Source: a virus. From it: a stretch of 64,000 nucleotides of DNA. A program made the position numbers and the translations under genes. Shown here piece after piece: positions 1 to 64,000 of this stretch (within the stretch, counting starts at the first letter, position 1; the number at the start of each line of letters is the position of its first letter). Under the pieces are notes generated by a model that had not been told where the DNA came from, searched no databases, and saw nothing but the letters and a program-made list of their open reading frames with translations. The DNA is taken from IMG/VR virus record IMGVR_UViG_3300045988_174992; one strand, 5' to 3'.

Positions 1-1080
1 ATCTGTTCCACTTATTTCAACGGTTATAGCATTAGTTGTCAATACATCTGGTACTGATGCACTTAAATTCTTTATAGCTTGATATCTTGTTGAATTTTTA
101 TGGGAGTCATTCCAAAATATTGTATTTCCACCATCAGGTGATATTCCAAGCTCTATGTGCAAATATACACCTACATTCAATTCATTATATTCACAATTAT
201 CATTGGTAATAGCATTACCATTTACATCAACCCAATTTGCATGACAATAATAAAGAATATTAGGTTTTTGCCACCAAGAAGCTAATTTTATGGAATTTCC
301 AAGCTTTAGTAAATTTATAGTTTCTCCAATCTTAGTATAAATCTTAGATATGATTATCATACCATATCTGTTGTTTGTTGAGTTGTTAGGATTAACTGTG
401 AAATGTGTCCAAAAATCCTCTGTAGATTTATAGCAAGGTGTGTATTTATAATCATCGGTATAATCAACTATATAATTGCCATTATCATCATAAATACATT
501 TATAAAATTCATCTGGTTGATTAGGTTTTACTCTATACTTGTTTATTATAATATTATCTGTAGAAACCTTATAATTTTTAAATTCTTTTTCGTAAAGTTT
601 TTTAACTTTATCAATATCATCATTTGAAAAATCTGTAGATGCTTCTATTGTACCTGCACTATCAACATTCCCAGGTAATTTTATTGAATCTATGGATCCA
701 ATTTTAATATCATTAGCATCATTTGGTCCTATTACCAATATTTGCAATTCAGGTCTATGCCATAATGATGTTTCTCTATCAATCAAATTCATATATCCAT
801 TACCACCATTAGGATCAAATTCATGAATTTTATCACTAGAAGAATTGTCAGGAATTGGTTTGTTTCCTTGAATACCTCCTAAATCATCTTTTGTATCCCA
901 ATGAAATGATAATGTATTCTCTAAGCAATTGACATTAAATGAAGGCCATATTCTTTTTTTATCATATTTTAATTCATATCCATATCCATTATCTCCATTA
1001 GATTTATATCTCATCTGATGTACTTCATCAGATGATGTTTTCTTTCTATATATGAATCTACCATTTCGTATAACTACCAT
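1..1080 (-). CDS. hypothetical tail-module protein, partial (C-terminus lies beyond window start)
   Basis: Reverse frame checked codon by codon: open from ATG at 1080-1078 (MVVIRNGRFIYRKKTSSDEVHQMRYKSNGDNGYGYEL...) to base 1, 360 codons. Absent from the ORF track only because it has no in-window stop. Lies 20 nt downstream of the fibre gene. Confidence 0.6.
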   Translation of the reverse strand, partial: MVVIRNGRFIYRKKTSSDEVHQMRYKSNGDNGYGYELKYDKKRIWPSFNVNCLENTLSFHWDTKDDLGGIQGNKPIPDNSSSDKIHEFDPNGGNGYMNLIDRETSLWHRPELQILVIGPNDANDIKIGSIDSIKLPGNVDSAGTIEASTDFSNDDIDKVKKLYEKEFKNYKVSTDNIIINKYRVKPNQPDEFYKCIYDDNGNYIVDYTDDYKYTPCYKSTEDFWTHFTVNPNNSTNNRYGMIIISKIYTKIGETINLLKLGNSIKLASWWQKPNILYYCHANWVDVNGNAITNDNCEYNELNVGVYLHIELGISPDGGNTIFWNDSHKNSTRYQAIKNLSASVPDVLTTNAITVEISGTD

Positions 1081-1100
1081 ATCCTTATATTAAGTCAATT

Positions 1101-3707
1101 TTATTTGTTTCTTATGATGAATATTGTATTAACATCATTAGAGAGAGAACCGAGACCAGCAAAATCAGTTGTATTACCAGACCAAACATAGCTAAAGTTA
1201 GAGTCACCACCACGTCCGGTGAATTTAGGACTATAATTAGCATTGTAAAGAATACCTTGGGTATATTGCTTGAATTTTTCTTCAACTTTTCTGTTTACTA
1301 TATCATCCATCTGATCTATACTTATGAAATCATTTCTTGTAGAAGCATCACCATCATATATGAAATACAAAGTATTTGGGTCTACTTGTTTGATCTTTAT
1401 ATAATCAGCATATTCACCTTTCCACATATAAGTAGGACCAGTACCATTCAATATAGAAGTAACTATTGGTTTCTTATCTATGAATGCAATACCATCTAAT
1501 GTTGGTGCTCTCTTTATTTCAAAAGCATTTGATCGATCTATATTGTTTGTTCCCCAACCAACTGAGAATAATGTATTATCTGATGATTTATTCCAGTTAC
1601 CAGAAGCATGCTCACCAGGATTTCTTGTTTCAGTACCTAATCCTTCAGCATGAGAATAACTTGCTCCAGTATGGCAATAAGTACCCCATCCTTCTGCATG
1701 ACAGAAATAAGCATAAGCATTATTTGGAGAACCATAAGTATCACCGTAATTATTGAAATATTCTGCACCAGTAAACATTGGCTTTAATACTTCGGGATTT
1801 TCTGGATCATTTATCAATGGATAGAAATTTTTTCTACCAGCAGAATTTCTCATAACATAAGTAACTGTTGCTACCTGTGCTAGTTGTCTTCTAGTAATAC
1901 AGTAAGATGATTCATTGTTTGCAACAGTAGAATAAGGATAGTCTTCTACATAATCCCAAGTGTATATTCCTTTATAAAGATAGCTTATTCCGTTCTCTCT
2001 TACATCTAAAGCATTTGATTCTCCATTAACATCACCATTACCTATCATAAATATGGTGTTTTGCTTTTCTAACTTAGGTGTATCAGTATAAGAACGTGTA
2101 TATCTACCAAAACCAACTTCATAAGGAGATTGTAGTGTTATATTAGAACCATGAGCAAACCCATAAGTTGCATTTTCTTCAACTCTGATGTTATAACCAG
2201 AAACATTGACAAAATCTATTCCTTTTTGATTATTTTCAATGTCTCCACTGTTTATTTCTAATAAACTACCTCTTAAAACAGAATAATTTGCATAACTATT
2301 TATAAATTTTCCATTTACTTCAGAGTATATACCCTTTACACTATTTAAAGTACCATAGATTACTACATTTTCACTGTTTGTATATACAGTATTTTCATTA
2401 CCACCAACATGAACATATTTTGTATCACCTATACTCTTTCCTATTCTATTTGCATATCCTTCTATATGGCTTGTATAGGCATAAGTTAGATGGCCAACAC
2501 CTTCTATGTGAGATTCTTTACCAAAATTATTTGAATCTTTTCCTTCTACATGTGAATTTATAGCATAATTCTTATTATTCAATCCTTCTATATGTGAATA
2601 GTGAGAATTAGTTATTATACCTATATTTCCACCATTTACATTATTATCACCTTCTACATGAGAAGATTTTGAAAATGATATTCTATTGTTTGATCCTTCA
2701 ATATGTGAAGAATCAGACAATGCATTTATTGTATTAGTGTTTCCTTCAGCATGTGCATAAGGAGAATATACTTCAGTTTCAGCCCCTTCAGTATGAGAAT
2801 CCTCTCCTGCAGCTATAGTATGATTTCCTTCTGCATGAGAATTCTTACTTCTAGCTTCTGTATTGTAACCTTCTGAATGAGAATTTTCTCCTGATGCTTT
2901 TGTTATATTGCCTTCTGCATGGGTATTAGTAGATGTTGCTTGAGATTTGTAACCTTCAGCATGGCCATTTTCACCAACAACTAAAGTATTGTTACCTTCT
3001 GAATGGGCATTCTTTGCTCTGACTATTGTATTCAAACCTTCAGCATGTCCATTTTCACCAGTATTTTCTACTATTGTAGTATTTCCTTCAGCATGAGCAT
3101 TCTTTGCACTTATAGTTGTATTGTAACCTTCAGCATGGCTATTTTCAGCTTCAGGTTCTACTTTAGTTATATTACCTTCTGAATGTGATCCTTTGGCTTT
3201 TGCATAAGTATTGTTTCCTTCAGCATGAGAATCTTCTCCTATTGCATAAGTAATGAATCCTTCTGTATGAGAATTTCTGCCTTGTGCTTCAGATTTATCA
3301 CCTTCAGCATGAGAGTTCATTCCTCTAGAATAAGAAGAATTACCTTCAGCATGAGAATTCTCTCCTAATGAATAAGAAGAATTGCCTTCAACATGTCCAT
3401 TAACTCCATTTACAAATGTTTTGTATCCTTCTGCATGAGAATAATTTGATTTAGCAATAGTGCTATATCCTTCTGCATGGGAATATGCACCAAGTGCTAT
3501 ATTATTCTGAAGATCATTGAATATTTCACCATACGATAATGTACCTGGATATACATTACCAAATGGCATACCTTGGTGCCATATAGTACGATGGTTTACA
3601 TCAAATATCAATGAATCCCAATAAGAATATATCATCTTATCAGGAACAAAGCTATCATTTTTATAATCTGTACCGTGTATGTATGTGTAAAAAAGCTTGT
3701 TTGCCAT
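1101..3707 (-). CDS. tail fibre/adhesin with 14-aa xSHAEGxxTxAxG repeats (YadA-head/Hep_Hag-like beta-roll periodicity)
   Basis: 868-aa ORF with about 25 consecutive SHAEG/SHSEG/SHIEG units. Has RSNAFEI and NALDVRENG neck-like motifs and two copies of a YxWxG...NTxxFI C-terminal signature. Confidence 0.75.
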   Translation of the reverse strand: MANKLFYTYIHGTDYKNDSFVPDKMIYSYWDSLIFDVNHRTIWHQGMPFGNVYPGTLSYGEIFNDLQNNIALGAYSHAEGYSTIAKSNYSHAEGYKTFVNGVNGHVEGNSSYSLGENSHAEGNSSYSRGMNSHAEGDKSEAQGRNSHTEGFITYAIGEDSHAEGNNTYAKAKGSHSEGNITKVEPEAENSHAEGYNTTISAKNAHAEGNTTIVENTGENGHAEGLNTIVRAKNAHSEGNNTLVVGENGHAEGYKSQATSTNTHAEGNITKASGENSHSEGYNTEARSKNSHAEGNHTIAAGEDSHTEGAETEVYSPYAHAEGNTNTINALSDSSHIEGSNNRISFSKSSHVEGDNNVNGGNIGIITNSHYSHIEGLNNKNYAINSHVEGKDSNNFGKESHIEGVGHLTYAYTSHIEGYANRIGKSIGDTKYVHVGGNENTVYTNSENVVIYGTLNSVKGIYSEVNGKFINSYANYSVLRGSLLEINSGDIENNQKGIDFVNVSGYNIRVEENATYGFAHGSNITLQSPYEVGFGRYTRSYTDTPKLEKQNTIFMIGNGDVNGESNALDVRENGISYLYKGIYTWDYVEDYPYSTVANNESSYCITRRQLAQVATVTYVMRNSAGRKNFYPLINDPENPEVLKPMFTGAEYFNNYGDTYGSPNNAYAYFCHAEGWGTYCHTGASYSHAEGLGTETRNPGEHASGNWNKSSDNTLFSVGWGTNNIDRSNAFEIKRAPTLDGIAFIDKKPIVTSILNGTGPTYMWKGEYADYIKIKQVDPNTLYFIYDGDASTRNDFISIDQMDDIVNRKVEEKFKQYTQGILYNANYSPKFTGRGGDSNFSYVWSGNTTDFAGLGSLSNDVNTIFIIRNK
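2447..3482 (-). repeat. 42-nt periodic coding repeat array (SHAEG units) in fibre gene
   Basis: catgctgaaggt-type cores (read on the reverse strand) recur every 42 nt. Spurious alternative-frame ORFs arise from the periodicity. Confidence 0.7.
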
Positions 3708-3752
3708 TTTATATATGCTTTATAATCTATGCTTATATCTAAAAATAAAAAT

Positions 3753-3772
3753 GGGAAGCATTCCTGCTTCCC
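3753..3772 (-). terminator. intrinsic terminator after GT2 gene
   Basis: Stem gggaagca/tgcttccc with a 4-nt loop. On the reverse strand it is followed by TTTTTATTTTT. Confidence 0.6.
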
Positions 3773-3813
3773 ACCAATATAGATTATTTACATAAATTAT
3801 TTACATAGATTAT

Positions 3814-4809
3814 TTACATACCTGGCAAACTGTTCAAATCTGTCTTGATATACTTTGCTTTCATTTCCTTATTCAAATCTGGGTTCAATTCTGGATCCAT
3901 TTCTACATTATATGTGATATCCTTCCACTTATCTGGATAAATGAACTTAAGCATATATGTATTCAATTTTGACATTTCATCAAAACCTTCACATTCACTT
4001 GACTTGTTGTTCATAATGGCTTCCAAATCAATCATAGAACGTGTATACATGGCTTTAAGAAGCTGTCTATCATCTTTGAATCTTGGGAACAATTCCGCTA
4101 TAGCAGAAATAGTGCCAAGTCTTGTATCAACCCAATTAGTTCTGATAATAGAATTAGATGCCGCTCTGTAGTTGATTTGTGGAATTGGCATAATAACAAC
4201 TTTATTGCAATTGCTTATCCATACTGGAATTGTTCTTACATCTTCAAATGTTCTTACTGTTGAATAAGGATAGCTTTCCACAATCTTTCTTGTATACATC
4301 TTAGACCAAACATTGAACTTGATGAGATTGTCTTTAAATAAAGCTATCTCCATATCATGAGGATCAGTAAGCACAATCTTCTGTGGAGCCGTAGAATTAG
4401 ATTGCTGTCCATTCTGTTGATTGTATATGACACCATATTCTACAACATCAGCATTTTCAGATGTAATTGTATTGTAAGCATTTTCTACAAAGTCAAGATG
4501 AATATAGTAATCATCTGCATCCAAGAACATGAAATAATTTCCTGTAGCATTTTCAATACCAAACTTACGAGCACCACCACATCCAAGATTATTTTCAGGT
4601 TCTACTAGCTTAAACTTGAAATTATCTTTTGATGTATTGTTTATGATATTCTCAACAATATTTCTAGAATTGTCTTGTGATTTGTCATCTACCAAAACAT
4701 ATTCAATTTCACAACCATCTGGTACTTTCTGACCTAAAACAGAGCCAATAGCATTACCAATAAACGTCTGTGCATTGTAAAATGTTGTTATAATTGATAT
4801 CTTATCCAT
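3814..4809 (-). CDS. family-2 (GT-A) glycosyltransferase
   Basis: ISIITTFYNAQTFIGNAIGSVLGQK..YVLVDDKSQDNS..GCGGARKFGIENATGNYFMFLDADDYY matches the classic GT2 N-terminal signature with DxD. Confidence 0.8.
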   Translation of the reverse strand: MDKISIITTFYNAQTFIGNAIGSVLGQKVPDGCEIEYVLVDDKSQDNSRNIVENIINNTSKDNFKFKLVEPENNLGCGGARKFGIENATGNYFMFLDADDYYIHLDFVENAYNTITSENADVVEYGVIYNQQNGQQSNSTAPQKIVLTDPHDMEIALFKDNLIKFNVWSKMYTRKIVESYPYSTVRTFEDVRTIPVWISNCNKVVIMPIPQINYRAASNSIIRTNWVDTRLGTISAIAELFPRFKDDRQLLKAMYTRSMIDLEAIMNNKSSECEGFDEMSKLNTYMLKFIYPDKWKDITYNVEMDPELNPDLNKEMKAKYIKTDLNSLPGM

Positions 4810-4810
4810 G

Positions 4811-5452
4811 TTAGACTTCTAATTTTTTTAATTTGTTCATGGTAGGTGACATCACTATCTCTATAGTGTTTTCTGTGATACGTTGAGTAACATAGAATTT
4901 CCACCCATAAGCATTCATATCAGCTGGTACGGCATATCCTCTCTGTTTTTTAGATTTTCCTGTAGAATTAGGTTCACAATATTCTCCTGGCTTACACTTA
5001 CCATTATCACGTACAATTACTTTACCAATCAAATTTACTCGTACCCATTCTTTACGATTACTACGTTTTACATATTCTTGCTTTGGATCATAATATTGAC
5101 TTGGTACCTGTACATAATGATTATATGGTCTAGTGTGAATATATGAAAACTCTTCTACTTGGTCATACTCTTTTACACCAATAGCAATCTTATCATTCTT
5201 CAAAAACTTATCACCAACTTCATTACACATATATGCATATTTCCAATTGTTTGGATCATCTGAAGTATGTGACGTTTGAATAGTTGTTACACCAAGAATC
5301 TGTTCATCAGAACCAGATTTTACAGGTTCTATCTTATCAGGATTTTCAGAAGAAAATGTAACAAAGAGTCCATAAGGACTCTCTGCTGGTATCTCGGCCC
5401 ACTCATACATTTCTGAATATCCAACTGGATTAATGTATTCGTTATCTTGCAT
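4811..5452 (-). CDS. stand-alone Peptidase_G2 / intramolecular-chaperone (IMC)-like domain protein
   Basis: GYSEMYEWAE..YGLFVTF..ILGVTT..YDPKQEYVKRSNRKEWVRVNLIGKVIVRDNGKCKPGEYC matches my recollection of the fibre C-terminal autoproteolysis domain (DYAEMFEW..FVTL..ILGVVS..R.EW..VGLLGQ..VRDDGTC). Confidence 0.55.
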   Translation of the reverse strand: MQDNEYINPVGYSEMYEWAEIPAESPYGLFVTFSSENPDKIEPVKSGSDEQILGVTTIQTSHTSDDPNNWKYAYMCNEVGDKFLKNDKIAIGVKEYDQVEEFSYIHTRPYNHYVQVPSQYYDPKQEYVKRSNRKEWVRVNLIGKVIVRDNGKCKPGEYCEPNSTGKSKKQRGYAVPADMNAYGWKFYVTQRITENTIEIVMSPTMNKLKKLEV

Positions 5453-5455
5453 TAT

Positions 5456-6055
5456 TTACTCACCATACATATATTTGATTTGAGCATCCAATGTTGGACG
5501 AATCTTCTCCATATATAGAAGAAGATTAGCTGCCTCTTCACGTGGTTTAATAAGACTATACCAATCCTTATACAAATCACTCTCCTTCTTATCCTTAATC
5601 TGCTTAGATGTAAGAATAAACTTAGTTGGCATTGTATCCAAATATGGACTTACAAATCTAGCAAAGTCAGATCCAGAAATTGCATTTGGCAACTTAATTG
5701 TCATAATAGGATTGACCATAGCATTCTCTGCAGCCATCTCTACTGCTAGATCTTCATCCTGTCGATTGTCAATAGGATTCTGTCGTGATACACCTACAAA
5801 CAATACATAGCGCTCTAAAGGGTTTTTACTTGGACCATTCATCTTATAGAGCTTACCTACGAAGGTACTTGCGCAATATGTACCCTTCATAACAGCTCTT
5901 CGTCCGTTATCTAACACAGTTTCCTTTTCACAACTTCGATCAGTATGAATATCTGAAACAACAAACTCATCAACCAACTTCTTTGTACGAATTGTAAATG
6001 GATCTGGCTTAGCACCAATAATTGCATAAGCCTCTTCTAAAGGAATATTCTGCAT
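5456..6055 (-). CDS. hypothetical protein
   Basis: 199-aa ORF tightly packed with its neighbours. Promoter-like motif at 6116-6150 upstream. Confidence 0.6.
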   Translation of the reverse strand: MQNIPLEEAYAIIGAKPDPFTIRTKKLVDEFVVSDIHTDRSCEKETVLDNGRRAVMKGTYCASTFVGKLYKMNGPSKNPLERYVLFVGVSRQNPIDNRQDEDLAVEMAAENAMVNPIMTIKLPNAISGSDFARFVSPYLDTMPTKFILTSKQIKDKKESDLYKDWYSLIKPREEAANLLLYMEKIRPTLDAQIKYMYGE

Positions 6056-6148
6056 TTTTAAATAGTATTTAATTAAATTATTTTATTTAAACATGTACAT
6101 ATTATCATGCACAATTATAATATAGAAATATATGAACTAAAAATTCAT

Positions 6149-6679
6149 TTATCTCGGTAACTTTTTAATATAATGTTCTGAATTACCTTTACAAAGCTTA
6201 ATCAAGGTTTCTGTAAATGCATCTTCAAAATCAGATGGATTTTCAATACCTTCCTTTTCTTCATATTCATTAAGCAATTCATCTCTGATACGATCAGCGA
6301 TATTCTTTGTTTCAATTGGTTTGAACATGATTGCATTAGTCCAATCATCAAGACGTTTCTCTTCAGAATTGTACCATCCTGGTTTTAGTCCACTATCTGG
6401 ATGTGGAATACAATATTCTGCTATACTAGGAATTGCAATGAATCCATCATTTTCCATAGTAAGAACTTTTACCCAATCAAGTTCAATTCCATTATTTCTC
6501 ATAACAAAATAATCTTCAATTGGCAGCCATCCTTCCAACTTCATCAAATTAATGAAATTACCAGCCAATCCACTACCAACAATAGTATCATGTGTCAATT
6601 TATTCTCCATATTATTTAAGAATTTACAAGTTATTATGAAATCTAATTTTCTCAACAATTTAAATAAGAAATTCATCAT
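6149..6679 (-). CDS. hypothetical protein (true start possibly the internal ATG at 6610, MENKLTHD)
   Basis: 176-aa ORF. The first 23 codons overlap the upstream gene end. Confidence 0.55.
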   Translation of the reverse strand: MMNFLFKLLRKLDFIITCKFLNNMENKLTHDTIVGSGLAGNFINLMKLEGWLPIEDYFVMRNNGIELDWVKVLTMENDGFIAIPSIAEYCIPHPDSGLKPGWYNSEEKRLDDWTNAIMFKPIETKNIADRIRDELLNEYEEKEGIENPSDFEDAFTETLIKLCKGNSEHYIKKLPR

Positions 6680-6935
6680 TCTTTCTTTTTACATTACATT
6701 CATTCAGTATGTCATAAGGCAATGAATCTTCTGGTAATTTAATACCATATTTCTTGAAATTATGATATGACTTTTTACAAGCATGATTATATATCACACA
6801 AAAAGCTTGTTCTTTTGTTACTTTCGTGAATAATTTTCCACATATTGGACACTTACATACATCACCTATATTCGCATTCTTATTCTCATTATATTGTAAT
6901 GTAATGATGTTATCTATTTCTTTATTTACATCCAT
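6660..6935 (-). CDS. small Cys-rich (zinc-ribbon-like) protein
   Basis: 91 aa containing CKCPICGKLF plus downstream C..C/H residues. Confidence 0.5.
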   Translation of the reverse strand: MDVNKEIDNIITLQYNENKNANIGDVCKCPICGKLFTKVTKEQAFCVIYNHACKKSYHNFKKYGIKLPEDSLPYDILNECNVKRKNDEFLI

Positions 6936-6947
6936 TTTATTTCTTAT

Positions 6948-7370
6948 TTAAGTCCATTCTACAAAAGCATTCAACTCAAATCCAGAAAGCATCTCTCCAT
7001 GAGTTGCCTTCCACCAAGCATCTTCTACATCATCTGCAATCCAAATAGCTTCTGAATCATTATGACCAGGAAGAACAATAGAAGTACGTGACCAAGTATC
7101 TTCAGAATCATCATACTTTACAAAAATCTTAGTGTTAGTAGGAATATGGATGAATTCATCCTGAAGATATGTCTCATTATTTTCAAGAATAATATCATGC
7201 ATATTGAAATGAATAGGAGTACCTTGAAGAATTTCCTCATGATTCTCAATCTTCTTGAGAAGTTCATCAAAGGTAATTCCTTCAGTAGGATATTCACCAA
7301 AAGTTACCTTTTCATTTTCAACTACGTTTACTATTTCAGGATATACAAAATTCATCATAATTTTATTCAT
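6948..7370 (-). CDS. hypothetical acidic protein
   Basis: 140-aa ORF, first gene of the reverse-strand block, next to a divergent promoter region. Confidence 0.55.
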   Translation of the reverse strand: MNKIMMNFVYPEIVNVVENEKVTFGEYPTEGITFDELLKKIENHEEILQGTPIHFNMHDIILENNETYLQDEFIHIPTNTKIFVKYDDSEDTWSRTSIVLPGHNDSEAIWIADDVEDAWWKATHGEMLSGFELNAFVEWT

Positions 7371-7384
7371 TATTTGTTTGACAT

Positions 7385-7417
7385 TATAAATATAGAATAT
7401 ATAAAAAGAATTTCAAA
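7385..7417 (-). promoter_or_regulatory. Bacteroidota-type -33/-7 promoter-like motif (rc: TTTGAAAT-N-TTCTATATTTATA)
   Basis: Member of a 14-site family with plus-strand core ATATAGAA followed by AATTTCAAA. Lies upstream of reverse gene 6948-7370. Confidence 0.5.
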
Positions 7418-7425
7418 TTAATTTT

Positions 7426-7439
7426 GCAATTTTTATATA
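7426..7439 (+). promoter_or_regulatory. GCAATTTTTATATA box (late-type promoter candidate)
   Basis: Same box lies 17-30 nt upstream of the ATGs at 7469, 24519 and 57141. Variants lie before 26464, 35678 and 49654. Confidence 0.4.
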
Positions 7440-7468
7440 TAAAGTTTAAAACAAGAAAATCTTTTCAG

Positions 7469-10400
7469 ATGGCAATATACGTTAAGAAAACTGGCAATCA
7501 AGATATTGGTGCAATAAAATTAGTAGATTCAAAGACAGATAAGCTTAAAGATATAAATGCAGTCTTTTGGAAAAATATGATGATTTGGCCAAGAGATTCA
7601 AAATATCTTTTCTGGAGCTCAAACAACAAAAACCATGATTTCATTTCTATTGATTCTGCTTTTGACAGAAATGGAATACATGTAAGTGCCGCTAGTCATG
7701 TTGTGACAATATACGTCAGATCTTGTGTAAAATACTGGCATGGAAGATACCCATTCAAAGTAGTACCTTATCAGAACTGGGTAACAGCTCCTAATATAGT
7801 ATATCCTATAGGATGGAACATAAAGACAGCTACTAAGCATGAATATGACGCTTTGTTTGATTTGAACATATCTGGTAATGTATCTACTTCAAGTTCTAGA
7901 ACTACTTATGTATCATTATGGCAAATTGACAGTAAAGATGAACATATAGATACTTCTGCATCTAAATATTCTGGAAAGCAAATAGTGATAAAGATAGTTC
8001 AAGATAAAGATGAAGAAGATCCAAATGCACAACCATCTTATGCAAATGCCATAATCACTTGGTATAAAGATGAGACGTTTTCTGATGAAGTAAAAGAATA
8101 TGGTACCGAAAGCAATCCTTATGTAGATGTGAATGGCAAATCTATTTCTCTGTATTGCAACATAACAGGCACAGTAAAGATGATGTCAGGAAACACAGCA
8201 AGATGTTTCTATGGTGACCATTATGGAGATGTAATTACTATAAATGAACTTAACATAGATAAGAATGCAATGTCATTGGAAAGTTCAGAATATCTTGGTG
8301 ATGGAAACTGGAGGATAAATCTGAAAATGAAGAGCAATGTTCCTACTAGTGCTAACTATACAAATGTAATAAGAGATCTTACATTGTCATCCAGTAGAGT
8401 AGACTATACTGGTGATATTGTTACAATGACCTGGAAAGTGTTTAATGAGGCAAATACTTTGACAAGATATTCCAATGTTGGTTTCTTACTTGGCAGAACA
8501 TATACTTCAACTACTAAGGTTTGGCAACAAGGTGGATATGCAAGTAACCAAGTAACTAATGTAACATGTTCTACTTGGGTGTCAAAAGAAGTTGCAAAAT
8601 GGATAAGCATATCAAATCCACAGATAAATTCTGCTACTTCTTCTTATTATGCCAAAGTAACAGTAAATCCACAGACTACTACTGAAAAGATGTATATTGA
8701 AAACATCAGTACATCTTACGATGATGATATAATTCCTGCAACTGATACATTGTTCCAAATAATGTTTATGATATTCAAAAACACAGGTTATTATGCAGGA
8801 AGAAAGGGTATCATAAATGTTACTTGTGTTTCTGATACTAAATCTGTAGAATTGACCCAAACGGAGCATTCTGGTACATCTTTTAATAAAATTACAGATA
8901 GAGATATAGATAAGAAAAAGATATCTATAGCAGGAATAGTTCCTAATTCTTACTATTCAAACATGATAACTAGCATTACAAACTTAAGATATGATTACAA
9001 TTATCTCATGTGGCTAGCTGATGTTTCCGTTACAAGAAATCCTAAAAAAGTTTTGAATCATGAATTGTCAGTCAACTCTTATCCTAAGGCAGTATCATCA
9101 AAATCCCAGTATCTTGAAATAACTTGGTCTATCATAACTGGTGAAGTGAATTCTTCTCCACGTTATGGAAAGATAAAATTCTCTATTCCTGATTACCATT
9201 GTGAAGATTACTATGATGTAACACAAAACGGTTCTACTGATGCACAAGGAGCTAAGTTTGATAAAGACTATTTAAATAATTCAAAACTATATAATATCAG
9301 TGACAATATTGTTTCTTCATCAACAACTAGTGATCCAAATACAAATCCAAATAGTCCTGGAATAATAAAATTAACTGATAATTTTTACACTGGCACTATA
9401 AAGATAAATGAGAATACTAAACATAATAATACAGTTGCATATATAAAACCAACAGAAATAACTGATTGGTCAGTTTCTGATTTTGACAATTACAACAATG
9501 CTGCATTCTATATAAGGATAAAAGGAAAGAATGTATATATTGGTATTGACAGAAATGTAAAGATAAAGTTGGAAATTACTGGAATAGGTTCAAAAGAAGA
9601 TACTATATTGCAAGAGAAAGCACCATCTGTAGACAGTAATACTTTAGCCAATGTAACAGATTTAGATGTTTCTTCTATTAAGATATCCGGTGAAGCAACA
9701 ACAAACAAATTACCTTATCTTATAACAAATGAAATGTACTGTGTACCTATCATACTGAATAAGAATGCTGTACCTACAAGATATGATTATGCCGTTGTTG
9801 TTGGTTCAAAAGAATATCCTGGATCATTTGATTATGGAGATTATGGTGATATTAATCTTACACCAGAAGATTCAACAGAATATTCAATACCTAACTATGA
9901 CAACATGTATACAGCTGTAACTTCTTGGTGGAGAAGACAAGGAGAAGAAAAGACAAGAACAGTAATATTATCTGTTGATGGAATAACCCAATCTATTACA
10001 AATACATGGACTGGTATAAAATATCAAGGAGACCAGACTTACAGATCTAATTTGTCAGAAGATTATTCTCTAACATTATCTGACTACAACCAACAATGGA
10101 TATCATTGAACCAAAATAATTTGATTTCTTCTTCTAACAGTACTTCTAGTACAAGAAGAATAGGTTTGACAGATACTCTATATCTTGATGATTTAAAACA
10201 GAAGAATCTGAAATTGTCTTTAAAGCAAGAACCAAGAGGAACCAGTACGAATTTCTTGTTTTCTTCTTCATTAGAATATGGAACTATAAAATATCTGAAT
10301 GCTACTGATAGTGCTTCATTCATGATATATAGTTTAGATGATGACTTAATGAAACCATTAGATATAAGTTGGACACCTACTGAGTTCAACAACATGATAT

Positions 10401-11428
10401 TGAGTTGTACTCATAATGATTACTGGTATAGCTTTACTATTGCTCCAACATCTTTGAATATATCTAATACAAACAGAACTTGGCAAGTAAGCTTTACCCA
10501 AGCAATTTCAGGCAAGAATATTTCATTAACATTTGTACAACATTGCTATCAATTCTCTTTAGATAAGACTTCTATAAACATTACTCCAAATGTTGAAGTT
10601 GAAATAAATGTAACATCTACAAAGAGTGGAAACTTCTTTGGTTTCACTTGGGATGCATTACCGAATTGGTTGATGGTATATAGAACATCTGATACTAAGC
10701 TTACATTCAAATGTATTGAGATAAATGATTCTACAAAAACAAGATCGTGTACAATAAGATTTACCCAATATGAATCTGGTATATCTACAACTCTTACAAT
10801 ATCTGAAGAATCTTGGAGAAATCCAGAACTTGATGAAAGTACAGTAAATTTATATTATAAAGGAGCAAAATCAGTAAAGGAGTTGTATTCTGATCAAGCA
10901 GGTATTGGATTACCAATAACAATAAGGCAAAGTGATGGTACTCTTAATTCAACAAAGATAAAAATAACTTCAAGAAACATATCTGATTCTAGATATACTA
11001 TAGATATTGTATCTTTAGTAGATTTAGAAGGAACTATTCCATTATTTGGAAGATATTCATTATCTAACAAAAACCAATATCTTGGAGAAATCTATTGCAT
11101 TATGCATGCTTATCAATTCAGTTGTTCTTCTGACAATACTTCTGAAATAGTTTGGACTTTAAGTCCTAAAGCAAATGAACTATGGTCTATGTATTATGTT
11201 ACATCAATAATTGATGGTGAATTTGCAGATTATGAAATTTCTGAAGCCAATGGTAATTTTACTTGCTATCATAGTGGAGTTAACATTACTATACTTCCAA
11301 AATTCACTAACTACAGTAATGAAAGAAAAAATTGGTCCTTGAAATTAAAACAAAATAAGACTAAGAAAGAAATATTTGTCAAAGTACAACAATTAGGTGC
11401 TAATGAATATGAAGAGGTGTATATATAA
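7469..11428 (+). CDS. large virion-associated protein with repeated BACON/Ig-like modules
   Basis: 1319 aa from ATG 7469 (the track start 7424 is a TTG). At least six modules end in ..R/K.x.I.F.Q-type strands, e.g. TRSCTIRFTQYESGISTTLTISE, WQVSFTQAISGKNISLTFVQ, INVTCVSDTKSVELTQ. Confidence 0.5.
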   Translation: MAIYVKKTGNQDIGAIKLVDSKTDKLKDINAVFWKNMMIWPRDSKYLFWSSNNKNHDFISIDSAFDRNGIHVSAASHVVTIYVRSCVKYWHGRYPFKVVPYQNWVTAPNIVYPIGWNIKTATKHEYDALFDLNISGNVSTSSSRTTYVSLWQIDSKDEHIDTSASKYSGKQIVIKIVQDKDEEDPNAQPSYANAIITWYKDETFSDEVKEYGTESNPYVDVNGKSISLYCNITGTVKMMSGNTARCFYGDHYGDVITINELNIDKNAMSLESSEYLGDGNWRINLKMKSNVPTSANYTNVIRDLTLSSSRVDYTGDIVTMTWKVFNEANTLTRYSNVGFLLGRTYTSTTKVWQQGGYASNQVTNVTCSTWVSKEVAKWISISNPQINSATSSYYAKVTVNPQTTTEKMYIENISTSYDDDIIPATDTLFQIMFMIFKNTGYYAGRKGIINVTCVSDTKSVELTQTEHSGTSFNKITDRDIDKKKISIAGIVPNSYYSNMITSITNLRYDYNYLMWLADVSVTRNPKKVLNHELSVNSYPKAVSSKSQYLEITWSIITGEVNSSPRYGKIKFSIPDYHCEDYYDVTQNGSTDAQGAKFDKDYLNNSKLYNISDNIVSSSTTSDPNTNPNSPGIIKLTDNFYTGTIKINENTKHNNTVAYIKPTEITDWSVSDFDNYNNAAFYIRIKGKNVYIGIDRNVKIKLEITGIGSKEDTILQEKAPSVDSNTLANVTDLDVSSIKISGEATTNKLPYLITNEMYCVPIILNKNAVPTRYDYAVVVGSKEYPGSFDYGDYGDINLTPEDSTEYSIPNYDNMYTAVTSWWRRQGEEKTRTVILSVDGITQSITNTWTGIKYQGDQTYRSNLSEDYSLTLSDYNQQWISLNQNNLISSSNSTSSTRRIGLTDTLYLDDLKQKNLKLSLKQEPRGTSTNFLFSSSLEYGTIKYLNATDSASFMIYSLDDDLMKPLDISWTPTEFNNMILSCTHNDYWYSFTIAPTSLNISNTNRTWQVSFTQAISGKNISLTFVQHCYQFSLDKTSINITPNVEVEINVTSTKSGNFFGFTWDALPNWLMVYRTSDTKLTFKCIEINDSTKTRSCTIRFTQYESGISTTLTISEESWRNPELDESTVNLYYKGAKSVKELYSDQAGIGLPITIRQSDGTLNSTKIKITSRNISDSRYTIDIVSLVDLEGTIPLFGRYSLSNKNQYLGEIYCIMHAYQFSCSSDNTSEIVWTLSPKANELWSMYYVTSIIDGEFADYEISEANGNFTCYHSGVNITILPKFTNYSNERKNWSLKLKQNKTKKEIFVKVQQLGANEYEEVYI

Positions 11429-11436
11429 ATAAGAAA

Positions 11437-11480
11437 GTCCCTAGGAAAGCGCCTGGGACGTTCAGGAAGCGGAAAATGGT
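11437..11480 (+). repeat. GC-rich 3'-end element, copy E1
   Basis: GTCCCTAGGAAAGCGCCTGGGACGTTCAGGAAGCGGAAAATGGT aligns with the reverse-strand copies at 47346-47392 and 56045-56087. Confidence 0.6.
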
Positions 11481-11512
11481 CGAGAGATATAATTTATCAG
11501 CTCGACCATTTT
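11473..11512. terminator. bidirectional intrinsic terminator
   Basis: Perfect 12-bp stem aaaatggtcgag/ctcgaccatttt with A/T runs on both sides, between convergent genes. Confidence 0.7.
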
Positions 11513-11537
11513 TAATTGTTCCTGGTGATGTTTTTAT

Positions 11538-12005
11538 TTAAATTATTTCTATAGTGATATTTTCACCTCTACTTTTGCTTGCAATCTTCATCTTATTGTA
11601 AAGGTCTTTAAAGTAATTAGTAGAATTGCTTACCCATCCTACTTTATCATTTTTTCCTGGAATGATACAACCTTCTGTATCCGATGCAGAATTGCCTGGA
11701 TGTATCAATACACCATCATAACCAGGTACATTCAGTAATCTAGGCATATATGCTTGACAGAACTGCATCATTGTCTTAGATTTCTTATACTTAGGACTTT
11801 GTACATTCAATACAATTTCATAAGTACCAGTAGGAATTGCAGTGATTCCAGGTTTTTTCATGAACAGGATCTTTTCTTTAGTCATATTTTGATTAAGACC
11901 TCTGTCTTTATCTTCTATTGTATTAGAAAAGAATACACCATCCACATAAAGCTGTCCAATAGTATATCCTTCTTTCTTCCATTTTCTTACTAGTTTGAGT
12001 TTCAT
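11538..12005 (-). CDS. DUF5675/YkuD-like (L,D-transpeptidase-fold) cell-wall enzyme candidate
   Basis: YDGVLIHPGNSASDTEGCIIPGKN matches the H..G....S/T.GC active-site pattern of the YkuD fold. Confidence 0.5.
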   Translation of the reverse strand: MKLKLVRKWKKEGYTIGQLYVDGVFFSNTIEDKDRGLNQNMTKEKILFMKKPGITAIPTGTYEIVLNVQSPKYKKSKTMMQFCQAYMPRLLNVPGYDGVLIHPGNSASDTEGCIIPGKNDKVGWVSNSTNYFKDLYNKMKIASKSRGENITIEII

Positions 12006-12008
12006 TTA

Positions 12009-12422
12009 TTATATGAATTTTATTGTTTTTCTTACTTTGTTAGTACGTATATAATCCCACCAAGCTGATTTTACATAATATAAATCATCTTGCTTCATAT
12101 ATGCTTCATATTCAAATGGGATTGTCTTATAAGCCTGTTTCCATGACATGAAGAATGGCCAAGCCTTCAAGAATTGACAGATATATATTAAGTAAAACCA
12201 AAACCATTTCATGAAACTAAATGTATTTGCTTGATAGATATGTATTGCTTCATGATGTGCCCAAATCTTACCTCTGTTAGTTTGTAAGTATCTCCAAACT
12301 ACATCTGCACTCTTTCTTGTATATACTATACCGAATAATGCGATAGCAGAATAACCTTTAGGTGGCAATATCTTACACTCACAAACAAATTTCAAATCCT
12401 GAAATTCTATCTTTCTACTCAT
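12009..12422 (-). CDS. HExxH-motif protein with hydrophobic segment
   Basis: WAHHEAIHIYQ followed by FMKWFWFYLIYICQFL. Confidence 0.35.
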   Translation of the reverse strand: MSRKIEFQDLKFVCECKILPPKGYSAIALFGIVYTRKSADVVWRYLQTNRGKIWAHHEAIHIYQANTFSFMKWFWFYLIYICQFLKAWPFFMSWKQAYKTIPFEYEAYMKQDDLYYVKSAWWDYIRTNKVRKTIKFI

Positions 12423-12425
12423 ATA

Positions 12426-12866
12426 TTAAACATCTAGATATTTTTCATATTGCTTTCTGAATATGTTAGTTAAATTGAATTCATCTGTATTAGGTAAGCT
12501 TTTTACAAAATATGGATAGAATCTGATATCAACGTCAAATGGCTTTACATATTCATCAAAATCTAATTCCCAAAATAAGAAATTAATCAATGGACATAAG
12601 TCAATATCCTCATTTTTAAATGAAAACAAATCACAAGCACCAAAATCATCTGACTTACCACAAAGTGATAGCTTCCAAGTTGCATTAGATTGGCTTTCTA
12701 TTTTCAATATTCCACCACCAATAGGTAATGGTTCACCCTTCTTACGAAGATCTTTATGGTTCAAAACATAACCTGCTCTTATTTCTAACTTACCATTATT
12801 ATAAATAGCAATCCATTTAATTGTCTTATCTGAATTCATTTTTTTTCTCCACCAACTTTTATCCAT
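12426..12866 (-). CDS. hypothetical protein
   Basis: 146-aa ORF, 3 nt from the next gene. Confidence 0.55.
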   Translation of the reverse strand: MDKSWWRKKMNSDKTIKWIAIYNNGKLEIRAGYVLNHKDLRKKGEPLPIGGGILKIESQSNATWKLSLCGKSDDFGACDLFSFKNEDIDLCPLINFLFWELDFDEYVKPFDVDIRFYPYFVKSLPNTDEFNLTNIFRKQYEKYLDV

Positions 12867-12887
12867 ATTTATAGTATTTATAAGTAT

Positions 12888-13208
12888 TTAGTACATATCA
12901 TTTTCACTAAATCCATTGATATGAATCTCTTTCTTATCATGATCTATAACCATATCTAGTGCACAAGCCCAATTAAAACAAAGTTGAAGTTCATCATCAA
13001 ATGTTCCTAGGAAAAATCCACCAGGACATAAAATACTACGCTGTCCTTCTCGTTTGATTTCACGTTCACCAGCTCCACGATAGGCAAATCCAGATCTCCA
13101 AAAAACCCGATAATTAGAATATGTAGCTATTGCTTTCTTACAGTTCTTACTTTTTGTCAAACCTGTCTTTACAATATTCTGTTTCATAACTTCTGTTCTT
13201 AATATCAC
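12888..13208 (-). CDS. hypothetical protein
   Basis: 106-aa ORF. Confidence 0.5.
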   Translation of the reverse strand: MILRTEVMKQNIVKTGLTKSKNCKKAIATYSNYRVFWRSGFAYRGAGEREIKREGQRSILCPGGFFLGTFDDELQLCFNWACALDMVIDHDKKEIHINGFSENDMY

Positions 13209-13254
13209 TTCAGTGATGTTATTAATCTATTGATTTTAATGTTTATTCAAATAA

Positions 13255-13521
13255 TTAATCATTAATAAATCTCTTTCTTGCAGCTTCCTTAAACCATTTC
13301 TTATGTCCATATTCATCAACATAAGTAGTGTACCAAATCCAAGGATCTTTCTGCATTCTTCGTTTTGCTAAAGTCTGTTCAGTACAGTAGAAAGTTTTAT
13401 TTGTACCAGCATCATAATGTCTGAAATGGTCATCAATAATTGAAACAACTACAGCAATGAATGTGAAAACGATCCAAACAATCAAAATAATAGCTATAAC
13501 ATTTACAATATTCATAATCAT
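13255..13521 (-). CDS. small single-pass membrane protein (holin-like candidate)
   Basis: Start taken at ATG 13521 (MIMNIVNVIAIILIVWIVFTFIAVVVSII...). The track start 13551 is a TTG lying inside the promoter motif. Confidence 0.45.
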   Translation of the reverse strand: MIMNIVNVIAIILIVWIVFTFIAVVVSIIDDHFRHYDAGTNKTFYCTEQTLAKRRMQKDPWIWYTTYVDEYGHKKWFKEAARKRFIND

Positions 13522-13537
13522 TAATATTTTAACAATC

Positions 13538-13568
13538 AAAATATAGAACAACCTTTATAAATTTCAAA
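13538..13568 (-). promoter_or_regulatory. -33/-7 promoter-like motif
   Basis: Plus strand reads aaaatatagaacaacctttataaatttcaaag. Its rc gives TTTGAAAT..GTTCTATATTTT upstream of 13521. Confidence 0.5.
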
Positions 13569-13584
13569 GAAATTTTATAATATT

Positions 13585-13989
13585 TCATAAAACCAATGTC
13601 TCTATTCTCTTATCTTGACCTTTCTTTAATTCCATGGACCAGATGGATTTCTCAATCATAGGAATCCCATACTTCCCCATTATCTGTTTTCTGAATATCC
13701 CATCAAGTTCAATTGATGTGTATCTATCAAAGTAGATTCTGTTTCCTTTTGTTAGATCTCTCTGATTATAAGGAACTACTTTATCAATGAACTTCTTTAC
13801 AGGCAAATTAACGTTGAAATGTGCAACATGATTATATTCAACACACTTAGTGATGTAGTTATCTTCTTCATAAGTGTCATTCTCATCACCATCATATTCA
13901 TCACCATCAGTCTCACTAGTTATCCTTTCATAAGTTGACCATTTGATTGTGACGTATGTATACTTATCTATATCTGTTAATTTATCCAT
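13585..13989 (-). CDS. hypothetical acidic protein
   Basis: 134-aa ORF with promoter-like motif at 14019-14049. Confidence 0.55.
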   Translation of the reverse strand: MDKLTDIDKYTYVTIKWSTYERITSETDGDEYDGDENDTYEEDNYITKCVEYNHVAHFNVNLPVKKFIDKVVPYNQRDLTKGNRIYFDRYTSIELDGIFRKQIMGKYGIPMIEKSIWSMELKKGQDKRIETLVL

Positions 13990-14018
13990 AATGATTCATT
14001 ATATTTTAATTTTATTAA

Positions 14019-14049
14019 GATATAGAACTATCTTGATAATTTTCAAAAG
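14019..14049 (-). promoter_or_regulatory. -33/-7 promoter-like motif
   Basis: gatatagaactatcttgataattttcaaaag. Confidence 0.45.
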
Positions 14050-14771
14050 GAAATCAAATTATATTGCAATCCTATTCCAATTCCATAAACAAATCCTTTA
14101 TTGCTATATCCTCCAAATACAGATGGACCTATTCCAAATTTCTTTTCTTTCTTTTGCTTAGGTATTGTTAGACCTGTTATTGAATTGAACTTTACATAAG
14201 GGTTGTCTGAAGTCATATATACAACATTATCTTTGACAACTAATGCATACTTGAACTGCATTATGTCTTTCTCTATATATAATCCTAAAGTATCATTAGT
14301 ATAACTTACATTACCTGTAAGATCTCTGTACTGGTTAGAAAAATCAAACTTTCTATATATATTCTTAGAAGTTATTTCAGTAACAGTGGGTACCCATACT
14401 GTATCATGCTTACCATTGTCTATTGAAGTTGATCCACCAATTACTATATCTGGTTTCTTTACTTGCATACTTTGTATCATTCTATATAGAGAATCATTGA
14501 TGATCTGCAAGTTCTTGTAATCAGTTTCTATCATTGTCTTCTTTGCTACTTCATTACCATACTTACCTTTATAATACTTTACAGAATCAGTAAGTGCTAT
14601 AATATTCTTATCATTTATATTTTTGTAATAAGTGCATTTATTGATTGACAAGGTTATAAATACGAAAAATGCAACCACTGAGAAAACTTCTATCAATATT
14701 CTCTTGTGATTGCGTACGAAAGTTAGGACCATTTGTCCCAACTTTTTACTCCATAAGCTTATTGCATTCAT
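14043..14771 (-). CDS. membrane-anchored protein with OMP-like C-terminal strand (spanin-like candidate)
   Basis: N-terminal TM segment ILIEVFSVVAFFVFITLSI. C-terminus reads ...GFVYGIGIGLQYNLISF with a terminal Phe. Overlaps the upstream hydrolase gene by 26 nt. Confidence 0.4.
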   Translation of the reverse strand: MNAISLWSKKLGQMVLTFVRNHKRILIEVFSVVAFFVFITLSINKCTYYKNINDKNIIALTDSVKYYKGKYGNEVAKKTMIETDYKNLQIINDSLYRMIQSMQVKKPDIVIGGSTSIDNGKHDTVWVPTVTEITSKNIYRKFDFSNQYRDLTGNVSYTNDTLGLYIEKDIMQFKYALVVKDNVVYMTSDNPYVKFNSITGLTIPKQKKEKKFGIGPSVFGGYSNKGFVYGIGIGLQYNLISF

Positions 14772-15363
14772 TTTGCAATTTGAATATTTTTGTTTTTTTC
14801 TTTATACACTCATAAGTTCTTTTCAATTCTCTTTCATAATTCTTATTAGATGAGTAACGATGACCATTCAAGTTAACGAAATTATTCATCAAGTGGTGAA
14901 CTGTTTTCTTCTTTCCTAGGTATTTTGTTTTCAATAAATCAATATAAGCGGTAGTAGAATGATTTCGATGCTTATAAGTCTTATATACACCATACATGCT
15001 TTTTCTTGATTTACCAATACCTGTTGTTCCAAAACAAGTTTCGTTCTGTGCTTGTGCTAATGCAAAGCAAATGTCAATGTCATTGTCAAGGCACTCCTTT
15101 ACAATGTGGCTACTAATGTCTTTGTCAAATTTTCTTGTAGTATTCTTTCTAATGTACTCTTCAACTTCACTTATCAATACAACTTTACAATTTTCAAGGG
15201 CAATTTTCTTGTTCATGAAAACAGCTTGCGCTGAATCCACTTTTTCGACATGCTCAATTTTGGTACCAGTCACATGCTTTGCCATTGCATGCTCTTCAGC
15301 ACCAAAAGGAGTAGAAACCACTAAAAACAATGACATTAATGTTAAAAGGATTTTCTTTTTCAT
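14746..15363 (-). CDS. secreted glucosaminidase-like peptidoglycan hydrolase (endolysin candidate)
   Basis: Signal peptide MKKKILLTLMSLFLVVSTPFGA. ALAQAQNETCFGTTGIGKSRKSMYGV and RYSSNKNYERELK resemble AQA.lESG.G...nN.FGi / YAtDp.Y of the FlgJ-type glucosaminidase domain. Confidence 0.45.
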   Translation of the reverse strand: MKKKILLTLMSLFLVVSTPFGAEEHAMAKHVTGTKIEHVEKVDSAQAVFMNKKIALENCKVVLISEVEEYIRKNTTRKFDKDISSHIVKECLDNDIDICFALAQAQNETCFGTTGIGKSRKSMYGVYKTYKHRNHSTTAYIDLLKTKYLGKKKTVHHLMNNFVNLNGHRYSSNKNYERELKRTYECIKKKTKIFKLQNECNKLME

Positions 15364-15427
15364 TAATGTTATACGTATTTTAGATATATTTCCGAATACC
15401 GAAAATTGGTATTCATATTAAAAATAG

Positions 15428-15461
15428 AAAGCACCATGAAATATTTCATTCATAGTGCTTT
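15428..15461 (-). terminator. intrinsic terminator after 15484-15795
   Basis: Stem aaagcac/gtgcttt enclosing the palindrome atgaaatatttcat. A T-run follows on the reverse strand. Confidence 0.55.
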
Positions 15462-15483
15462 ATGTATTTTCATTAATTAATAC

Positions 15484-15795
15484 TTACTTATCAAGACTGA
15501 TTCCATCATACATAAATCTATGGCATGGACCCATTTCCTTTTCATAATAAAGGTAATTTTTAAACGCCTTAGTAAAGCATGAAAAGAAATATCTTGTTTC
15601 ATTAAAAAGTTCTGGTCTAGCAAGAAGATAGTGAAGATTTCTTCCATTTACTCCAGCAAGTCTTTCACAAAGTTCCATAACACTATTAGCTCTTACAGAA
15701 ACTTTAACAATCTCTTTTCTGTTAGTAATTTTGTTAAAAACGTGAATGTTAACTTTGATGATATTGTTTGTATTTGTATTCATAATCATAATCAT
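15484..15795 (-). CDS. hypothetical protein
   Basis: 103-aa ORF behind the duplicated promoter cassette. Confidence 0.55.
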   Translation of the reverse strand: MIMIMNTNTNNIIKVNIHVFNKITNRKEIVKVSVRANSVMELCERLAGVNGRNLHYLLARPELFNETRYFFSCFTKAFKNYLYYEKEMGPCHRFMYDGISLDK

Positions 15796-15862
15796 TTTAA
15801 ATTATTAATATTTTATTGACATGTATAATATAGAAACAATCTAAAAAATTTCAAATAAAATT
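15771..15862 (-). repeat. duplicated promoter/5'UTR/start-codon cassette, copy 1
   Basis: About 92 nt, more than 90% identical to 16236-16331. Contains TTGACATGTATAATATAGAAACAA.CTAAAAAATTTCAAATAAAAT. Confidence 0.8.
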
Positions 15863-15864
15863 GA

Positions 15865-16260
15865 TTAAAGTGAACAAAATAAATCAATATTAAATGATTC
15901 AACTTTCTTAGATCTTGTAAAGAGAACTTCAAACATTGTATATTCTGTAGGGCGATCTTCAAACATAATGTAATCTGCAACATATACATAGTTCTTCTTT
16001 CCTTTTGGCATGATTTCTACCTTTTCTACTTTGTTATCAATAAATGGATGAAGAACCTTAACGCGAACTGAAGCACCAGTAGGAATATGTTTAAATACAG
16101 CAACTTCATTTTGATAAGTATCAAGCTTAAACTCATTTACTTTGATTGAAGTTGTATAAAATGTATTGTCAATATCAAAGTGTTTCTTGATATAAGACTT
16201 ACCATTAGAAACTGCTTTAACCAACTCGCTGAAAGAAATATTTGTTGTATTCATAATCAT
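15865..16260 (-). CDS. hypothetical protein
   Basis: 131-aa ORF behind copy 2 of the cassette. Confidence 0.55.
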   Translation of the reverse strand: MIMNTTNISFSELVKAVSNGKSYIKKHFDIDNTFYTTSIKVNEFKLDTYQNEVAVFKHIPTGASVRVKVLHPFIDNKVEKVEIMPKGKKNYVYVADYIMFEDRPTEYTMFEVLFTRSKKVESFNIDLFCSL

Positions 16261-16331
16261 AATAATTTTAAATGTTATTTATTTATTTGACATGTATAAT
16301 ATAGAAACAAACTAAAAAATTTCAAATAAAA
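16236..16331 (-). repeat. duplicated promoter/5'UTR/start-codon cassette, copy 2
   Basis: See 15771-15862. Confidence 0.8.
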
Positions 16332-16367
16332 TGTGAATTTTTAATAATAAAGTTACTATTTTATATT

Positions 16368-16820
16368 ATGGTTAGATCAGATAACTTCATAAAAAATGTA
16401 AAACCAAGAAAGAACAGTTACTACCATCAAACAATAGTAGATCCCAAGAAATTCAAAAAATGCAAAGAAAAAGAACCAGTAATTGCAAGATCTGGATTGG
16501 AAATGAAATTTATTCAGTATGTAGAAAATCAATCTAGCATTACTGGATGGGTATCTGAATCTTTAGCTATACCATATTATAGCAGATTGAAGAAAGGTAT
16601 GGCAAACTATTATCCGGATTTTATTATAGAGAATGCTGATGGACACCAGACAATAGTAGAAGTAAAACCTTATGCTCAAACTAAGAAACCAAGACCACAA
16701 GATTCTGTTTGGTTGAAAGAACAATGGATAAAGAATTGTGACAAATGGAAAGCTTGCATGAACTTTGCTAAAGAACATAACATGAAATTTATATTGGTAA
16801 CAGAACGTTTCTTCCAGTAA
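16368..16820 (+). CDS. PD-(D/E)xK nuclease-fold protein (TnsA-N / phage head-completion-nuclease-like)
   Basis: SGLEMKFIQYVE..YYPDFIIENADGHQTIVEVKPYAQTKKP carries a D...E-x-K core. Confidence 0.45.
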   Translation: MVRSDNFIKNVKPRKNSYYHQTIVDPKKFKKCKEKEPVIARSGLEMKFIQYVENQSSITGWVSESLAIPYYSRLKKGMANYYPDFIIENADGHQTIVEVKPYAQTKKPRPQDSVWLKEQWIKNCDKWKACMNFAKEHNMKFILVTERFFQ

Positions 16821-16838
16821 ATTTATTTTATAATTTAA

Positions 16839-17477
16839 ATGCCTACTCAGAATCAACGATTACAACAAATAGATACTTACATTTACCAACCAGAAGAAAT
16901 TAAGAATTTTAGGTTGGATGAAGCTGTAAATGAACACCCATTAAAACGAAGACCTATCAATTTACGTTCTCGTCTTGCTTATAGAGAAATTCTCATAAAT
17001 ACTAAAGCCACTACTAAATACATTCTTCCTGGTCAAATAGTAGTATTCAATTATGCCACACCTAAAACAGCAGAAGATTTGGAGTATTATGACAAAACTC
17101 CTATGACTGTATTTTTTGGTTTGACAAGAGACAAAAAGAACAATATTCGTGAGATTGGTGTAAATATTCATTACTTTCCACCATTTGCAAGAACTCGTGT
17201 TATGAATACTATTTATGAAATATTCAAACAGTATTACCAATTGCAGTTCAATGATCCAGTACATAAAGTTAACAGATACATCAATTGGCCGGTACTTAAG
17301 AGATTATGTAAGAAGTATAAGATAGGATTCGCTGTGAGGATGTATATACCTATGTTGAGAAGTCAAACACATATCATACCAACTAGATTATTACCAACAG
17401 CTATATATACAGAAGGTCATTTTGCAAAAGATGTATTGACAAACATAATGACTTATTGGAGACATTTTAAACCATAA
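16839..17477 (+). CDS. hypothetical protein
   Basis: 212-aa ORF. Confidence 0.55.
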   Translation: MPTQNQRLQQIDTYIYQPEEIKNFRLDEAVNEHPLKRRPINLRSRLAYREILINTKATTKYILPGQIVVFNYATPKTAEDLEYYDKTPMTVFFGLTRDKKNNIREIGVNIHYFPPFARTRVMNTIYEIFKQYYQLQFNDPVHKVNRYINWPVLKRLCKKYKIGFAVRMYIPMLRSQTHIIPTRLLPTAIYTEGHFAKDVLTNIMTYWRHFKP

Positions 17478-17495
17478 AATTAACAATATTCAAAA

Positions 17496-18983
17496 ATGAA
17501 AAAGAATTGTATCATTATACCTATATATAAAGAAAGTCCTGGTTTATTGGATAAGCTAAGTCTTGAATCATTGTCAAAAAACTTGAAAGATTTTTCTGAT
17601 TATGAAGTTTATTTCATATATCCAGAAAATTTAGGTACAGCACAATGGAAGAGATATGTAGATCATGATGTAATATTACGACCATTTCCTTATGATTATT
17701 TCTTATCAACTTTATCTTATTCTAATCTTCTTGAAAGTTATGAATTTTGGCATACTTTCAAAGAACACGAATATGCATTGATATATCAAACAGATGGATA
17801 TTGTATTGGAGGAAGTCTTAAAGAATATATTGATATGAATTATGACTATATTGGTGCACCTATCATAGCACAGGATGCAAGATGGTTCAATGTTCCTACT
17901 GTTGGTAATGGTGGAGTTAGCTTGAGAAAGATAGATACTATGATAGAGGTAACTGATCCAACTGGGGAATTCATTAGAGAGAATAAAGAAGATATTGATA
18001 AGCATAATAGAATGAACAGCAATATGTATTCTATATATGAAGATTTGTACTTTGCCCAGTTGGTACCAATGCTTTGGGATTTCAGAAAACCAAATTTTGA
18101 TGTTGCTGCTTCATTTGCTTATGATATGAATGCAGATATTGTCTATGAAATGACAAAGCATAAGTTACCACTATTTATTCATGCTTTTGATAAGAATATA
18201 AGATTTTGGCAAAATATTCTTGATGACTTTAAAGATATAGATGTCATATCAGAATGTGAAATAAAGAATGAGAATGAATATCTATCAGAAAGAATAGGAT
18301 ATCAAGCAAATTTAGCTCATATAGATAAGATAAAGATAGCTGCTATAATGATAGTTAAGAATGAAAACTATCATTTGAATGAACAAATTTCTAAGATAAT
18401 ATCTTCTGGTGTTTCTAAAGTTTTTGTTATTGACAACAATGACATATCTGGAGAGAATCCTAAAGATATTCTTGATTTTTCTAATGTAGAATTGATTTCA
18501 AAATACAGAGGAGAACATGAAATATTGTCTGAAGCATATAGTGATGTTTACAATAACTATCTGAATGACTTTACCCATTGTATATTCATAGATGGTGATG
18601 AAGAAATTCATTCTGATTCTTTAAGGAAAACCATATATGATAATATTGATTCTAAAATATTGAAGATAAAGAGCATAATAGTATATAATGATGGTAATAG
18701 ATCTTCTTATCAGAATAATGCTTTCAAAACAGTAATGAAGTGTGGATTACCTATCAGAAACTTTACTAGAGAAGCTCCTTTATATTATATAGATTCTAAA
18801 GAAATTCCAGAAGAAGTATGTTGTTTACATAATTATGTTGGTTGCAATTCATTAGAAGAATATATGCAAAATAAACTTTATCGTGGATATCCAGATAAAG
18901 AAACGACAATTGGAAAACAACTTACCAGCATGGACTTATATTATAAAGTAAATCCACCAAAAAATAGTAGAATATATTTTTAA
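17496..18983 (+). CDS. two-domain glycosyltransferase-like protein (DUF5672-like N-terminus, GT2-like C-terminus)
   Basis: N-terminus: CIIIPIYKE..LIYQTDGY..DYIGAP..VGNGGVSLRK. C-terminus: IAAIMIVKNENYHLNEQISKIISSGVSKVFVIDNND. Confidence 0.5.
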   Translation: MKKNCIIIPIYKESPGLLDKLSLESLSKNLKDFSDYEVYFIYPENLGTAQWKRYVDHDVILRPFPYDYFLSTLSYSNLLESYEFWHTFKEHEYALIYQTDGYCIGGSLKEYIDMNYDYIGAPIIAQDARWFNVPTVGNGGVSLRKIDTMIEVTDPTGEFIRENKEDIDKHNRMNSNMYSIYEDLYFAQLVPMLWDFRKPNFDVAASFAYDMNADIVYEMTKHKLPLFIHAFDKNIRFWQNILDDFKDIDVISECEIKNENEYLSERIGYQANLAHIDKIKIAAIMIVKNENYHLNEQISKIISSGVSKVFVIDNNDISGENPKDILDFSNVELISKYRGEHEILSEAYSDVYNNYLNDFTHCIFIDGDEEIHSDSLRKTIYDNIDSKILKIKSIIVYNDGNRSSYQNNAFKTVMKCGLPIRNFTREAPLYYIDSKEIPEEVCCLHNYVGCNSLEEYMQNKLYRGYPDKETTIGKQLTSMDLYYKVNPPKNSRIYF

Positions 18984-19010
18984 ATATAAAATTTCAACGA
19001 AATTCAACAA

Positions 19011-20135
19011 ATGAAGACATTGTCAATGATAAAGGAGTCATTTGATAACCAACCATTAGGAAATAAAGTTGGTGTAACTAATCATTTGACTCCTGTAGAT
19101 AATATAGTAATAAATGTAAGAAATTTCTTTTCATCTCAACTTTCTATGGTTGTCACAAAGGCAGAAGATAATTTCTCTTTGAAATGTACATCATCATTAT
19201 GGCATTCAGAAGAAGATGTTAGAAATGCTATATATACAAATGTTTGGAATGACAGAACTTCTCTTTTTAGTTATGTATCAATGCAAGGTTTGTCATGTAT
19301 AAAGATTGTTCCTGTTGGAGAAGAATATTTCTTGTATTTTTGTCCTTCAGATATTAAACAATCTTATGGATATAATAGTCCATGTGATAATGGATCATGT
19401 GAATCATTACCAAAGATTGCTTGTCATGAACAAAAACAATTGCATCTTGGTGATATAGAATATAATCAGTTTGGTGAGATAAAAGAAGATGCATGGCAAC
19501 CTGATCAAGAAATTGAAGATATAACTAAGAAGGATATAAGACAATTGTTGGGTGGCAATGATAAAGTAAAAGCTGCAAAGGCATTTGCTGAAATTCTTAA
19601 ACAGAATATGAGAATGCCGGATAATTATTATATAACCGCAGTTCGAGATGAAGATGGAAATGAATCAGTTGCTTTGCGTTACAAACATGATGTAAGAAAA
19701 CCGTTTGGTAAGACAGCTACAGTTACAAAAACTCTTGTAAATATCTATGGTCTAGGTGATAATGGTATCTGGGTAAATGATGCTGATAATCCAAATGGAA
19801 TGGATCAAGAACTGAAAGGAGTTATTGATGATATGCTTGGATTCATTGGCGTAAGAAGAACTGGTGATGCTTGTTGTTTTACTATAGCTGAAGATCCAAG
19901 TACTACAGATGATTTGAAATCTGATCCTAATAATTCAGATAATAAAGATGAGAATAATGATAACAATGAAGAAAATAACAAAGACCAAGATACTGAACAA
20001 AAGAATAAAGATGATAATGGACAAGGTATCAATACACCTCAAAGAACTGACAAACCATCACAAGTAGCTGATAATCAAGCAGATAATTCCATATCTAATT
20101 CAGGAATTATGAGAACAGATGGTTCCAGTATGTAA
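19011..20135 (+). CDS. hypothetical protein with CTS-like N-terminus and acidic low-complexity tail
   Basis: MKTLSMIKESF... at the N-terminus. C-terminus reads DNKDENNDNNEENNKDQDTEQKNKDDNG. Confidence 0.6.
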   Translation: MKTLSMIKESFDNQPLGNKVGVTNHLTPVDNIVINVRNFFSSQLSMVVTKAEDNFSLKCTSSLWHSEEDVRNAIYTNVWNDRTSLFSYVSMQGLSCIKIVPVGEEYFLYFCPSDIKQSYGYNSPCDNGSCESLPKIACHEQKQLHLGDIEYNQFGEIKEDAWQPDQEIEDITKKDIRQLLGGNDKVKAAKAFAEILKQNMRMPDNYYITAVRDEDGNESVALRYKHDVRKPFGKTATVTKTLVNIYGLGDNGIWVNDADNPNGMDQELKGVIDDMLGFIGVRRTGDACCFTIAEDPSTTDDLKSDPNNSDNKDENNDNNEENNKDQDTEQKNKDDNGQGINTPQRTDKPSQVADNQADNSISNSGIMRTDGSSM

Positions 20136-20140
20136 ATACA

Positions 20141-20174
20141 AAAATGGTGAAATTCTTAAGAATTTCACCATTTT
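20141..20174. terminator. bidirectional intrinsic terminator
   Basis: Perfect palindrome aaaatggtgaaattctt|aagaatttcaccatttt between convergent genes. Confidence 0.75.
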
Positions 20175-20189
20175 CTATTTAAACAAATT

Positions 20190-21278
20190 CTAAGCAAGTT
20201 CAAATACCGGGCGTGTATTGCAAATAACTACTCGACCTTTTCGTGTAGTCTTAAATGCATCTTTACCATCCTGAACTTCAAACTCCTTAATCTTAACATT
20301 AATAGGATCACCTGGATGATAATCAAGAAGCTTATTAGGATCTATTGGCATCAAACCTGTAATATTCAAACCATCAAGTTCAATGAATACACCTTGCTTC
20401 TTAGCTGAATTGATGATACCTGTAACATGACCATCTAAAACAGGACGTTCATAAGTAACATTATCATTCTTCTTTGCAAGACGTTCCTTCAACCACAAGT
20501 CATACAAATTCTGATAACCATCAAGCTGAAGCAATCGCTTGCGTGAACCAACAATAGACTTCTCAATACATCCAGTAGCATAATCATGCTTGAAGTCAAC
20601 TACCTTCTGTGGAATAATATCAATATCTTGATTTACCCACTTATCAAAGTCCTTTTCAATATTCAATACAATCTGTGAACCAGGAATGAATACTGAATTA
20701 ACATACTCCTTACCAGTAAGTTCAACCAATGGATCAATATTGACATGAGCGATAAATCCACCTTTTACTACTTCATCAATATGAACTGAAATAGGTGTTT
20801 CCTTCTGAATATCATTCTCAATCTGATGCATCCAATAACGGAAATAACCATTAGAAACAGATACAATGTAAGTATTGTCTTTCTTCTCACGTACTTCAAA
20901 CATCAACTGGTTATTATGAGTCATGAGATAGTTACGAATTGCATCAATGCAAGAATTGAAATTCTCCTTACAAATAAGCTCTTCCTTAACACCAGGAATA
21001 GTGAATGTCAAAACATTCTTGTCAAACTCTTTAACTTCACCAAGATAAAGCTGACCAACTTCAATGTTGGTAACTGTATTCATTGCCTTGTCCTTCTTTG
21101 TATCTTCAGACAATTCAATACCATAAGTCTTTGCAAACGCTTTAGCAATAGACATTGTTGCAAATGCTCGTGAATTGAACTTAATTCGATCCTTGTCGTT
21201 TGTAAACATTGAATTCAAAATGTCATTCTCATCTACTCTAGCACCAATGAGATTTTTTGTTTTTGTTTCTTTACTCAT
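20190..21278 (-). CDS. multi-S1-domain (OB-fold) RNA-binding protein, ribosomal protein S1-like
   Basis: Third repeat LDGHVTGIINSAKKQGVFIELDGLNITGLMPIDPNKLLDYHPGDPINVKIKEFEV fits G..V.G.V....G.FV.l....GL.......pGd.i.VkI. Two weaker repeats lie upstream. Confidence 0.55.
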   Translation of the reverse strand: MSKETKTKNLIGARVDENDILNSMFTNDKDRIKFNSRAFATMSIAKAFAKTYGIELSEDTKKDKAMNTVTNIEVGQLYLGEVKEFDKNVLTFTIPGVKEELICKENFNSCIDAIRNYLMTHNNQLMFEVREKKDNTYIVSVSNGYFRYWMHQIENDIQKETPISVHIDEVVKGGFIAHVNIDPLVELTGKEYVNSVFIPGSQIVLNIEKDFDKWVNQDIDIIPQKVVDFKHDYATGCIEKSIVGSRKRLLQLDGYQNLYDLWLKERLAKKNDNVTYERPVLDGHVTGIINSAKKQGVFIELDGLNITGLMPIDPNKLLDYHPGDPINVKIKEFEVQDGKDAFKTTRKGRVVICNTRPVFELA

Positions 21279-21466
21279 TAAAAAGATTTAAAATTTAAAG
21301 GGTTAATAAATAATTTAAGTACAGCATTAACTTTAGTTCTTGAATAGAACTGAAAGTGATATTCATTAATTACTTGTACATATTTAATATAGTATTTGAT
21401 TATATGAAAGTTCAGTAATATTATGTTAATGATTGTTAAATCAACTAAGACAAATTAAGAGACAAG

Positions 21467-21766
21467 CTAATCTGTATTCTTCAACAAAGTTTCATCATCA
21501 CCAGGTCGATATCCATTACCATATCTATCTTTACAAGTAATGCATTTACCAGTTTCATCCCATACCCATCCATCAACAGGTCCTTCTGAAAAGAATACTT
21601 TACCATGTAATTGGTTTGGAATTTCTTTATAATCTACTGAATCTATTTTTACTTCATACCCAGACTTTGTAATAACCGGTTTATCATTATTGATCCAGTC
21701 CATATCCAATTTATCTGGATTAGACTGGATCATTTTTTCTTCTAATAATTTCGATAGTGTTTTCAT
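21467..21766 (-). CDS. hypothetical protein with CTS-like N-terminus
   Basis: MKTLSKLLEEKM... Confidence 0.55.
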   Translation of the reverse strand: MKTLSKLLEEKMIQSNPDKLDMDWINNDKPVITKSGYEVKIDSVDYKEIPNQLHGKVFFSEGPVDGWVWDETGKCITCKDRYGNGYRPGDDETLLKNTD

Positions 21767-21800
21767 ATTTAAAAATTGGTTTAAACCAATTTAGACTACA

Positions 21801-22559
21801 TTATGAAATGGCTGCACGAAGACCTTCGATCTTATCACACTGAGCTTTCTTCTCTACCTTCTTACGATCCTTTTCATAACTATCCTGTCTCTCATATTCC
21901 TTACCCCATTTCTTATAGAAGAAATCATAAGCCTCAGGAATTTCATTCTTAAGCATATTAGTAGTAGTGATAGTAGAGAATGCACAAGAAATATCCTTCT
22001 TGAACTTCAAATATTTCATTGCCTCAATAAAGTAATTCAAGAAAATTTCTTTGACTTCAGGATGATTAAGTGCATACTTTGATATTACATGTACACTATC
22101 ACGACTATTGTCACTATTACAACCCTTGCTGATTTCAAGACCAATGAAGTCAAAATTAAATACATTGTATTTGCTAGTTCTATATCCAAAATAACTTGAA
22201 CCAGAATACTTTACAAGATCAAGCTTGTTTAATAAATCATAAATATAGTTAGCAAACTCAACGGATTCTGGTGTATAATTCCTTTTCTTATTTTCAATTT
22301 TTGCTAAATAACCTGGTTCTTTTGGATCATATTGTGAAGTATTTGCATCAACAAATCTTGCAATATCATAAATGTTTCGCTTCTTCAACTCAAAATAATC
22401 TGGATATTGCTTATATGCTTGCTTTACAATATCTGGCAAATTCTCAGCCATGAAATCAGAAATCTTCTTTTGAGCTTCTGCTTTCTTTTCCATCAAATGA
22501 TTTTTCTCAATATATGTATTACACAAGAAAGTTCCGATTTCATCATACTGATACTTCAA
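21801..22559 (-). CDS. hypothetical protein
   Basis: 252-aa ORF. Confidence 0.55.
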   Translation of the reverse strand: MKYQYDEIGTFLCNTYIEKNHLMEKKAEAQKKISDFMAENLPDIVKQAYKQYPDYFELKKRNIYDIARFVDANTSQYDPKEPGYLAKIENKKRNYTPESVEFANYIYDLLNKLDLVKYSGSSYFGYRTSKYNVFNFDFIGLEISKGCNSDNSRDSVHVISKYALNHPEVKEIFLNYFIEAMKYLKFKKDISCAFSTITTTNMLKNEIPEAYDFFYKKWGKEYERQDSYEKDRKKVEKKAQCDKIEGLRAAIS

Positions 22560-22584
22560 AATAGTTCTACTTTCATAATTTATA

Positions 22585-23079
22585 TTAATTTTTAATGTTT
22601 GACTTTACAATTCTAGCGATATCTGACTTACGTGCATTTGGGTGTCCAGCAACAACATGATTAATTACTGCCTTCATATCCTTTTGAGAAATTTCTCCAT
22701 ACTTAATTACCCAATCTGCTACACCTTCATTGATTTCATCATCTGATGCTGGTTTTGGAAGAAGCTCATTCACAATATTGAGCTGATTCTGTGATTCAGA
22801 AGCATTAGCAATAGACTTTAGCGTGTTGATATTCAAATAAATTTCAACATCCTTCTTAAGCTCTTTCTGTACAGTTTCAAGCAACTTCTTCTCTGTTGCT
22901 AAATCATATACAGGACGTGGCTGACCTTCTTTTACTTCTTGTGTCTTAAATTCCATGATTCGAGACATAATCTGACGAAATGTCATCAAAGCAAACTTGT
23001 CACCCTTTAGCATTGCTTCCTTTACCATAGATGGAAAATCCAAGAAACCATCTTCTGTCTTCTTAATTTCTACAATCAT
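22585..23079 (-). CDS. YqeY-like (GatB/YqeY domain) protein
   Basis: VKEAMLKGDK..LMTFRQIMSRI...ELLPKPASDDEINEGVADWVIKYGEISQKDMKAVINHVV...KSDIARIVKSNI parallels Bacillus YqeY along its length. Confidence 0.55.
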   Translation of the reverse strand: MIVEIKKTEDGFLDFPSMVKEAMLKGDKFALMTFRQIMSRIMEFKTQEVKEGQPRPVYDLATEKKLLETVQKELKKDVEIYLNINTLKSIANASESQNQLNIVNELLPKPASDDEINEGVADWVIKYGEISQKDMKAVINHVVAGHPNARKSDIARIVKSNIKN

Positions 23080-23090
23080 TTTAATAAATT

Positions 23091-23843
23091 TTAAACTTTT
23101 AAAAACTTCTTTAAATATTCTTTAGTTGACGGAACAAACTTACTAGTATCACCAATTGCCCATGCAATATAACCTTGGTCAAAACCAGCTACAAATTCTA
23201 CTCCTAATCCTCTATACTTTCCTAATGTGAAGCAAGGTACAACTTTACCATTGAATTCTTGCATAGCTACTACATTATCAATAGTAAGAATTTCTTCTGG
23301 TTCATAAGGATGTGCTTCTTGCTGCTTTACAAAGATAGCGGCAGTTGCTTTTACATCAGACAAAGCATCATGGGCATTCAAACCACATTCATCCATTGTC
23401 TTACCATAATATCGTTTGAACGTATCTGACAATCTATTTCCATTGATACGCTTTTCTTCATAGAAGCAATCATAATTGTCACAAGTACGTACATCAAACA
23501 ATATTCCACATCTAGAAAATTCTTCTGTCAATATGGCATTATCAAATGAACATCCATTATATGTTACAATATCACATCCAGTAAAGAAATCAAAAATCTC
23601 ACTTGCAACTTCTCTAAAATGAGGTTTGTCTTTTAAAAACTCTGCATTGATATGATGAACCATATAAGCACCAATAGGAATAGAATAACTACCTTCTGGT
23701 TGAATATAATAATTCTTACTATCAATGATTTTCTTTATGTTCCAATCATACTTTACTAATGCAATCTGAATAATCTGATCTTTTGATTTGTCAAGACCTG
23801 TTGACTCAACATCATAAATTACTAATGGTCTATCTCCTAGCAT
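23091..23843 (-). CDS. DnaQ-like DEDDh 3'-5' exonuclease with DUF3820-like C-terminus
   Basis: Exo motifs VIYDVESTGLD, VTYNGCSFDNAIL and HDALSDVKATA. C-terminus reads LGKYRGLGVEFVAGFDQGYIAWAI. Confidence 0.7.
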   Translation of the reverse strand: MLGDRPLVIYDVESTGLDKSKDQIIQIALVKYDWNIKKIIDSKNYYIQPEGSYSIPIGAYMVHHINAEFLKDKPHFREVASEIFDFFTGCDIVTYNGCSFDNAILTEEFSRCGILFDVRTCDNYDCFYEEKRINGNRLSDTFKRYYGKTMDECGLNAHDALSDVKATAAIFVKQQEAHPYEPEEILTIDNVVAMQEFNGKVVPCFTLGKYRGLGVEFVAGFDQGYIAWAIGDTSKFVPSTKEYLKKFLKV

Positions 23844-23876
23844 ATTACTCTTTATTTTATTTGTTAATTAATACAA

Positions 23877-23911
23877 ATATAATATAGAACATTCGTAAAT
23901 TATTTCAAATA
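23877..23911 (-). promoter_or_regulatory. -33/-7 promoter-like motif
   Basis: atataatatagaacattcgtaaattatttcaaat. Its rc is ATTTGAAAT-N-GTTCTATATTATAT. Confidence 0.5.
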
Positions 23912-23933
23912 TTTATTCTAATCTCTTAATATG

Positions 23934-24386
23934 TTAATTATACTTATTTAGTTTCATAAACAAGTGAAAAATATCAAAATCATTGTTCATTCTAATTATG
24001 TCTAATGGCTTCTTGAAATACTTATCAATTTTGTTATTGATAGCATTAATCAACTTGTTGTAAGTATGTAGTGCTTTTTTCTTATTCCTCATTAAGGCAA
24101 TATGATATCCTGTATCTTCATTATATGTATCTTTATCTGATACCTTAGAAGAAGCTGTAGTGGTAAATGTAAATGAATCATAATGGTCATTACCAATATA
24201 ATCAAGAGTTGGATCAATACTGATGAAATCTTCATTAGTAAATGCATAAGAAATAAAATCTAACAAAAATCTCATTTGAGGAAGTCTGCTAAAATCAATT
24301 GTCCATTTGACATCAACTTTAGTTATACCATTCTCTGGATCACTAACGGTTTTAATAATCTTACTTTTAATAAATCTTTTATGCAT
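23934..24386 (-). CDS. hypothetical protein
   Basis: Start taken at ATG 24386 (MHKRFIKSK). The track start 24422 is a TTG inside the promoter motif. Confidence 0.55.
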   Translation of the reverse strand: MHKRFIKSKIIKTVSDPENGITKVDVKWTIDFSRLPQMRFLLDFISYAFTNEDFISIDPTLDYIGNDHYDSFTFTTTASSKVSDKDTYNEDTGYHIALMRNKKKALHTYNKLINAINNKIDKYFKKPLDIIRMNNDFDIFHLFMKLNKYN

Positions 24387-24405
24387 ATTTAGTATTTTTT
24401 GTTCA

Positions 24406-24439
24406 TATATAAGATAGAACAATATTTAGAAATTTCAAT
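24406..24439 (-). promoter_or_regulatory. -33/-7 promoter-like motif (variant AGATAGAA)
   Basis: tatataagatagaacaatatttagaaatttcaat. Confidence 0.4.
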
Positions 24440-24445
24440 TTTTAA

Positions 24446-24493
24446 TTTGAATAAATTCAAAAGCCTAAATTGCCTATAAGCAATTTTTATATA
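24446..24493 (+). promoter_or_regulatory. twin-hairpin leader plus GCAATTTTTATATA box, copy A
   Basis: Hairpins TTTGAAT-AA-ATTCAAA and AAATTGC-ctataa-GCAATTT. Homologous to 57080-57124, with a compensatory base-pair change. Confidence 0.55.
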
Positions 24494-24518
24494 ACAGAAG
24501 TTGTATTTTTTAATTCAA

Positions 24519-26411
24519 ATGAAAAGAAAAACTAATCTATTTTATAAATCAGCAAGTCAAGATTCTAGTTTCTTAACTTTCTCTAACTATACAGAATCTT
24601 TGACAGCTAATTTGATGTCTACTGATAACAAGATATATCCTTCTACTTTCTTATGTATCAGTATGCCAAAGCTTAATTCAAGGGATTTTGCAGTAGAATC
24701 TTACAATGAGTGGGAAGAAACTATATTAGATACAAAGAATGTATCTTATACACTTAAGACAAATGTATTTGAAAATTTTGTAATCGAAGATAGTACAAAC
24801 ATAAATAAGATATATGTTGATGATCTTGGAACTGAATATAAAGCTGGTACATTACTTAAAGAAAGTCAAGTTGAATTCTTAATGTCTACAACTATTTCTA
24901 AGACAATATTGATAACATATAGAAATAATACTAAGCATACTAAGCTTTCTGAAAAGTCAAACAATATAAATTCTCCTTATTCTATTACTATAGAAAAAGT
25001 TTTGCTTGACTATAAAGATGATCCAACATTTATCAACAAAAAAGATGAATTGAGTACATTCATTTGGAATAAGCAACAATTGATAAACAAGTTAGTAACT
25101 TACTATGAGAATAAGCTAGCTTCTTTGAGAGATTTTTGTGTAGATAAAGACATGAATCAAGAATCTGTATTGCTTCCATTGAATTACTTATTAGAAACTT
25201 TACTGTCATTTGATCCATCTATTAAGATAAACTATGTAGGTGATATTACAGAGCAAGATTGGAATGGAACATTTTCTGACACTATTTGTGTAGTTGATAC
25301 CAGATCATTCAAATCTGGTACTATAGTAAGTGACAATAACTATGCAATGTCTTTAGCACCAGTTGATGGTGATGATACTAAAGAAAATCCATTGAACAAT
25401 TATGATAGTGAAAGATATTTGCATGGTTGGTTCACAACAAAATCTGAATATATAGAAGAATTAGATTTTGATAAAGATGAAAAGAATACAGTTTCTATAA
25501 ATCCTGTTGCTACTAACAATCTATATACTAATCTATATAGTAAGCTCAGTACAGAAGAACAGATAAAATTCAAAAGAACTCACAATATATCTACTAGTGA
25601 TACCGATGATTATAATACTTATATCATGATGGTACCAGAAGCAGATAAACAAATTCCAGAATACGTAAAGACTTTAGAAGATATAATAGAAGCATCTGAA
25701 ATAAAAGAAGAATATATAGGTCCACATTATGTAGAAGATTTGAAACCAGAATATGACAATTATGAAAATGGAACACATTATTATGAATTGACTTCACCTT
25801 TAAAAGAAATATCTTTTACAACTCATAATGATGTAAAAGAATGGACCGAAGTATCATTCAACTTACTTATCCCATTGTTTGACTTAGTAGATATGAACTA
25901 CAATACAAATTCTACTAATGTTGAATCTTCAGATCATTTGAATTTAACTAATGAAGATGAAGACAAAGAAATGTGTGTTAAGAATATGCCATTAGGCATT
26001 TGGTTCTCTGGTCCACAATTTGTAACATTAAAGTCTGATTTGTCAACTGGATTTTCTCCATCTTGGTCTTTATCATTATCTAGTCAGTTTAAGCCATTTC
26101 CTACTTCTGACTACATGCCTAGTGAGATAACAAATGATGCTAAGAAAGAAGCTTATTGTACATTTGCACAGATACTTTCTAGACAAAATGAAGTATTGGA
26201 TAAGTTTGTTGATATGTCAAAGATAATGAATAAGCTAAGTGAAAGAGTAACTTCATTGGAATCAGCTGTTGGTTCTGTTTTGACAGCTTACAATCTTGAT
26301 ACATTCAGAACTGATATAATGGATTTCAAAAACCAAATAACATATCAAGTATCTTATCTTGAAGCCTCTATTGAAGGTCTGCAGCTTCAGTGGATTCAAC
26401 GTGAAGGTTAA
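24519..26411 (+). CDS. virion structural protein (unassigned), C-terminal coiled coil
   Basis: 630 aa from ATG 24519 (the track start 24501 is a TTG). First gene of a 21-kb same-strand structural operon. Confidence 0.6.
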   Translation: MKRKTNLFYKSASQDSSFLTFSNYTESLTANLMSTDNKIYPSTFLCISMPKLNSRDFAVESYNEWEETILDTKNVSYTLKTNVFENFVIEDSTNINKIYVDDLGTEYKAGTLLKESQVEFLMSTTISKTILITYRNNTKHTKLSEKSNNINSPYSITIEKVLLDYKDDPTFINKKDELSTFIWNKQQLINKLVTYYENKLASLRDFCVDKDMNQESVLLPLNYLLETLLSFDPSIKINYVGDITEQDWNGTFSDTICVVDTRSFKSGTIVSDNNYAMSLAPVDGDDTKENPLNNYDSERYLHGWFTTKSEYIEELDFDKDEKNTVSINPVATNNLYTNLYSKLSTEEQIKFKRTHNISTSDTDDYNTYIMMVPEADKQIPEYVKTLEDIIEASEIKEEYIGPHYVEDLKPEYDNYENGTHYYELTSPLKEISFTTHNDVKEWTEVSFNLLIPLFDLVDMNYNTNSTNVESSDHLNLTNEDEDKEMCVKNMPLGIWFSGPQFVTLKSDLSTGFSPSWSLSLSSQFKPFPTSDYMPSEITNDAKKEAYCTFAQILSRQNEVLDKFVDMSKIMNKLSERVTSLESAVGSVLTAYNLDTFRTDIMDFKNQITYQVSYLEASIEGLQLQWIQREG

Positions 26412-26463
26412 GCAGATAAAAGTATTTTTAAGTATAAGGATATATTAAAGAAGAAATCAACTG

Positions 26464-29400
26464 ATGATAACTAACAATTCTATAAAAGAGTACTATACAA
26501 AACTCCATGGCATGTACATTCAATGCTATGATATGATAAAAGCAATGACCCAGAGTTTGTCTACTAGAGATAGTCAAATATCTTTAGTAGTCACAAACCC
26601 TCAGGGTGAAAGGGAAACTTTAAGAATACCATCATTCTTATATCTTGACAATAAGATAGAGCAGTTGGATTCTTCATTATCTTCATTAATAGAACTTCCA
26701 AATTCTGGTGAAGCTTGGTTGGAGTCAACAAATGACTTGTATAAGATAAAGATGGTTAAGAATGGAATTTCTCCTTCAACACCTAAATTAGAATCTGCAA
26801 ATCCTATTGCGCTATTCAAAGATAACAATTTCTTAAAAGACTTAGTTTCTCCTAAGACTTATTTGAAAGTAAATATTCCAAACATGTCAGATATCATATC
26901 TTCAATGATGATGAAAAAGATAGTTATATATGATTATGATATGTATAATGCTTTATCTGGATACTCTTCTTATGAAGATATAAAGACTGCTTTATATGGA
27001 TATGTAAAAGGAAATGATTATGAAGAATATGATAGTGAACTTGATATTCCTATTAAGCAAGAAAGATATAGAAGTGCATTCAGAATAGAATCTATTCCGA
27101 CAAAAGAAGAATTAGGAAATAATAATCCACATGCTGTTTCTGTTGGTTCAAAACTTTCTTATGTTTTAAACTTAGATACATTTGAATATTTCAATTCAGA
27201 AGATTCAACTATTTCTTATCAGTTGAAAGCAGGTGATTTCTTATGCATGAAAGGACAATCTACTACATGGAAAGTAAAGAATGTAGATTATTCAAATATG
27301 CAGATAGAGATAGAAGAAACTTCTGGGCATACTGCATTACAAACCACAGAAGAAAATGCTGATATGGTTTTCTCTATATACAACAACAATTATTCAGACT
27401 ATCATTATGTTGAAGTACCATTAGAGGAAAACCAATATATCATAGTATTCTTATCAGCAATATCAAACAATACTAGATCTTCTTGGTCTACTCCATTGTT
27501 TTGTGATCTCAATTCTATATATGTGAAAGATGCTGGTGGTAATTTTGTACAAGATGAATACGGCAACAACCTTTCTTATCTGAAATATTATAAGAAATAT
27601 TGTACAAATATTGGTGATTTGATTCTTGGTATAACAAATACTGCTTATCCCCAAATAAGCAACTTTACTATGTCACAATTGGAATCATTACAGGATTCTG
27701 ATGATATGCAAATAGCTGTATCTAATACATTTGATACAGAAAACATATTGCAAGTTGTACCAATCAATAAGCATTTAGTAGATGATACAAGTAATGAAGA
27801 GATAAAGAGCTTACATGCTTCTAAGAATGATTTCCAACAACAAATATCTGCTAAGCAATCTGAAATTAATGAAGTGACAAATAAGCTCATGACTACTGAT
27901 TTCTCTAAAGAGATAACAGTAACTCAGAACTCTCTTAAAACCCAGCTTAATTCTCTATATACAGAAAAGACACATCTACAGTCACAGTTGAATTCTATAG
28001 TAGATGAAATAAACATAAAATCTACTGATTTAGATGTTACTGGAAATGAAGTAAAATATAGAGTAAGAGGAGTAACAGATGTAAAGTATCTTTCTCAACT
28101 TATTTCTTCAATAGGTAATGGAATAGATGTAGAGATAATTGGATGTGATGTTGAGTATAAATACAAATCAACAAATAAAGAAAACAACCAACTCATATCT
28201 ATAGATTCTTCTACTTTTACTGATTGGAATAGATTAAATAATATAGATAGACAAAGAAAGCTGGTATTTGACAATTCTGTTGGAGTTGAATTTGTTGATT
28301 ATTCTACAACAGATAACATTATCAAGTGGAATCAAATTGATATCCCAATACAGCAAGGTGAAGATGTAATCATAAGATTGAGATATAAACTCAATATTGG
28401 ACAACCATTTATTTCTATCTATACCCCTTGGAGTGATGAAAAGACTGTAGTATTCCCATCACAGTATAAGTCTAATATAGATTTGACAACTATACTTACA
28501 GAAAATGATAAAGATACTGTTACTTCATCGTTCTCAAAAACTTTGATAGATGATGGATATACAGAGCATATACAAGATAAAGTAATAAGTTCAGATCAAA
28601 CTTTCTTCCATACACCAGAAAACATATATTCTGGTTTCAACACAGCAGAAAATAAGATGATATCATTGAAGGATAAACTTAATGATATGAATAATAATGT
28701 TGAAAAATGGAAGACTTTGATAGATAATGAGTCAAATAGTAAATTTGAAGTATACTTGACTTATGATGATTATTCTATATTATTGTCACCTAATACAAAA
28801 AATTCAGTAAATATATATAACATCAACCATATTTCTGATATATTCATTAAGAAAAATATGAATATAGTAATAAAGAATACTGGTGATGTTAGACTTAATC
28901 TCTATAGTATATTCCCTGGCAATACAAATACCCCATTGATAAATTGTAATGTTGATTCTTATAATTCTAACTTAGCTAACTTTGAAAGAGTTCCAATGTT
29001 AGTAAACAATAAGATATCTGCACAGTATCTTGGCCAATGGATTTACTTTAGAGAGAATTCTGCTTGGAATGGATCTTCTATATATTTCTCAACCACTGAA
29101 CAGAATGGTAAAGATGAAACAAATGTTTCAAATGGTAATAGATTGGAGTATCAAATAACTCCTTCTAACTATATTGGAATAAAAAACAGACAAGTATTGT
29201 TAGGATATCGACCAAGACAAGGTTCATTACATTATTCTACAATAAGTACAAGTAGTGTAAAATGGAAAGGACTTGTTTTTGATAATATCAATTCTAAAGA
29301 TGGGGTAGATTATACAAAATTATTAGAATATACATCAAAATTAAATGAAATTTCTACTACAGAAAACAAGACTACGGATTCTATCTATGTAGATATAATA

Positions 29401-29901
29401 AAGTCTAATTCTTCTTGGTATAATTACGGGTTATCCAATGACAACAACTGGTTAATGCGATATGAAGATATAGTAAAAGTTTCTTCAAATAATGAAAATG
29501 CTAATTATGAATATCTTACAAATAATACTACATTCAGATCATTTATAAGTAGTGGTGGAAGCATAAAGAATTTCTCATCACAAAACAGTTTTGTCGGTGG
29601 ATTTGTTTACCCATCTTTGCTTTCATTAGATACTATACTTACTAGTGGAGAAGACAAAGCTTCTAAATATATTGAAGTTGGAGAAAGCTTGTCAATCCCA
29701 ATAGAATTTGAATATTATACTAATTCAAATAGTAATTCTATAGTGAAATCATTGTATTTTGATTTGAGAAATTCCTTAATAAGAGACCCTTATCATTATA
29801 TGATTGAATTCACAGGAAACTATGATATGTCATCAGAAAATATAGATACATCTTCTAATTCATATAATGCATTTACTGATGAAGTAATATCAATGAAGTA
29901 A
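26464..29901 (+). CDS. large virion structural protein (unassigned)
   Basis: 1145-aa ORF with a central coiled-coil stretch (EIKSLHASKNDFQQQISAKQSEINEVTNKL...). Confidence 0.6.
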   Translation: MITNNSIKEYYTKLHGMYIQCYDMIKAMTQSLSTRDSQISLVVTNPQGERETLRIPSFLYLDNKIEQLDSSLSSLIELPNSGEAWLESTNDLYKIKMVKNGISPSTPKLESANPIALFKDNNFLKDLVSPKTYLKVNIPNMSDIISSMMMKKIVIYDYDMYNALSGYSSYEDIKTALYGYVKGNDYEEYDSELDIPIKQERYRSAFRIESIPTKEELGNNNPHAVSVGSKLSYVLNLDTFEYFNSEDSTISYQLKAGDFLCMKGQSTTWKVKNVDYSNMQIEIEETSGHTALQTTEENADMVFSIYNNNYSDYHYVEVPLEENQYIIVFLSAISNNTRSSWSTPLFCDLNSIYVKDAGGNFVQDEYGNNLSYLKYYKKYCTNIGDLILGITNTAYPQISNFTMSQLESLQDSDDMQIAVSNTFDTENILQVVPINKHLVDDTSNEEIKSLHASKNDFQQQISAKQSEINEVTNKLMTTDFSKEITVTQNSLKTQLNSLYTEKTHLQSQLNSIVDEINIKSTDLDVTGNEVKYRVRGVTDVKYLSQLISSIGNGIDVEIIGCDVEYKYKSTNKENNQLISIDSSTFTDWNRLNNIDRQRKLVFDNSVGVEFVDYSTTDNIIKWNQIDIPIQQGEDVIIRLRYKLNIGQPFISIYTPWSDEKTVVFPSQYKSNIDLTTILTENDKDTVTSSFSKTLIDDGYTEHIQDKVISSDQTFFHTPENIYSGFNTAENKMISLKDKLNDMNNNVEKWKTLIDNESNSKFEVYLTYDDYSILLSPNTKNSVNIYNINHISDIFIKKNMNIVIKNTGDVRLNLYSIFPGNTNTPLINCNVDSYNSNLANFERVPMLVNNKISAQYLGQWIYFRENSAWNGSSIYFSTTEQNGKDETNVSNGNRLEYQITPSNYIGIKNRQVLLGYRPRQGSLHYSTISTSSVKWKGLVFDNINSKDGVDYTKLLEYTSKLNEISTTENKTTDSIYVDIIKSNSSWYNYGLSNDNNWLMRYEDIVKVSSNNENANYEYLTNNTTFRSFISSGGSIKNFSSQNSFVGGFVYPSLLSLDTILTSGEDKASKYIEVGESLSIPIEFEYYTNSNSNSIVKSLYFDLRNSLIRDPYHYMIEFTGNYDMSSENIDTSSNSYNAFTDEVISMK

Positions 29902-29924
29902 AATATAAGTAAATAATTGAATAA

Positions 29925-31682
29925 ATGGCAATTTCAGAATATAATAAAGTAAGTTTCATTACTTCATCATCAACCAAAATACCTAAGATGCTAAACAGAA
30001 CTGGTTCACTCATAGTTCTGTCTAGTATCTTATCTAACAATCATAAGAGAACTTCTCTTTGGTTGAGAGGTAACTTGATTGCTAGTGGATGGGGATTAGA
30101 AAAAGAAGAAAATATGAATAATGCTGAATGGATTGCAATGTCATACAATCCAATATTCAGTCAAACATTTGGAATGTCTTACTTTTCACCTGAAGAAGAC
30201 GTAGTAGAAACTATAGATAATCCAAGATCTATAGAAATGTGGTTGAAACATAATCACAACTATACAGATACTTGTTACAATAATCTCTATACTTATGCAT
30301 CTGATCAATTTACTAAGATAAACAAAGATATAAATGGTATAAAAAATGATATTGGAAATATTGATATAAAACTCAATAAATACAAAGATGAAACTTATAC
30401 TTATGTAGCAACTGCTAAAGAAAATTGCTATACATATACAAAATATTGGGTAGACAGAATTATAGGAGGTGCACCAGATTTCTTAGATTCTTTAGATGAA
30501 ATAAAGAATTTCTTGAAGAATGATAGAGAAAATCACATGGCAACTCTTGCTAAGATTCAGAATATTGATAAATATTCTGTTAAGAGAGAAGATGAAATAA
30601 GTTCTGATGGAAAGCTATATACTTACATATCCACAAAATCCACTTATGAATATGTTGACAAGAATATAACGTATGAAGGTACTTATGAATATATAACTTA
30701 TGATAGTGATGGAAATCCAATAAAGAATACAGGTACTTATACTTATTATGGAACCTCTGTTTATGAAGGTGGACAGATATCTTTGAATTCTTTCCAAGTA
30801 TGCACTGGAGAAAAATGGAAAAATACTCCGTTGGATAGGCTTTTGAATTTATTAGTAGAACCATATCCTTATAAGAAACCTGTATTGAATAATGTAGTTA
30901 TAAATGATGTTTCATTAGAAAATTGGTCTAATGAAGTAATTGAATATAATTCAAAAGTGAATTTAGATACAATTAAACTAGATATATCATTAAATGATGC
31001 TTCTTCCACTACATTAACATTTGAAAATTCCATATTGAAGAATACAGCTTCTTTAAGAAATGGATTAAACAATGTAACCGGATTGTTGAATTCAATATCT
31101 ACTATATCAAAGAACCCTACCACTAAAGCAGAAGCATTAAATTTGATAAATAAGGAGTATACATTGAATGCTAACATGAAATATCAGTTCAACCATGGTA
31201 AAGCTAATGTAAACTTATATCCACAACTAAAATCTTTGAATATAGAAGATACAGATCATGCATTTGCTGAAGGTCTTACAGAGAAAACATATTTCCCAAA
31301 AATCAATAAGAAATTTTCATTTAAGGTTTTCTGGGGTATAACTGATCAAAGTGCTCCTACAACAGCAAATGGACTTAGTGGACAATCAAGCAAATTGATT
31401 GATTCAAAAGAATCTACCGGACAACTTAAAATAACCAACTTATCAGGACAATATATAATTTGGATTGCTTTACCTGCCCCATTATTTGACAATTCTAAGG
31501 TAATAATGAAATCATGGAATTCAGGAATTGAAAACGATATAACAGAGATAAATTCAGTAATGTTGAAAAAGCATATTTCTGATAAGTACGTCTATAATGG
31601 AACAGAATACAAAACATTCTATTTAGAAAATATTGAATACACAATGTTTGCAGATACCATGACTTTAGAAGTCAATTTTTAA
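29925..31682 (+). CDS. tail-fibre-like structural protein
   Basis: 585 aa with a coiled segment (DINGIKNDIGNIDIKLNKYKDE). Immediately precedes the two fibre genes. Confidence 0.5.
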   Translation: MAISEYNKVSFITSSSTKIPKMLNRTGSLIVLSSILSNNHKRTSLWLRGNLIASGWGLEKEENMNNAEWIAMSYNPIFSQTFGMSYFSPEEDVVETIDNPRSIEMWLKHNHNYTDTCYNNLYTYASDQFTKINKDINGIKNDIGNIDIKLNKYKDETYTYVATAKENCYTYTKYWVDRIIGGAPDFLDSLDEIKNFLKNDRENHMATLAKIQNIDKYSVKREDEISSDGKLYTYISTKSTYEYVDKNITYEGTYEYITYDSDGNPIKNTGTYTYYGTSVYEGGQISLNSFQVCTGEKWKNTPLDRLLNLLVEPYPYKKPVLNNVVINDVSLENWSNEVIEYNSKVNLDTIKLDISLNDASSTTLTFENSILKNTASLRNGLNNVTGLLNSISTISKNPTTKAEALNLINKEYTLNANMKYQFNHGKANVNLYPQLKSLNIEDTDHAFAEGLTEKTYFPKINKKFSFKVFWGITDQSAPTTANGLSGQSSKLIDSKESTGQLKITNLSGQYIIWIALPAPLFDNSKVIMKSWNSGIENDITEINSVMLKKHISDKYVYNGTEYKTFYLENIEYTMFADTMTLEVNF

Positions 31683-31712
31683 CTAAATCGAATATATTAA
31701 ATAGCCAACAAA

Positions 31713-34700
31713 ATGGGTAATAAAATTCCATCTAGAGTATATGATACAAAAGGAAGAGTTGTAGATGTTGCATTCTCAATGAGAAGAAACACCAAGCAAC
31801 CATTGGATGAATCTTCTCTTCCTTTAAGTTATGATTCTTTAAAAGAAGAGATGAGGACTGGTACTTCATCTATATATAAGGGTCAAATTGTTGTAACTCA
31901 AGGACCTGAAACAATACCAGAAGGAGAAAACCAATCATATTATTATACTCCTTTCCTAATAAAGAATGAAGGTAATAGTGATGTTTCTTATTATGCTGAT
32001 AGAATCATGACTGCTACTTATACTAATACGTTCTTAAATGGAGAATTTGTAAAGAAAAAGCAGTTAGGTACTTCATATACTGGTGTTGGTAAATGGCCAG
32101 ATGCAACAGAAGATAGAGGTTCATTAGCTTACAATGAAATATTCAATGACTATAGTACTTATAGGATTACAAATAACCTTAAAGGTGAAACACCAATAAT
32201 GTCTCATGTTGAAGGTAAGTCGAATACTTTAGCAGGATCTTTTACCCATATAGAAGGATATAACAATACTGGTGGTAGTGATTTTAGTCATGTAGAAGGA
32301 GCAAACAATAATTCTTCTAACAATGCTTCTTATTCACATGTAGAAGGTGAATCAAATTCTGCAATAAATTCAAGCTATTCACATGTTGAAGGTCATTCAA
32401 ACCAGGCAATATCTGCAGCGGCTTCCCATGCTGGTGGTAGTAATTCTAAAGCACTTGGAAACAATGCATTTGTACATGGTACTAACTCTGTTGCTTTTGA
32501 AAATGCTATAGCTATAGGAAAATCAACTTATGCTAAAGCAGGATTTGCTACTGGTATTAATACATCATCTTATGGTATTGGTGCATTTGCAACTGGCAAT
32601 AAGACAATAGCTAATGCTAATTATTCTGTTGCTGAAGGTGAAGGTTCTATATCTAATGGCCAAGGTTCTCATGCTGAAGGTAAAGAATCTAAAGCTTATG
32701 GTAAATATTCGCATGCTGAAGGATTTTCTGTTACTGGTTCATCTACAAATACAGATTTAGGATCCTATTCTCATGCAGAAAATAAGTCAACAGTATTAGG
32801 TACATATTCTCATGCAGAAAACAATGCACAAATAACAGAAACCGCTAACTATGCTCATGCCGAAGGTAGTGGTAAAGCAATTGGTTCATTCTCTCATGTA
32901 GAAGGAACAAACACTGTTACAACAGGTACTGGTGGCCACGCTGAAGGTATTGAAACCAATGCTTATGAATATAGTCATGCTGAAGGCAATTTCTCTTATG
33001 CAAAAGGTACTTATGCTCATGCTGAAGGTAATAGAACAATGTCAGCTGGAACAAGTACACATGCAGAAGGTACTTATACATCAGCTTATTCAATAGCTTC
33101 ACATGCTGAAGGTGGATATGGCATGGCTAATTCAAATTATAGTCATGTTGAAGGTTATAAAACTTATGTTACTTCAAATGCTATAGGTGGACATGCCGAA
33201 GGTAATGGATCATATACAACAGCAGAATATGCTCATGCTGAAGGTGTTGGTACTTATGCTTCTGGATCCGGATCACATGCTGAAGGTATAAGTACTCAAT
33301 CTATAGGTCAATCATCACATGCTGAAGGTAACACCACTATAGCAGAATCTACTTCAGCACATGCAGAAGGTGAGCGTACTAAAGCTATAGGGCAATCATC
33401 CCATGCTGAAGGTGTTTCATCTAATGCTGGTGGAATTGGATCACATGCTGAAGGTAATGGTACTTATGCTAATGGAGTATCATCACATTCACAAGGTGTA
33501 TCAACTTATGCCAATGGAGAAGGATCATTTGCTAGTGGAAATAAGACAACAGCGCAATCTAATTTCTCTTCTTCATTTGGTGTATCAACTTATGCAAACG
33601 GAATTGGCTCTGTATCAGAAGGAAACAATACATCATCTTATGGAGAATTCTCACATTCATCTGGTGTTGGTACTATAGCAAGGGGATCTTACTCTTCTAC
33701 TGATGGTTTCTATACAGTATCTAAGAATAAGACAGAAGTTGGACATGGTACATATAATAGATCATATTATTCTGCTAATGGTTTCTTAGTAGAAAACAAT
33801 GATACTAATAAGATTCCTAATGAATTTGCTCGTGTAAATAACAAATACTTACCAGGTAGATATCCTAATGGAATAGATGGTACTAATAATACAACATCTG
33901 TTGGTTTTTATGAATCCAGTTATGAAACTATTTTCAGTATTGGAAATGGTGGAACTAGTGATACAACAAAAGGCCCTAGTGCTTTATATAAAAAGAAAAT
34001 AGGTGAAACTACTGAAAAGGAACCTATTTATAGTTATGCTGGTAATTATGTAAAAGAAAATTCACGCCATAACATTATGGATATTAGAAAGAATGGTCAG
34101 ATGTATTATGATGGAGGTATGATAATAGGTGGTGAAGTTGTTGCTCCAACATCATATAGCTATGTAAATTCATTAGGTCCAACTGCATATCTGACTACGG
34201 TTATGAGAGCTTTACTTGTACAACCTAAATATTACAGACCTAGTTTACAATATGCTATTTGGTATACTGGAAATAGGATTGCGAACGCAGTTACTTCTAG
34301 TGATAGTGTTGGATGGTCATATTTCCAAAATAGCCAGAATTCTGATGGTATTTGTGAAGTAGGTGCTACAACTAGTTTTGATATACAGTTTAGAGCATTT
34401 AATGTAGGTGTTGATAAACCACAAAACATAGACCCTATATATGGTACTTCATTAGGAAACATGTTGGGTTATTCTACTGGTATAAGGGAAATAACTTATT
34501 TTAAATTACCAGATGGGTCTAATATATCAGCACAAAAATTTGATAAAGTAATACATGATAAAGAATTGCTTGCTGGTATGAAAAGTGATACAGCTTATTA
34601 TTGGCCTAAGAGATTAGTGGCAAACAATGAAGATGTTACAGATCCTAATTATATATATTTGAATGATACTGGAGCAAAAGACCCTTACCATAAATTCAAT

Positions 34701-35591
34701 TGGGCACCTCCTTATGATTATGCTAATTCATATAATTTAGCTTATTATAGTTCATACTGTAATGCTGTGGATAATAGAGGTGCTTTTGGTGAAACCGGTA
34801 AAACAAATTATAACATAGGATTATATTCAACAAGAAGTACAATCTCTAGTTCTATCAAGCTTGATAGGGAAGGTAAATTTACTGTTTGGACAGCATATTC
34901 ATATATATTTAATCCGGCAACCCAAATGTATTTTCAACAACTTATGGAAAAAGCAACATATATACCTGATGATGGTGCCGCACCTTATGATAAATTTACT
35001 GAATTACCTTCATATTCATCTGCATCTTTTACTTTGACGGCAAGATATAGAATATATTATGGTACTACAAATGATGTTCCTTATATAATGGAAAACGGTG
35101 TTCGTAAACCTAATCCATTATGGAAAAAATGGACACAAAATGAATTATTAGGTAAGAAGAATGCTGCTGTTGGAAGATCTAATGGTGATATAGACCATGG
35201 CCATTTATATGGTAATTTACAAGCAGCTTCTGGACAAACACAACAATCTAATGCATCAATAAGTAGATCTGTTAAAACTTGTTGGTTTGCATATCCAACC
35301 AATATATACAGTCTTTACAAACATAATAGTAGCGCTGTACCTAATGGATTCTATATGTATTACAAAAACCAGATGAATGTTGAATCTGCTCTTGATACTG
35401 GTGTTAGAACTCCAGCATCTGATAATGATAATGGGGATGCATTAAGCACAACAAATACTGGACGTGAAAAGTATGAGTTTACTACAGATAATCCAATTAA
35501 TCCTAGTGGATTGAGATATCACATAGTTGCAGTATGTGCACCAGGTGATATTACTAAAGGTACTTGGGGATTCGCATTTAAACGAAAATAA
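31713..35591 (+). CDS. tail fibre/adhesin with SHAEG/SHVEG 14-aa repeats
   Basis: 1292 aa. The shared pre-repeat motif YNEIFNDYS is followed by about 35 repeat units and a large non-repeat C-terminal domain. Confidence 0.75.
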   Translation: MGNKIPSRVYDTKGRVVDVAFSMRRNTKQPLDESSLPLSYDSLKEEMRTGTSSIYKGQIVVTQGPETIPEGENQSYYYTPFLIKNEGNSDVSYYADRIMTATYTNTFLNGEFVKKKQLGTSYTGVGKWPDATEDRGSLAYNEIFNDYSTYRITNNLKGETPIMSHVEGKSNTLAGSFTHIEGYNNTGGSDFSHVEGANNNSSNNASYSHVEGESNSAINSSYSHVEGHSNQAISAAASHAGGSNSKALGNNAFVHGTNSVAFENAIAIGKSTYAKAGFATGINTSSYGIGAFATGNKTIANANYSVAEGEGSISNGQGSHAEGKESKAYGKYSHAEGFSVTGSSTNTDLGSYSHAENKSTVLGTYSHAENNAQITETANYAHAEGSGKAIGSFSHVEGTNTVTTGTGGHAEGIETNAYEYSHAEGNFSYAKGTYAHAEGNRTMSAGTSTHAEGTYTSAYSIASHAEGGYGMANSNYSHVEGYKTYVTSNAIGGHAEGNGSYTTAEYAHAEGVGTYASGSGSHAEGISTQSIGQSSHAEGNTTIAESTSAHAEGERTKAIGQSSHAEGVSSNAGGIGSHAEGNGTYANGVSSHSQGVSTYANGEGSFASGNKTTAQSNFSSSFGVSTYANGIGSVSEGNNTSSYGEFSHSSGVGTIARGSYSSTDGFYTVSKNKTEVGHGTYNRSYYSANGFLVENNDTNKIPNEFARVNNKYLPGRYPNGIDGTNNTTSVGFYESSYETIFSIGNGGTSDTTKGPSALYKKKIGETTEKEPIYSYAGNYVKENSRHNIMDIRKNGQMYYDGGMIIGGEVVAPTSYSYVNSLGPTAYLTTVMRALLVQPKYYRPSLQYAIWYTGNRIANAVTSSDSVGWSYFQNSQNSDGICEVGATTSFDIQFRAFNVGVDKPQNIDPIYGTSLGNMLGYSTGIREITYFKLPDGSNISAQKFDKVIHDKELLAGMKSDTAYYWPKRLVANNEDVTDPNYIYLNDTGAKDPYHKFNWAPPYDYANSYNLAYYSSYCNAVDNRGAFGETGKTNYNIGLYSTRSTISSSIKLDREGKFTVWTAYSYIFNPATQMYFQQLMEKATYIPDDGAAPYDKFTELPSYSSASFTLTARYRIYYGTTNDVPYIMENGVRKPNPLWKKWTQNELLGKKNAAVGRSNGDIDHGHLYGNLQAASGQTQQSNASISRSVKTCWFAYPTNIYSLYKHNSSAVPNGFYMYYKNQMNVESALDTGVRTPASDNDNGDALSTTNTGREKYEFTTDNPINPSGLRYHIVAVCAPGDITKGTWGFAFKRK
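32205..33708 (+). repeat. 42-nt periodic coding repeat array
   Basis: tc(a/t)catgc(t/a)gaaggt cores recur every 42 nt. Confidence 0.7.
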
Positions 35592-35597
35592 ATATTG

Positions 35598-35623
35598 AAA
35601 GGAGGAACTTAAGTTCCTTCTTT
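35598..35623 (+). terminator. intrinsic terminator
   Basis: aaaggaggaactt|aagttccttcttt palindrome followed by TTTTT. Confidence 0.65.
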
Positions 35624-35633
35624 TTTATTGATA

Positions 35634-35649
35634 ATATTTTTATATAATA
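35634..35649 (+). promoter_or_regulatory. ATATTTTTATATAATA box (late-type promoter candidate)
   Basis: Variant of the GCAATTTTTATATA box, ending 28 nt before ATG 35678. Confidence 0.35.
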
Positions 35650-35677
35650 CAAAAGAACATTTCTAATATAAGATATT

Positions 35678-38600
35678 ATGGCAGTAAAACCAATAGGAAC
35701 AACCGCACTTACATGGGGTAGCTTGCTAGGTAGAGGTAACCGAGAACCAATTGATGCAACTCAATTGAATTATTCTTATACTGATCTCCTCTGGGAATTG
35801 AATCAAAGAACAGTATCATATCAAATTGGTACAAATAATGGTGGATCAGGTAACTATTATGTTGGATTAATTACAGCGGTACCTTATGTAAATGAAGATG
35901 ATAAAAGAAAAGATAGTCATTATACAGTAGATGCTAATGGTAATAAGAAATTAGAAACTATAAATATGAAAGGTCCTTGGTATGTATCTTATAAAGGTAC
36001 AGACAAAGGAAGAGGTACTGCGAAAAATAAATATGGTTTTGTTCCTGATGGTAATCCTAATACATATTATGCAGATAGAATAGTACTTAAGCAAGAGATG
36101 GACTATACTCTTGATAATGGTTTTGTTCGTAAAACACAGCTTGGTACTTATTATACAGGTGTTGGTCATTGGTATGACAGCTATACTAAATCAAAAACTT
36201 ATGCAAATGGTTTAGAATGTCCTGATGGTGTTTATTTTCCTACTACTTCTTATGCTGAAATATTCAATAACTATACATATAATGTAGCTACTGGTATATT
36301 TTCTCATGCCGAAGGTGGAAGTACTACGGCAAGTGGACATTCTTCACATGCTGAAGGTGGGGGTACTACGGCAAGTGGACATTCTTCACATGCTGAAGGA
36401 AACAATACTACATCAAGTGGAGGTAGTTCTCATGCTGAAGGAAAAAATACTAAGGCAAGTGGAAATGAATCTCATGCTGAAGGAGAAAACACCACAGCAA
36501 GTGGAGGTGGTTCTCATGCTGAAGGTATAAGTACTCAATCTATAGGTCAATCATCACATGCTGAAGGTACTTTATCTTATGCTGGTGGAAATGAATCTCA
36601 TGCTGAAGGTAATAATACTAAAGCTAATGGAGATAGTTCCCATGCTGAAGGTGGAAGTACTACAGCAAGTGCACATTATTCACATGCAGAAGGTTATAGT
36701 ACTACAGCAAGTGGAGATTTTTCTCATGCCGAAGGTGGAGATACTACGGCAAGCGGAGATCATTCACATGCAGAAGGTTACTATACTAAAGCAAGTGGAA
36801 GTTGTTCTCATGCTGAAGGTACTGGTACTACGGCAAGCGGAGATTATTCACATGCTGAAGGTCACTATGCTAAAGCAAGCGGAGATTATTCACATGCTGA
36901 AGGTCACTATGCTGAAGCAAGCGAAGATTATTCACATGCTGAAGGTGGAAGTACTACGGCAAGTGGATATTATTCACATGCTGAAGGTATTGGTACTACA
37001 GCAAGTGGATATTATTCACATGCTGAAGGTTCTGGTACTACAGCAAGTGGATATTATTCACATGCTGAAGGTGATAGTACCAAGGCTACTGGATTTAGAT
37101 CTCATGCTGAAGGTACTGGTACTACGGCAAGCGGAGATCATTCACATGCAGAAGGTGCTCTTACTACAGCAAGTGCACATTATTCACATGCTGAAGGTTA
37201 TTCTACTTATGTACATAGTACTGCTGAAAACTCTCATGCTGAAGGTTTTGGATCTTACACTAACGGATTAAATGCACATGCAGAAAACAGTTCTTATGCA
37301 AATGGAAAGAATTCACATTCTGGAGGTGAAGCAACTGCTGATGGGGTCAATTCATTTGCTCATGGTGTAAAAGGAACATTAGCTTCTGGGGTGAATAGTA
37401 TAGCTTTAGTTTCTGGAACTGCATCAGGATCTAATTCTATTGCTTTTACCGGTACTGCTTCTGGTAATAGTTCTATATCTTTAGATGGTACAGCTTCTGG
37501 ATCTAATTCTGTTTCTATACAAGGTACAGCTAAATCAACAGATAGTGTTGCTATTGGACAAGGTGCTATAGCAGAAACAGGCCAAGGTGCTATGGCTTTA
37601 ATAAAAGGACATGCTACTGGACAACAATCATTAGCTACTAATACAAGTTCTGCTTCAGGAACAAATTCCGTAGCTATGAATGTAAGTTCTGCTTCTAATA
37701 CCCAATCATTTGCTGTAAATAATAGTACTGCTTCAGGTATAAATTCTGCATCAACCAATAAAGGTAATGCTTCTGGTGAAAATTCTATTTCTACCAATAT
37801 AAGTACTGCAACTGGAGTTAATTCTGCTGCTTTAAATAATGGTAATGCTTCTGGTGAGGGATCTGTTGCTATGAACTATAGTCAAGCTACTGGTAAAGGT
37901 AGTGTTGCTATTGGTTTAAATACTATTGCATCTGGTGAATATTCACTTTCTCATGGTCATGAAACAAGAATTTCAGGAAATTATAGTGTAGGTTTAGGAC
38001 AAGGAATAAAAGTTTCATCAAACACAAATGTTAGCACTGGTAAGTTTAATAAAGATGAAGCAAGCTACTTTGCTGTTGGTATTGGTATTTCTGATACAAA
38101 TAGAAAGAATGCATTTTGGATTAGCCAGGGTACAACAGCTGGTACTAATGGGGTAAGTTATTTCAGTAACAATACTTATGTATATGGCAATACTTATGAT
38201 CCAAGTCAATATCCAAATAATAAAGAAGATAAGTCATGGTCAGTTGCAGTAACATATAATATGTACAGAAATAGCTATACTTATTTGTATAATACAATAG
38301 ATGATAAATTTGCCACTTTTGGTACCGGAACATATTTTACTCATTCAATTGATGGATTGACTTATACTCCTACTACTAATGTATTCCATTGGAAAACACA
38401 AATATTTGATAAAGATAATAATATCTGGCCTAAACAATCATATTCTTTTACATTTACCCAAGCAAACCATACCAATGCAGGTGTAATGTCTGCTGAAGAT
38501 AAGAGAAGATTAGATAGTATAAAGGGATTTACTTATGATAATGGTAATACCCATGAATACAATTTTAATGAAAATCATACAAAGGGTGATAATTTACATA

Positions 38601-38971
38601 GTTTCCATATAAATACAGATGGTACTATTGGATATACAGGATGGACACAAGGATTTAAATATACAAATAATGAAAGTACTGTAACATTATCATATACACA
38701 TTATACAGGAAATGATAGCAGTATAAATATACCAGTATTGAATGATGGTAATACTATTAACCAAGGATCTGCTAATGCTTCTAAGGCTGGTATAGTTACA
38801 GCAGATCAATATAATAAGATTGTTTCTAGATTGACTTACCTTGAAAAATGGTGTATGTGGCAATCTGGATTACCTAACAACAAGTCTACTTATATTTGGT
38901 CAGGTACATTAGCACAATTTAATTCATTGACATCCAAACCAGAAAATACAACATTTATCATATCAAATTAA
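35678..38971 (+). CDS. tail fibre/adhesin with SHAEG repeats followed by NSxAxG (Hep_Hag-like) repeats
   Basis: 1097 aa. About 24 near-identical SHAEGxxTTASGxx units are followed by GVNSIALVSGTASGSNSIAFTG...-type units, then DTNRKNAFWISQ, ending TYIWSGTLAQFNSLTSKPENTTFIISN. Confidence 0.8.
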   Translation: MAVKPIGTTALTWGSLLGRGNREPIDATQLNYSYTDLLWELNQRTVSYQIGTNNGGSGNYYVGLITAVPYVNEDDKRKDSHYTVDANGNKKLETINMKGPWYVSYKGTDKGRGTAKNKYGFVPDGNPNTYYADRIVLKQEMDYTLDNGFVRKTQLGTYYTGVGHWYDSYTKSKTYANGLECPDGVYFPTTSYAEIFNNYTYNVATGIFSHAEGGSTTASGHSSHAEGGGTTASGHSSHAEGNNTTSSGGSSHAEGKNTKASGNESHAEGENTTASGGGSHAEGISTQSIGQSSHAEGTLSYAGGNESHAEGNNTKANGDSSHAEGGSTTASAHYSHAEGYSTTASGDFSHAEGGDTTASGDHSHAEGYYTKASGSCSHAEGTGTTASGDYSHAEGHYAKASGDYSHAEGHYAEASEDYSHAEGGSTTASGYYSHAEGIGTTASGYYSHAEGSGTTASGYYSHAEGDSTKATGFRSHAEGTGTTASGDHSHAEGALTTASAHYSHAEGYSTYVHSTAENSHAEGFGSYTNGLNAHAENSSYANGKNSHSGGEATADGVNSFAHGVKGTLASGVNSIALVSGTASGSNSIAFTGTASGNSSISLDGTASGSNSVSIQGTAKSTDSVAIGQGAIAETGQGAMALIKGHATGQQSLATNTSSASGTNSVAMNVSSASNTQSFAVNNSTASGINSASTNKGNASGENSISTNISTATGVNSAALNNGNASGEGSVAMNYSQATGKGSVAIGLNTIASGEYSLSHGHETRISGNYSVGLGQGIKVSSNTNVSTGKFNKDEASYFAVGIGISDTNRKNAFWISQGTTAGTNGVSYFSNNTYVYGNTYDPSQYPNNKEDKSWSVAVTYNMYRNSYTYLYNTIDDKFATFGTGTYFTHSIDGLTYTPTTNVFHWKTQIFDKDNNIWPKQSYSFTFTQANHTNAGVMSAEDKRRLDSIKGFTYDNGNTHEYNFNENHTKGDNLHSFHINTDGTIGYTGWTQGFKYTNNESTVTLSYTHYTGNDSSINIPVLNDGNTINQGSANASKAGIVTADQYNKIVSRLTYLEKWCMWQSGLPNNKSTYIWSGTLAQFNSLTSKPENTTFIISN
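36296..37313 (+). repeat. near-perfect 42-bp tandem coding repeats
   Basis: Example: tcacatgctgaaggtgg.agtactacggcaagtggacattct repeated with 1-2 mismatches. Generates spurious ORFs in other frames. Confidence 0.85.
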
Positions 38972-38977
38972 TATACC

Positions 38978-39005
38978 AAAGAGGAATTCAACAGAATTCC
39001 TCTTT
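38978..39005 (+). terminator. intrinsic terminator
   Basis: Stem aaagaggaattc/gaattcctcttt, loop aaca, followed by a T-run. Confidence 0.7.
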
Positions 39006-39039
39006 TTATTTTTGTATAAGGAGATATTGAATTTAACGC

Positions 39040-39519
39040 ATGCCACTTAATTACGGATTAATAACAAAGAAACCTGAATTGGAATATAAATTTTCTGATG
39101 GTACAACAGAAACTGTAAAAGATTTGTTAGTAAAAACATTTGACAATACAGTTGATTTTTCAAATGCTTATACTATAGTTGAAGTAACAAAAGAGTATAT
39201 TGCTAGACCAGACTTAGTGTCATTTGTTCTTTATCACACAGATGAATATGCCGATATATTATGTAAGATAAATGGAATATCAAATCCTTTTGAATTAACA
39301 GAAGGAAACATATTGATATGCCCAAGAGAAGAATTCATAAACAGGTTTTCAAAAGCTGTAAGTGACAATATGGATGGGCTAGCTTCTACATCCTCATCTT
39401 TACTTACTAGAAAACAATCATTCAAAAAGAATAAGGATGAAAAACGATCACCAAATGAAGCAACAGTATTTGACCATAATTATGTACAAGTTGGTGATAC
39501 AAATTTATTGATTTATTAA
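39040..39519 (+). CDS. LysM-like domain protein (baseplate/tail protein-X-like)
   Basis: YTIVEVTKEYIARPDLVSFVLYHTDEYADILCKINGISNPFELTEGNILICP fits the LysM pattern Y.V..gdtl..IA......y..I...N.i....l..G..L.IP. Confidence 0.4.
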   Translation: MPLNYGLITKKPELEYKFSDGTTETVKDLLVKTFDNTVDFSNAYTIVEVTKEYIARPDLVSFVLYHTDEYADILCKINGISNPFELTEGNILICPREEFINRFSKAVSDNMDGLASTSSSLLTRKQSFKKNKDEKRSPNEATVFDHNYVQVGDTNLLIY

Positions 39520-39523
39520 TTTT

Positions 39524-41128
39524 ATGGAAGATTTGAAAGAGCTATACCAGCCATTGAGTCCTAATGTAAATAAATTAGATCCAATAGTAAGGCATGATCC
39601 AACTGTTAAGAAAAATGGTATTGTAAAATTTAATGAATCACAAAAAATAAAAGCATCCGGTCTTGGAATAAACAATCAACCAATAAATGTTGTAAAATTA
39701 GAAGGTCCAAGAATACCTATTATAAGAATTGACAATAAAGTAATTCTTAGGAGTTCAATAAAATATGTACATATTGATTATGATAAGTTTATCCCTACTT
39801 GCAAAGTAATATTATCTCAACAAGAAAAAAGTGAGGAGTTGATGGAAACTGCTTCTATGACTTCTAACATGACAATAGTAATGACAGATTCTGTAGATGG
39901 TGCTTATAAACCTATTTCTATAGATTTCTATATTACTAAAGTAGAATATCAAGCAGACCAAATAACATATTACGGTGAATATCATTTATTGTCTTTACGA
40001 CAACAAATGACAAAGCAAATTACATTCAATCCTTATCCAACCACCGGATGTTCTGCTAAATATTGCCAGCTTGGCCCAAACAAATACCCTACTACTTATG
40101 AGTTTTTACATTATGTGGCAGTTACAGAATGTGGATTAGGATTTGCTGCAACAGATAAAGTAAAAGAAATAAAAGATGATAAGACAAGAATAATAAGAAG
40201 TGAAACTTATACAGAAGCTATTCAAAAACATGTTGCATTTGGTGGATTGGATGAAAATAGTGTATTTGATTGTTGGGTCGATCTATATCGTTATCTTGTA
40301 GTTGTTAATTTTTCCTGGGTAATGAATGAGAAAATAACTCCAAATGATTTAGGAATACATCCGGTTATTGGACTTGGTTTTACCGATGATAACATAAAGG
40401 AAGATATACAACATGGGATGGCACATAGATTGCTTACTAATTATAAGAGAATGCCTGAACTAGGTAACTATCTTGTATCATCTTGGAAATGGAGAGTAAA
40501 CAATAAAGATGTAATGGAACATGGAAATATAAATGAATATGTGATTGGCTCACCAACTTCTGGAACTGGAAATGATTCTCTCAATTCAACAAATATAAAA
40601 TTCAATGGAAATTCAGTAAATGATACTGTAAACAATTCATGTCAATTCAGAAATACTGTTTTTTCTGGATATGAATATGGTGATCCGGAAGACCATAATA
40701 CACCTGTTCTTAAACAAAAAATGATTCATGATAATTATTTTAGGAAATATAGAGCTAAAACATTAGAGGTAAAACTTGCAAAACCAAATTTTGGTCTTCA
40801 ACGAGGTACTCTCATAAATTTAATGATATTTGAATATTCAGAATTAGGTAAACGTCAGATGTGGCAAAACTGGTATAATATAAGTGGAGATAAGACAGAA
40901 ATGCCTAATCCATCTAGTGTTGAATTAGAACAGATGTTTTCAGATTCAACTCTTGGCTTCATAAATCTATCAGTATCAGGCATTTATTATATTGATGGTA
41001 TGTCATTTGAATATGATGTTAAAAATGAAGAACATGAACTTATTCAAAAAGTATACCTCATAAGAAGAGGCATTATACCTGGTTATATAAACAGTGATTC
41101 CTTTGCTAAATCATATAACAATACTTAA
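39524..41128 (+). CDS. baseplate/tail-hub-like structural protein (unassigned)
   Basis: 534-aa ORF placed between the LysM-like protein and the downstream structural genes. Confidence 0.45.
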   Translation: MEDLKELYQPLSPNVNKLDPIVRHDPTVKKNGIVKFNESQKIKASGLGINNQPINVVKLEGPRIPIIRIDNKVILRSSIKYVHIDYDKFIPTCKVILSQQEKSEELMETASMTSNMTIVMTDSVDGAYKPISIDFYITKVEYQADQITYYGEYHLLSLRQQMTKQITFNPYPTTGCSAKYCQLGPNKYPTTYEFLHYVAVTECGLGFAATDKVKEIKDDKTRIIRSETYTEAIQKHVAFGGLDENSVFDCWVDLYRYLVVVNFSWVMNEKITPNDLGIHPVIGLGFTDDNIKEDIQHGMAHRLLTNYKRMPELGNYLVSSWKWRVNNKDVMEHGNINEYVIGSPTSGTGNDSLNSTNIKFNGNSVNDTVNNSCQFRNTVFSGYEYGDPEDHNTPVLKQKMIHDNYFRKYRAKTLEVKLAKPNFGLQRGTLINLMIFEYSELGKRQMWQNWYNISGDKTEMPNPSSVELEQMFSDSTLGFINLSVSGIYYIDGMSFEYDVKNEEHELIQKVYLIRRGIIPGYINSDSFAKSYNNT

Positions 41129-41129
41129 A

Positions 41130-41648
41130 ATGAAAACTATAAATAATTCTTCTGAAATATATAAGCAAATAGTAGTATCTGATGATACTTTACTTTCAAC
41201 TTCTGATTACATAAATGATAAGGTTAATGATGTTTACAATCAAATGTTGAGAAAAGCAATTTCTGATTTTTTATCCGATAATTGGGAATATTATGAATGT
41301 GATATTAAACCAATAAAAGATAAGAATTGGAAAACATCCCCACGTATTATGATTACTTCTAAGAAATATCCATTTGAAAAGAAAATAGTAAATATAAAAG
41401 AATATTGGGATAAAGCAGTACAGTTTTCTAAGAAAAATTCAGAATCATACTCTGATTTGATGATAGATGAAGATACTTTAAAAGATGCTGAAATAGTAAG
41501 TATCAATTATGTATTAGGTATAGTTAAGATGAGATCAAAATTCACACAAGTTGAATTTGAAGTTCCATTCTCAAGGATAAATGGCAATACAAATATGTCA
41601 TTAGATTGTACATTAGCTGGAACATTTACTTATCTTTCAAATCAATAA
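41130..41648 (+). CDS. structural-module protein (unassigned)
   Basis: ATG at 41130 sits 1 nt after the upstream stop. The track start 41094 is a GTG extension. Confidence 0.5.
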   Translation: MKTINNSSEIYKQIVVSDDTLLSTSDYINDKVNDVYNQMLRKAISDFLSDNWEYYECDIKPIKDKNWKTSPRIMITSKKYPFEKKIVNIKEYWDKAVQFSKKNSESYSDLMIDEDTLKDAEIVSINYVLGIVKMRSKFTQVEFEVPFSRINGNTNMSLDCTLAGTFTYLSNQ

Positions 41649-41669
41649 AAATAAATTAATAAATTAGTC

Positions 41670-43130
41670 ATGTCAATTCTATCAAAATTATTAGGAGGAC
41701 TAGGTAAAGGTGTTTCATCTACTGGAAATGGTTCTGATGGTTATGATCCAAAAGAACAGCAAAATACTCTAGATTATAAAGGTCCATTAAAAGCAAACAA
41801 AGTTATTGGCGAACAAATAGAATATGATGGCTCTGGTATAATAGCATCTAGGGATGCCAATACAGATCAAACATTACTTGATGTTCCTGCTTGGGGTTAT
41901 AAAGATTTTATAAACGAACGAGTAAGTTTTCAGAAAGGATTAGATTCTATTGCAACCCAACCAGCTTGGCTATACTTCAAGTTATTTTTTAAATTTGATA
42001 CATCTTATGGGTTATTAGGAGGTATTATGCAATCTTCTGATGGAAGTAAATTTGCGGCAAACAACACTGCTATACAATATCTTGATAGAAATTTTTATAA
42101 ATATAATGATAATATGATGGCTAGAAAAAAGTCTTTGATAAAGTTTGTACGATCATTAAGCTACATATCTTCTAATGCTCCTTGGTTCTTCAAGTCAGTA
42201 AAGGATGTAAACAATGCTTTGAATATGAATTTAGATAATTTGACGGCAGAAAAATCTATAGAAATAGAATGTTCAGAAGAAGCAACTGATCTACGATTAC
42301 TTACTTTAATGGATTTCTATAAATATGCCGCTTATGATGCAATAAATCAAAAAGAAATATTACCAGAAAACTTAAGAAAATTTGATTTAGATGTTGTTGT
42401 ATTTCAATCACCTATAAGATATCTGCAAACTTCAACTAGAGATTTGAAAGGAAGAACAACTGTATATAAGAATCTTAATAGTGCTAATATGACTGATAGA
42501 ATGTCATTTAAACTGTTTTCTTTTCAAGGTTGTGAAATAGATTATTCTACTTTAAATACAATGCTCCCACAAACATTTTCAAATCAAGCTCCATTTCAAT
42601 CATCCCCAACGTTCAAAATAAAATATGATCGTGTGTATCAACATAATCAAAATGAGTTTGCAAAGGTATTGTTTGGTGATTCTGGATTCTTGTGGAGTCA
42701 AAATGGAATTAATAGTTACGTGTTGAGTGGAAAGAAAGGTGACCCTGATATAAATAATCGTGAAAAACACCTTGATAAAGATCCTAATACAGTTAATTTG
42801 GATGATGTAAATGTGAATGGAATTAAATCAGGTGGTACTACAAATCCTGAATCTGATGACCACGAAAACAAACGTCATAAGATGATGCAGTATGCAATAG
42901 ATAATAAATACTATTACAATCCTGCAAGTCAAACTTATAAGACGTTAGTTGATGCATCAGAATCTACTATATCTGCTGCCATGATGCTTATAGATGGTAG
43001 TGCTGGTCTTGGAAACCTTTATGGTAAAGCAGCTAGTATTGGTTCAACATTCAAAAGTGCTGGTAAGAACGCTAAGAAAGCTTACAAAGACCTTTGGAAA
43101 AATGGTGTTAAGAATTTCTTACAATTTTAA
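41670..43130 (+). CDS. structural-module protein (unassigned)
   Basis: 486-aa ORF. Confidence 0.55.
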   Translation: MSILSKLLGGLGKGVSSTGNGSDGYDPKEQQNTLDYKGPLKANKVIGEQIEYDGSGIIASRDANTDQTLLDVPAWGYKDFINERVSFQKGLDSIATQPAWLYFKLFFKFDTSYGLLGGIMQSSDGSKFAANNTAIQYLDRNFYKYNDNMMARKKSLIKFVRSLSYISSNAPWFFKSVKDVNNALNMNLDNLTAEKSIEIECSEEATDLRLLTLMDFYKYAAYDAINQKEILPENLRKFDLDVVVFQSPIRYLQTSTRDLKGRTTVYKNLNSANMTDRMSFKLFSFQGCEIDYSTLNTMLPQTFSNQAPFQSSPTFKIKYDRVYQHNQNEFAKVLFGDSGFLWSQNGINSYVLSGKKGDPDINNREKHLDKDPNTVNLDDVNVNGIKSGGTTNPESDDHENKRHKMMQYAIDNKYYYNPASQTYKTLVDASESTISAAMMLIDGSAGLGNLYGKAASIGSTFKSAGKNAKKAYKDLWKNGVKNFLQF

Positions 43131-43532
43131 TTTGTCTGAAACCATCAATACACCATCTATCAAGAAATAGTCACTATCATAAGGTGTTGAATCAAGTAAT
43201 TTCATATAGTCATATTTTTCTAAATTATTCAGATCATAATCTAATTTTGATAATGAATTTATAAAATATGAAAAATCGTTTGATTCTGTTGCAACAAACA
43301 CATAACCTTCATATATAGAGAATGGTAAACTAGATCCATTATGTACAAAGATGAACCTTCCAAGATGCAAATCACTAATGAACTTTGCTAATGTTTTCTT
43401 TGTATATGATGGATCCTTTTCTTTTAGCTTATTTTCTATAGTCCATTTTGTAACATAAATTTCTTCTGGATCTTCATTAGAAAGATTTACTATATTTCGT
43501 ATAGAATTCTTTATTTCTTCTTTTGTAAACAT
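43119..43532 (-). CDS. hypothetical protein, lone antisense gene inside the structural operon
   Basis: Start taken at ATG 43532 (MFTKEEIKN). Promoter-like motif at 43550-43570. The 3' end overlaps the 41670-43130 stop by 12 nt. Confidence 0.5.
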   Translation of the reverse strand: MFTKEEIKNSIRNIVNLSNEDPEEIYVTKWTIENKLKEKDPSYTKKTLAKFISDLHLGRFIFVHNGSSLPFSIYEGYVFVATESNDFSYFINSLSKLDYDLNNLEKYDYMKLLDSTPYDSDYFLIDGVLMVSDKLKL

Positions 43533-43606
43533 TATGTTTATTCCATTATTTATGATAAATATAGAATATACATGAAATAAGTTCATAAACATTTCTATTT
43601 TTAAAT

Positions 43607-44386
43607 ATGCAGAATCTAGTTAACAAAACCACAGAAAAATGGAAACATCCTTGGAATGTTGAGAAATTTGACAATCTATTTGATAGAGATGAAAGATTTT
43701 TCTCAATATTAATAAAGGGTGCTTTATCTTGGCTTACTAGAAATATAGTGTTATATGATAAACCTATCAATCATTTCATATTCAACACTGGTTCTTCATA
43801 TATGTACATAGAAAGCAATGGGTATAGATATAGTTTGAATGAAGTATCAGGAGAAGATCAGATTTATATGAAAATGCCAAGATGTATTGTTGAAATGGAT
43901 AATGTAAGCATACCATTAGAAGAACTTACTCAACCTTATGTTAGGGGTGTTTATGAAAGAATAGTAGGAAATGAAATAGTTGGTATGAATGCAGAAATGA
44001 GACGACTACCATTGGATGTAACATTAAAGTTAAGGTATGTTCTATCTAATTTCAATGAATCAGTAGTACTGTTACAAGAAATAATTGATAAATTAGTATT
44101 TAGAAAATATTTTAATATAACATATCTAGGACAAACAATAAAATGTTCTTTAAATTGGCCAACAGAACAATCTGTGCAAATAAATAAAATAGATATGACT
44201 AGTTCAGAAACTAATCAAAAAACAATAGAATTTTCTCTTAACCTATCAACATCATATCCACAGATTGATGAAAGAACTGAATCTAGAAATGATAGTATAA
44301 TTGGAAATTTCAAACAAGATATTTATTTACATCCAAAATCATTAGATAACAAATCTTCTGATAAAGAATCAATCATAAAAGAATAA
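43607..44386 (+). CDS. structural-module protein (unassigned)
   Basis: 259-aa ORF. Confidence 0.55.
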   Translation: MQNLVNKTTEKWKHPWNVEKFDNLFDRDERFFSILIKGALSWLTRNIVLYDKPINHFIFNTGSSYMYIESNGYRYSLNEVSGEDQIYMKMPRCIVEMDNVSIPLEELTQPYVRGVYERIVGNEIVGMNAEMRRLPLDVTLKLRYVLSNFNESVVLLQEIIDKLVFRKYFNITYLGQTIKCSLNWPTEQSVQINKIDMTSSETNQKTIEFSLNLSTSYPQIDERTESRNDSIIGNFKQDIYLHPKSLDNKSSDKESIIKE

Positions 44387-44392
44387 ATTAAG

Positions 44393-45508
44393 ATGGACAA
44401 TAATTTAGTATCTTCACATATAGGAAATTTAGCCCAAACTGGTAAGGATTTTAATGTAATAGTAACAAACGCTCCATTTAAGCTGTTATCATCATTAGAT
44501 AAGATATATCGTACTGGAAGTTCAAATGATGGAGGAAATGGTACTACTACAGCTACAAATAATGGAATGGGTACTAAGATTGCAAACTCATTCATGATAT
44601 GTGCTCCACAAATACCCGATGAATATACAACTTACAACTATGTTGCCAACGTTGCTTATATAGATAGAGACAATGATGGTCAGTACACTTATGGAGATAC
44701 ACAATTGTATAATGATGCCTACACATACGTGTATACTTCATCTAATGCATATAAAGATACTGGAGAATTTGATTTAGTAGCTACAGATGCTTATGGCATA
44801 CCGGTTGCATTAACACCCCCATTCAATGATATTGATAAAGAATATTTTGATGTTAGTTCTGATATTCCATCAAGATATCGAGATTACTGTCATTCTAGAT
44901 CACTCACTTTATCTAAAAATTTCAGTACACAATTTAGTGACCTTGGTAAATATGTTGAAACAATAACTTATTCATATACTCCAATAACTATAGATCTTGA
45001 TAAAACATTATACTTTATTAGAGCTAGTCAAATAAAAAATGATAGTCCTAATTCACACCCATTATATTTTGTAGGAAAAATGGATACTGTAAATCCAAAT
45101 GGGGATCTTTCATATAAAGTTAGTATAAATGGTACATATACATATTTAACAACTAAAATAAAATCAGATGGTAAATATAATTATGAATATATTCCTGTAT
45201 CATTTGAATACTTATTAAATGAAGTAAATAAAATAAAAGATTGGAAATCAACACAATTCCCTGATACTTCTTATATTTGGAATGAAGGAGAAGAACTTGA
45301 AGATTCTGCTTCAATACTAAAAAAGCTTTCTTATCTAATGAAAACCGTAAGTAAGTTGAATAACTTACCTTATGTATTGAATAGAACTGGTTCAACTTCT
45401 AGAGATATATCTTATCTTTGGAGTGGAAGTATGAGTGATTATGAAGGAATAACAAAGTCTGATAAAGACAATAAAACAACATTCATTATTGAAAATGATA
45501 ATAAATAA
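44393..45508 (+). CDS. short fibre/receptor-binding-type protein with shared C-terminal signature
   Basis: Ends ISYLWSGSMSDYEGITKSDKDNKTTFIIENDNK, the same signature as the SHAEG fibres. Confidence 0.5.
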   Translation: MDNNLVSSHIGNLAQTGKDFNVIVTNAPFKLLSSLDKIYRTGSSNDGGNGTTTATNNGMGTKIANSFMICAPQIPDEYTTYNYVANVAYIDRDNDGQYTYGDTQLYNDAYTYVYTSSNAYKDTGEFDLVATDAYGIPVALTPPFNDIDKEYFDVSSDIPSRYRDYCHSRSLTLSKNFSTQFSDLGKYVETITYSYTPITIDLDKTLYFIRASQIKNDSPNSHPLYFVGKMDTVNPNGDLSYKVSINGTYTYLTTKIKSDGKYNYEYIPVSFEYLLNEVNKIKDWKSTQFPDTSYIWNEGEELEDSASILKKLSYLMKTVSKLNNLPYVLNRTGSTSRDISYLWSGSMSDYEGITKSDKDNKTTFIIENDNK

Positions 45509-45512
45509 ATAC

Positions 45513-45542
45513 AAATGGGAAGAACTTAAGTTCTTCCCATTT
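45513..45542. terminator. bidirectional intrinsic terminator
   Basis: aaatgggaagaactt|aagttcttcccattt palindrome between convergent genes. Confidence 0.75.
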
Positions 45543-45562
45543 TTAATTTTAATATTCTTATT

Positions 45563-45934
45563 TTATTCTCCTTCTTCTGGATCTTCTTCATTTTCTTCAT
45601 CTTCAGAATCAATAAAATCTGATAATTTACCCAATTGGCCTGCTAATGACTTTACATCATCTTGGTTTGCTTTATCATCATCTTGCATTTTCTGAACATA
45701 TTGTTGAAGTACATCCTGAATAGAATCCAACTTATCTTTGTTAGAATCATTCACCTTAATCTTGATACCACCATCAATCTTTTCTGAATATACAGAATTC
45801 TTATTTGCAAGGTCTTCAATAGATTTGATAGTATCATCCGCATGTTCAAGATCACCAAATTCAAATCTAAGCATCTTTTCATTGCTTTCATTGATATTTA
45901 ATGATTCATTCAATGTTTCTACTAAACTTTTCAT
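45563..45934 (-). CDS. highly acidic small protein with CTS-like N-terminus
   Basis: MKSLVETLNESL... at the N-terminus. C-terminus reads SEDEENEEDPEEGE. Confidence 0.6.
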   Translation of the reverse strand: MKSLVETLNESLNINESNEKMLRFEFGDLEHADDTIKSIEDLANKNSVYSEKIDGGIKIKVNDSNKDKLDSIQDVLQQYVQKMQDDDKANQDDVKSLAGQLGKLSDFIDSEDEENEEDPEEGE

Positions 45935-45957
45935 ATATATTTTAATTAACGTTAATT

Positions 45958-47262
45958 TTAAAAATACGTTAAAAGGTAATTAGCAAAATCTTTACCATAT
46001 ACCTTTATCTTGTTTCTGTTCTTTACCGTTTCACATTTCTTTACCCATTCTAGAACTTTAATATAGTTCATGATTGTATTCTTAATGCAATCACTATCAT
46101 CATAAGAACTATCTAATGATGGACAATTGAAATTAGTTATGCTATTATGTTCTTTAGATGGGAAGTTGTTATACTTAATATACTCATTCAGAAATTCTAT
46201 CAGCAAATCTATCAAATCATAATTTGGATATTTAACATTATTTTCATTTACTGTCATCCAAGAATTGTAATATACTAAATCACCTAACATTATCTTCAAC
46301 CATGAATCCATGGCATCCTTATACTTTTCAAGACAACTCTTTTCACCTATATTAGATTTTCCATTCAATAGATTATATTGGTTAGTACAAGAATTACAAG
46401 TGGAAATAGTAGAAGGTAAATCAGTACCATCTGTACTGGTATTCATGATAGTCTGCAATAGTTTTGTTGCTTCATCGTTTTCATGATTAGCAAAATATTT
46501 CTGTACAGCATCATATACATTATTAGGTACTGCTTGCTTGTTTTCTTCTGTTATAGCTGTATACTTCAATATTATTTTGAAGAAAGTTTGTGGAAAGAAA
46601 TAGAAATCATCTTCTGTAAACTTTAGATCTGATATCTCATTCTTATTGAAGAAAAAATTCAAGTCAATACTTTTCTTTTCATCATCAGAAAGTTCTTCAA
46701 AATATGAAGTTATATTTGGCTTATCATTTTCTCTATCGTAGAATAGATAATCAGGCAAGTATATGTCATCATCTTTTTCTGCTAATGACTGAATATCATT
46801 ACCAGTATGGTCCTTTGTTCTAGTACACCATTTATATAAAGTTTCATTCAAATAATATTCTTTGCTTGGTCTGAAACCTTCTATACCTGTACCATAAACA
46901 CTATTGTCTGTAAGTGCTTTAATCAAGAATTTTCCCAATTCTGAAGTACTATTAGATAGCAATTCTTTTGTAATTGGCACATATATTCTAGGCATGTCAA
47001 ACTTGTTAGCGCCGCTATCCTCAAGCATCAGATACTTAGGACCTAAAACTTCACCTTCAACAAAGCCATCACCATATTCTAGTGTTATGTAATTTTCTTC
47101 AAACCATTTAATACCCATTGCATTAATGCAAAGGAGATATTTTCCTCTGCAAGATTTAGGTATGCAAATATCATCTATGAACTTTACAACAAATGGTTGA
47201 AAATTATTTAAAAATGAATAATTCATGTTCGTATTTCTTTGGTTATTTAAAAATAGTTTCAT
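45958..47262 (-). CDS. hypothetical protein
   Basis: 434-aa ORF. Confidence 0.6.
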   Translation of the reverse strand: MKLFLNNQRNTNMNYSFLNNFQPFVVKFIDDICIPKSCRGKYLLCINAMGIKWFEENYITLEYGDGFVEGEVLGPKYLMLEDSGANKFDMPRIYVPITKELLSNSTSELGKFLIKALTDNSVYGTGIEGFRPSKEYYLNETLYKWCTRTKDHTGNDIQSLAEKDDDIYLPDYLFYDRENDKPNITSYFEELSDDEKKSIDLNFFFNKNEISDLKFTEDDFYFFPQTFFKIILKYTAITEENKQAVPNNVYDAVQKYFANHENDEATKLLQTIMNTSTDGTDLPSTISTCNSCTNQYNLLNGKSNIGEKSCLEKYKDAMDSWLKIMLGDLVYYNSWMTVNENNVKYPNYDLIDLLIEFLNEYIKYNNFPSKEHNSITNFNCPSLDSSYDDSDCIKNTIMNYIKVLEWVKKCETVKNRNKIKVYGKDFANYLLTYF

Positions 47263-47345
47263 AAGTTATAGTTCAATAGATGTTGAACAAAAATGTTCAC
47301 ACAGGGACGTTAAAATTATCTTAGCTGATAGAATATACTTCAGTA

Positions 47346-47392
47346 TACTTTTACGCTCCCTGTGTGACCCAGGCACTTTATAGGGGAACTTA
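47346..47392 (-). repeat. GC-rich 3'-end element, copy E2
   Basis: rc reads GTTCCCCTATAAAGTGCCTGGGTCACACAGGGAGCGTAAAAGTA. Confidence 0.6.
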
Positions 47393-47396
47393 ATTA

Positions 47397-47783
47397 TTAT
47401 CGTACAGAAATAATCAATTTATCCTTCTTTGCAATTTCAAAAGCTTCTTTCATCCCCTTTTCAAATGTACCATTATTAACTGAACTACCAGAGCATAAAT
47501 GTGAAATGATGATATCTAGTTGAATGAGGGCTTCTGGAGATGGAATTACATACTTCCATTTTCCATCATACTTGATTACCATCTTAGTTGCATTTGATTT
47601 CTGAGCATCCTGAACAAATTTGAACATTGATACCCAGTATTCAGTATTTTCCTGAGATTCAAGATCCATGATAGGCATATTTTCTGTATCAATGTTCTTT
47701 ACAAAATATGTAGGAGTGTTGGCAAATGACATAACAGATACTACACAGAAAATAAAAGTAACAAAAAACTTCTTCATAATCAT
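47397..47783 (-). CDS. secreted small protein
   Basis: N-terminal signal-like MIMKKFFVTFIFCVVSVMSFA. Confidence 0.55.
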   Translation of the reverse strand: MIMKKFFVTFIFCVVSVMSFANTPTYFVKNIDTENMPIMDLESQENTEYWVSMFKFVQDAQKSNATKMVIKYDGKWKYVIPSPEALIQLDIIISHLCSGSSVNNGTFEKGMKEAFEIAKKDKLIISVR

Positions 47784-47840
47784 TATTAATATTTAAATTA
47801 AACTTCTTGTTTTGAATTATTTGTTATTTATTTGAACGAA

Positions 47841-47874
47841 TCTAATATAGAACAAACATAAAAAATTTCAAAAA
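47841..47874 (-). promoter_or_regulatory. -33/-7 promoter-like motif
   Basis: rc reads TTTTTGAAATTTTTTATGTTTGTTCTATATTAGA, with TTTG and TATATTAG separated by 19 nt. Confidence 0.55.
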
Positions 47875-47915
47875 CTTATTATTATTTATAAAGCTTATAT
47901 AAATAAAAATCTATA

Positions 47916-48644
47916 ATGAAAAATTTAAGTCAGTATCTGAATGAAGCATTGATTATGGAACTTAGTTCTGAATTATTAGGTCGTGCTTCAAAGGCTGCTA
48001 GAGAGAAAGGCAGAAATGCACAAGCAAACAAATTTGCTGTTGCCGCTGGTAAAGCCCTTGAAAAGGAGCTTAAAGGTTGGAAACCTGGTCCTGATGCAAA
48101 AAACTGTGGTAAAGTAGTTGCTACTATTAAAGATATGACTTCTAGTAATAGTGCTGTCAAAGCTTTAGCTAAGGCAGATCCTGCATCTAGCACACATACA
48201 ATCAAATTCCCTGTATTAAAACAAATTACAAGTGGTAGTGATGATGGGGCTTTTAAATTTATAAGATGGGAAGATGTCAAAGTTCCTAAGGCAAAATTCT
48301 ACATCTATAAAGATGAATATCATCAGTGTTTGCATATTGGTACACTATCAGACTTGCTTGGTCTTTTAGGTTCTGCTTATTTTGACTACGAAGATTTTGA
48401 TGCTAGCTATATAGTTAAATCATTTGACAATATTAAAGATGCAGTAAAATATGCTAGAAAAAGCGGTGAGAAGTTCTATGATAGTGATGAATTCATGGAT
48501 GGCGTAATGAATGGTGAATATACAGATGATGATCTTTATTGGGATGGCCCAGGTAGTAGTATTATTGATATAATGCTTGATTGGACAGATATTTTAAACT
48601 TACCTGATGATTGGCAAGCTAAAGAGGACTCTTCTTATGATTAA
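47916..48644 (+). CDS. hypothetical protein with CTS-like N-terminus
   Basis: MKNLSQYLNEAL... Confidence 0.6.
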   Translation: MKNLSQYLNEALIMELSSELLGRASKAAREKGRNAQANKFAVAAGKALEKELKGWKPGPDAKNCGKVVATIKDMTSSNSAVKALAKADPASSTHTIKFPVLKQITSGSDDGAFKFIRWEDVKVPKAKFYIYKDEYHQCLHIGTLSDLLGLLGSAYFDYEDFDASYIVKSFDNIKDAVKYARKSGEKFYDSDEFMDGVMNGEYTDDDLYWDGPGSSIIDIMLDWTDILNLPDDWQAKEDSSYD

Positions 48645-48650
48645 ATACAA

Positions 48651-48678
48651 AAAATGGAATCCTATAGGATTCCATTTT
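48651..48678. terminator. bidirectional intrinsic terminator
   Basis: Stem aaaatggaatcct/aggattccatttt. Overlaps the last codons of the reverse gene. Confidence 0.65.
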
Positions 48679-49558
48679 GCTTATCTAAATATTTGTTTAT
48701 GTTTCTTTCTAATTTATAAGGTTCTATCATCTTATAAATATCTTCTTTAGTCCAATATTCCATTTTGAAATCTCCAGAATCTATTATTTCTTTCCATCCT
48801 TTTCTATAACTATTTATCATTAATCTAGCTTCTAGAATTTTTACTTCTTCTGGATATTTGTAATGTTCTGAATGAATTCCTTCCCATAAAGTTTCTGCAG
48901 AGTTGAAATGGCTTCTATCACCATCATCAAAAACCATATTTACTATTTCATCAACATTCGTTGTAATGAATTTGTTTGATATTACTTCAAATGTATCAAC
49001 ATTAAATATTGTCTGATATAATCCTGTTGGAACAAATCTGAATGAACCCATTTGATTCTTTGACAAATCCACTCCATTCAATCTCTCTTTTGTATGGTTC
49101 AATATAGTATTTGCCCACATAATCTTTACCCCAACTTTATACTTTGATTCATCTTTTCTATAATCAGGACAGTAATATCTAAATTCAGTGTATTCTTTAT
49201 CTTTCATCATCATGAAGTCAACTGCGGCAAACTTTAGCTTATCATCATCCAATGGGTCTTTATAAGGATACAATATAGATACAATGAAATAAGATTTGCT
49301 TGTAACACTTTCTGTATAAGAGAATACTTTGCTTATCATTGCTTCCAACTCTTCTATAGTATCAGTTTTTATAGCAATATCTATATCTCCATTGTATTCA
49401 CCATCTTTCTTCTTACCTATTGATCCAATGCAACAATATTCCATATCGGGATAATTATCCAACAATTCTTTTATAACTAATTGTTGCAATAATGGGGCAA
49501 CTTCTGATTTGATTGGGGTTGCCCTATATTTTCCTTGTTGAAATAGATTTCCACTCAT
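48662..49558 (-). CDS. Pol-beta-superfamily nucleotidyltransferase
   Basis: CIGSIGKKKDGEYNGDIDIAIK fits hG[GS]-x10-12-D.D. A third acidic residue lies in AAVDFMM. Confidence 0.55.
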   Translation of the reverse strand: MSGNLFQQGKYRATPIKSEVAPLLQQLVIKELLDNYPDMEYCCIGSIGKKKDGEYNGDIDIAIKTDTIEELEAMISKVFSYTESVTSKSYFIVSILYPYKDPLDDDKLKFAAVDFMMMKDKEYTEFRYYCPDYRKDESKYKVGVKIMWANTILNHTKERLNGVDLSKNQMGSFRFVPTGLYQTIFNVDTFEVISNKFITTNVDEIVNMVFDDGDRSHFNSAETLWEGIHSEHYKYPEEVKILEARLMINSYRKGWKEIIDSGDFKMEYWTKEDIYKMIEPYKLERNINKYLDKQNGIL

Positions 49559-49617
49559 TTAATTAATTTTCTTTTATAAGAAAATAGAAAAACAAACAGT
49601 GGATTTAATTATTAAAA

Positions 49618-49632
49618 TTGTATTTTTAAATA
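49618..49632 (+). promoter_or_regulatory. TTGTATTTTTAAATA box (late-type promoter candidate)
   Basis: Ends 21 nt before the portal ATG. Variant of GCAATTTTTAWATA. Confidence 0.35.
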
Positions 49633-49653
49633 AGCAATAGAAATGTAATATAC

Positions 49654-51438
49654 ATGATATTTGGTAACTTAAGTAACGTATTAGAAGGAAATAAGACTAT
49701 ATATGAACAAGCTAATGATATGATGCCTATACAACAAACCCAAATGCAGATAAAAGAACCTGGTCATCTTGCAAAAATTCTGTATAAGCTCAGTCATTAT
49801 GGTATGAACTGGACTTCTGATGTTGTAAAGAACATGAAAGCAGTACCAGCAGACAAGTTGATGCAACCAAAGGATATTGGTGTAATGACTTCAAACTTGT
49901 ATGCTGGTATAATGGATAACTGGAAACAGAAACCAGAAGAAGACAAGCCATTTAGAGAAAAGACTCTTGAACAGAAGAGAGATGTTTTGAGAAAGATGGC
50001 TATGAATCCAGAAATCGAAGATATATTGGATATCATGGCTAATGAATGTATAGTTTATGATGATAATGATGTTTATATTGGAGAACCTTACATTGAACCA
50101 AGTGTACTGCAACAGTTGAATGAGAATCATATAGAAGAGATAAAGAATTGTGTAGATACGAGTTTCTATAAGATATACATGCTTCTTGATTGGAAAAACA
50201 AAGCTTGGGATCAATTCAAAAGATGGTTGATAGATGGAGTAATAGCTTATGAAATTGTATATGACAACATTGAGAATCCACATACAATCATTGGTATTAT
50301 CCCTATAGATCCAGCTACTATTACTCGTGTTATTGATAATGGTATACAATACTGGGTACAGTTTAAAGATGTGATTGGACAAGAACGTATCATGCTTGAT
50401 TCACAAGTAATATATATCAAATATGAAGATAGTGGAGTAATAGACAGACAATCATATCTTGAACGTCTGATTCGTCCATTCAACATATATAGAATCATAG
50501 AACAAGCACAACTTATCTGGACTGTAACTCAAGCAAGCTTCAAGACAATGTTCACCATACCTGTAGCTGGGATGAACAGAGCAAAAGGTATGCAAACTCT
50601 GAACTCTGCTATGGCCAGATATAAAGAAGATATAGACTTCAATACAGAAACTGGTGAACTTAAAGTAAATGGTAGAACTAATCTTCCATTCAATAAAGAA
50701 TATTGGATGCCAGAAAATGAGAATGGAAAACCAGAGATAGAGACACTTGTTGACCAAGGCCCAAGCCTTAATGATAGTGAACAACTTAAGTACTATCTTT
50801 CTAAGCTATATAAGATGTCTAAGATACCAGAAAGCAGATTTGATAAAGAAAATGCTGCTGCTTGGTTTGGAACTGATCCAACTCAAACCCTTCGTGATGA
50901 AATAAATTTTGGTAGATTTGTTGATAGACTTAGAAATGTATTTTCCATGGTAATCATCAAACCTATTCAAATACAAGTTGCTCTTTCAATTCCAGAAATG
51001 AAGAATGACAAGAGAGTATTGGATGCTATCATATTCAGATATAATTCATATAATCAGTTTACTGAGATGATGGATCTTGAAGTTACCAACAAACGTCTTG
51101 AAACAATTGGTATGCTTAAAGATACATTTACTACAACTGATGCTGAAGGAAATGAAGACAGCTATTTCTCTATGAAATTCTTACTTGAAAGATATCTGAA
51201 GATGTCTGATGCTGATTTTGAATATAACCAAAAATGCAAATGGTTAGAGAAGCAAGAAAAGGGTGATGCTGAATCAGAAGAAGAGGAAAATGGTGAAGAA
51301 GAAATGGGTGGAATAGATTCTGGTTCGGAAGATGCAGGAATGGAAGATGATGGATCTGGGGATGCTGGAGGAGATTCAGAAATGATGGGTGATGTACAAC
51401 CTGACAATTCAGCTGAAGGTGGATCAGGAGAAATGTAA
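49654..51438 (+). CDS. portal protein, T4 gp20-like
   Basis: Collinear with my recollection of T4 gp20: [13 protein letters not shown] / [29 protein letters not shown] / [55 protein letters not shown] / [47 protein letters not shown] / DYWLQRRDGK. Acidic C-tail. Confidence 0.75.
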   Translation: [594 protein letters not shown]

Positions 51439-51456
51439 AATAAAATAGAATAAAAA

Positions 51457-51564
51457 ATGAAGTCATTATTAGAATTTATTACAGATAGAGAAAATATTCC
51501 TAAAAGAGATAAAGATATACCTAAAATAGATAAAGAAATAGATAATTTATCAGATGAAGCTTAG
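51457..51564 (+). CDS. 35-aa micro-ORF with T4 capsid-targeting-sequence-like N-terminus
   Basis: MKSLLEFITDRENIPKRDKDIPKIDKEIDNLSDEA, compare T4 CTS MKTYQEFIAE. Directly follows the portal gene, where T4 has small core genes 67/68. Overlaps the next start by 11 nt. Confidence 0.35.
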   Translation: MKSLLEFITDRENIPKRDKDIPKIDKEIDNLSDEA

Positions 51565-52243
51565 TAATTGTGAAATAAGACCAGGAGTTGTAGTTACTGC
51601 TGATGATCCAAAGAAAATGGGTCGTATAAAAGCTGTAGTTCCTGGTTGGTTCAATAATGCCTCTATGCATGAAGAAGATATGTTTTGGATTGCTCCATTT
51701 ACTAGTGGATCAGGATATCAACGTGTCTCTAAATGCATAGAGGGACAAAAAGTATGGATATTGCATGATTCCACAAATGAATATGAATATTATTATGTCA
51801 CAATGTGGGAAACAAACATCAATACTACTGCCGCTCAACAGGATTTTGATTATGATGTATTAGTGTCAAGATCTGGTAAAAGTGTTGGTGCTCAGATGTT
51901 CTATACTGGTAATCAAGGATTTGTAACAAGAATAGGAGAACATGCTCAAACGCAGATAAATCAAGCTGGTGATATAGAAAACAAATCTAATGGTACTGAA
52001 ATATCTATAAGAGGATCAAAAGCATTTGTTGGATTGTCAGAAAAATGTGAAGATCCAATAGTTAGAGGAAATAAATTATATAAGTTATTATCTGATTTGA
52101 AGGCTGGATTAGATGAATTGAATAATGCGGCTAATGGAAATCCTTATACAATAAATTTATGTCCAGCAATACTTAAATGTTCTAAAGCTATATCAGATAC
52201 CATAGATGAAATGAATTCAAAAACATCATTTGTAAGTGAATAA
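51554..52243 (+). CDS. hypothetical protein, N-terminus resembles gpV/gp5 OB-fold spike proteins
   Basis: IRPGVVVTADDPKKMGRIKAVVPGW....MFWIAPF......IEGQKVWILHD fits G.V...D....GR.kV..p....s.W..p.....P..G..V.v. No gp21 protease motifs seen. Confidence 0.3.
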   Translation: MKLSNCEIRPGVVVTADDPKKMGRIKAVVPGWFNNASMHEEDMFWIAPFTSGSGYQRVSKCIEGQKVWILHDSTNEYEYYYVTMWETNINTTAAQQDFDYDVLVSRSGKSVGAQMFYTGNQGFVTRIGEHAQTQINQAGDIENKSNGTEISIRGSKAFVGLSEKCEDPIVRGNKLYKLLSDLKAGLDELNNAANGNPYTINLCPAILKCSKAISDTIDEMNSKTSFVSE

Positions 52244-52246
52244 TAT

Positions 52247-53191
52247 ATGGGTGCAATACCAGGACAAATGCAAGCAAAATGCATTGATTATGGACAGAAT
52301 TTCTTAACAGGACAAGCAACTTCAGTTATTGCTGCTACTGGTATTGATATAGAAGCTGGCAATTTGAAACAGTTGGCAGATGCTGTACAAGACAAGACTA
52401 TGTCTATGGTTTCTGACTTGAAGAATACAGCTACTAAAGAAGTAACTAAAATTGGAAGTCAGATAGGTGGCATGGCTGGTAGCTTAGTTGGTGCTGGATT
52501 ATCTGCTATGCAAGGAGCTTTTCAAACAGCAGATGTTGCTAAGCAAGCGGTTGGAGAACTTACAACGTATGGGGTTCAACTTACTGCTAAAATCGGTACT
52601 AATATAGCAAGTATGATTGCTGCATTTCCTGCACAAGTTACCAAGAAAGCTACTGCTATAGCTGCAGAACAATGTAAAGAAGAACTTCAACAACGATTGA
52701 AAGAAGTGATGGGTACACCAGCAGAAGAGCATGCACAAAAGGAAGCAGAAAAGGAAAAAGAAAACAAAACAAAGAAAGCAATAACTTGGTGTAAGAAAGC
52801 TGTAAAAGATGTCAATGAATTCAAAGATAAGACACTGTCATCTATTCAGAAAGATTGTGAAGATATATCTGCTTTGATGATACAAGGTCCAGGTTGGGTA
52901 AACAATCAGATGAGTGGTGCTATTGATAGTGCTAAAACATATATGTCTGATTATGCCGATGGCAAAATGAAAGATATTCAGAATCATTATGATGAAGCTG
53001 TGAATAATTCTGCTTACGCCGCAGCTACAACAATGAAGAAAAAACTTATAGATCCAACATTAGAAAAAGCTAAAGAACAATTTAATGATCTTGGAACATC
53101 AACAAATAAGACAAAGCAAAAAGCTAAGACAGCTGTTCAAAAACAGTTGTTCAAGCTTGCAGGAAAATTAGGAATATCACCAAATGGCTAA
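52247..53191 (+). CDS. Ala/Gln/Lys-rich coiled-coil protein (scaffold-, internal- or small-terminase-like; unassigned)
   Basis: 314 aa. Translationally coupled to terL through an ATGGCTAA overlap. Confidence 0.5.
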   Translation: MGAIPGQMQAKCIDYGQNFLTGQATSVIAATGIDIEAGNLKQLADAVQDKTMSMVSDLKNTATKEVTKIGSQIGGMAGSLVGAGLSAMQGAFQTADVAKQAVGELTTYGVQLTAKIGTNIASMIAAFPAQVTKKATAIAAEQCKEELQQRLKEVMGTPAEEHAQKEAEKEKENKTKKAITWCKKAVKDVNEFKDKTLSSIQKDCEDISALMIQGPGWVNNQMSGAIDSAKTYMSDYADGKMKDIQNHYDEAVNNSAYAAATTMKKKLIDPTLEKAKEQFNDLGTSTNKTKQKAKTAVQKQLFKLAGKLGISPNG

Positions 53192-55985
53192 AGAATTTGA
53201 ATTTGACCCAGTAAAGAGAGATAAAGGAGGAAAAGAGGCAGAAGCGGTCATCTGGAGCTGCTCAGTACTTGAAAAGGCTGTAGATGCCATGAAGAAGGGT
53301 TTGCCATTGAAAGCAAACCCTTTTATTGGTAAGAATACTAAGTTATTGAAGCCAGATCTGGTCTTCAAGCGTACACAAGAAGAGATAGAAGACTATATGC
53401 ATTGTATGGAAGATCCATTGTACTTTGCTACTAAATGCTATCTTATGACTCCAACTGGTTTGCAACCAGTAATACTTCGTGACTATCAGGAAGATTATAT
53501 GAGGCATCTTCAGAAAAACAGATTCAGTTTGTTCTTGAGTTGCAGACAAAGTGGTAAAACATTTTTAGAAAATACAAATGTGAAATTTTTGTTTACTAAT
53601 TCATTCATAAACAATTATAGCATTAAGTTTGGTAAACAAAAATTTACATATCTCTTTAAGAATTTCAAATATGTAAAAAGTGGATCTGATTATTTGTTTG
53701 AATTGCCTTTTTATGAGTTTCAAAACTTGTTTGATGATACTGTTTACTGGAAACTGAAATACAATCTATATAAGAAAAAGAAATATCATGCAGTAGAAGT
53801 TGTCGACTGGTTAGAATACAATTTTTTATTCCACAAGAAACTTCTTGACAATTACAAAACAACTAAAGAAATAGATATTTCCAATTATGGAATAAAAGTA
53901 TTGACAGATGTTGGATATCAACCAATATCATACATTTACAATACTAAACCATTTGCAATATATAAAGTAATCCTTGAAAATGGATATTCTATAGAATGTG
54001 CAGACAAGCACATGTTGTTTGATGATAATTTGAATATAGTATATGCTGATGAACTTGTTGAAAGTGTTTCTAAAATAATGACAGATAAAGGACCATCTGT
54101 AGTAAAGTCTGTTTCAATATCCAAAGTAAAAGTATCTATGTGTGATGTTTCTGTGGATCATCCTTATCACAGATATTATACTAATGGAATATTAAGTCAC
54201 AACTCAACAACAACAGCTATATTCTGCCTTTGGTCGGTATTGTTCAGAAATGATAGAAATGCGTTGATACTTTCTAAATCTGGTCCAGCTGGACAAGATT
54301 TGATAAAGAAGATAAAAGATATGTACTTGTATCTTCCTTATCATTTGAAGCTTGGTACTTTGAAGTGGAATCAATCAGAAATAGCTTTTGACAACAACTC
54401 TACAATATCTACTGAAGCTTTCTCTCCTACTGCCGGTCTTGGTAAGACAATAAACTTCTTGATACTTGATGAGTTTGCTTGGTGCCCACCTAATGATGTA
54501 GAATTATTCTACAACAACATTCTTCCTACTGTTACTGCAGATACAAGCTCTAATATATGTATCATGTCAACACAGAACGGATTCAATTTGTTCTATAAGC
54601 TATGGCATGCCGCAGAAACAGGAAAGTCTATGTATGCTCCATTTAAAGTAGATTGGTGGCAAGTTCCTCAATGGGATCCAGAAAATCATATTTGGAAGAA
54701 GAGAGATAATGCTTGGAAAACTATGATGGTTGGTGTCTTAGGTTCTGAAGAAGCTTTCTACTACCAATACGGTACTCAATTCTCTGCATCAGATAAATGT
54801 CTTGTATCAAGAGAATGCTTAGGTAAGATAAGAGATTTGACTTATCTGTTTGAGACACCTACAGATGATAGTTGGTATTTCAGCTTACATAAGACAGAAC
54901 TTAAGTTCAAGAAAGATTATGACTTGCATTGGTTGAAGATAGGATGGTTCATCATATTGGTTGACTTAGCAGAAGGTGGTGGCAATGACTTTACAACGTT
55001 CAATATAATAGAAGTAATAGGAAAAGACAAGTTTGAACAAGTAGGATATTGGCATTGCAACACCATAGATTTGGAACAAGCTAGCTTAGAGTTTTGGGTA
55101 TTGTATGGACAGCTATTCAATCCTAATAAGACTATAGTGTCAGTAGAATGGAATACTTATGGGGCTTTATTCTACAACTATCTTAAGAATTTGAATGAAC
55201 CTGAATATATGCCAGAAGCAAGTTGGAGATGGCAAGTAAACCCATTAGGAGAATTTGACTTGGCTAACTTGATAAGATATAAGAAAGGCAGTCAAGAAGA
55301 CAATATTGCTAACTTGAATGGATTCAAAAACAGCAAGACAATTCCTGGAATCAGATTAAGCCATGCTACTAAGATATCTGCATGTGCATTGCTTAAGATG
55401 ATGTTAGAGAAGTTTGATGTCATAATAACAGATTTGCTTACCGTTTCAGAGCTTGAGAATTTTGAAGATAAGAATGGAAATGGCAGCTATGCCGCGGCAT
55501 ACGGACATGATGATTTGATAATGACTTTTGTACAACTTCCACTTCTTAAGAACACTACAAAATATAAAGATTTCATAGAAGAATGGGAGATAGAAATGAA
55601 AGCTACAGGTCAATGGGAACAAATAGAAAAAGAAGAGTCAGAAATGAAGAAACTAGATATGCTTAAGAAGATAGCAGATATGATGGCCAATGTATTGCAG
55701 AAAAGAAAAGAAGAGAAACAAGTAACTGTATCATTGAACAACAGAAATCTACCTACTGCTACTGCTGTAAATTCTTCTGATATATATAGAGAAGCACAAA
55801 GTAATGCAAGTACCAGTATACCTAACATGTATACAATGTACAATACAAGTATGCAACAAGGATTACCATCTATGAATGACTTTTATGGGTCACCTAATGG
55901 ATATGGAAATGAACCAAGCATATATGATATGCCAGGACAATACAACCAAGATCCATTGAGAGCTAGATTCAGACAATTCAACTAA
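53184..55985 (+). CDS. terL: terminase large subunit, T4 gp17-like, interrupted by Hint/intein-like insertion
   Basis: DYQEDYM..LSCRQSGK|..|STTTAIFCLW (T4: RDYQRDML..LSRQLGKTTVVAIFLAH); WNQSEIAFDNNSTI..LILDEFAW (T4: WNKGSIELDNGSSI..IYIDECAF); STQNGFNLFYKLW; YGHDDLIMTFV (T4: GYHDDLVMSLV). Confidence 0.9.
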   Translation: MAKEFEFDPVKRDKGGKEAEAVIWSCSVLEKAVDAMKKGLPLKANPFIGKNTKLLKPDLVFKRTQEEIEDYMHCMEDPLYFATKCYLMTPTGLQPVILRDYQEDYMRHLQKNRFSLFLSCRQSGKTFLENTNVKFLFTNSFINNYSIKFGKQKFTYLFKNFKYVKSGSDYLFELPFYEFQNLFDDTVYWKLKYNLYKKKKYHAVEVVDWLEYNFLFHKKLLDNYKTTKEIDISNYGIKVLTDVGYQPISYIYNTKPFAIYKVILENGYSIECADKHMLFDDNLNIVYADELVESVSKIMTDKGPSVVKSVSISKVKVSMCDVSVDHPYHRYYTNGILSHNSTTTAIFCLWSVLFRNDRNALILSKSGPAGQDLIKKIKDMYLYLPYHLKLGTLKWNQSEIAFDNNSTISTEAFSPTAGLGKTINFLILDEFAWCPPNDVELFYNNILPTVTADTSSNICIMSTQNGFNLFYKLWHAAETGKSMYAPFKVDWWQVPQWDPENHIWKKRDNAWKTMMVGVLGSEEAFYYQYGTQFSASDKCLVSRECLGKIRDLTYLFETPTDDSWYFSLHKTELKFKKDYDLHWLKIGWFIILVDLAEGGGNDFTTFNIIEVIGKDKFEQVGYWHCNTIDLEQASLEFWVLYGQLFNPNKTIVSVEWNTYGALFYNYLKNLNEPEYMPEASWRWQVNPLGEFDLANLIRYKKGSQEDNIANLNGFKNSKTIPGIRLSHATKISACALLKMMLEKFDVIITDLLTVSELENFEDKNGNGSYAAAYGHDDLIMTFVQLPLLKNTTKYKDFIEEWEIEMKATGQWEQIEKEESEMKKLDMLKKIADMMANVLQKRKEEKQVTVSLNNRNLPTATAVNSSDIYREAQSNASTSIPNMYTMYNTSMQQGLPSMNDFYGSPNGYGNEPSIYDMPGQYNQDPLRARFRQFN
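53559..54203 (+). mobile_element. intein-like (Hint domain) insertion in the terL Walker A loop, 215 aa
   Basis: Lies between GK and STTT. Starts TFLENTNV (block A CLxxDTxV with Thr in place of Cys). Block B-like AIYKVILENGYSIECADKHMLF, block F-like MCDVSVDHPYHRYY, block G NGILSHN followed by +1 Ser. Confidence 0.7.
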
Positions 55986-55993
55986 TTAAAACA

Positions 55994-56085
55994 TTCACCA
56001 GGATGGCGGATAATTCAATCACCTGATAAATTATACTTATTAGCAATTATCCGCTCCCTGCGCATCCCAGCCGCCATCCTGGTGA
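55994..56085. terminator. long bidirectional hairpin between terL and 56040-56483
   Basis: caccaggatggcggataatt pairs with aattatccgc[17-nt bulge]cgccatcctggtg. Confidence 0.6.
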
Positions 56086-56483
56086 TTGCTTTGCTTATTC
56101 ATTACATCTAATATCTTATTGTATTCTTCATCTGTAACATTTATGATAATATCATCATTTGTTCCAAATTTTCCATCAGAACCAGGAAGTTTATGTTCAT
56201 ATTTTTCTGACCACACTTTTGTCAAACCAACAGAAGTGAAAACAGCTGCTACTGCTGTTATATAAGCTGCCATTGCTGTCAAATCCGTAGTTATGGTATG
56301 ATTATACCAAGCTTCTATAGTAAGAGAGAATATTGGTACAGCAAGCAGTAAAGTACCAATGAATGTAACAACAACTAAAAAGAAACTTTTGCTGCTATAT
56401 CCTGAATTTTGCTGAACAAGCTTACTGAAGAAATTTCCTTTTACTATTTTCTTTATATATACGGTCATTTTAGAAAAGTCCAT
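56040..56483 (-). CDS. two-TM membrane protein
   Basis: TM segments FFLVVVTFIGTLLLAVPIFSL and AMAAYITAVAAVFTSVGL. The last 15 codons are supplied by GC-rich element E3. Confidence 0.55.
   Translation of the reverse strand: MDFSKMTVYIKKIVKGNFFSKLVQQNSGYSSKSFFLVVVTFIGTLLLAVPIFSLTIEAWYNHTITTDLTAMAAYITAVAAVFTSVGLTKVWSEKYEHKLPGSDGKFGTNDDIIINVTDEEYNKILDVMNKQSNHQDGGWDAQGADNC
56045..56087 (-). repeat. GC-rich 3'-end element, copy E3
   Basis: rc reads AATCACCAGGATGGCGGCTGGGATGCGCAGGGAGCGGATAATTG. Confidence 0.6.
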
Positions 56484-56565
56484 AGTTTAAGTTAAAATAT
56501 CTATCTGTATAAAAATCTTCAGAATATACAAAAAATGACAGAACTTAATGTCCTGTCAGCATCAA

Positions 56566-56588
56566 CCAAAGGAGCAATTCTCCTTTGG
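56566..56588 (-). terminator. stem-loop after micro-ORF array
   Basis: 9-bp stem ccaaaggag/ctcctttgg with a 5-nt loop. Confidence 0.45.
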
Positions 56589-56615
56589 CATTTTGGATCT
56601 TAAATGTCTAATAAT

Positions 56616-56726
56616 TTACTTTGTTGCCCACAAAGGTATAGATCCAGTGCAGTTCATCAAACCAAGTTCTGCAGATACCTTCATGTTTCTCTTGATGGCA
56701 TTTAGAATTTTCTTCATGGTTTTCAT
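56616..56726 (-). CDS. micro-ORF s1 (36 aa)
   Basis: MKTMKKILNAIKRNMKVSAELGLMNCTGSIPLWATK. Shares a 26-nt start region with s2. Confidence 0.35.
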   Translation of the reverse strand: MKTMKKILNAIKRNMKVSAELGLMNCTGSIPLWATK

Positions 56727-56739
56727 TTCCTTTAATTGA

Positions 56740-56838
56740 TTAAATTGATCTTGACATAGTCATTGCTTCACCATACATAGCCATAGCTTCCTTGTATGAA
56801 TCCCAAAATTTCTTAATTAACTTCTTCATAGTTTTCAT
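56740..56838 (-). CDS. micro-ORF s2 (32 aa)
   Basis: MKTMKKLIKKFWDSYKEAMAMYGEAMTMSRSI. Confidence 0.35.
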   Translation of the reverse strand: MKTMKKLIKKFWDSYKEAMAMYGEAMTMSRSI

Positions 56839-56843
56839 TTCTT

Positions 56844-56942
56844 TTAAGTTTTGTTTTTATAATTCATCTCATTTGATGGATAGCATATTGATAATGCAAT
56901 TACCCTCAAATAGATTTCTCTTATTTTCTTTAATATCTTCAT
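56844..56942 (-). CDS. micro-ORF s3 (32 aa)
   Basis: MKILKKIREIYLRVIALSICYPSNEMNYKNKT. ATATAGAT promoter-like core at 56977-56984. Confidence 0.3.
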   Translation of the reverse strand: MKILKKIREIYLRVIALSICYPSNEMNYKNKT

Positions 56943-57079
56943 GACTAATATATTATATATTTATCATTCAAATTAAATATAGATTTGGGTTTAAAAAACA
57001 GTTATAAAAATAAAGGAAATTTTTGAAAAAGTCATAATTAATTGATGTAGGTCAATTGCAATGATAAATTTATTTTTAA

Positions 57080-57124
57080 TTTGATTGAAATCAAAAGTCT
57101 AAATTGTCTAGCAATTTTTAAATA
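57080..57124 (+). promoter_or_regulatory. twin-hairpin leader plus GCAATTTTTAAATA box, copy B
   Basis: Hairpins TTTGATT-GA-AATCAAA and AAATTG-tctag-CAATTT. See 24446-24493. Confidence 0.55.
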
Positions 57125-57140
57125 GAATATAAAATACCCT

Positions 57141-57992
57141 ATGAGAAATTTTGTATCATTACGTTATGTTCATGACAATGCTCCATCTATATGGAAATAT
57201 ATGACAGAGCATAATTGCATACTGAAAAAATTTGGATCCACTATATATGAAGGAATATTAGATGAAGGAAAGTACTTGAAATATTTGTCAGATGATGATA
57301 GTCCTTCTATTACAGTGGAATGTTATGTGAATCCAGATTCTACAATACTGCTTACTGTAGATAATAATGATTATATAGATAGAGTGAAAAGTCTTTCTAG
57401 TAAAGTAGAAGATATAATTGCAAATCCTAAATTATATTGTGAAGCTATAAATATGATAACAATGATTCCTATGGTTGAAGGAAATACTTGGAAAGATAAG
57501 ATAAAGTATGTATTAGAAGAAGGAGAGGAAGAAGGTCAAGGTATGGATGATGCAGCTTCAGAAGAAACATCAGATACAGGAGATGATGGAAATACTGAAA
57601 ACAATAGTCCTGCATTAGGTCAAGATGGAGCTAAAGATGATGCTAAAGCTAAGCAACGTTCTGAAATTAAATTTAAGATATTTACTGCGCCAGATAAGCA
57701 AGTAACGGATTTGAAGGAAGGTGAGAAATATCTAAAGATAGAATATGTATATAGAGACAAGAAAGCTGGAATAGAAATAGATTTCTTAATAGGTAAAAAG
57801 AAAGAAAATGGAAATTGGCAACTTTATATTGGCAAACCAGGTTCAGCTAGTTATGATGATGACCCATATAAATCATTAGAGACAAAAGAATTGTCAAAAG
57901 CAATAAATAAAGCTGTTGATGAAGCCATGGACTTGATAGAAGAAGTTAAGAAAGATAAAGATAAATGGGTACAATTCTATACATATAAATAA
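57141..57992 (+). CDS. hypothetical protein with acidic linker
   Basis: 283-aa ORF. Confidence 0.6.
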   Translation: MRNFVSLRYVHDNAPSIWKYMTEHNCILKKFGSTIYEGILDEGKYLKYLSDDDSPSITVECYVNPDSTILLTVDNNDYIDRVKSLSSKVEDIIANPKLYCEAINMITMIPMVEGNTWKDKIKYVLEEGEEEGQGMDDAASEETSDTGDDGNTENNSPALGQDGAKDDAKAKQRSEIKFKIFTAPDKQVTDLKEGEKYLKIEYVYRDKKAGIEIDFLIGKKKENGNWQLYIGKPGSASYDDDPYKSLETKELSKAINKAVDEAMDLIEEVKKDKDKWVQFYTYK

Positions 57993-58002
57993 ATATAAAC
58001 AA

Positions 58003-58022
58003 AGAGCATTCTAGAATGCTCT
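58003..58022. terminator. bidirectional intrinsic terminator
   Basis: Stem agagcattc-ta-gaatgctct followed by a T-run. Separates the forward gene from the tRNA block. Confidence 0.7.
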
Positions 58023-58033
58023 TTTCTTTTTAG

Positions 58034-58106
58034 AGCCATTAACCGGGTATGATCCGATAACCTTCTGTTTACAAAACAGATGCTCTACCAATTGAGCTAT
58101 AATGGC
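58034..58106 (-). tRNA. tRNA-Thr(UGU)
   Basis: Acceptor GCCATTA/TAATGGC, D arm GCTC..GAGC, anticodon arm TCTGT[TTTGTAA]ACAGA. Confidence 0.85.
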
Positions 58107-58248
58107 ATATAAAATCAAATATGGCATCAGATGTGCAAACTATCATGACCATATTCTAGTAATACATTGAGCTATCAGGAGTACCCGTAGATTGCACTGA
58201 CACCTCTAACAACTGCCTAGTTAAATGCTAGGTCCTCTCTATTACTTG

Positions 58249-58322
58249 TGGAGATGATGGAGTATGATTCCATATAATCTGTCTTGCAAGGACAGTGCTC
58301 TATCCATTTAAGCTACATCCCC
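58249..58322 (-). tRNA. tRNA-Ala(UGC)
   Basis: Acceptor GGGGATG/CATCTCC with the G3:U70 identity pair. Anticodon arm CTGTC[CTTGCAA]GACAG. Confidence 0.85.
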
Positions 58323-58517
58323 ATTTCTAGTACTTATTCATTGTACTAAAATATATTCTGTAGCGAATTATATGCAGAATAATATTTTATATATGTACAA
58401 TGAAGTAAGGTTGGCAGGTACTAGAACCTTCAAGTGATTAGCTTGACCATATCCATTTTGAGTAGCGTTCAAAATCAAAGATTTATCACGCCGCCTCTAA
58501 ATAATCGTTGCCGTTTG

Positions 58518-58590
58518 CTGGCACCCTGGGACTCGAACCCAGGACCTTGAACTTAACGGGTTCCTGCTCTACCAACTGAGCTAAGCACCA
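58518..58590 (-). tRNA. tRNA-Asn(GUU), atypical (C33, three G:U pairs in acceptor)
   Basis: D arm GCTCAGTTGGTAGAGC, anticodon arm GGAAC[CCGTTAA]GTTCA, T arm CTGGG[TTCGAGT]CCCAG. Confidence 0.65.
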
Positions 58591-58621
58591 ATCAATTCTT
58601 CACAGTGAATTACTCTGTTAG

Positions 58622-58703
58622 TGATGGGTGTGGGAGTCGAACCCACTATTGTACGGCTTATGAGACCGACGTGATTTATAAATATCCGTTTCACTCACCC
58701 ACG
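58622..58703 (-). tRNA. aberrant CAU-anticodon tRNA (Met/Ile2-like) with 16-nt D loop
   Basis: Acceptor CGTGGGT/ACCCATC (C1xC72 mismatch), D stem GTGA/TCAC, loop CTCATAA on a 4-bp stem, T arm GTGGG[TTCGACT]CCCAC. Confidence 0.5.
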
Positions 58704-58719
58704 ATATATAGTTAACTAT

Positions 58720-59745
58720 TTAAATAATAGTATTTTCTTTTAAATATTTCAAGAATTCATTAAATTTTTCTTTAACAAAATTTTTATTTGCCTTCCCCAT
58801 ATCTTTTATAATATAAGGTGTCCAACCACATTCTTCAATTTCTTTTATCTTTATTTTATCCCTATTTTGTGTTTGTTTAACAGAATGTGATTTTGTAATT
58901 TGTTTATAATGCCATGGGCCATTCCATAATACCGCAAATTTTATATCTTCTATTATTATATCTGCATCCCATCCATTAAATATACATTCATTATGTTTAA
59001 TATTATTAAAATATTCTTCACATAATTTACAGAATTCAATTTCATTTTTACTACGTCTTAAATCACCTTGATGTTGTATTCCTTTGCAACCACCATTATG
59101 TAAACCTAACCAACTTTCTTTAGAAAATAATTTACCATTGATATAATGATATCCCTTTAATTTTAATTTTTCAATTTCTTTATTTCGTTTATCTTCTAAT
59201 TCTTTTAATTGGGATAAATTCAATAATTCCCTTTTAATTATTTCTATTTTCTTTGTTAGTTTTTTATATTCATAATATTCATCATCTATTTTATTAGAAT
59301 TATGTACCTTATTTATGTGTTTTGGTTTACATTCATCACACATACAAGTTTTTATTGATGCTCTTGATGATATTGTTATTTCTTTACCACATTCAATGCA
59401 TTTCGCTTGTTTAGTATTTCCTGTAGATAATTTTCCTACATAAGAATGTGAACATTCAAGACTACAAAAATATTTTTTATTTATGTCAAATTTATTTTGT
59501 CTTTCCTTAATTTTAAATTCTTTTCCACAATTAAAACATTTTACATTATATTCTAATAGTGGATTTTTTCTTTGATATGCAATTTGTAATGCTATGCCAG
59601 AATTTTTTGAACATTTAGCAACACGTTCATCAGTTTCATTTGTAAGGCCTGAATTCCACATTAATTTATGGTTTGGATTCATTTTACAATATTTTTCATG
59701 TTGCTTTACATTTTTATATTCTTTATTGCAATATCTACATTCCAT
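58720..59745 (-). CDS. Zn-ribbon-rich protein with C-terminal PD-(D/E)xK (Vsr/DUF559-like) endonuclease module; free-standing homing-endonuclease candidate
   Basis: CRYCNKEY..C, CFNCGKEF..CSLEC and CIECGKEI..CMCDEC ribbons, then RSKNEIEF..WDADIIIEDIKFAVLWNGPWHY..RDKIKIKEIEECGWTPYIIKD. Confidence 0.55.
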   Translation of the reverse strand: MECRYCNKEYKNVKQHEKYCKMNPNHKLMWNSGLTNETDERVAKCSKNSGIALQIAYQRKNPLLEYNVKCFNCGKEFKIKERQNKFDINKKYFCSLECSHSYVGKLSTGNTKQAKCIECGKEITISSRASIKTCMCDECKPKHINKVHNSNKIDDEYYEYKKLTKKIEIIKRELLNLSQLKELEDKRNKEIEKLKLKGYHYINGKLFSKESWLGLHNGGCKGIQHQGDLRRSKNEIEFCKLCEEYFNNIKHNECIFNGWDADIIIEDIKFAVLWNGPWHYKQITKSHSVKQTQNRDKIKIKEIEECGWTPYIIKDMGKANKNFVKEKFNEFLKYLKENTII

Positions 59746-59755
59746 AATTTTAATG

Positions 59756-59784
59756 ATTGTCAGACTACTTGGCAGTCTGACAAT
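59756..59784 (-). other. 11-bp stem-loop 11 nt upstream of the endonuclease start
   Basis: attgtcagact/agtctgacaat with a 7-nt loop. Confidence 0.6.
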
Positions 59785-59960
59785 TTGTATGTTATTTCAA
59801 AGAATTTTCGGGGCCGAGGCATGTCCTTAAGTACCATCGTATGGGACATTTTATCAGTTTCTCCTAATCTTCAACGTGCTATATTATGAGGTAGCGCTAC
59901 TTCTCTTTTCAACGTTCCATGAACTAGTATACTCCCTGGTACGGACTCGATGTTTAATTG

Positions 59961-60034
59961 TACTCCAGGAGGGACTTGAACCCCCGACCACTTGGGTATA
60001 AGCCGAGCACTCTAACCAACTGAGTTACTGGAGT
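59961..60034 (-). tRNA. tRNA-Ile(UAU)
   Basis: Acceptor ACTCCAG/CTGGAGT, D arm ACTC..GAGT, anticodon loop CTTATAC, T loop TTCAAGT. Confidence 0.75.
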
Positions 60035-60045
60035 ATTTATTTATA

Positions 60046-60080
60046 TTAAATATAGAACAACTATATCCAAAATTTCAAAG
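60046..60080 (-). promoter_or_regulatory. -33/-7 promoter-like motif inside the tRNA array
   Basis: ttaaatatagaacaactatatccaaaatttcaaag, immediately upstream of tRNA-Ile(UAU). Confidence 0.5.
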
Positions 60081-60087
60081 AATTTTG

Positions 60088-60161
60088 TAGGTGGTATAGG
60101 ACTTGAATCTATGACCTCTTGCTTATCAGGCAAGCTATCTAACCAACTGATATAACCACCT
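60088..60161 (-). tRNA. tRNA-Ile(GAU)
   Basis: Acceptor AGGTGGT/ACCACCT, anticodon arm CTTGC[CTGATAA]GCAAG. Confidence 0.8.
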
Positions 60162-60167
60162 AAATTG

Positions 60168-60239
60168 TTGGACCACGGAGGTTCGAACTCCGAATGACAG
60201 AACCAAAATCTGTAGTGTTTCCAATTACACCATAGTCCA
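60168..60239 (-). tRNA. tRNA-Gln(UUG)
   Basis: Acceptor TGGACTA/TGGTCCA, anticodon arm ACAGA[TTTTGGT]TCTGT, T arm CGGAG[TTCGAAC]CTCCG. Confidence 0.85.
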
Positions 60240-60248
60240 ATTTATTTG

Positions 60249-60325
60249 CGGAGCATAAGGGACTCGAACCCTTAGTTTTACTAGAGTGACAGTCTAGTTC
60301 CCTTACCAACAGGGCTTAATACTCC
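60249..60325 (-). tRNA. tRNA-Asp(GUC)
   Basis: Acceptor GGAGTAT/ATGCTCC, anticodon arm CTAGA[CTGTCAC]TCTAG, T arm AAGGG[TTCGAGT]CCCTT. Confidence 0.8.
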
Positions 60326-60474
60326 CAATACTGATTAAAGTCTCAGTTAGCTGCACATCAATCTCCTATGTGGCTTTTGCAATAACTTTAGTTGCAAGCA
60401 ACATAAAGCGTTGATTATATCTAAATTGCTCACACATCACTTTGTCATGATTTTCATTTGTTCTTTTGACCCAG

Positions 60475-60557
60475 TGGGCAGAGAGAGATTCGAACTCCCG
60501 AAGGCCGAAGCCATTTGATTTACAGTCAAACCATTTTAACCACTTATCTATCTACCC
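60475..60557 (-). tRNA. tRNA-Tyr(GUA)
   Basis: Acceptor GGGTAGA/TCTGCCC, anticodon arm TTTGA[CTGTAAA]TCAAA, long variable arm TGGCTTCGGCCT. Confidence 0.85.
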
Positions 60558-60568
60558 AATTTTATTAG

Positions 60569-60640
60569 TAGCCGCAGCGAGAATCGAACTCGCCTTGACA
60601 GATCGAAAATCTGTAGTACTAACCACTATACGATACGGCC
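60569..60640 (-). tRNA. tRNA-Glu(UUC)
   Basis: Acceptor GGCCGTA/TGCGGCT, anticodon arm ACAGA[TTTTCGA]TCTGT, T arm GCGAG[TTCGATT]CTCGC. Confidence 0.85.
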
Positions 60641-60762
60641 ATTTAGTACACCCTTATTCCATTCTGCAGCAATGGGAATGTACAAGGTCAGTAGGTTGAC
60701 CAGCCTCCATATTGGTTTATTTAAGAGAACCAACGTTAAACTGTTTTGATTAAACTCTTTCG

Positions 60763-60833
60763 TGCCAGAAGTGAGAATCGAACTCGCCTTGACAGATCGA
60801 AATCTGTAGTACTAACCACTATACGATACTGGC
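60763..60833 (-). pseudogene. degenerate duplicate of tRNA-Glu (6-nt anticodon loop)
   Basis: Body identical to tRNA-Glu (TCGTATAGTGGTTAGTACTACAGA...) but the loop is TTTCGA. Has a C:A mismatch in the T stem and a U:U mismatch in the acceptor. Confidence 0.6.
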
Positions 60834-60843
60834 ATTCAAATTA

Positions 60844-61035
60844 TTATTTTTGACATAATTGCTTGATCTTATTCTTAATTCTTTCTAGTGTTACACTAGA
60901 TTCCTCATTAAATTGATCAGTATCAATAACTGCATCTATTACCATAAGCAATTGCATGAATCTCATATCTGGAAACATCCAGGCAAATTGCTTTGTAATA
61001 TCCAATATCTTAATGTTTGCTTCTAATCTTGTCAT
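60844..61035 (-). CDS. hypothetical small protein
   Basis: 63-aa ORF with promoter-like motif at 61067-61103. Confidence 0.45.
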   Translation of the reverse strand: MTRLEANIKILDITKQFAWMFPDMRFMQLLMVIDAVIDTDQFNEESSVTLERIKNKIKQLCQK

Positions 61036-61066
61036 AATAATTATGTTTTAATGTTTTATAACTTAC

Positions 61067-61103
61067 ATATATAATATAGATTTGATTTATCAGTATTTCA
61101 AAG
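61067..61103 (-). promoter_or_regulatory. -33/-7 promoter-like motif (variant ATATAGAT)
   Basis: tatataatatagatttgatttatcagtatttcaaag. Confidence 0.4.
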
Positions 61104-61158
61104 ATCTTTCAAAAAATTTTCATTTTTTTTTTTGTTTATCAACTTTTTTAAATCAACA

Positions 61159-61186
61159 AAGAGCAACACATTTCTGCATTGCTCTT
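61159..61186 (-). terminator. stem-loop after 61364-61987
   Basis: 8-bp stem aagagcaa/ttgctctt with a 12-nt loop. TTGTTGATTT follows on the reverse strand. Confidence 0.4.
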
Positions 61187-61363
61187 GTCTTGATTGTATT
61201 GTTGAATGTTTAAACAGTGGAGGCATTGTTTAAATTATACACATACAAGACTTGATATGTATAATTATATGTTCTCATTTGTTTAATATTTCTATGTTCA
61301 TTAATTAATTATAATCTATAAATAGATAAATGGTCTATAAATTTTGGTTAAATATTGTTAAAA

Positions 61364-61987
61364 TTACTTTTTTACATTCTTTAATGAATCATCAGAGAAT
61401 ACATATAAGAATTTTGAACCTTTACTTAAATACAAATTAGTACGGAATTGTATACCAGTAATAAGCTTATCATCAACAATACACATAACTGGATATACAT
61501 TAACAACTGCTGTACCTTCTCCTGTCTTTACATACATATCCTTTTCAAGAGTAATAATTTCTTGATTGAATATGGCATCCATCTTTTTAAGTTCTCTATC
61601 CATTTCATCAGTCAAACCCAACCTTTTAAGTTCTTTATTTGCATATAATACATTCTTAATGGTAAGTTTCTTATTTTCAATAGATGCATCTTGATCTTTA
61701 AGATATTTATTAATATTGATTAGGTCAACAAATCCACGTTGGCCAACACTATAAAGATCTGCTTTATTCTGGATGTCATCGTAAGCTTGTCTTGCATTAT
61801 CATCATTTACTGCATAATAAGGACCATCACCAATAACCTTCTTACAAGCAGCCTCAAGTTCTTTATGCCGTTTCTTAGAAAAACCTACTTTTGTAAACAA
61901 ATCCTTCAAAGTATCAAATTCTTCTGCATTCTTGATAATATAAGATGAATCAAGTGATTCATAAATAGATTGTACTAATGATTTCAT
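61364..61987 (-). CDS. hypothetical protein with CTS-like N-terminus
   Basis: MKSLVQSIYESL..., with 8 of the first 12 residues identical to 45563-45934. Confidence 0.6.
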   Translation of the reverse strand: MKSLVQSIYESLDSSYIIKNAEEFDTLKDLFTKVGFSKKRHKELEAACKKVIGDGPYYAVNDDNARQAYDDIQNKADLYSVGQRGFVDLININKYLKDQDASIENKKLTIKNVLYANKELKRLGLTDEMDRELKKMDAIFNQEIITLEKDMYVKTGEGTAVVNVYPVMCIVDDKLITGIQFRTNLYLSKGSKFLYVFSDDSLKNVKK

Positions 61988-62273
61988 TTTATTTCTTTTT
62001 ATTTTTTTTTTTTTATTTCTTTTTAATGATGATTAAAAATAATATATAGATATCACATATTTTGAGATAGGTGTGTCCATCAATTCCACTATGGAAGTAA
62101 TAAAATAAATTGATAGCAAGTACGTACTTCTTGCATCAGACCTTCGTGTAGAGTTTACATGGTGTTTTTAGTTATTTATCCTTAGTATGCACCGTATTTA
62201 CCCACAGCTTTAAGCATACTTACCTTCATAACTCGTCTTTCTTCCTTCTCTATTCAAGATTGCTATCAATTTG

Positions 62274-62359
62274 TACTCCGAACGGGGATCGAACCCGTAC
62301 AACCATTCCTGGTCAAGGGATTTTAAGTCCCTCGTGTATACCAATTTCACCATCGGAGC
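62274..62359 (-). tRNA. tRNA-Leu(UAA)
   Basis: Acceptor GCTCCGA/TCGGAGT, anticodon arm AGGGA[CTTAAAA]TCCCT, long variable arm. Confidence 0.85.
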
Positions 62360-62629
62360 ATTTAGGAATTACAAAAGGTGACGCTACCGGTGTCTGCACC
62401 TAAAACTTCATTCCTGTCCATACATATAGTTATCCAGATAGTATATTATGGTGGTTTCATCTAACTTACTGACTTCTTTAGAATTCGTTAGAAGTTCTGA
62501 AGCGATCTGTTTAAGCAGATCCATAACTCGTTTACTAATCATACTTTATTCTCTTTAGGATAACATAGAGAGCCATTAGACTTCCATACTAATGTTAGAC
62601 TTTCATAAATTACATTATTTCAACGATTG

Positions 62630-62712
62630 TGGGAATAGTGGGACTCGAACCCACACGCTATTGAAGCACCAGATCCTAAGTCTGGCCTGGCTACCAATTA
62701 CAGCATATTCCC
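62630..62712 (-). tRNA. tRNA-Leu(UAG)
   Basis: Acceptor GGGAATA/TATTCCC, anticodon arm CCAGA[CTTAGGA]TCTGG, long variable arm, T arm GTGGG[TTCGAGT]CCCAC. Confidence 0.85.
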
Positions 62713-62719
62713 AAATTAG

Positions 62720-62793
62720 TGGCGTAAGATGGGCTCAAGCCAACGACCTCATCAGCATGAATGATGCGCTCTAATCAACTGAGCTATTACGCC
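62720..62793 (-). tRNA. tRNA-Met(CAU) (or Ile2/initiator; not distinguishable by eye)
   Basis: Acceptor GGCGTAA/TTACGCC, D arm GCTC..GAGC, anticodon arm CATCA[TTCATGC]TGATG. T arm is atypical. Confidence 0.7.
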
Positions 62794-63175
62794 ATTGTGG
62801 GCATACCCTATTTTATAGAATTACTTCCCACATAATTCAACCATCTTAAGCAGGTGTACGAATCTCATGACAATTCGCTTGGGCGATATATTCTCTTATA
62901 ATCAGAATGTTTTACGATGCTTTAAACTACTGAGCCATACAGGCCCTGACTGCATAGTGAACTTAAATGAATCAATTAGTTTAACAAGCGTTACCAAACC
63001 TTATACTTGTTATTTCATTGACATTTAAAATACAAATGTAGGGAGGCGGCCATAGGTTTGGCTTCCTTCATCCGCGCTTTGTATATGTTTCATGCAATTA
63101 CTGTGCACATAATTGCACTACTCTTCTCAGCTACATTGTTTTTATTCAATCACCAGTATATTCTGATCACGTTTG

Positions 63176-63247
63176 GGGTTCCTTAGAGAATCGAACTCTA
63201 ATAAGGAGAACCACAATCTCCTGTCCTACCATTGAACGAAAGAACCC
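63176..63247 (-). tRNA. tRNA-His(GUG) with encoded G-1
   Basis: G-1 plus GGTTCTT/AGGAACC, discriminator C, anticodon arm GGAGA[TTGTGGT]TCTCC. Confidence 0.85.
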
Positions 63248-63264
63248 ATATATATTAGCAATGT

Positions 63265-63669
63265 TTATGCTACATTATTAATATAGAAATTATCTTCTAA
63301 AGTTTCATCGTAAATATCATCATATTCTTGAATTCCTTCATTGATAAGTTTCTTGTTGTTGACACGTTGCAACTTGATTTTTCGCTTAGCATCAATTTTG
63401 TCTGATACATAAGTACGATATCCAGAGCCATTCTTCAAAAACCTAGCCCACGGATCACATTTCTTCATTTCTCTCCATGAAGTTGGTCTTCTCAAATTAG
63501 GAATCATTATTGTACGTCTGATTTTCTTACCATTGGCATCATTCATGTTGAATGAATATTCTTTCTTACCATCAGTAAAAATACTATCAAACATGAACTT
63601 CTTACAACGAGAATTCCACTTTGATTCAGTCTTCTTTCTTCTCCAAGCTCTATTTCTAATGTTACTCAT
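63265..63669 (-). CDS. hypothetical basic protein embedded in the tRNA array
   Basis: 134 aa, Lys/Arg-rich (MSNIRNRAWRRKKTESKW...). Confidence 0.55.
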   Translation of the reverse strand: MSNIRNRAWRRKKTESKWNSRCKKFMFDSIFTDGKKEYSFNMNDANGKKIRRTIMIPNLRRPTSWREMKKCDPWARFLKNGSGYRTYVSDKIDAKRKIKLQRVNNKKLINEGIQEYDDIYDETLEDNFYINNVA

Positions 63670-63700
63670 ATATTAACAACATTTTAAAATTAAAAACTTG

Positions 63701-63772
63701 CACACCGGACTGGAATCGAACCAATACCTGCAGTTTTGGAGACTGCTAGCCTAACCATTAACCGACCGGTGC
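63701..63772 (-). tRNA. tRNA-Trp(CCA)
   Basis: Acceptor GCACCGG/CCGGTGT, anticodon arm GCAGT[CTCCAAA]ACTGC. Confidence 0.85.
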
Positions 63773-63784
63773 GTATGAAATTTG

Positions 63785-63857
63785 TAGGGTAGACCGGACT
63801 TGAACCGACGACCACTGCATCCCAAATGCAGCATTCTACCAACTGAACTACTACCCT
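63785..63857 (-). tRNA. tRNA-Pro(UGG)
   Basis: Acceptor AGGGTAG/CTACCCT, anticodon arm CTGCA[TTTGGGA]TGCAG. Confidence 0.85.
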
Positions 63858-63872
63858 TTATAAAGATATTAG

Positions 63873-63950
63873 AGCATCAGACGAGATTCGAACTCGCGAA
63901 AGCCTTCTGGTTGGAAGCCAGATGTGCACCACCAACTACACCACTGATGC
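63873..63950 (-). tRNA. tRNA-Gly(UCC)
   Basis: Acceptor GCATCAG/CTGATGC, anticodon arm TCTGG[CTTCCAA]CCAGA. Confidence 0.8.
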
Positions 63951-63957
63951 ATGTTTG

Positions 63958-64000
63958 AGCAGATGATGAGGATCGAACTCACAACTTCTTCCTTGGCAAG
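63958..64000 (-). tRNA. tRNA-Gly(GCC), 3' part only (5' part beyond window end)
   Basis: ...C[TTGCCAA]GGAAG..GTGAG[TTCGATC]CTCAT-CATCTGC. Confidence 0.55.

Follow-up and report, generated by a model that had tools for sequence, protein, structure and literature searches.

The intramolecular chaperone (IMC) that normally ends phi29 gp12-type appendage proteins is encoded as a separate gene in the window, the 64-kb stretch of viral DNA analysed here, and from its sequence the product is probably a detached helper of fibre assembly. Two features lead to this view: the Asp at the cleavage site has been lost, and the gene is encoded together with a GT2 glycosyltransferase and a small protein. To the specific reading, that the protein descends from the IMC, stands free, no longer cleaves and acts in trans with the GT2 as a chaperone or adaptor for fibres, we assign a probability of roughly 40%.

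A free-standing G2 domain with an altered cleavage site

The open reading frame at 4811-5452 (minus strand) encodes 213 residues, of which 11-166 match Pfam Peptidase_G2 (PF11962; E=4.1e-17; 62.8 bits, with a gathering cutoff of 25 bits) over profile positions 50-197 of 228. Its PHROG match is a pre-neck appendage family (phrog_4775, E=9.5e-9). The AF2 model (pLDDT 86) is almost all beta, and Foldseek pairs it with 3gqh_A (E=2.9e-9, TM of 0.71 on the target) and 3suc (E=3.2e-9). Judged by sequence and predicted structure, the protein is a genuine Peptidase_G2 IMC domain of the phi29 gp12 type that retains the fold and the conserved core; the preliminary description had already proposed this kinship. 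No second copy was found in the window, where a six-frame search with the family HMM, filters off, gave a next best hit of E=0.67.

How close does the gene start to the point at which a fused domain would be released? Residues 11-18 (GYSEMYEW; 5399-5422, minus strand) align with the phi29 gp12 cleavage site, S691/D692-F-A-E695 (...NTWS/DFAEYFE, the slash marking the scissile bond), and with ...STGA/DYAEMFEW in 88 fused representatives. In the fused forms the equivalent autocleavage motif is D-[YF]-A-E-x-x-E-W, whose Asp is Gly here. The frame therefore begins 10 residues ahead of the start of the released domain, near its opening motif as had been noticed earlier; leaders in the stand-alone family mostly measure 9-11 residues.

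Position 11, directly after the scissile bond, is Gly in all 61 non-redundant stand-alone sequences, whereas it is Asp in all 70 non-redundant fused sequences. The partner Glu, E14 (equivalent to phi29 E695), is invariant in both groups. The Asp of phi29 (D692) is reportedly catalytic, according to the 2009 work of Xiang et al. on that phage. Because an invariant Gly replaces this Asp, autoproteolysis is not expected and the protein is predicted not to be an autoprotease, which makes the "processing factor" role once suggested for it unlikely. Among the features of self-cleaving IMCs in MEROPS G2, the window protein has the Glu; it has neither the Asp after the scissile bond nor a location at the C terminus of a trimeric fibre or tailspike precursor that releases it. 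An independent Gly form (P0230) is nested among the fused forms.

Stand-alone homologues fall into 90 clusters, down to 40% identity, nearly all of 195-233 residues, and come from ~290-kb jumbo phages represented in metagenomes only; none was found in an isolated phage. Of their representatives at 50% identity, 39 match at E<=1e-30. The dN/dS of the gene, 0.07-0.10, points to strong purifying selection, and about 25 positions are invariant in the stand-alone and fused groups alike (E14, E17, W18, Y127, R130, R133, E135, W136, D149, G151, C153 and C159 among them). From the number of clusters, the dN/dS and this invariant core we infer that the gene is functional and not a remnant.

The nearest relatives outside the family are fused fibres (E=1e-26 to 1e-20), and the match begins exactly at the cleavage position. 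In these proteins the domain makes up the last ~180 residues of a 300-1800-residue chain and always reads ...GA/DYAE, with Asp, whereas the stand-alone proteins are unfused and have lost the N-x-x-E-D-R motif found just behind the cleavage site in the fused forms. A C-x5-C motif is common to the stand-alone family and to fused G2 IMC fibres (P0140, P0141, P0142 and spr_46 of Bacillus phage SPR). At least three SHAEG-like repeats occur in 50 of the 88 nearest fused representatives, with up to 46 in some; the earlier statement that this domain usually ends SHAEG-repeat fibres is thus correct for this branch. Domain D4 of phi29 gp12 (PF11962; MEROPS family G2; PDB 3GQH, 3SUC) belongs to the same sequence family, has the same fold, and shares with the window protein the Glu of D-x-x-E and the Y-x-x-R-x-x-R-x-E-W motif. 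Unlike D4, the window protein is unfused, carries its short leader in place of a fibre and has Gly for Asp.

Could the protein instead belong to the particle, as a small trimeric subunit (a knob, fibre tip or decoration) that arose from the IMC body, stays in place because it cannot be cleaved off, and is perhaps itself the substrate of the GT2? We regard this as unlikely, though a serious contender. The strict conservation of the Gly and the strong purifying selection would suit such a role, and the tight translational coupling with the glycosyltransferase would suit an enzyme-substrate pair. There is also a weak beta-barrel likeness to a procapsid chain of Borrelia phage BB1 (8pkh_FN, E=0.04), and BFVD entries of ~125 residues named DUF2190, "capsid fiber protein" or "structural protein" are matched at E=1e-3 to 1e-1. 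However, in sequence the protein is far more similar to IMC domains that are cleaved off than to any structural protein, the decoration-like folds match with low TM (0.35-0.47 on the query) and high rmsd, and the family is absent from isolated phages.

A conserved three-gene unit

The G2-like gene sits in a compact trio conserved across the jumbo-phage clade: small ORF, G2-like gene and GT2 form a tight unit in about 17 of 18 lineages. One lineage (L030) has the first two and no GT2. phi29 has neither partner. The first gene of the trio (5456-6055, minus strand) encodes 199 residues with no assigned function and has no match in Pfam, PHROG or NCBIfam; its AF2 model (pLDDT 62) has no fold match, and its dN/dS is ~0.3. 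Every lineage examined has a homologue of it, 137-182 residues long, immediately before the G2-like gene.

The last gene (3814-4809, minus strand), downstream of the G2-like gene, encodes a soluble GT2 enzyme of the GT-A fold with 331 residues (PF00535, E=4.7e-26). In the window 1 nt separates the G2-like stop from the GT2 start, a spacing reported earlier that the coordinates bear out, and in the lineages measured this distance varies between -14 and +36 nt. The 8 lineages checked all keep the DxD motif ("DAD", residues 97-99). Identity to the window copy is 58-66% in L001, L004 and L006, and GT2 ORFs were recovered at the other loci. With a dN/dS of 0.04-0.06 the enzyme is the best-conserved member of the trio; it has no equivalog-level match in NCBIfam.

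A gap of 106 nt separates GT2 from the fibre gene F1 and holds a strong hairpin resembling an intrinsic terminator (3750-3775, minus strand), in which an 11-bp stem is followed by TTTATTTTTA. Comparable hairpins (dG <= -12 kcal/mol) stand behind GT2 in 8 of 16 lineages examined. What lies downstream of the trio varies: in some lineages a fibre gene, in others genes for dUTPase and OmpA, in others again genes for giant proteins, which occur on either strand. Only the window's clade, L021 and L001 have an F1 orthologue behind the trio, and most lineages have no fibre as neighbour; fibre-like or giant proteins adjoin the trio in most, and lysis genes are also found in its surroundings. The preliminary description had placed the G2-like gene just upstream of a fibre gene and linked the two. 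The order stands, but GT2, the gap and the terminator intervene. As for the link, a fibre is indeed adjacent in some lineages, but the conserved partners are GT2 and the small ORF.

Does the trio have anything to do with fibres at all? It might instead be an unrelated glycosylation module whose GT2 acts on a host envelope glycan or on phage DNA, the G2-like protein having been co-opted as a subunit for oligomerisation or regulation; we hold this to be improbable. GT2 is the steady partner and the best-conserved gene. In PHROG it comes closest to "GtrB-like O-antigen conversion", a match covering the N-terminal GT-A core alone (residues 2-127), and its relatives in NCBIfam and PDB are enzymes of polysaccharide or teichoic acid synthesis. 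In several lineages dUTPase is the next gene, in one a sugar-nucleotide epimerase lies upstream, and some GT-A enzymes of phages are known to glycosylate DNA (bioRxiv 10.1101/2023.12.21.572611). Yet GtrB-like bactoprenol glucosyltransferases have C-terminal transmembrane helices, and the window GT2, with a maximum 19-residue Kyte-Doolittle average of just 0.98, appears to have no transmembrane segment. Across the neighbourhoods examined no 5mYOX/TET or thymidylate-synthase-type partner was seen, and the trio is surrounded by lysis genes and by fibre-like or giant genes with a putative structural role. Such a module would also leave unexplained why an IMC fold has been retained with its full conserved core.

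SHAEG fibres and a proposed helper acting in trans

Three fibres with SHAEG-type repeats are encoded in the window: F1 (1101-3707, minus strand; 868 residues, 16 repeats; phrog_25468, E=8e-47), F2 (31713-35591, plus strand; 1292 residues, 13 repeats; phrog_25468) and F3 (35678-38971, plus strand; 1097 residues, 23 repeats; phrog_25468, E=8e-70). That all three lack the IMC domain, as had been asserted, was confirmed: none matches Peptidase_G2 in Pfam even at E<=1, and none was hit in the six-frame search with the family HMM. The last repeat ends at residue 577 in F2, with ~700 more residues behind it, and at residue 519 in F3. The C-terminal tips of F3 and F1 show weak similarity (E=5e-4).

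In fused fibres the IMC is directly preceded by a helix-terminating motif, F-x-I-G-N-G ... S-N-A-[FL]-x-V ... G. An HMM trained on the 60-residue stretches ahead of the cleavage site in 88 fused proteins detects two copies in F1, at residues 526-581 (1965-2132, minus strand; E=1.1e-7) and 694-732 (1512-1628, minus strand; E=3e-9), the second followed by a C-terminal tip region of ~135 residues where fused fibres have the IMC. F1 thus has the repeat type and the motif of fused-IMC fibres from uncultured phages and prophages, together with extra C-terminal domains. In F1-F3, 290-500 residues of other domains lie beyond the motif or the SHAEG helix, so the ancestral docking surface, a free C-terminal helix end, would not be exposed; these domains might themselves nucleate trimerisation. 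No protein in the 64-kb window ends at the helix-terminating junction, the expected dock of a detached IMC. The rest of the ~290-kb genome may encode the real client, or fibres with a fused G2 domain.

How might a detached IMC serve a fibre? Its ancestor would have been the C-terminal G2-type IMC of SHAEG-repeat fibres. The protein would still trimerise as the fused domain does. This trimer may then, in trans, cap a beta-helical virion trimer that has no IMC of its own or serve as the template for its assembly, F1, F2 and F3 being the candidate clients in this phage. GT2 would modify the same client or be delivered to it by the trimer, and the G2-like protein would serve as chaperone or adaptor, not as protease. 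This fibre-helper reading draws on the G2 homology and fold, the SHAEG-fibre relatives, and a core kept under purifying selection though cleavage was lost. It also draws on the gene's place in one operon with the small ORF and GT2, the fibre-like or giant neighbours, the precedent of phages V22 and A5, and three fibres without an IMC, one of which still has the motif that normally precedes it. Against it stand the conserved neighbour, which is GT2 and not a fibre, the terminator between trio and F1, the buried docking surface in F1-F3, the lack of a window protein ending at the junction, and the lineage without GT2.

A more elaborate scheme, which we consider doubtful, would make the trio a machine for glycosylating fibres or virion proteins, in which the disarmed IMC trimer is the client-recognition subunit that holds GT2 and the small ORF supplies a third subunit. 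The trimer would dock on the nascent trimeric beta-helical protein as a fused IMC does and keep the soluble GT2 there. If true, this machine would mechanistically couple folding and glycosylation of the host-recognition apparatus, and would give phages a novel type of morphogenetic complex and the IMC a novel fate. We give next to no credence to the idea that the ORF is a decaying fibre-gene remnant broken by GT2 insertion, which its start near the old cleavage site and its missing catalytic Asp could suggest, for it is refuted by the conservation data (90 clusters of conserved length, low dN/dS, the invariant core and a Gly that is fixed, not variable), and a broken fibre gene would have left the G2-like gene downstream of the fibre, whereas it lies upstream.

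By analogy, a role as trans-acting fibre chaperone is plausible, with detached IMC chaperones of the S74 type as precedent. Classical trans-acting assembly factors, small separate proteins on which the folding of trimeric fibres depends and some of which stay at the fibre tip, include T4 gp38 and gp57A and Mu/P2 Tfa (see also PMC4690869, PMC10579305); no sequence or fold relationship of the G2-like protein to these was detected. A closer parallel is offered by gp27 of Alteromonas phage V22 and gp9 of phage A5, separately encoded, S74-IMC-like tail-fibre chaperones that are uncleaved and act between molecules as chaperone or transient cap, gp27 being needed for a functional fibre (PMC10579305). 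Like them, the window protein is a stand-alone, separately encoded IMC-domain lookalike. They are of the S74 type found in K1F and T5, an alpha-helical body with tentacles of beta-hairpins, whereas the window protein is of the beta-stranded G2 type, and the S74-type structure 3gw6 matches its AF2 model at E=2.5 only (Foldseek). Gene arrangement differs as well: the V22 and A5 chaperone genes directly follow their client fibre, with no glycosyltransferase, whereas the G2-like gene lies upstream of F1, beyond GT2 and the terminator.

A stand-alone Peptidase_G2-type protein and its family

The intramolecular chaperones (IMCs) found on phage fibres and tailspikes are a textbook case of domains that act in cis and afterwards release themselves by cleavage. 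The ORF at 4811-5452 (-) had been read in the preliminary description as such a domain of the Peptidase_G2 type, standing on its own. Its 213-aa product indeed matches Pfam PF11962 over residues 11-166 (E=4.1e-17; 62.8 bits, gathering cutoff 25), and the PHROGs label is 'pre-neck appendage protein' (E=9.5e-9). The three SHAEG-repeat fibres of the window, F1 (1101-3707, -), F2 (31713-35591, +) and F3 (35678-38971, +), were said to lack the domain, and none of them gives a Peptidase_G2 match even at E<=1. When every stop-to-stop frame of the 64-kb window was scanned with a stand-alone-family profile, all HMMER filters disabled, no second G2-like copy appeared: the next match after the ORF itself (E=1e-101) scored E=0.67. 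The observation is correct as it was written.

An AF2 model of the protein, computed from the family alignment (pLDDT 86, pTM 0.73), has as its sole significant PDB matches the C-terminal fragment of phi29 gp12 (3gqh_A, E=2.9e-9, TM 0.71 on target) and pre-mature gp12 (3suc). In BFVD, the C-terminal ends of long viral proteins with a Peptidase G2 or collagen-like annotation match best, together with a few stand-alone entries (175-201 aa) that are uncharacterised. The beta-barrel body also shows weak fold similarity to phage proteins of ~120-175 aa (DUF2190, 'capsid fiber protein', 'structural protein'), and the Borrelia phage BB1 procapsid chain 8pkh_FN resembles the model at E=0.04; such model-based likeness hints that the IMC body and capsid decoration-type proteins may share ancestry.

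Where does the protein begin relative to the domain? The fragment of phi29 gp12 that is released after folding spans residues 692-854 (PDB 3GQH, 163 aa), and the sequence across its start reads GGNTWS/DFAEYFE (cleavage site marked by a slash). The nearest fused relatives, in which the G2 domain forms the C-terminus of a fibre, read Y-x-S-T-G-A/D-Y-A-E-[MFY]-F-E-W at this site, and the window protein opens with MQDNEYINPV-G-Y-S-E-M-Y-E-W. Aligned to phi29 gp12 and the fused relatives, the ORF starts 10 residues before the released domain, in agreement with the proposal that it begins almost at the domain-opening motif. The leader is mostly 9-11 residues long across the stand-alone family, and in an exhaustive profile search fused proteins of 300-1800 aa match from profile position 10-11 to their very C-terminus.

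The stand-alone family comprises 90 clusters at 40-98% identity, drawn from ~5.8 billion proteins. PF11962 is the sole annotation in all of them, and their length is 195-233 aa except for one truncated entry; some members come from contigs as long as 301 kb. A filter-free search of 1.84 billion representatives returned 3122 proteins at E<=1e-3 and 39 at E<=1e-30. The latter are essentially the stand-alone family, followed by a clear gap and then by fused forms at E=1e-26 to 1e-20. Isolated phages in GenBank contain no member; tblastn gives weak matches only, all of them fused forms from SPbeta-like and Clostridium phages, and megablast with 25 kb of the window found no relatives among isolated phages. 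Nothing on stand-alone G2-type domains turned up in the searchable literature. The phage clade that carries the protein is very abundant: single clusters hold hundreds of member sequences, and the contigs measure 245-301 kb. The JGI/IMG name of the protein in the clusters of P0030 and its relatives, 'trimeric autotransporter adhesin', is misleading. One homologue of 341 aa (P0102) was considered as a Rosetta-stone fusion and rejected: its N-terminal 150 aa are G2-like, unrelated sequence follows, and the C-terminal part is not GT2. The entry has the appearance of a gene call that is chimeric or frameshifted.

Replacement of the cleavage-site aspartate

Could a G2 domain that is no longer attached to a fibre still cleave itself? 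We examined 239 fetched proteins at the cleavage site. Those with an internal motif carry Asp in 91 cases with one exception, whereas Gly is found in 120/124 of those with an N-terminal motif. After reduction to 70% identity, the separation at position 11 is complete: all 61 stand-alone proteins have Gly there, and all 70 fused ones have Asp. Some 25 positions hold an identical residue in the two groups at a conservation of at least 85%, among them E14 (equivalent to phi29 E695), E17, W18, G28, F30, V31, W70, Y127, R130, R133, E135, W136, D149, G151, C153 and C159. Further differences are Ser at position 64 in stand-alone versus Gly in fused proteins, an N-x-x-E-D-R motif just C-terminal to the cleavage site that the fused group has and the stand-alone group has lost, and M15, F33, P67, Y96, I105, T107 and I146, which are conserved specifically in the stand-alone group. 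The alignments themselves show that the single residue defining the scissile bond is systematically removed, with the rest of the domain held under unchanged constraints. D692 and E695 of phi29 gp12 are said to be the catalytic pair, also in the MEROPS definition of G2, and given these roles no self-cleavage is expected of the stand-alone protein.

P0230, the one protein that combines an internal motif with Gly, has 277 aa and a non-fibre N-terminus. It is much closer to the fused forms, with 47% identity and 168 bits compared with 34% and 98 bits for the stand-alone family, which indicates that the change from Asp to Gly accompanied detachment from the fibre at least twice, independently. The representative search contained another non-fibre G2-like protein of this kind, P0136 (177 aa), which lies outside the main family and has Gly at the Asp position.

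By sequence and fold, the window protein is a member of the Peptidase_G2 family, but two defining features of a self-cleaving G2 IMC are missing: no Asp follows the position of the scissile bond, and the domain is not fused to a fibre as its C-terminus. The protein is therefore not to be filed as a G2 peptidase. For annotation, Peptidase_G2 matches of ~200 aa should be taken neither for proteases nor for 'pre-neck appendage proteins'.

A conserved trio of genes

Four co-directional ORFs follow one another on the minus strand: a small ORF of 199 aa (6055-5456), the G2-like ORF (5452-4811), a GT2 glycosyltransferase of 331 aa (4809-3814) and, last, the 868-aa fibre F1 (3707-1101). Contigs in ENA, Logan and IMG/VR supplied 25 further loci for comparison. 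In 25/25, the gene immediately 5' of the G2-like gene is homologous to the 199-aa ORF, and an orthologous GT2 lies 3' of the G2-like gene in all but one (~17/18 distinct lineages), with gaps within the trio of -14 to +36 nt. At three of these loci (L001, L004, L006), GT2 shares 58-66% identity with its window counterpart, the G2-like protein 44-59% and the small ORF 33-44%. The exception (L030, 6829-7962) has the small ORF and a shorter G2-like gene (184 aa) with a dUTPase directly downstream of it and no GT2, so the partnership with GT2 is not absolutely obligatory.

Downstream of the trio the loci vary. An F1 orthologue is found only in the window's own clade, L021 and L001; L012 has a 574-aa protein with the junction motif, the stretch that directly precedes the IMC cleavage site in fused fibres; L006, L010 and L011 have a dUTPase and an OmpA-like gene; and the remaining lineages have giant ORFs of 1000-2600 aa on either strand. 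Within the 106-nt gap between GT2 and F1, an 11-bp GC-rich hairpin is followed by a T-run (3775-3750, -), and comparable hairpins (dG <= -12 kcal/mol) lie 3' of GT2 in 8/16 lineages examined. The constant trio, the changing genes behind it and the hairpins after GT2 argue that the trio is the conserved unit, and it looks like a transcription unit of its own.

Just upstream of the terminator hairpin, at 3779-3820, a 13-nt unit, ATGTAAATAATYT (minus strand), is repeated in 3.2 copies; the array begins with the final codon and the stop of GT2, so that each unit carries ATG-TAA. The sequence ATTTTTANNTATAAG occurs in exact form 20-35 nt upstream of both F1 (3732-3746, -) and a 1145-aa gene at 26464 (26424-26438, +), and looser versions precede several large ORFs. 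As a shared promoter motif it was rejected: 16 occurrences in the window compare with 16.8 expected by chance in AT-rich sequence. A sigma-70 promoter scan likewise gave no count above the shuffled expectation. Two genes upstream of the trio, L010 encodes a NAD-dependent sugar-nucleotide epimerase/dehydratase (110-1048), consistent with a glycan-related neighbourhood. Recurrent upstream genes in L004, L006, L011 and L012 encode a T4 gp2-like DNA end protector, DUF5672, a protein with a TnsA-like N-terminal domain and DUF5675, the last also present in the window (11538-12005).

The 331-aa protein matches Glycos_transf_2 (E=4.7e-26) and by sequence is classed as a generic GT-A enzyme, its scores staying far under all of the NCBIfam equivalog cutoffs. 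Its PDB relatives are transferases for polysaccharide, teichoic acid or protein O-glycans (E=1e-11 to 1e-8), and its DxD motif, 'DAD', is kept in 8/8 lineages checked. Unlike GtrB, it has no transmembrane segment. Searches of Pfam, PHROG and NCBIfam gave no match for the small ORF. Its homologue search returned near-identical sequences only, a divergent member used as query found just itself, and its AF2 model (pLDDT 62) has no Foldseek match below E=0.03.

Fibres and possible functions

That the G2 domain normally ends SHAEG fibres had been stated in the preliminary description, and the fused proteins support it: 50/88 of the nearest fused representatives have at least three SHAEG-like repeats (maximum 46; P0140-P0142 are examples). 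F1, F2 and F3 all match phrog_25468. An HMM built on the 60 residues preceding the cleavage site of fused proteins recovered the junction (helix-terminating) motif, F-x-[IV]-G-N-G ... S-N-A-F-x-V ... G-x-v-y. F1 contains two significant copies (residues 526-581, E=1e-7; 694-732, E=3e-9); F2 and F3 give weak matches only, and no window protein besides F1 carries the motif. After the last repeat, all three fibres continue with 290-700 residues of non-SHAEG sequence. Together, motif and long post-repeat sequence indicate fibres of the class that normally carries a G2 IMC, its place being taken by other, retained domains. The string 'DYVEDY', directly after the first junction motif of F1, was rejected as a cleavage relic or trans-cleavage site: the HMM alignment ends before it, and it is absent from the F1 orthologues of L021 and L001.

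The best-supported reading is that of a G2-type IMC detached from a SHAEG-type fibre, which would have lost the self-cleavage residue and kept the folding, trimerising and, in phi29, beta-helix-capping part. It would work separately, together with GT2 and the fast-evolving small protein. We put at roughly 0.4 the probability that it assembles or caps a trimeric beta-helical virion protein in trans, with GT2 acting on the same client, by analogy with the fused ancestor and with the S74-type chaperones that Alteromonas phages encode in detached form. Of these, V22 gp27 is required for a functional fibre, and A5 gp9 binds its own fibre but is dispensable (PMC10579305). They are a conceptual parallel, from which the G2-like protein differs in fold and gene position and in its nearly obligatory GT2 partner. 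The general idea of a detached IMC thus has precedent; the Asp-to-Gly signature is striking. Several observations counsel caution: linkage to a fibre is not conserved, a terminator separates the trio from F1, no window protein ends at the junction motif, the fibres have extra C-terminal domains, and our view covers 64 kb of a ~290-kb genome.

First in weight among the alternatives, though unlikely, is a retained structural subunit, possibly itself glycosylated. Still less probable is a glycosylation module whose targets would be host glycans or DNA and for which the G2 fold would have been exapted. A gene remnant comes last and is excluded by conservation across the family and by the dN/dS of the G2-like gene, 0.07-0.10 against three close relatives (Nei-Gojobori). 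The corresponding values are 0.04-0.06 for GT2 and ~0.30-0.33 for the small ORF.

Throughout a widespread, very abundant clade of uncultured jumbo phages, the G2 type thus survives as an independent gene that shares an operon with a glycosyltransferase. Should the protein act in trans, the principle of the detached IMC, described to date for the S74 type alone, would reach a second IMC fold, several fibres could share one chaperone, and fibre folding could be coupled to virion glycosylation, with a bearing on host range and immune recognition of gut phages.

F1 and F3 have a short C-terminal tip module in common (BLASTP E=5e-4; 1101-1700, -, and 38372-38971, +) with the pattern Y-[VI]-W-[ST]-G-x4-F-x2-L ... 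N-T-x-F-I-I-x-N. An additional internal copy in F1 reads TYMWKGEYADYIKIKQVDPNTLYFI, and F3 has a weak match to Pfam Phage_tail_C. About 9 kb from the trio, a 205-aa ORF (14746-15363, -) has a sub-threshold glucosaminidase match (PF01832, E=2e-6) and is likely a lysis enzyme. The terminase large subunit (53184-55985, +) is unusually long at 933 aa; its PHROG matches spread over residues 68-794, one family in two stretches, and the gene may therefore carry an insertion.

What the first reader, a model, noticed from the sequence alone, without database searches (positions are those of the whole stretch)
11437..11526. Family of GC-rich, roughly 40-nt elements placed just after stop codons (E1; also E2 at 47346-47392 and E3 at 56045-56087)
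In a genome that is about 70% A+T, three loci carry a conserved GC-rich sequence, always in the sense orientation of the gene that ends there.
- E1 core: GCGCCTGGGACGTTCAGGAAGCGGAAAAT
- E2 core: GTGCCTGGGTCACACAGGGAGCGTAAAAG
- E3 core: GCGGCTGGGATGCGCAGGGAGCGGATAAT
- Consensus: G.G.CTGGG....CAGG.AGCG.A.AA; similarity extends about 12 nt further 5' (CCCTAGGAAA / CCCCTATAAA / CACCAGGATG).
Each core can form a small CTG...CAG hairpin and is embedded as a bulge inside a larger terminator-like hairpin. In E1 the outer pairing is CCtAGGAA/TTCCTGG and the inner 12-bp stem is 11473-11512. A weaker fourth copy may lie at 63038-63082 (rc AGCGCGGATGAAGGAAGCCAAAC). Conservation is at the sequence level while the flanking stems differ. 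That points to a protein- or RNA-recognised signal, such as a termination or processing site or a stability element, or to a miniature mobile insertion that targets terminators.
Basis: seen in the sequence. Interest (0 to 1): 0.7.

Follow-up and report, generated by a model that had tools for sequence, protein, structure and literature searches.

The report
Conserved terminator-like hairpin repeat in jumbo phage
The three GC-rich spots are copies of a roughly 100-base structured repeat found about a dozen times per genome in one lineage of uncultivated gut jumbo phages, and it most likely ends transcripts at gene boundaries while carrying an unexplained invariant sequence module.

Summary
E1, E2 and E3 are the only three copies in the window; the proposed fourth copy is not one. 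Each is part of a roughly 100-nt element, not 40 nt. It has four parts:
- a sequence-invariant GC-rich 5' module (CCAGG-N6-CCTGGG-TCAC);
- a long hairpin whose stem covaries;
- an A/T apical motif (TATAWTYTAT) exactly 30 nt after CTGGG;
- a T-run.

Close relatives carry it at about 16 conserved loci. These are eight 166-294 kb IMG/VR contigs, plus contigs mis-binned as 'Romboutsia' MAGs. Two more diverged clades have their own versions, with entirely different but still complementary stems.

Copies never lie inside genes or in divergent promoter regions. Four loci are convergent, about eight are tandem-sense and three are antisense, so 'always sense' fails. The sense strand folds better and G-U outnumbers A-C. 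A T-run follows 86% of copies, and a phage promoter often comes next.

Best reading: a lineage-specific intrinsic-terminator or 3'-end hairpin cassette, conceptually like the PeSL elements of T4-type phages. I found no evidence of mobility and no Rfam match. What reads the invariant module is unknown. Moderately interesting.

The parts
11437..11535 (+). E1, whole element (class II: the 5' arm pairs with the 3' arm and the GC core sits inside)
   Evidence: CM 83.7 bits; fold -41.7 kcal/mol, z -5.85; lies between the convergent genes 7424-11428(+) and 11538-12005(-)
11441..11457 (+). E1 invariant 5' module: CTAGG-AAAGCG-CCTGGG (small hairpin P1 with a U-G wobble)
   Evidence: alignment A1 columns 9-25; P1 pairs CG/UG, never compensated
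11473..11512 (+). E1 inner 12-bp stem AAAATGGTCGAG/CTCGACCATTTT enclosing the apical motif TATAATTTATCA (11488-11499)
   Evidence: motif columns 56-67 are at least 90% conserved
11518..11539 (+). E1 3' arm GTTCCTGGTGA followed by the T-run TGTTTTTATTT
47289..47388 (-). E2, whole element (class I: the core's 3' half TCACACAGGGAGCG pairs with CGTCCCTGTGTGA)
   Evidence: CM 105.9 bits; fold z -3.38; starts 9 nt after the stop of 47397-47783(-) and ends 31 nt before the ATG of 45958-47262(-)
47326..47337 (-). E2 apical motif TATATTCTATCA
   Evidence: A1 columns 56-67
47297..47316 (-). E2 3' strand of the long hairpin (pairs with 47347-47367); T-run at 47289-47296
55985..56086 (-). E3, whole element (class II: 15-bp outer stem TCACCAGGATGGCGG/CCGCCATCCTGGTGA with the GC core as an insert)
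   Evidence: CM 79.1 bits; fold z -4.73; lies between the convergent genes 56040-56483(-) and TerL 53184-55985(+)
56040..56042 (-). Stop codon of ORF 56040-56483, inside E3 (the last 15 codons are element sequence)
   Evidence: in clade 2 the orthologous ORF stops just before the element
47829..47885 (-). Promoter-family copy (TTTGAAAT...TTCTATATTAG on the minus strand) that starts the transcription unit ended or attenuated by E2
   Evidence: repeat family D10; profile of 129 instances

Best explanation
E1-E3 belong to a lineage-specific family of roughly 100-nt, strand-specific structured repeats. They most likely act at the RNA level as Rho-independent terminators and 3'-end-protecting hairpins at the ends of transcription units.

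**Proposed mechanism**
- As the polymerase leaves a gene it transcribes a GC-rich 5' module, then a long hairpin. The 3' arm of that hairpin pairs either with the core's 3' half (class I, as in E2) or with the far 5' arm (class II, as in E1 and E3).
- In both architectures the hairpin closes 2-4 nt before a U-run.
- In tandem gene arrays the element is often followed within 13-67 nt by the phage's own promoter. The pair then insulates neighbouring units, in the way PeSL terminator/promoter cassettes are proposed to do in T4-type phages.
- Where no promoter follows (E2 has only 31 nt before the next ATG), termination must be leaky or regulated.

**Shown versus inferred**
- Shown: family membership, placement, fold, covariation, strand asymmetry, T-run, promoter adjacency, orthologous stability.
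- Inferred: that termination actually happens, and that the invariant CCAGG-N6-CCTGGG-TCAC module and the apical UAUAWUYUAU motif are read by a specific, unidentified factor.
- Also inferred: similarity among copies is kept up by descent plus occasional exchange between loci.
For: **Family size and spread**
- 66 distinct copies occur in eight 166-294 kb relatives with 95-99% TerL identity.
- 7-13 copies are seen per genome in the 58-94 kb held of each.
- There are 16 loci.

**Placement**
- Copies are never inside genes and never in divergent regions. Loci split into 4 convergent, about 8 tandem-sense and 3 antisense.
- Distant TerL relatives (57-62% identity) have plain A/T-rich hairpins at the position E3 occupies.

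**Structure**
- 77.5% of cells are paired, against 25-52% for slid controls.
- Across three clades, 17 of 23 pairs carry compensatory changes, including all 11 of the basal stem. The covariation score is 0.256, against 0.06-0.11 for controls.
- The clade 2 stem CGCTGGCGGCC/GGCCGCCAGCG replaces TCACACAGGGA/TCCCTGTGTGA.

**RNA strand**
- The sense strand folds better in 52 of 66 copies.
- G-U pairs number 135 against 48 A-C.

**Terminator and promoter signals**
- At least 5 T in 8 within the 12-nt tail occurs in 86% of copies, against 19% in background. TTTT occurs in 68% against 6.5%.
- A promoter follows on the same strand in 20 of 90 distinct flanks, with 2.4 expected and 0 on the opposite strand.

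**Stability of position**
- Inner-region identity is 0.89 between orthologs and 0.63 between paralogs.
Against: - There are no transcript data, so termination is not demonstrated.
- Three of about 16 loci are antisense inside operons, where a terminator in that orientation has no obvious job.
- The U-run starts 2-4 nt after the stem and is weak in clade 2 (AAATTT).
- The phage also uses ordinary, non-conserved hairpin terminators elsewhere. The special module is therefore not needed for termination as such.
- E2 sits 31 nt upstream of the next start codon with no promoter in between.
- The invariant module and the fixed 30-nt spacing to the apical motif are not explained by a plain terminator.
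- The covariation count uses a model-fitted alignment.
- Most copies were collected with patterns that fix the core, so the core's invariance is partly an artefact of how they were found.
Confidence: 0.5

Rival explanations
1. Regulated attenuator. The invariant core (GCGCCUGGG-N5-CAGGNAGCG) forms a small hairpin that overlaps the 5' strand of the terminator in class I copies. A phage or host RNA-binding factor that stabilises it would allow read-through into downstream genes, giving a temporal switch. Class II copies at convergent junctions would keep terminating, because there the core is only an insert.
For: - RNAalifold finds exactly this small hairpin as the only structure common to all copies.
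- All 8 tandem-sense loci are class I. Of the 4 convergent loci, only L046 keeps the class I B:C pairing, and its C arm is truncated; the other three pair the 5' arm with the 3' arm.
- E2 and the L003 locus lie 29-31 nt from the next start codon with no promoter between, so some read-through is required.
- Sequence, not pairing, is conserved in this module.
Against: - No candidate antiterminator appears among 48 window proteins or the neighbouring genes.
- The link between class and context could reflect shared ancestry of element-plus-promoter cassettes.
- The clade 2 core differs (CGCTGGGCGCCGCTGG).
- Known protein-binding antiterminator hairpins sit in 5' leaders, not at gene ends.
Confidence: 0.2
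2. Selfish or neutral DNA repeat of the MITE, REP or ERIC type. It would spread by transposition or recombination, lodge where insertions are tolerated (gene 3' ends), and look like a terminator only incidentally.
For: - It has terminal inverted repeats (ATTCACCAGGA...TCCTGGTGAAT), is about 100 bp long, is multi-copy, occurs in both orientations, and is only intergenic.
- Partial or degenerate copies and extra 5'-arm fragments exist.
- In 14 of 69 copies the nearest relative of the inner segment lies at another locus.
- An indel of a 116-aa gene begins exactly at an element's 3' end.
- A second small hairpin repeat of 39 nt varies in copy number beside the element.
Against: - No empty site was found among 8-9 genomes, and no target-site duplication at any boundary choice.
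- Loci are orthologous, including across the clade with 75% TerL identity.
- No transposase lies next to any copy.
- Strand-asymmetric G-U pairs and a conserved T-run point to selection on the RNA.
Confidence: 0.12
3. Double-stranded DNA site. Repeated half-sites (TCACCAGGA-like motifs: two direct, one or two inverted, about 21 bp apart) plus the A/T box would bind a phage DNA-binding protein. The role could be genome organisation, replication or recombination, or module exchange as proposed for PeSLs.
For: - Direct and inverted copies of one roughly 10-nt motif occur within each element.
- The spacing between CTGGG and the TATA box is fixed at 30 nt in all clades.
- Copies are spread every 10-30 kb.
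- An indel boundary lies at the element's edge.
Against: - Different copies within one genome keep pairing with different stem sequences (E1 versus E2 versus E3). That argues for base pairing rather than half-site recognition.
- G-U exceeds A-C, and the sense strand folds better than the antisense strand.
- The T-run lies on one side only.
Confidence: 0.08
4. Trans-acting RNA. Each copy would be a small RNA or decoy, for example a solitary CRISPR-repeat mimic or a sponge for a host RNA-binding protein, made from 3' UTRs.
For: - It has a compact stable fold with its own U-tail, a multi-copy conserved GC-rich 29-nt segment with a short hairpin, and CAGGAUG/CAGGAAG motifs.
Against: - No promoter of the phage's family lies upstream (5 of 90, with 2.4 expected).
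- No arrays of the motif appeared in the viral, genome or metagenome scans. Apart from a few chance matches, the hits are copies in this phage lineage.
- The probable host phylum (no Shine-Dalgarno sequences, -33/-7 promoters) is not known to use CsrA (my own knowledge).
Confidence: 0.05

Closest known systems
PeSL (promoter-early stem-loop) cassettes of T4-type phages (Arbiol et al. 2010, PMC2839356; Comeau et al. 2014, PMC4122927)
   Same: - Both are conserved, repeated regulatory cassettes at gene boundaries of large T4-like myophages (the window has a gp20-type portal).
- Both combine a stem-loop with terminator character and a conserved promoter just downstream. Here that holds for 20 of 90 distinct flanks.
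- Both are associated with indel boundaries.
- In both, consensus sequences are clade-specific.
   Different: - PeSL stems are short and simple (GN-loop-CN, A3-4G3...C3T3-4) and are defined together with a sigma-70-like promoter, a Shine-Dalgarno sequence and a start codon.
- Here the stem-loop part alone is about 100 nt, with an invariant GC module and an apical motif.
- It also occurs alone at convergent junctions (E1, E3) and in antisense orientation.
- None of the three window copies has the promoter part.
- The promoters are of the -33/-7 type and lack a Shine-Dalgarno sequence.
Rho-independent (intrinsic) terminators
   Same: - A GC-rich stem base, a U-run after the stem, and placement after genes.
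- Ordinary bidirectional hairpins occupy the same junction in distant relatives.
   Different: - Intrinsic terminators are not conserved in sequence between loci.
- Here a 17-20-nt module and a loop motif are nearly invariant across about 16 loci and three clades.
- The hairpin is 70-95 nt long with internal loops.
- The U-run is offset by 2-4 nt.
Bacterial intergenic repeats that fold in mRNA (REP/BIME, ERIC, Correia/nemis); comparison from my own knowledge
   Same: - Imperfect palindromes of about 35-150 bp in transcribed intergenic regions at gene 3' ends.
- They occur in either orientation and affect termination or mRNA stability.
   Different: - Those families are chromosomal and number hundreds of copies.
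- Several have known mobilising enzymes or target duplications.
- None of that is seen here, and the host replicon is a phage.
RNase III processing sites of phage T7 (R0.3-R18.5); comparison from my own knowledge
   Same: - About ten intergenic hairpins per genome.
- They have upper and lower stems, an internal loop, and shared sequence.
- They leave a protective 3' hairpin on the upstream mRNA.
   Different: - T7 sites lack a U-run.
- They are all co-oriented with transcription.
- Cleavage at the E elements is untested.

Membership tests
Intrinsic terminator | Stable GC-rich stem-loop in the transcript | tested here: met
   MFE -29 to -42 kcal/mol, z -3.4 to -5.9; covarying stem
Intrinsic terminator | U-tract directly after the stem | tested here: met
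   86% of 65 copies have at least 5 T in 8 within 12 nt, against 19% in background; the offset of 2-4 nt is a weakness
Intrinsic terminator | Lies downstream of a gene, co-oriented with it | tested here: inconclusive
   About 8 tandem-sense loci and 4 convergent loci, but 3 antisense loci
Intrinsic terminator | Transcript 3' ends map to the U-tract | not testable with these tools
   No RNA data available
PeSL | Stem-loop immediately upstream of a conserved promoter, ribosome-binding site and start codon | tested here: not met
   None of E1, E2 or E3 is followed by the promoter motif. In relatives 20 of 90 flanks are. The genes have no Shine-Dalgarno sequence
PeSL | Sits at indel or replacement boundaries between close relatives | tested here: inconclusive
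   One clean case (L024 versus L017) and flank variation at the E1 and E2 loci; not surveyed genome-wide
PeSL | Recombination between copies (mini-circles) | not testable with these tools
   Needs PCR on infected cells
MITE / REP-like mobile repeat | Presence/absence polymorphism at otherwise identical sites | tested here: not met
   No empty site among the flank pairs. Only DNA around copies was held, so the test is partial
MITE / REP-like mobile repeat | Target-site duplication | tested here: not met
   At most 2 of 16 loci share even a 3-mer at any boundary choice
MITE / REP-like mobile repeat | Cognate transposase (RAYT, TnpA or DDE) in the genome | tested here: inconclusive
   None lies next to any copy. 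The window holds one protein with a TnsA-like endonuclease domain, whose position was not pinned down. Full genomes were not held
Any Rfam family | Covariance-model score at or near the gathering threshold | tested here: not met
   Only tRNAs pass. E1, E2 and E3 give only sub-threshold generic-hairpin hits
Promoter of this phage (TTTGAAAY...TTCTATATTWT family) | Match of the apical TATA motif to the -7 box profile | tested here: not met
   Best PWM score per element is -1.0, against background -2.2 +/- 4.6 and true promoters at 14.6
Solitary CRISPR-repeat RNA (RNA anti-CRISPR) | Core matches a CRISPR repeat found in arrays in a host | tested here: inconclusive
   No locus carries more than two matches and no arrays were seen. 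The genome scan pattern was restrictive
Integron attC | R''/R' boxes (RYYYAAC...GTTRRRY) at the ends, in arrays of cassettes | tested here: not met
   The ends are RTTCNCC...GTGAAY, and copies lie 10-30 kb apart

The most novel reading that the evidence does not exclude
The invariant GC module plus the apical A/U motif is the docking site of a dedicated phage (or host) factor. That factor would convert a dozen terminators per genome into conditional ones. Class I copies in tandem arrays would be opened for read-through, because the core hairpin competes with the terminator stem. Class II copies at convergent junctions would stay closed. This would be a terminator-embedded, genome-wide temporal switch in a jumbo phage that probably infects Bacteroidota. 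It would differ from lambda N/nut, Q/qut, put RNA and RAT/ANTAR leaders, all of which act from promoter-proximal or leader sites.
Probability: 0.2. Interest if true: 0.75.

Novelty: new variant of a known kind. Interest (0 to 1): 0.5.

Why it matters
- Gene-expression signals of uncultivated gut jumbo phages are almost unknown. This family, together with the promoter family noticed beside it, gives a first map of transcription-unit boundaries for one such lineage.
- It provides a ready-made covariance model for annotating relatives.
- It is a compact candidate part (a strong terminator in an A/T-rich, Bacteroidota-type context) for engineering.
- If the invariant module proves to be read by a specific factor, it would reveal a new way of regulating termination. 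If instead it drives exchange between loci, it would extend the PeSL idea of regulatory cassettes as recombination joints beyond phages of enterobacteria and vibrios.

Tried and rejected
- **Known RNA family:** Rfam gave nothing, at gathering thresholds over the whole window or in E-value mode on each element.
- **Fourth copy at 63038-63082:** rejected.
- **Coding explanation for the core:** the reading frame relative to the upstream stop differs between E1 and E3/L046-type copies, and variation is not 3-periodic (read).
- **Promoter nested in the hairpin loop:** the apical motif does not score against the phage's own promoter profile, and there is no -33 TTTG at the right distance.
- **Independent small-RNA gene:** no upstream promoter enrichment.
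- **Invertible switch:** no copy has the loop in the opposite orientation, and a 60-70-bp segment is probably too short (my own knowledge).
- **CCWGG (Dcm/EcoRII-type) site clustering:** only 5 of the 52 sites in the window lie in elements.
- **Chi-like reading of AGCGG/GAAGCGG, and CsrA-type GGA sites:** recalled resemblances only; the probable host phylum argues against them and nothing could be tested.
- **Firmicute ('Romboutsia') host:** the MAG contigs are the phage itself. In addition, 41 of 43 genes lack a Shine-Dalgarno sequence and the promoters are of the -33/-7 type.
- **crAss-like identity:** suggested by weak nucleotide hits, dropped after the portal and TerL searches.
- **First viral-contig pattern scan:** it also returned about 50 chance matches in GC-rich contigs, which were discarded by composition.

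Full report
**What is in the window**

The pattern CTGGGN5CAGGNAGCG hits only 11453-11471(+), 47354-47372(-) and 56052-56070(-). Shuffles predict 0.10 hits.

Reading the flanks shows that each core is the 5' part of a longer unit of about 100 nt:
- a 5' arm (TTCNCC-AGGA);
- GCG-CCTGGG;
- a second arm (TCACACAGGGAGCGG in E2);
- an A-rich/T-rich inner stem;
- an apical A/T box (TATAATTTATCA or TATATTCTATCA);
- a 3' arm ending in ...CCTG(G/T)GTGA;
- a T-run.

In E2 the 3' arm pairs with the second arm; I call this class I. In E1 and E3 it pairs with the far 5' arm, and the GC core is an insert in a very long stem; I call this class II. All three fold far better than shuffled sequence, with z-scores of -5.9, -3.4 and -4.7.

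E1 and E3 lie between convergent genes. E3 overlaps the last 15 codons of ORF 56040-56483(-) and faces the 3' end of the large terminase gene. E2 lies between two minus-strand genes, 9 nt after one stop codon and 31 nt before the next ATG.

**How many copies, and where else**

A profile search and a covariance model built from relatives both find exactly three copies in the window. The model was run over the whole window with filters off. It scores the three copies at 79-106 bits, and the next independent hit at 9.7 bits. The suggested fourth copy at 63038-63082 is not detected. It has no comparable fold and no Rfam match.

A pattern scan of IMG/VR and a search for terminase relatives converge on the same eight contigs of 166-294 kb from one metagenome, with TerL 95-99% identical. 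These contigs carry 66 distinct copies. In the 58-94 kb held from each genome there are 7-13 copies, spaced roughly 10-30 kb apart on both strands. By their flanks, the copies fall into 16 loci.

The only bacterial 'genome' hits are contigs of two MAGs labelled Romboutsia. These carry the same phage loci, so they are mis-binned phage DNA.

Two further clades have their own versions:
- Contigs of IMG 3300001525 (TerL 75% identical) carry GCCGCCAGGAGTCGCTGGGCGCCGCTGGCGGCCGCGAAAT...TATAAATTATAT...GGCCGCCAGCG plus a T-rich tail.
- A group of ENA metagenome contigs forms the third clade.

One human-gut contig also carries an E3-type copy. More distant terminase relatives (57-62% identity) have ordinary A/T-rich hairpins at the junction E3 occupies.

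**Anatomy and what is conserved**

The alignment of 65 copies is essentially gapless. Some invariance of the core is imposed by the search patterns. Columns that no pattern fixed are nevertheless at least 90% conserved: TTC-C at the 5' edge, GA-A after the core, T-A-T-A-.-T-.-.-A-T-.-A in the apex, TT.T in the descending strand, and GTGA at the 3' edge.

For a class I structure, 77.5% of cells form standard pairs, against 25-52% when the partners are slid. On an alignment spanning the three clades, 17 of 23 pairs show changes on both sides, including all 11 pairs of the basal stem. The covariation score is 0.256, against 0.06-0.11 for slid controls. That alignment is model-fitted, which inflates the numbers.

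The plainest evidence can be read directly from the sequences. The clade 1 stem TCACACAGGGA/TCCCTGTGTGA is replaced by CGCTGGCGGCC/GGCCGCCAGCG in every clade 2 copy. Meanwhile CCAGGA, CTGGG, GCG(G)AAAT and the TATAAWTTAT box stay put, and the box lies exactly 30 nt after CTGGG in all clades.

The small 5' hairpin (CCAGG-N6-CCTGG) varies only by C-to-U changes opposite G. It is never compensated, and some copies, including E2, cannot form it at all. Its 3' half is therefore conserved as sequence rather than as a helix.

**RNA or DNA, and which strand**

- The element's own strand folds more stably than its complement in 52 of 66 copies, with means of -31.4 and -28.3 kcal/mol.
- Across the modelled pairs, G-U outnumbers A-C by 135 to 48.
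- The T-run lies on one side only. 86% of copies have at least 5 T in 8 within the 12-nt tail, against 19% of background windows. TTTT occurs in 68% against 6.5%.
- Different copies within one genome keep pairing with different stem sequences.

These points favour a transcript structure read in the element's orientation over a duplex protein-binding site. The copies are related to one another, so none of these counts is a probability.

**Context**

No copy lies inside a gene or in a divergent intergenic region. Four loci are convergent and about eight are tandem with the element in sense. Three are tandem with the element antisense to an uninterrupted run of genes.

While looking for other repeats I found a promoter-like family with six copies in the window. 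On the gene strand it reads TTTGAAAY-N~12-TTGTTCTATATTWTAT, and there are 129 instances in the relatives held. In addition, 41 of 43 window genes lack a Shine-Dalgarno sequence. Both features are what I know of Bacteroidota expression signals. The portal's best matches, at about 33% identity, include jumbo phages of Tenacibaculum, Chryseobacterium and Prevotella (Bacteroidota) as well as Sphingomonas phage PAU. The host is therefore probably a member of that phylum, not Romboutsia.

The element is followed by such a promoter on the same strand, within 13-67 nt, in 20 of 90 distinct flanks. About 2.4 would be expected by chance, and none occur on the opposite strand. The element's own apical box does not score as a promoter. 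One promoter copy, at 47829-47885, starts the unit that E2 closes.

**Mobility**

- I found no empty site when pairing left and right flanks across all held DNA.
- There is no target-site duplication at any choice of boundaries.
- No transposase lies next to any copy. The neighbouring genes include a topoisomerase II subunit A and the terminase; most others have no recognised domain.
- Orthologous copies are 89% identical in the inner region and paralogs 63%. In 52 of 69 cases the nearest relative is the ortholog. In 14 cases it lies at another locus, so some exchange between loci occurs.
- One indel of a 116-aa gene begins exactly at an element's 3' end.
- A separate 39-nt hairpin repeat varies from 0 to 6 copies beside the element.

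The family is thus positionally stable, with signs of recombination at its edges. It does not look like a recently active transposon.

**Interpretation**

The best-supported reading is a lineage-specific cassette that forms a Rho-independent terminator and 3'-end hairpin, often paired with a downstream promoter. This is the same idea as the PeSL terminator/promoter cassettes described in T4-type phages (PMC2839356, PMC4122927). It is not a member of that family as defined:
- the window copies lack the promoter part;
- the stem-loop is ten times larger;
- it carries an invariant GC module and an apical motif;
- it also occurs alone and in antisense orientation.

A plain terminator does not explain three things: the sequence-level constancy of CCAGG-N6-CCTGGG-TCAC, the apical box at fixed spacing while the stems turn over, and the placement of E2 31 nt before a gene that has no promoter of its own.

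A more ambitious reading would account for these. The core hairpin, which is the only structure RNAalifold finds in all copies, competes with the terminator stem in class I copies but not in class II. A factor binding it would then make tandem-array terminators conditional. All eight tandem-sense loci are class I. Only one of the four convergent loci (L046) keeps that pairing, in truncated form; the others pair the 5' arm with the 3' arm. This association may instead simply reflect shared ancestry of cassettes. No candidate factor was found among the proteins examined.

**Verdict**

Several details needed correction.
The terminator-like, sequence-recognised signal is plausible; the mobile-insertion idea is not supported.
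- The element is absent from Rfam, and I found no description of it in the literature searched.
- I rate it a new variant of a known kind, of moderate interest, with a minority chance of being a new type of regulated terminator.

Noticed in passing
window 21329-21367; L115 1255-1490 (minus strand); L002 around 4150-4400: A second small repeat: a 39-nt hairpin unit, AACTTTAGTTCTTGAACAGAACTGAAAGAGATGTTCATT. It occurs as 1-6 tandem copies beside the main element in relatives. The window has a single copy, and lacks the copy that relatives carry right after E1 (the junction is flanked by GTGA). Its tandem 39-nt period recalls type III antitoxin RNA arrays, but nothing supports that yet; Rfam gave no match.
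   Followed up: partly
window 7374-7430, 13525-13581, 15812-15868, 16283-16339, 23866-23922, 47829-47885: A conserved promoter-like family upstream of minus-strand genes. On the gene strand it reads TTTGAAAY-N~12-TTGTTCTATATTWTAT. There are 129 instances in the relatives held. It looks like a Bacteroidota-type -33/-7 promoter.
   Followed up: partly
window, starts of 43 long ORFs: 41 of 43 genes have no Shine-Dalgarno-like sequence in the 20 nt upstream. This points to a Bacteroidota-type host, despite related contigs being binned into 'Romboutsia sp.' MAGs (CALESE01, CALFLM01) in GTDB.
   Followed up: partly
window 1101-3707(-), 31713-35591(+), 35678-38971(+): Long runs of 42-nt (14-codon) coding repeats (...CATGCTGAAGGT...) inside three very large ORFs, presumably fibre or adhesin proteins. 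There is a weak YadA-head and tail-tip Pfam signal.
   Followed up: no
window 53184-55985; L126 4001-7991: The large terminase is 933 aa here. Distant relatives match the same residues within about 1.8 kb, and one close relative (contig 167773) has about 1.2 kb more inside the gene. This suggests inteins, introns or homing-endonuclease insertions.
   Followed up: no
window 60565-60643 and 60759-60836: Two near-identical tRNA-like genes (86-95% identical). ARAGORN calls the second one 'tRNA-???' with an odd anticodon loop. In total, 17 tRNA genes are clustered at 58-64 kb.
   Followed up: no
It is not a copy, has no significant fold (z -0.26), and matches no Rfam family or tRNA. It remains unexplained.
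   Followed up: yes
window, ORF not pinned down: One of the 48 window proteins scanned carries a TnsA-like endonuclease N-terminal domain (Pfam E = 1.7e-14). It is not adjacent to E1, E2 or E3.
   Followed up: no
L010, L016, L099 and L120, about 20 nt upstream of the element: Some loci carry an extra partial 5' piece (ATTCACTAGG-TATACACAGG) in front of the element. It can pair with the element's 5' arm, giving four alternately complementary segments in a row, like an attenuator.
   Followed up: no

Follow-up and report, generated by a model that had tools for sequence, protein, structure and literature searches.

The internal proteins IPI, IPII, and IPIII of phage T4 and their capsid-targeting sequence (CTS) were reportedly described by Mullaney and Black in 1996. 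The T4 proteins with short N-terminal propeptides cleaved by gp21 are ipIII, ipII, ipI, and the prohead core and vertex proteins gp24, gp67, and gp68. As the preliminary description of the DNA studied here had it, the CTS in the T4 record (NC_000866) is MKTYQEFIAE, and ipII and ipIII both start with MKTYQEFIAE/A (a slash marks the known or predicted cleavage site). Mutagenesis of the T4 CTS showed that positions 4 and 7 matter for targeting, that positions 8 and 10 matter for processing, and that an Asp at the end of the tag blocks processing; the internal proteins of T4, described as basic (PMC9026906), are variable (PMC3012670). Many inner-head proteins of phiKZ, 201phi2-1, and SPN3US are also cut after Glu by a gp21-related protease, and their propeptides are thought to target them into the prohead; however, most of these propeptides exceed 100 residues, their motif is A/S/G-x-E, and they share no common 10-residue address tag (PMC5694885). 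The cultured relative of the phage studied here is phage PAU of Sphingomonas (Sphingobacterium) (GenBank JQ362498), whose portal is 33% identical.

The window analysed here is a 64-kb stretch of the ~277-kb genome of a very common human-gut phage, and it carries a T4 CTS-like N-terminal tag on five intact genes and one remnant. The relevant features are listed below, and tagged genes are named by the position at which they start.

16368..17477, + strand: head-closure (gp4-like) and DNA-end-protector (gp2-like) genes (phrog_218, E 1.4e-30; phrog_429, E 7.8e-20)
19011..20135, + strand: tagged gene, 374 aa, 9-residue PAU-type tag MKTLSMIKE/S
21467..21766, - strand: tagged gene, 99 aa, tag MKTLSKLLE/E
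45563..45934, - strand: tagged gene, 123 aa, tag MKSLVETLNE/S
47916..48644, + strand: tagged gene, 242 aa, tag MKNLSQYLNE/A
49654..51438, + strand: T4 gp20-type portal protein (PF07230 Portal_T4, E 2.6e-77; phrog_213)
51457..51564, + strand: 35-aa remnant immediately following the portal gene, tag MKSLLEFITD
53184..55985, + strand: T4-type large terminase (aligns with the PAU terminase at E 3e-45; weak Terminase_6N/6C Pfam matches)
61364..61987, - strand: tagged gene, 207 aa, tag MKSLVQSIYE/S

The six N-termini reported earlier were confirmed letter for letter at 19011 (+), 21766 (-), 45934 (-), 47916 (+), 51457 (+), and 61987 (-). In all six, the tag is the extreme N-terminus, covering about 10 residues from the initiator Met, which is encoded by the first ATG in the ORF, and the strict form had no internal occurrence. 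The (L/I)-x-E site lies where it had been placed, within residues 7-10 in five of the six: at residues 8-10 in 45934, 47916, and 61987, and at residues 7-9 in 19011 (I-K-E) and 21766 (L-L-E). In 51457, L-L-E occupies residues 4-6 and I-T-D residues 8-10. The predicted cleavage site is usually followed by S or A, as it is in T4.

MK[STN]L begins 6 of the ~65 called ORFs of the window, and the true fraction is higher because several small called ORFs are tRNA genes. Across the six frames, 1447 ATGs have 14 open codons behind them; only 7 of these start MK[STN]L, and the extended patterns were confined to the tagged gene starts. In column-preserving shuffles of the real N-termini, a check proposed in the preliminary description, the loose pattern was expected in 0.04 genes (5 observed) and the strict pattern in 0.0005 (4 observed), and the observed counts were reached in none of 20,000 shuffles. 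The tag regex gave no match in 41 kb each of LR756500 and Lak-B5, both even more AT-rich, and matched only ipII and ipIII in 50 kb of T4. Synonymous codons vary among the copies (AGT/TCA for Ser; TTA/TTG/CTT/CTG/CTA for Leu at equivalent positions), indicating conservation at the peptide rather than the DNA level and selection on the peptide. The six-gene tag is far beyond chance or composition.

A PWM trained on gut-clade tags only, with the window excluded, was applied to 71 T4 ORFs. The top five were ipIII (9.6), ipII (9.6), ipI (-1.5), gp24 (-2.4), and gp67 (-7.2), against a median of -25; gp24 (MAKINELLRE/S) and gp67 (MEGLIEAIKS) were thus ranked right behind the internal proteins. T4 gp67 and gp68 lie directly after the portal gene, as tagged genes do here, although the mature parts of gp24, gp67, and gp68 have no sequence homology to the window proteins. 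The best-conserved positions in a column census of gut-phage tags (4, 7, 8, and 10) are those important in T4 mutagenesis (PMC9026906). As in the T4 internal proteins, a 10-residue N-terminal tag of the form M-K-[TS]-x-x-E-[FY]-I-x-E/A, ending in the [LI]-x-E site of a gp21-family protease, stands on otherwise unrelated, variable small proteins, and the tag of 51457 is the closest in the window to MKTYQEFIAE. The systems also differ: position 4 is Leu/Ile here but Tyr/Phe in T4, two length classes occur here (the 10-mer and the PAU-dominant 9-mer), and T4 has three internal proteins, whereas 23 PAU genes and 6 in this 64-kb window are tagged. The cargos here are mostly acidic (four of the five intact proteins) and those of T4 basic; in addition, the portal is only distantly related, and the host is probably a member of the Bacteroidota.

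In PAU, 23 genes begin with MK[TSG][LI]xxL[YF]E[AS], and 13 of them are grouped around the portal-protease-scaffold-MCP module. The tagged set includes the scaffold gp152 and four of the five genes labeled "internal capsid protein" in GenBank (gp142, gp154, gp199, and gp270; Fisher p = 1.4e-4). Because only 4 of the 23 tagged genes, together with one untagged gene, bear this label, it was not derived from the tag; its published basis was not found in the literature consulted, nor was any paper describing the PAU tag. The two phages belong to the same T4-superfamily jumbo lineage, and MKTLSKLYE/A in PAU resembles MKTLSKLLE/E and MKTLSMIKE/S in the window, whereas PAU mostly uses the 9-residue form and its mature proteins have no homology to the window cargos.

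The T4-type portal and terminase genes noticed earlier were both borne out by the matches listed above, although the Pfam matches of the terminase are weak, and the gp20-type portal, as predicted from its profile match, shows that the head is of the T4 type. A gp21-family Peptidase_S77 (PF03420) protease (42.5 bits, cut-off 27) was detected in each of the six IMG/VR genomes whose portals are 98-99% identical, where it adjoins the Gp23-type MCP gene ~45 kb from the portal, outside the span of the window; no S77 protease was found within the 64-kb window itself. Its His and Ser aligned to H85 and S140 of T4 gp21 are invariant. In these genomes the protease is fused to a scaffold, with L-N-E/S after the protease domain and about eight I-V-E repeats in the C-terminal half, and the MCP N-termini contain conserved [LI]-x-E sites. 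The phage resembles T4 in its gp20-type portal gene and, to judge from the near-identical genomes, probably also in having gp23-type MCP and S77 protease genes. PAU gp151 is a PF03420 protein too, and more than 2500 protease variants occur in public metagenomes. The PAU MCP is processed N-terminally from 585 to 520 aa, as determined by N-terminal sequencing (PMC5646251); the site L-M-E64 predicts 521 aa, off by one from the reported value.

The gut relatives surveyed, 81 loci whose portals are 50-99% identical, have 83-94 unique tagged ORFs near portal/capsid genes, with up to seven per ~19 kb. They fall into 46 BLAST-unrelated families with a median length of 158 aa. Even near-identical genomes differ by gains, losses, and duplications of tagged genes, and orthologs at ~30% identity retain the tag while the remainder has diverged. 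About 20% of the tags in the gut census end in Asp; relatives have MKSLVEFITE/A versus MKSLLEFITD in the window. To judge from these loci, the tag is lineage-wide; within 9-20 kb of the portals of LR756500, Lak-B5, and PTm1, which are portal relatives, no tag was found.

The protein encoded by 19011 consists of the tag, a variable linker, a conserved core starting at GVTNHLTPV, and a disordered acidic/Asn-rich tail. Its 139 homologs (29-96% identity) keep the tag, with variants such as MKTLTQLRE, MKTFSKYINE, and MKRFSEFME, and vary in the linker. In the AF2 model, residues 26-300 form a confident fold, residues 304-368 are disordered, and the tag is a short low-confidence helix; Foldseek searches of PDB and BFVD gave no fold match. 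The gene lies 1.5 kb downstream of the head-closure and DNA-end-protector genes, and the conserved family looks less like a variable effector than like a structural or core part of the head. The tag of 21766 is identical at eight of nine residues to those of PAU gp132 and gp146 (MKTLSKL[YF]E), and the protein matched nothing in Pfam or PHROG. The 45934 protein (tag PWM score 19.7 bits) is the most acidic in the window (pI 4.17), with an acidic C-terminal tail and a second site, I-N-E/S, at residues 14-16; its orthologs, at 28-30% identity, retain differently spelled tags (MKSLLQFIKEA and MKTLVEYIKEA). The tag of 47916 has the best PWM score in the window (23.0 bits); the gene is tandemly duplicated in some near-identical genomes, and its protein had no Pfam, PHROG, or PDB sequence match.

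Five of the six proposed tagged proteins stood as intact genes, but 51457 is what a deletion has left of two tagged genes: it joins the 5' end of one, which is repeat-rich and encodes 68-102 aa, to the final codons (IDNLSDEA, then stop) of the other, which encodes 244 aa. Relatives whose portals are 98-99% identical have both parent genes intact, as seen from the sequences of L012 and L014-L018 and from BLAST of the two ends. Gene 61987 (21.1 bits), which sits within a tRNA cluster, is a paralog of this 244-aa post-portal gene of close relatives (E 2e-8) and matches a homolog in L019 that begins with MKSLTQYIAES (E 9e-32); its structure model was unusable (pLDDT 32).

The mature parts of the six are mutually unrelated, as had been stated (pairwise BLAST E > 0.3). 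No cargo function could be assigned from PHROG, Pfam, PDB, and Foldseek searches. The acidity noted earlier for 45563-45934 and the tail of 19011 was confirmed, but its reading as DNA mimicry or anti-restriction cargo found no support: the mature parts matched no such fold or family in PHROG, Pfam, or PDB sequences, 19011 had no Foldseek match, and acidity by itself is no diagnostic feature. T4 gp67, a core protein that is acidic and becomes degraded, serves equally well as an analogy.

We consider it likely that the N-terminus common to these proteins is a capsid-targeting propeptide of the T4 type. This agrees with the central proposal of the preliminary description, a CTS-like tag with an (L/I)-x-E site on candidate head-packaged proteins, which is supported by the PWM, the PAU annotations, the S77 protease in genomes with near-identical portals, and the unrelated mature parts. 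The tagged proteins are probably packaged in the capsid, and some are perhaps injected. Residues 1-9/10, M-K-[STN]-[LI]-x-[EQ]-[YFS]-[IL]-x-[ED], would place hydrophobic positions 4, 7/8, and 12 in line on a helix; the tag would bind the scaffolding core during prohead building and so bring the protein attached to it inside the head. The gp21-family serine protease, in this lineage fused to a repeat-rich scaffold domain, would then cut after the Glu of [LI]-x-E, freeing the mature protein inside the capsid. Unrelated proteins may have acquired the same tag, some of them conserved head components (the 19011 family), while the strain-variable members (45934, 47916, 61987, and the post-portal genes) would be candidates either for entry into the host along with the DNA or for acidic core proteins destined for degradation and expulsion. 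Core binding, cleavage, packaging, and ejection are steps that we infer; the mechanism is the known T4 one extended to a distant gut phage lineage, not a new one. The earlier notion of a packaged effector set was supported, as far as the tag is concerned, by every computational test run, but it does not fit 19011, a conserved family and not a variable effector.

An unlikely but more serious alternative is that the tag does target the prohead, but that the tagged proteins are core or scaffold accessories, like T4 gp67, gp68, and gp22, that are broken down and removed before the DNA is packaged, rather than delivered effectors. The PAU scaffold gp152 is itself tagged, the 19011 family is conserved clade-wide like a structural component, and 45934 is small, the most acidic in the window, equipped with a second I-N-E/S site, and similar in its acidic tail to gp67. 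Against this, four tagged PAU proteins are annotated as virion internal capsid proteins, implying retention in the head, and 46 cargo families that are gained, lost, and duplicated are closer to the variable internal proteins of T4 (PMC3012670) than to a fixed scaffold. This explanation is probably true of some members only.

A helix with another role (docking or oligomerisation for another phage machine, recognition by a chaperone, secretion, localisation, or degradation) seems very improbable. The structure model shows the tag as no more than a short helix of low confidence, capsid packaging is itself a prediction, and some tagged genes lie apart from the head genes (21766, and 61987 among the tRNA genes); however, the likeness to the T4 CTS, including the positions of the protease site, would then be a coincidence, as would the PAU virion annotations and the clustering around portal, protease, and MCP, and the tag has no hydrophobic core or lipobox as expected of a signal peptide. 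We give practically no weight to chance or to a nucleotide-level or translational constraint at AT-rich, SD-less gene starts. MK starts are common (14 of 65 ORFs), and the sequence upstream of the gene starts is A-rich with no SD, but codons vary freely, shuffles expect at most 0.04 genes, two more AT-rich relatives lack matches, and Glu10 and a small residue 11 are conserved even in 30%-identity orthologs. This explanation, including the AT bias raised earlier, is effectively refuted already.

Should the tag act as it does in T4, very distant branches of the T4 superfamily would have retained a targeting and cleavage signal of 10 residues. It would provide a cheap sequence-only handle on candidate capsid-packaged, possibly injected proteins of an extremely common gut phage, prime candidates for early host-takeover or anti-defence functions in Bacteroidota, of which, to our knowledge, almost nothing is known. 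The tag could also serve to load foreign proteins into such phages, as has already been done with T4. A wider and rather doubtful idea is that the T4 CTS is an ancient portable address tag, conserved between T-even phages and the PAU-like jumbo phages of Bacteroidota and hugely expanded in the latter (23 PAU genes, dozens of unrelated families in gut relatives), which alone would list the head-packaged and injected repertoire of uncultured gut phages, mostly strain-variable counter-defence effectors of unknown fold. Separately, the Walker A loop of the terminase contains an intein-like insertion of ~214 aa with a weak Intein_splicing Pfam match.

The window is taken from contig ERZ919512 k127_125124, which is 276,731 bp long and comes from a human gut metagenome. 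Its GC content is about 31%, and the DNA upstream of gene starts is A-rich without a Shine-Dalgarno motif. The T4-type portal and terminase genes recognized in the preliminary description are indeed present, the portal matching PF07230 (E 2.6e-77) and the terminase aligning with that of Sphingomonas phage PAU. The closest cultured phages by portal tblastn are PAU (33%), Tenacibaculum phage PTm1 (34.5%), and Chryseobacterium phage MA9V, followed by the Prevotella Lak megaphages. All of these relatives are jumbo phages, in most cases of Bacteroidota, and we infer a Bacteroidota host for the window phage as well. The relevant features are as follows.

In the window: portal gene, T4 gp20-type (PF07230)
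53184-55985 (+): T4-type large terminase, 933 aa
In the window: head-closure and DNA-end-protector genes
Starts at 19011 (+), 21766 (-), 45934 (-), 47916 (+), 51457 (+), and 61987 (-): six genes with the N-terminal tag
58033-63950 (-): tRNA cluster of 17 genes, of which one has an unusual anticodon loop

The six tagged genes, named here by start coordinate, share a tag of 9-10 residues; each N-terminus is exactly where it had been reported and begins at the first ATG of its ORF. An MK[STN]L start occurs in 6 of about 65 ORFs of the window but at only 7 of the 1447 ATGs, over all frames, that have 14 open codons after them, and extended tag patterns are confined to the tagged gene starts. Column-preserving shuffles of N-termini bore out the suspected enrichment: five genes fitted a loose pattern (0.04 expected) and four a strict one (0.0005 expected). 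The tag regular expression gave no match when two relatives with still higher AT content were scanned over 41 kb each, and in 50 kb of T4 it retrieved ipII and ipIII only. In addition, the codon families differ at equivalent Ser and Leu positions of the tags. Shuffles, AT-rich relatives, and codon differences together exclude AT bias, translation signals, and recent DNA copying. AT-biased codon usage, raised at the outset as a possible trivial cause of the motif frequency, is thus ruled out, and nucleotide-level explanations of the tag fit poorly; conservation acts on the peptide. That the tag is genuine and under selection is practically certain. Two candidate members, 41130-41648 (MKTINNSSEIYK) and 43607-44386 (MQNLVNKTTEKW), were rejected, since they lack [LI]-x-E and score low with the weight matrix of gut-clade tags. 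A T4-type late promoter (TATAAATA) was found upstream of 47916 alone among the tagged genes, which is uninformative because the DNA is 31% GC.

The preliminary description had compared the tag with the T4 capsid-targeting sequence (CTS) MKTYQEFIAE, attributing the latter to ipI, ipII, and ipIII. In the T4 record this is true of ipII and ipIII (MKTYQEFIAE/A, the slash marking the predicted cut), whereas ipI begins MKTFKEFTST. Similar starts are MKSLVEFITE/A in close relatives of the window phage and MKSLLEFITD in the window. A weight matrix trained on 58 gut-clade tags, with the window left out, was scored on 71 T4 ORFs (60-110 kb). The five best were ipIII and ipII (9.6 bits), ipI (-1.5), gp24 (-2.4), and gp67 (-7.2), against a median of -25 over the 71 ORFs; all five are known carriers of short N-propeptides removed by gp21 (PMC5694885, PMC9026906). 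The best-conserved positions of the gut-clade tag, 4, 7, 8, and 10, are also the functional positions of the T4 CTS, in which mutagenesis linked 4 and 7 to targeting and 8 and 10 to processing (PMC9026906). Four of the window's tags have the 10-residue form of T4 and score 18-23 bits; the other two (19011, 21766) are of a 9-residue PAU type.

In PAU itself, 23 annotated genes start MK[TSG][LI]xxL[YF]E[AS], including the scaffold gp152, and 13 of them surround the portal-protease-scaffold-MCP module (MCP, Gp23-type capsid protein). Four of the five PAU genes labeled 'internal capsid protein' in GenBank are tagged (gp142, gp154, gp199, gp270; Fisher p = 1.4e-4). Since the label is carried by just these 4 of the 23 tagged genes and by the untagged gp70, it was evidently not derived from the tag. 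A few tagged PAU genes located among those for replication and nucleotide metabolism have tags ending in Asp: gp38 (25070-25465, MKTLVETITD), gp39 (25530-26063, MKSLYNMFLD), and gp116 (92020-92538, MKTLYSTLLD). A T4 CTS with Asp as its tenth residue still permits targeting but is not cleaved (PMC9026906).

IMG/VR yielded MCP loci and 42 portal loci (37-99% identity). Of the 1591 unique ORFs in the gut clade, 83-94 are tagged; they form 46 families unrelated past residue 12, with a median length of 158 aa and the consensus M-K-[SNT]-[LI]-x-[EQ]-[YFS]-[IL]-x-[ED]-[SA], about 20% of tags ending in Asp. No tag was seen near the portals of LR756500, Lak-B5, and PTm1. Distant environmental relatives, with MCPs 38-43% identical to that of a clade member, have another recurrent gene start, MKNL[LM][ST]F[DA]EF[VI]N, often in two genes per locus (L089, L103, L104, L114, L115, L123, L124, L127, L128, and L131). 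This may be a third variant of such a tag, with F-x-E at residues 7-9. The tagless portal relatives, the Asp ends, and the different start in distant MCP relatives indicate that the history of the tag is patchy.

A prohead protease of the gp21 type had been proposed as something to look for elsewhere in the genome. Counterparts of the PAU or PTm1 protease, scaffold, and MCP are absent from the window and its 10-kb flanks, but the protease is present in six relatives. The MCPs of intermediate relatives led to the corresponding loci in six IMG/VR genomes with portals 98-99% identical to the window's; there about 45 kb separate the portal from the protease-MCP module, which falls beyond the window. 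A protein of 513-525 aa stands immediately upstream of the MCP (PF07068, E 2e-29) in all six, for example:

L135 8334-9911 (IMGVR_UViG_3300045988_167932): probable protease-scaffold fusion, 525 aa, protease domain at residues 1 to about 170
L145 10001-11542: probable protease-scaffold fusion

Its N-terminal part is a Peptidase_S77 domain (6.7e-11; 42.5 bits, cut-off 27) with invariant His and Ser aligned with H85 and S140 of T4 gp21, which we take to be the catalytic residues. After the domain comes F-E-S-L-N-E/S, in which L-N-E/S is identical to the site carried by the tag of 45934. In the C-terminal half, PEVQKWIVE[QN]YS is repeated about eight times in tandem, with one I-V-E site per repeat, as would be expected of a scaffold that is cleaved to small fragments; this half is likely a built-in scaffold. 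Variants of the fusion differ in length (489-549 aa); a single look-up for the window's own contig led to other contigs. Conserved [LI]-x-E sites also occur at MCP N-termini. N-terminal sequencing showed that about 65 residues are removed from the PAU MCP (PMC5646251), and cleavage at the nearest site, L-M-E64, predicts 521 residues, compared with 520 reported. A word-index search with PAU gp151 gave matches limited to close PAU relatives. The search with a relative's protease gave >2500 homologs (E <= 1e-10) in public metagenomes, thousands of them near-identical, and the phage is therefore very common in the human gut.

Five of the six tagged genes are intact; 51457 (35 aa), listed with them originally, is a remnant. 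Genomes with 98-99% identical portals have two tagged genes after the portal gene, a repeat-rich one of 68-102 aa (MKSLLEYITED...) and one of 244 aa (MKSLVEFITEA...), and the 51457 ORF is the start of the former joined to the last eight codons of the latter. The 61987 protein is paralogous to this 244-aa product and has a 37% identical homolog that starts MKSLTQYIAES. The 61987 gene (61364-61987) sits within the tRNA cluster, much as ipI adjoins the tRNA cluster of T4. Orthologs of 45934 at 28-30% identity start MKSLLQFIKEA or MKTLVEYIKEA. The 47916 gene (47916-48644) has tandem copies, 70% identical to each other, in some near-identical genomes (L013, L014, L017, about 7500-9000), and one copy starts MQSLTQYLNEAL, with Gln in place of Lys2. 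Homologs of 19011 number 139 (29-96% identity); they retain a tag, followed by a variable linker and an invariant GVTNHLTPV; such a conserved family points to a head component, not a variable effector.

We conclude that the tag is a T4-type capsid-targeting and cleavage propeptide. It would direct proteins into the prohead and then be removed by the S77 protease, a course of events that we consider probable. An N-terminal helix serving other roles fits poorly. What the mature parts (cargos) do is a separate matter. They are mutually unrelated, as originally noted (E > 0.3 among the six). When the six were searched against PHROG, Pfam, and PDB sequences, nothing usable emerged; 61987 had a weak HhH-GPD match (20 bits, below cut-off), and its single-sequence AF2 model, at pLDDT 31.8, was too poor to use. 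The AF2 model of 19011, from a 54-sequence alignment, has a decent core without a Foldseek match in PDB and BFVD. The window's cargos have no homology to PAU proteins by phmmer and an HMM of the 19011 family, and the sequence searches and AF2/Foldseek yielded no assignable function for any cargo.

It is rather doubtful that most cargos are injected counter-defence effectors, and the main rival is that some tagged members, notably 45934, are expendable core proteins. The acidity earlier cited in favor of DNA mimics or anti-restriction cargo is real: no other protein of the window is as acidic as 45934, and pI lies below 5 for 4 of the 5 intact tagged proteins, compared with 26% overall. It is not diagnostic of a cargo role, however; T4 has an acidic degraded core protein, gp67, and the CTS-bearing relatives in T4 are described as basic (PMC9026906). 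Hypervariability of the tagged genes (93-95% identity versus 98-99% for the portal) was discarded because other genes are equally variable; the tagged genes are only modestly more divergent than their neighbours. Cargo variability was thus argued from gain, loss, and duplication. The CTS concept and variable internal proteins sharing just a CTS are textbook knowledge for T-even phages (PMC3012670, PMC9026906), and our literature search found no paper on the tag in PAU-like or gut jumbo phages. The case stands out for how great an evolutionary distance it bridges, for how many proteins are tagged, and for how abundant this phage is in data from the human gut.

Several other features were observed. 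Compared with its PAU counterpart, the terminase carries an insertion (about 214 aa; 53562-54203, +) placed precisely in the Walker A loop, running from TFLEN to ILSHN between RQSGK and STTTAIF. The inserted stretch closes with His-Asn before a Ser, as is typical of inteins, and the gene has a weak Intein_splicing Pfam match, whereas the first residue is Thr (or Phe) and not the canonical Cys or Ser. Between portal and terminase, an odd location for a baseplate-spike-like domain, a 229-aa protein (51554-52243, +) weakly matches a gp5/VgrG-type OB domain (Phage_base_V, E 0.0014, below cut-off). Several small ORFs in 58033-63950 are tRNA genes read as ORFs. The same region includes a 341-aa ORF (58720-59745, -; MECRYCNKEYKNVKQH...) without a match in the PHROG search; it is present, truncated, or absent across genomes with 98-99% identical portals and may be a mobile gene. 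Two different 1319-aa proteins starting MAI, without a match in the Pfam search, are encoded at 7469-11428 (+) in the window and at 12981-16940 in L135, the latter immediately following the MCP in close relatives. Both may be large structural proteins and paralogs of each other.
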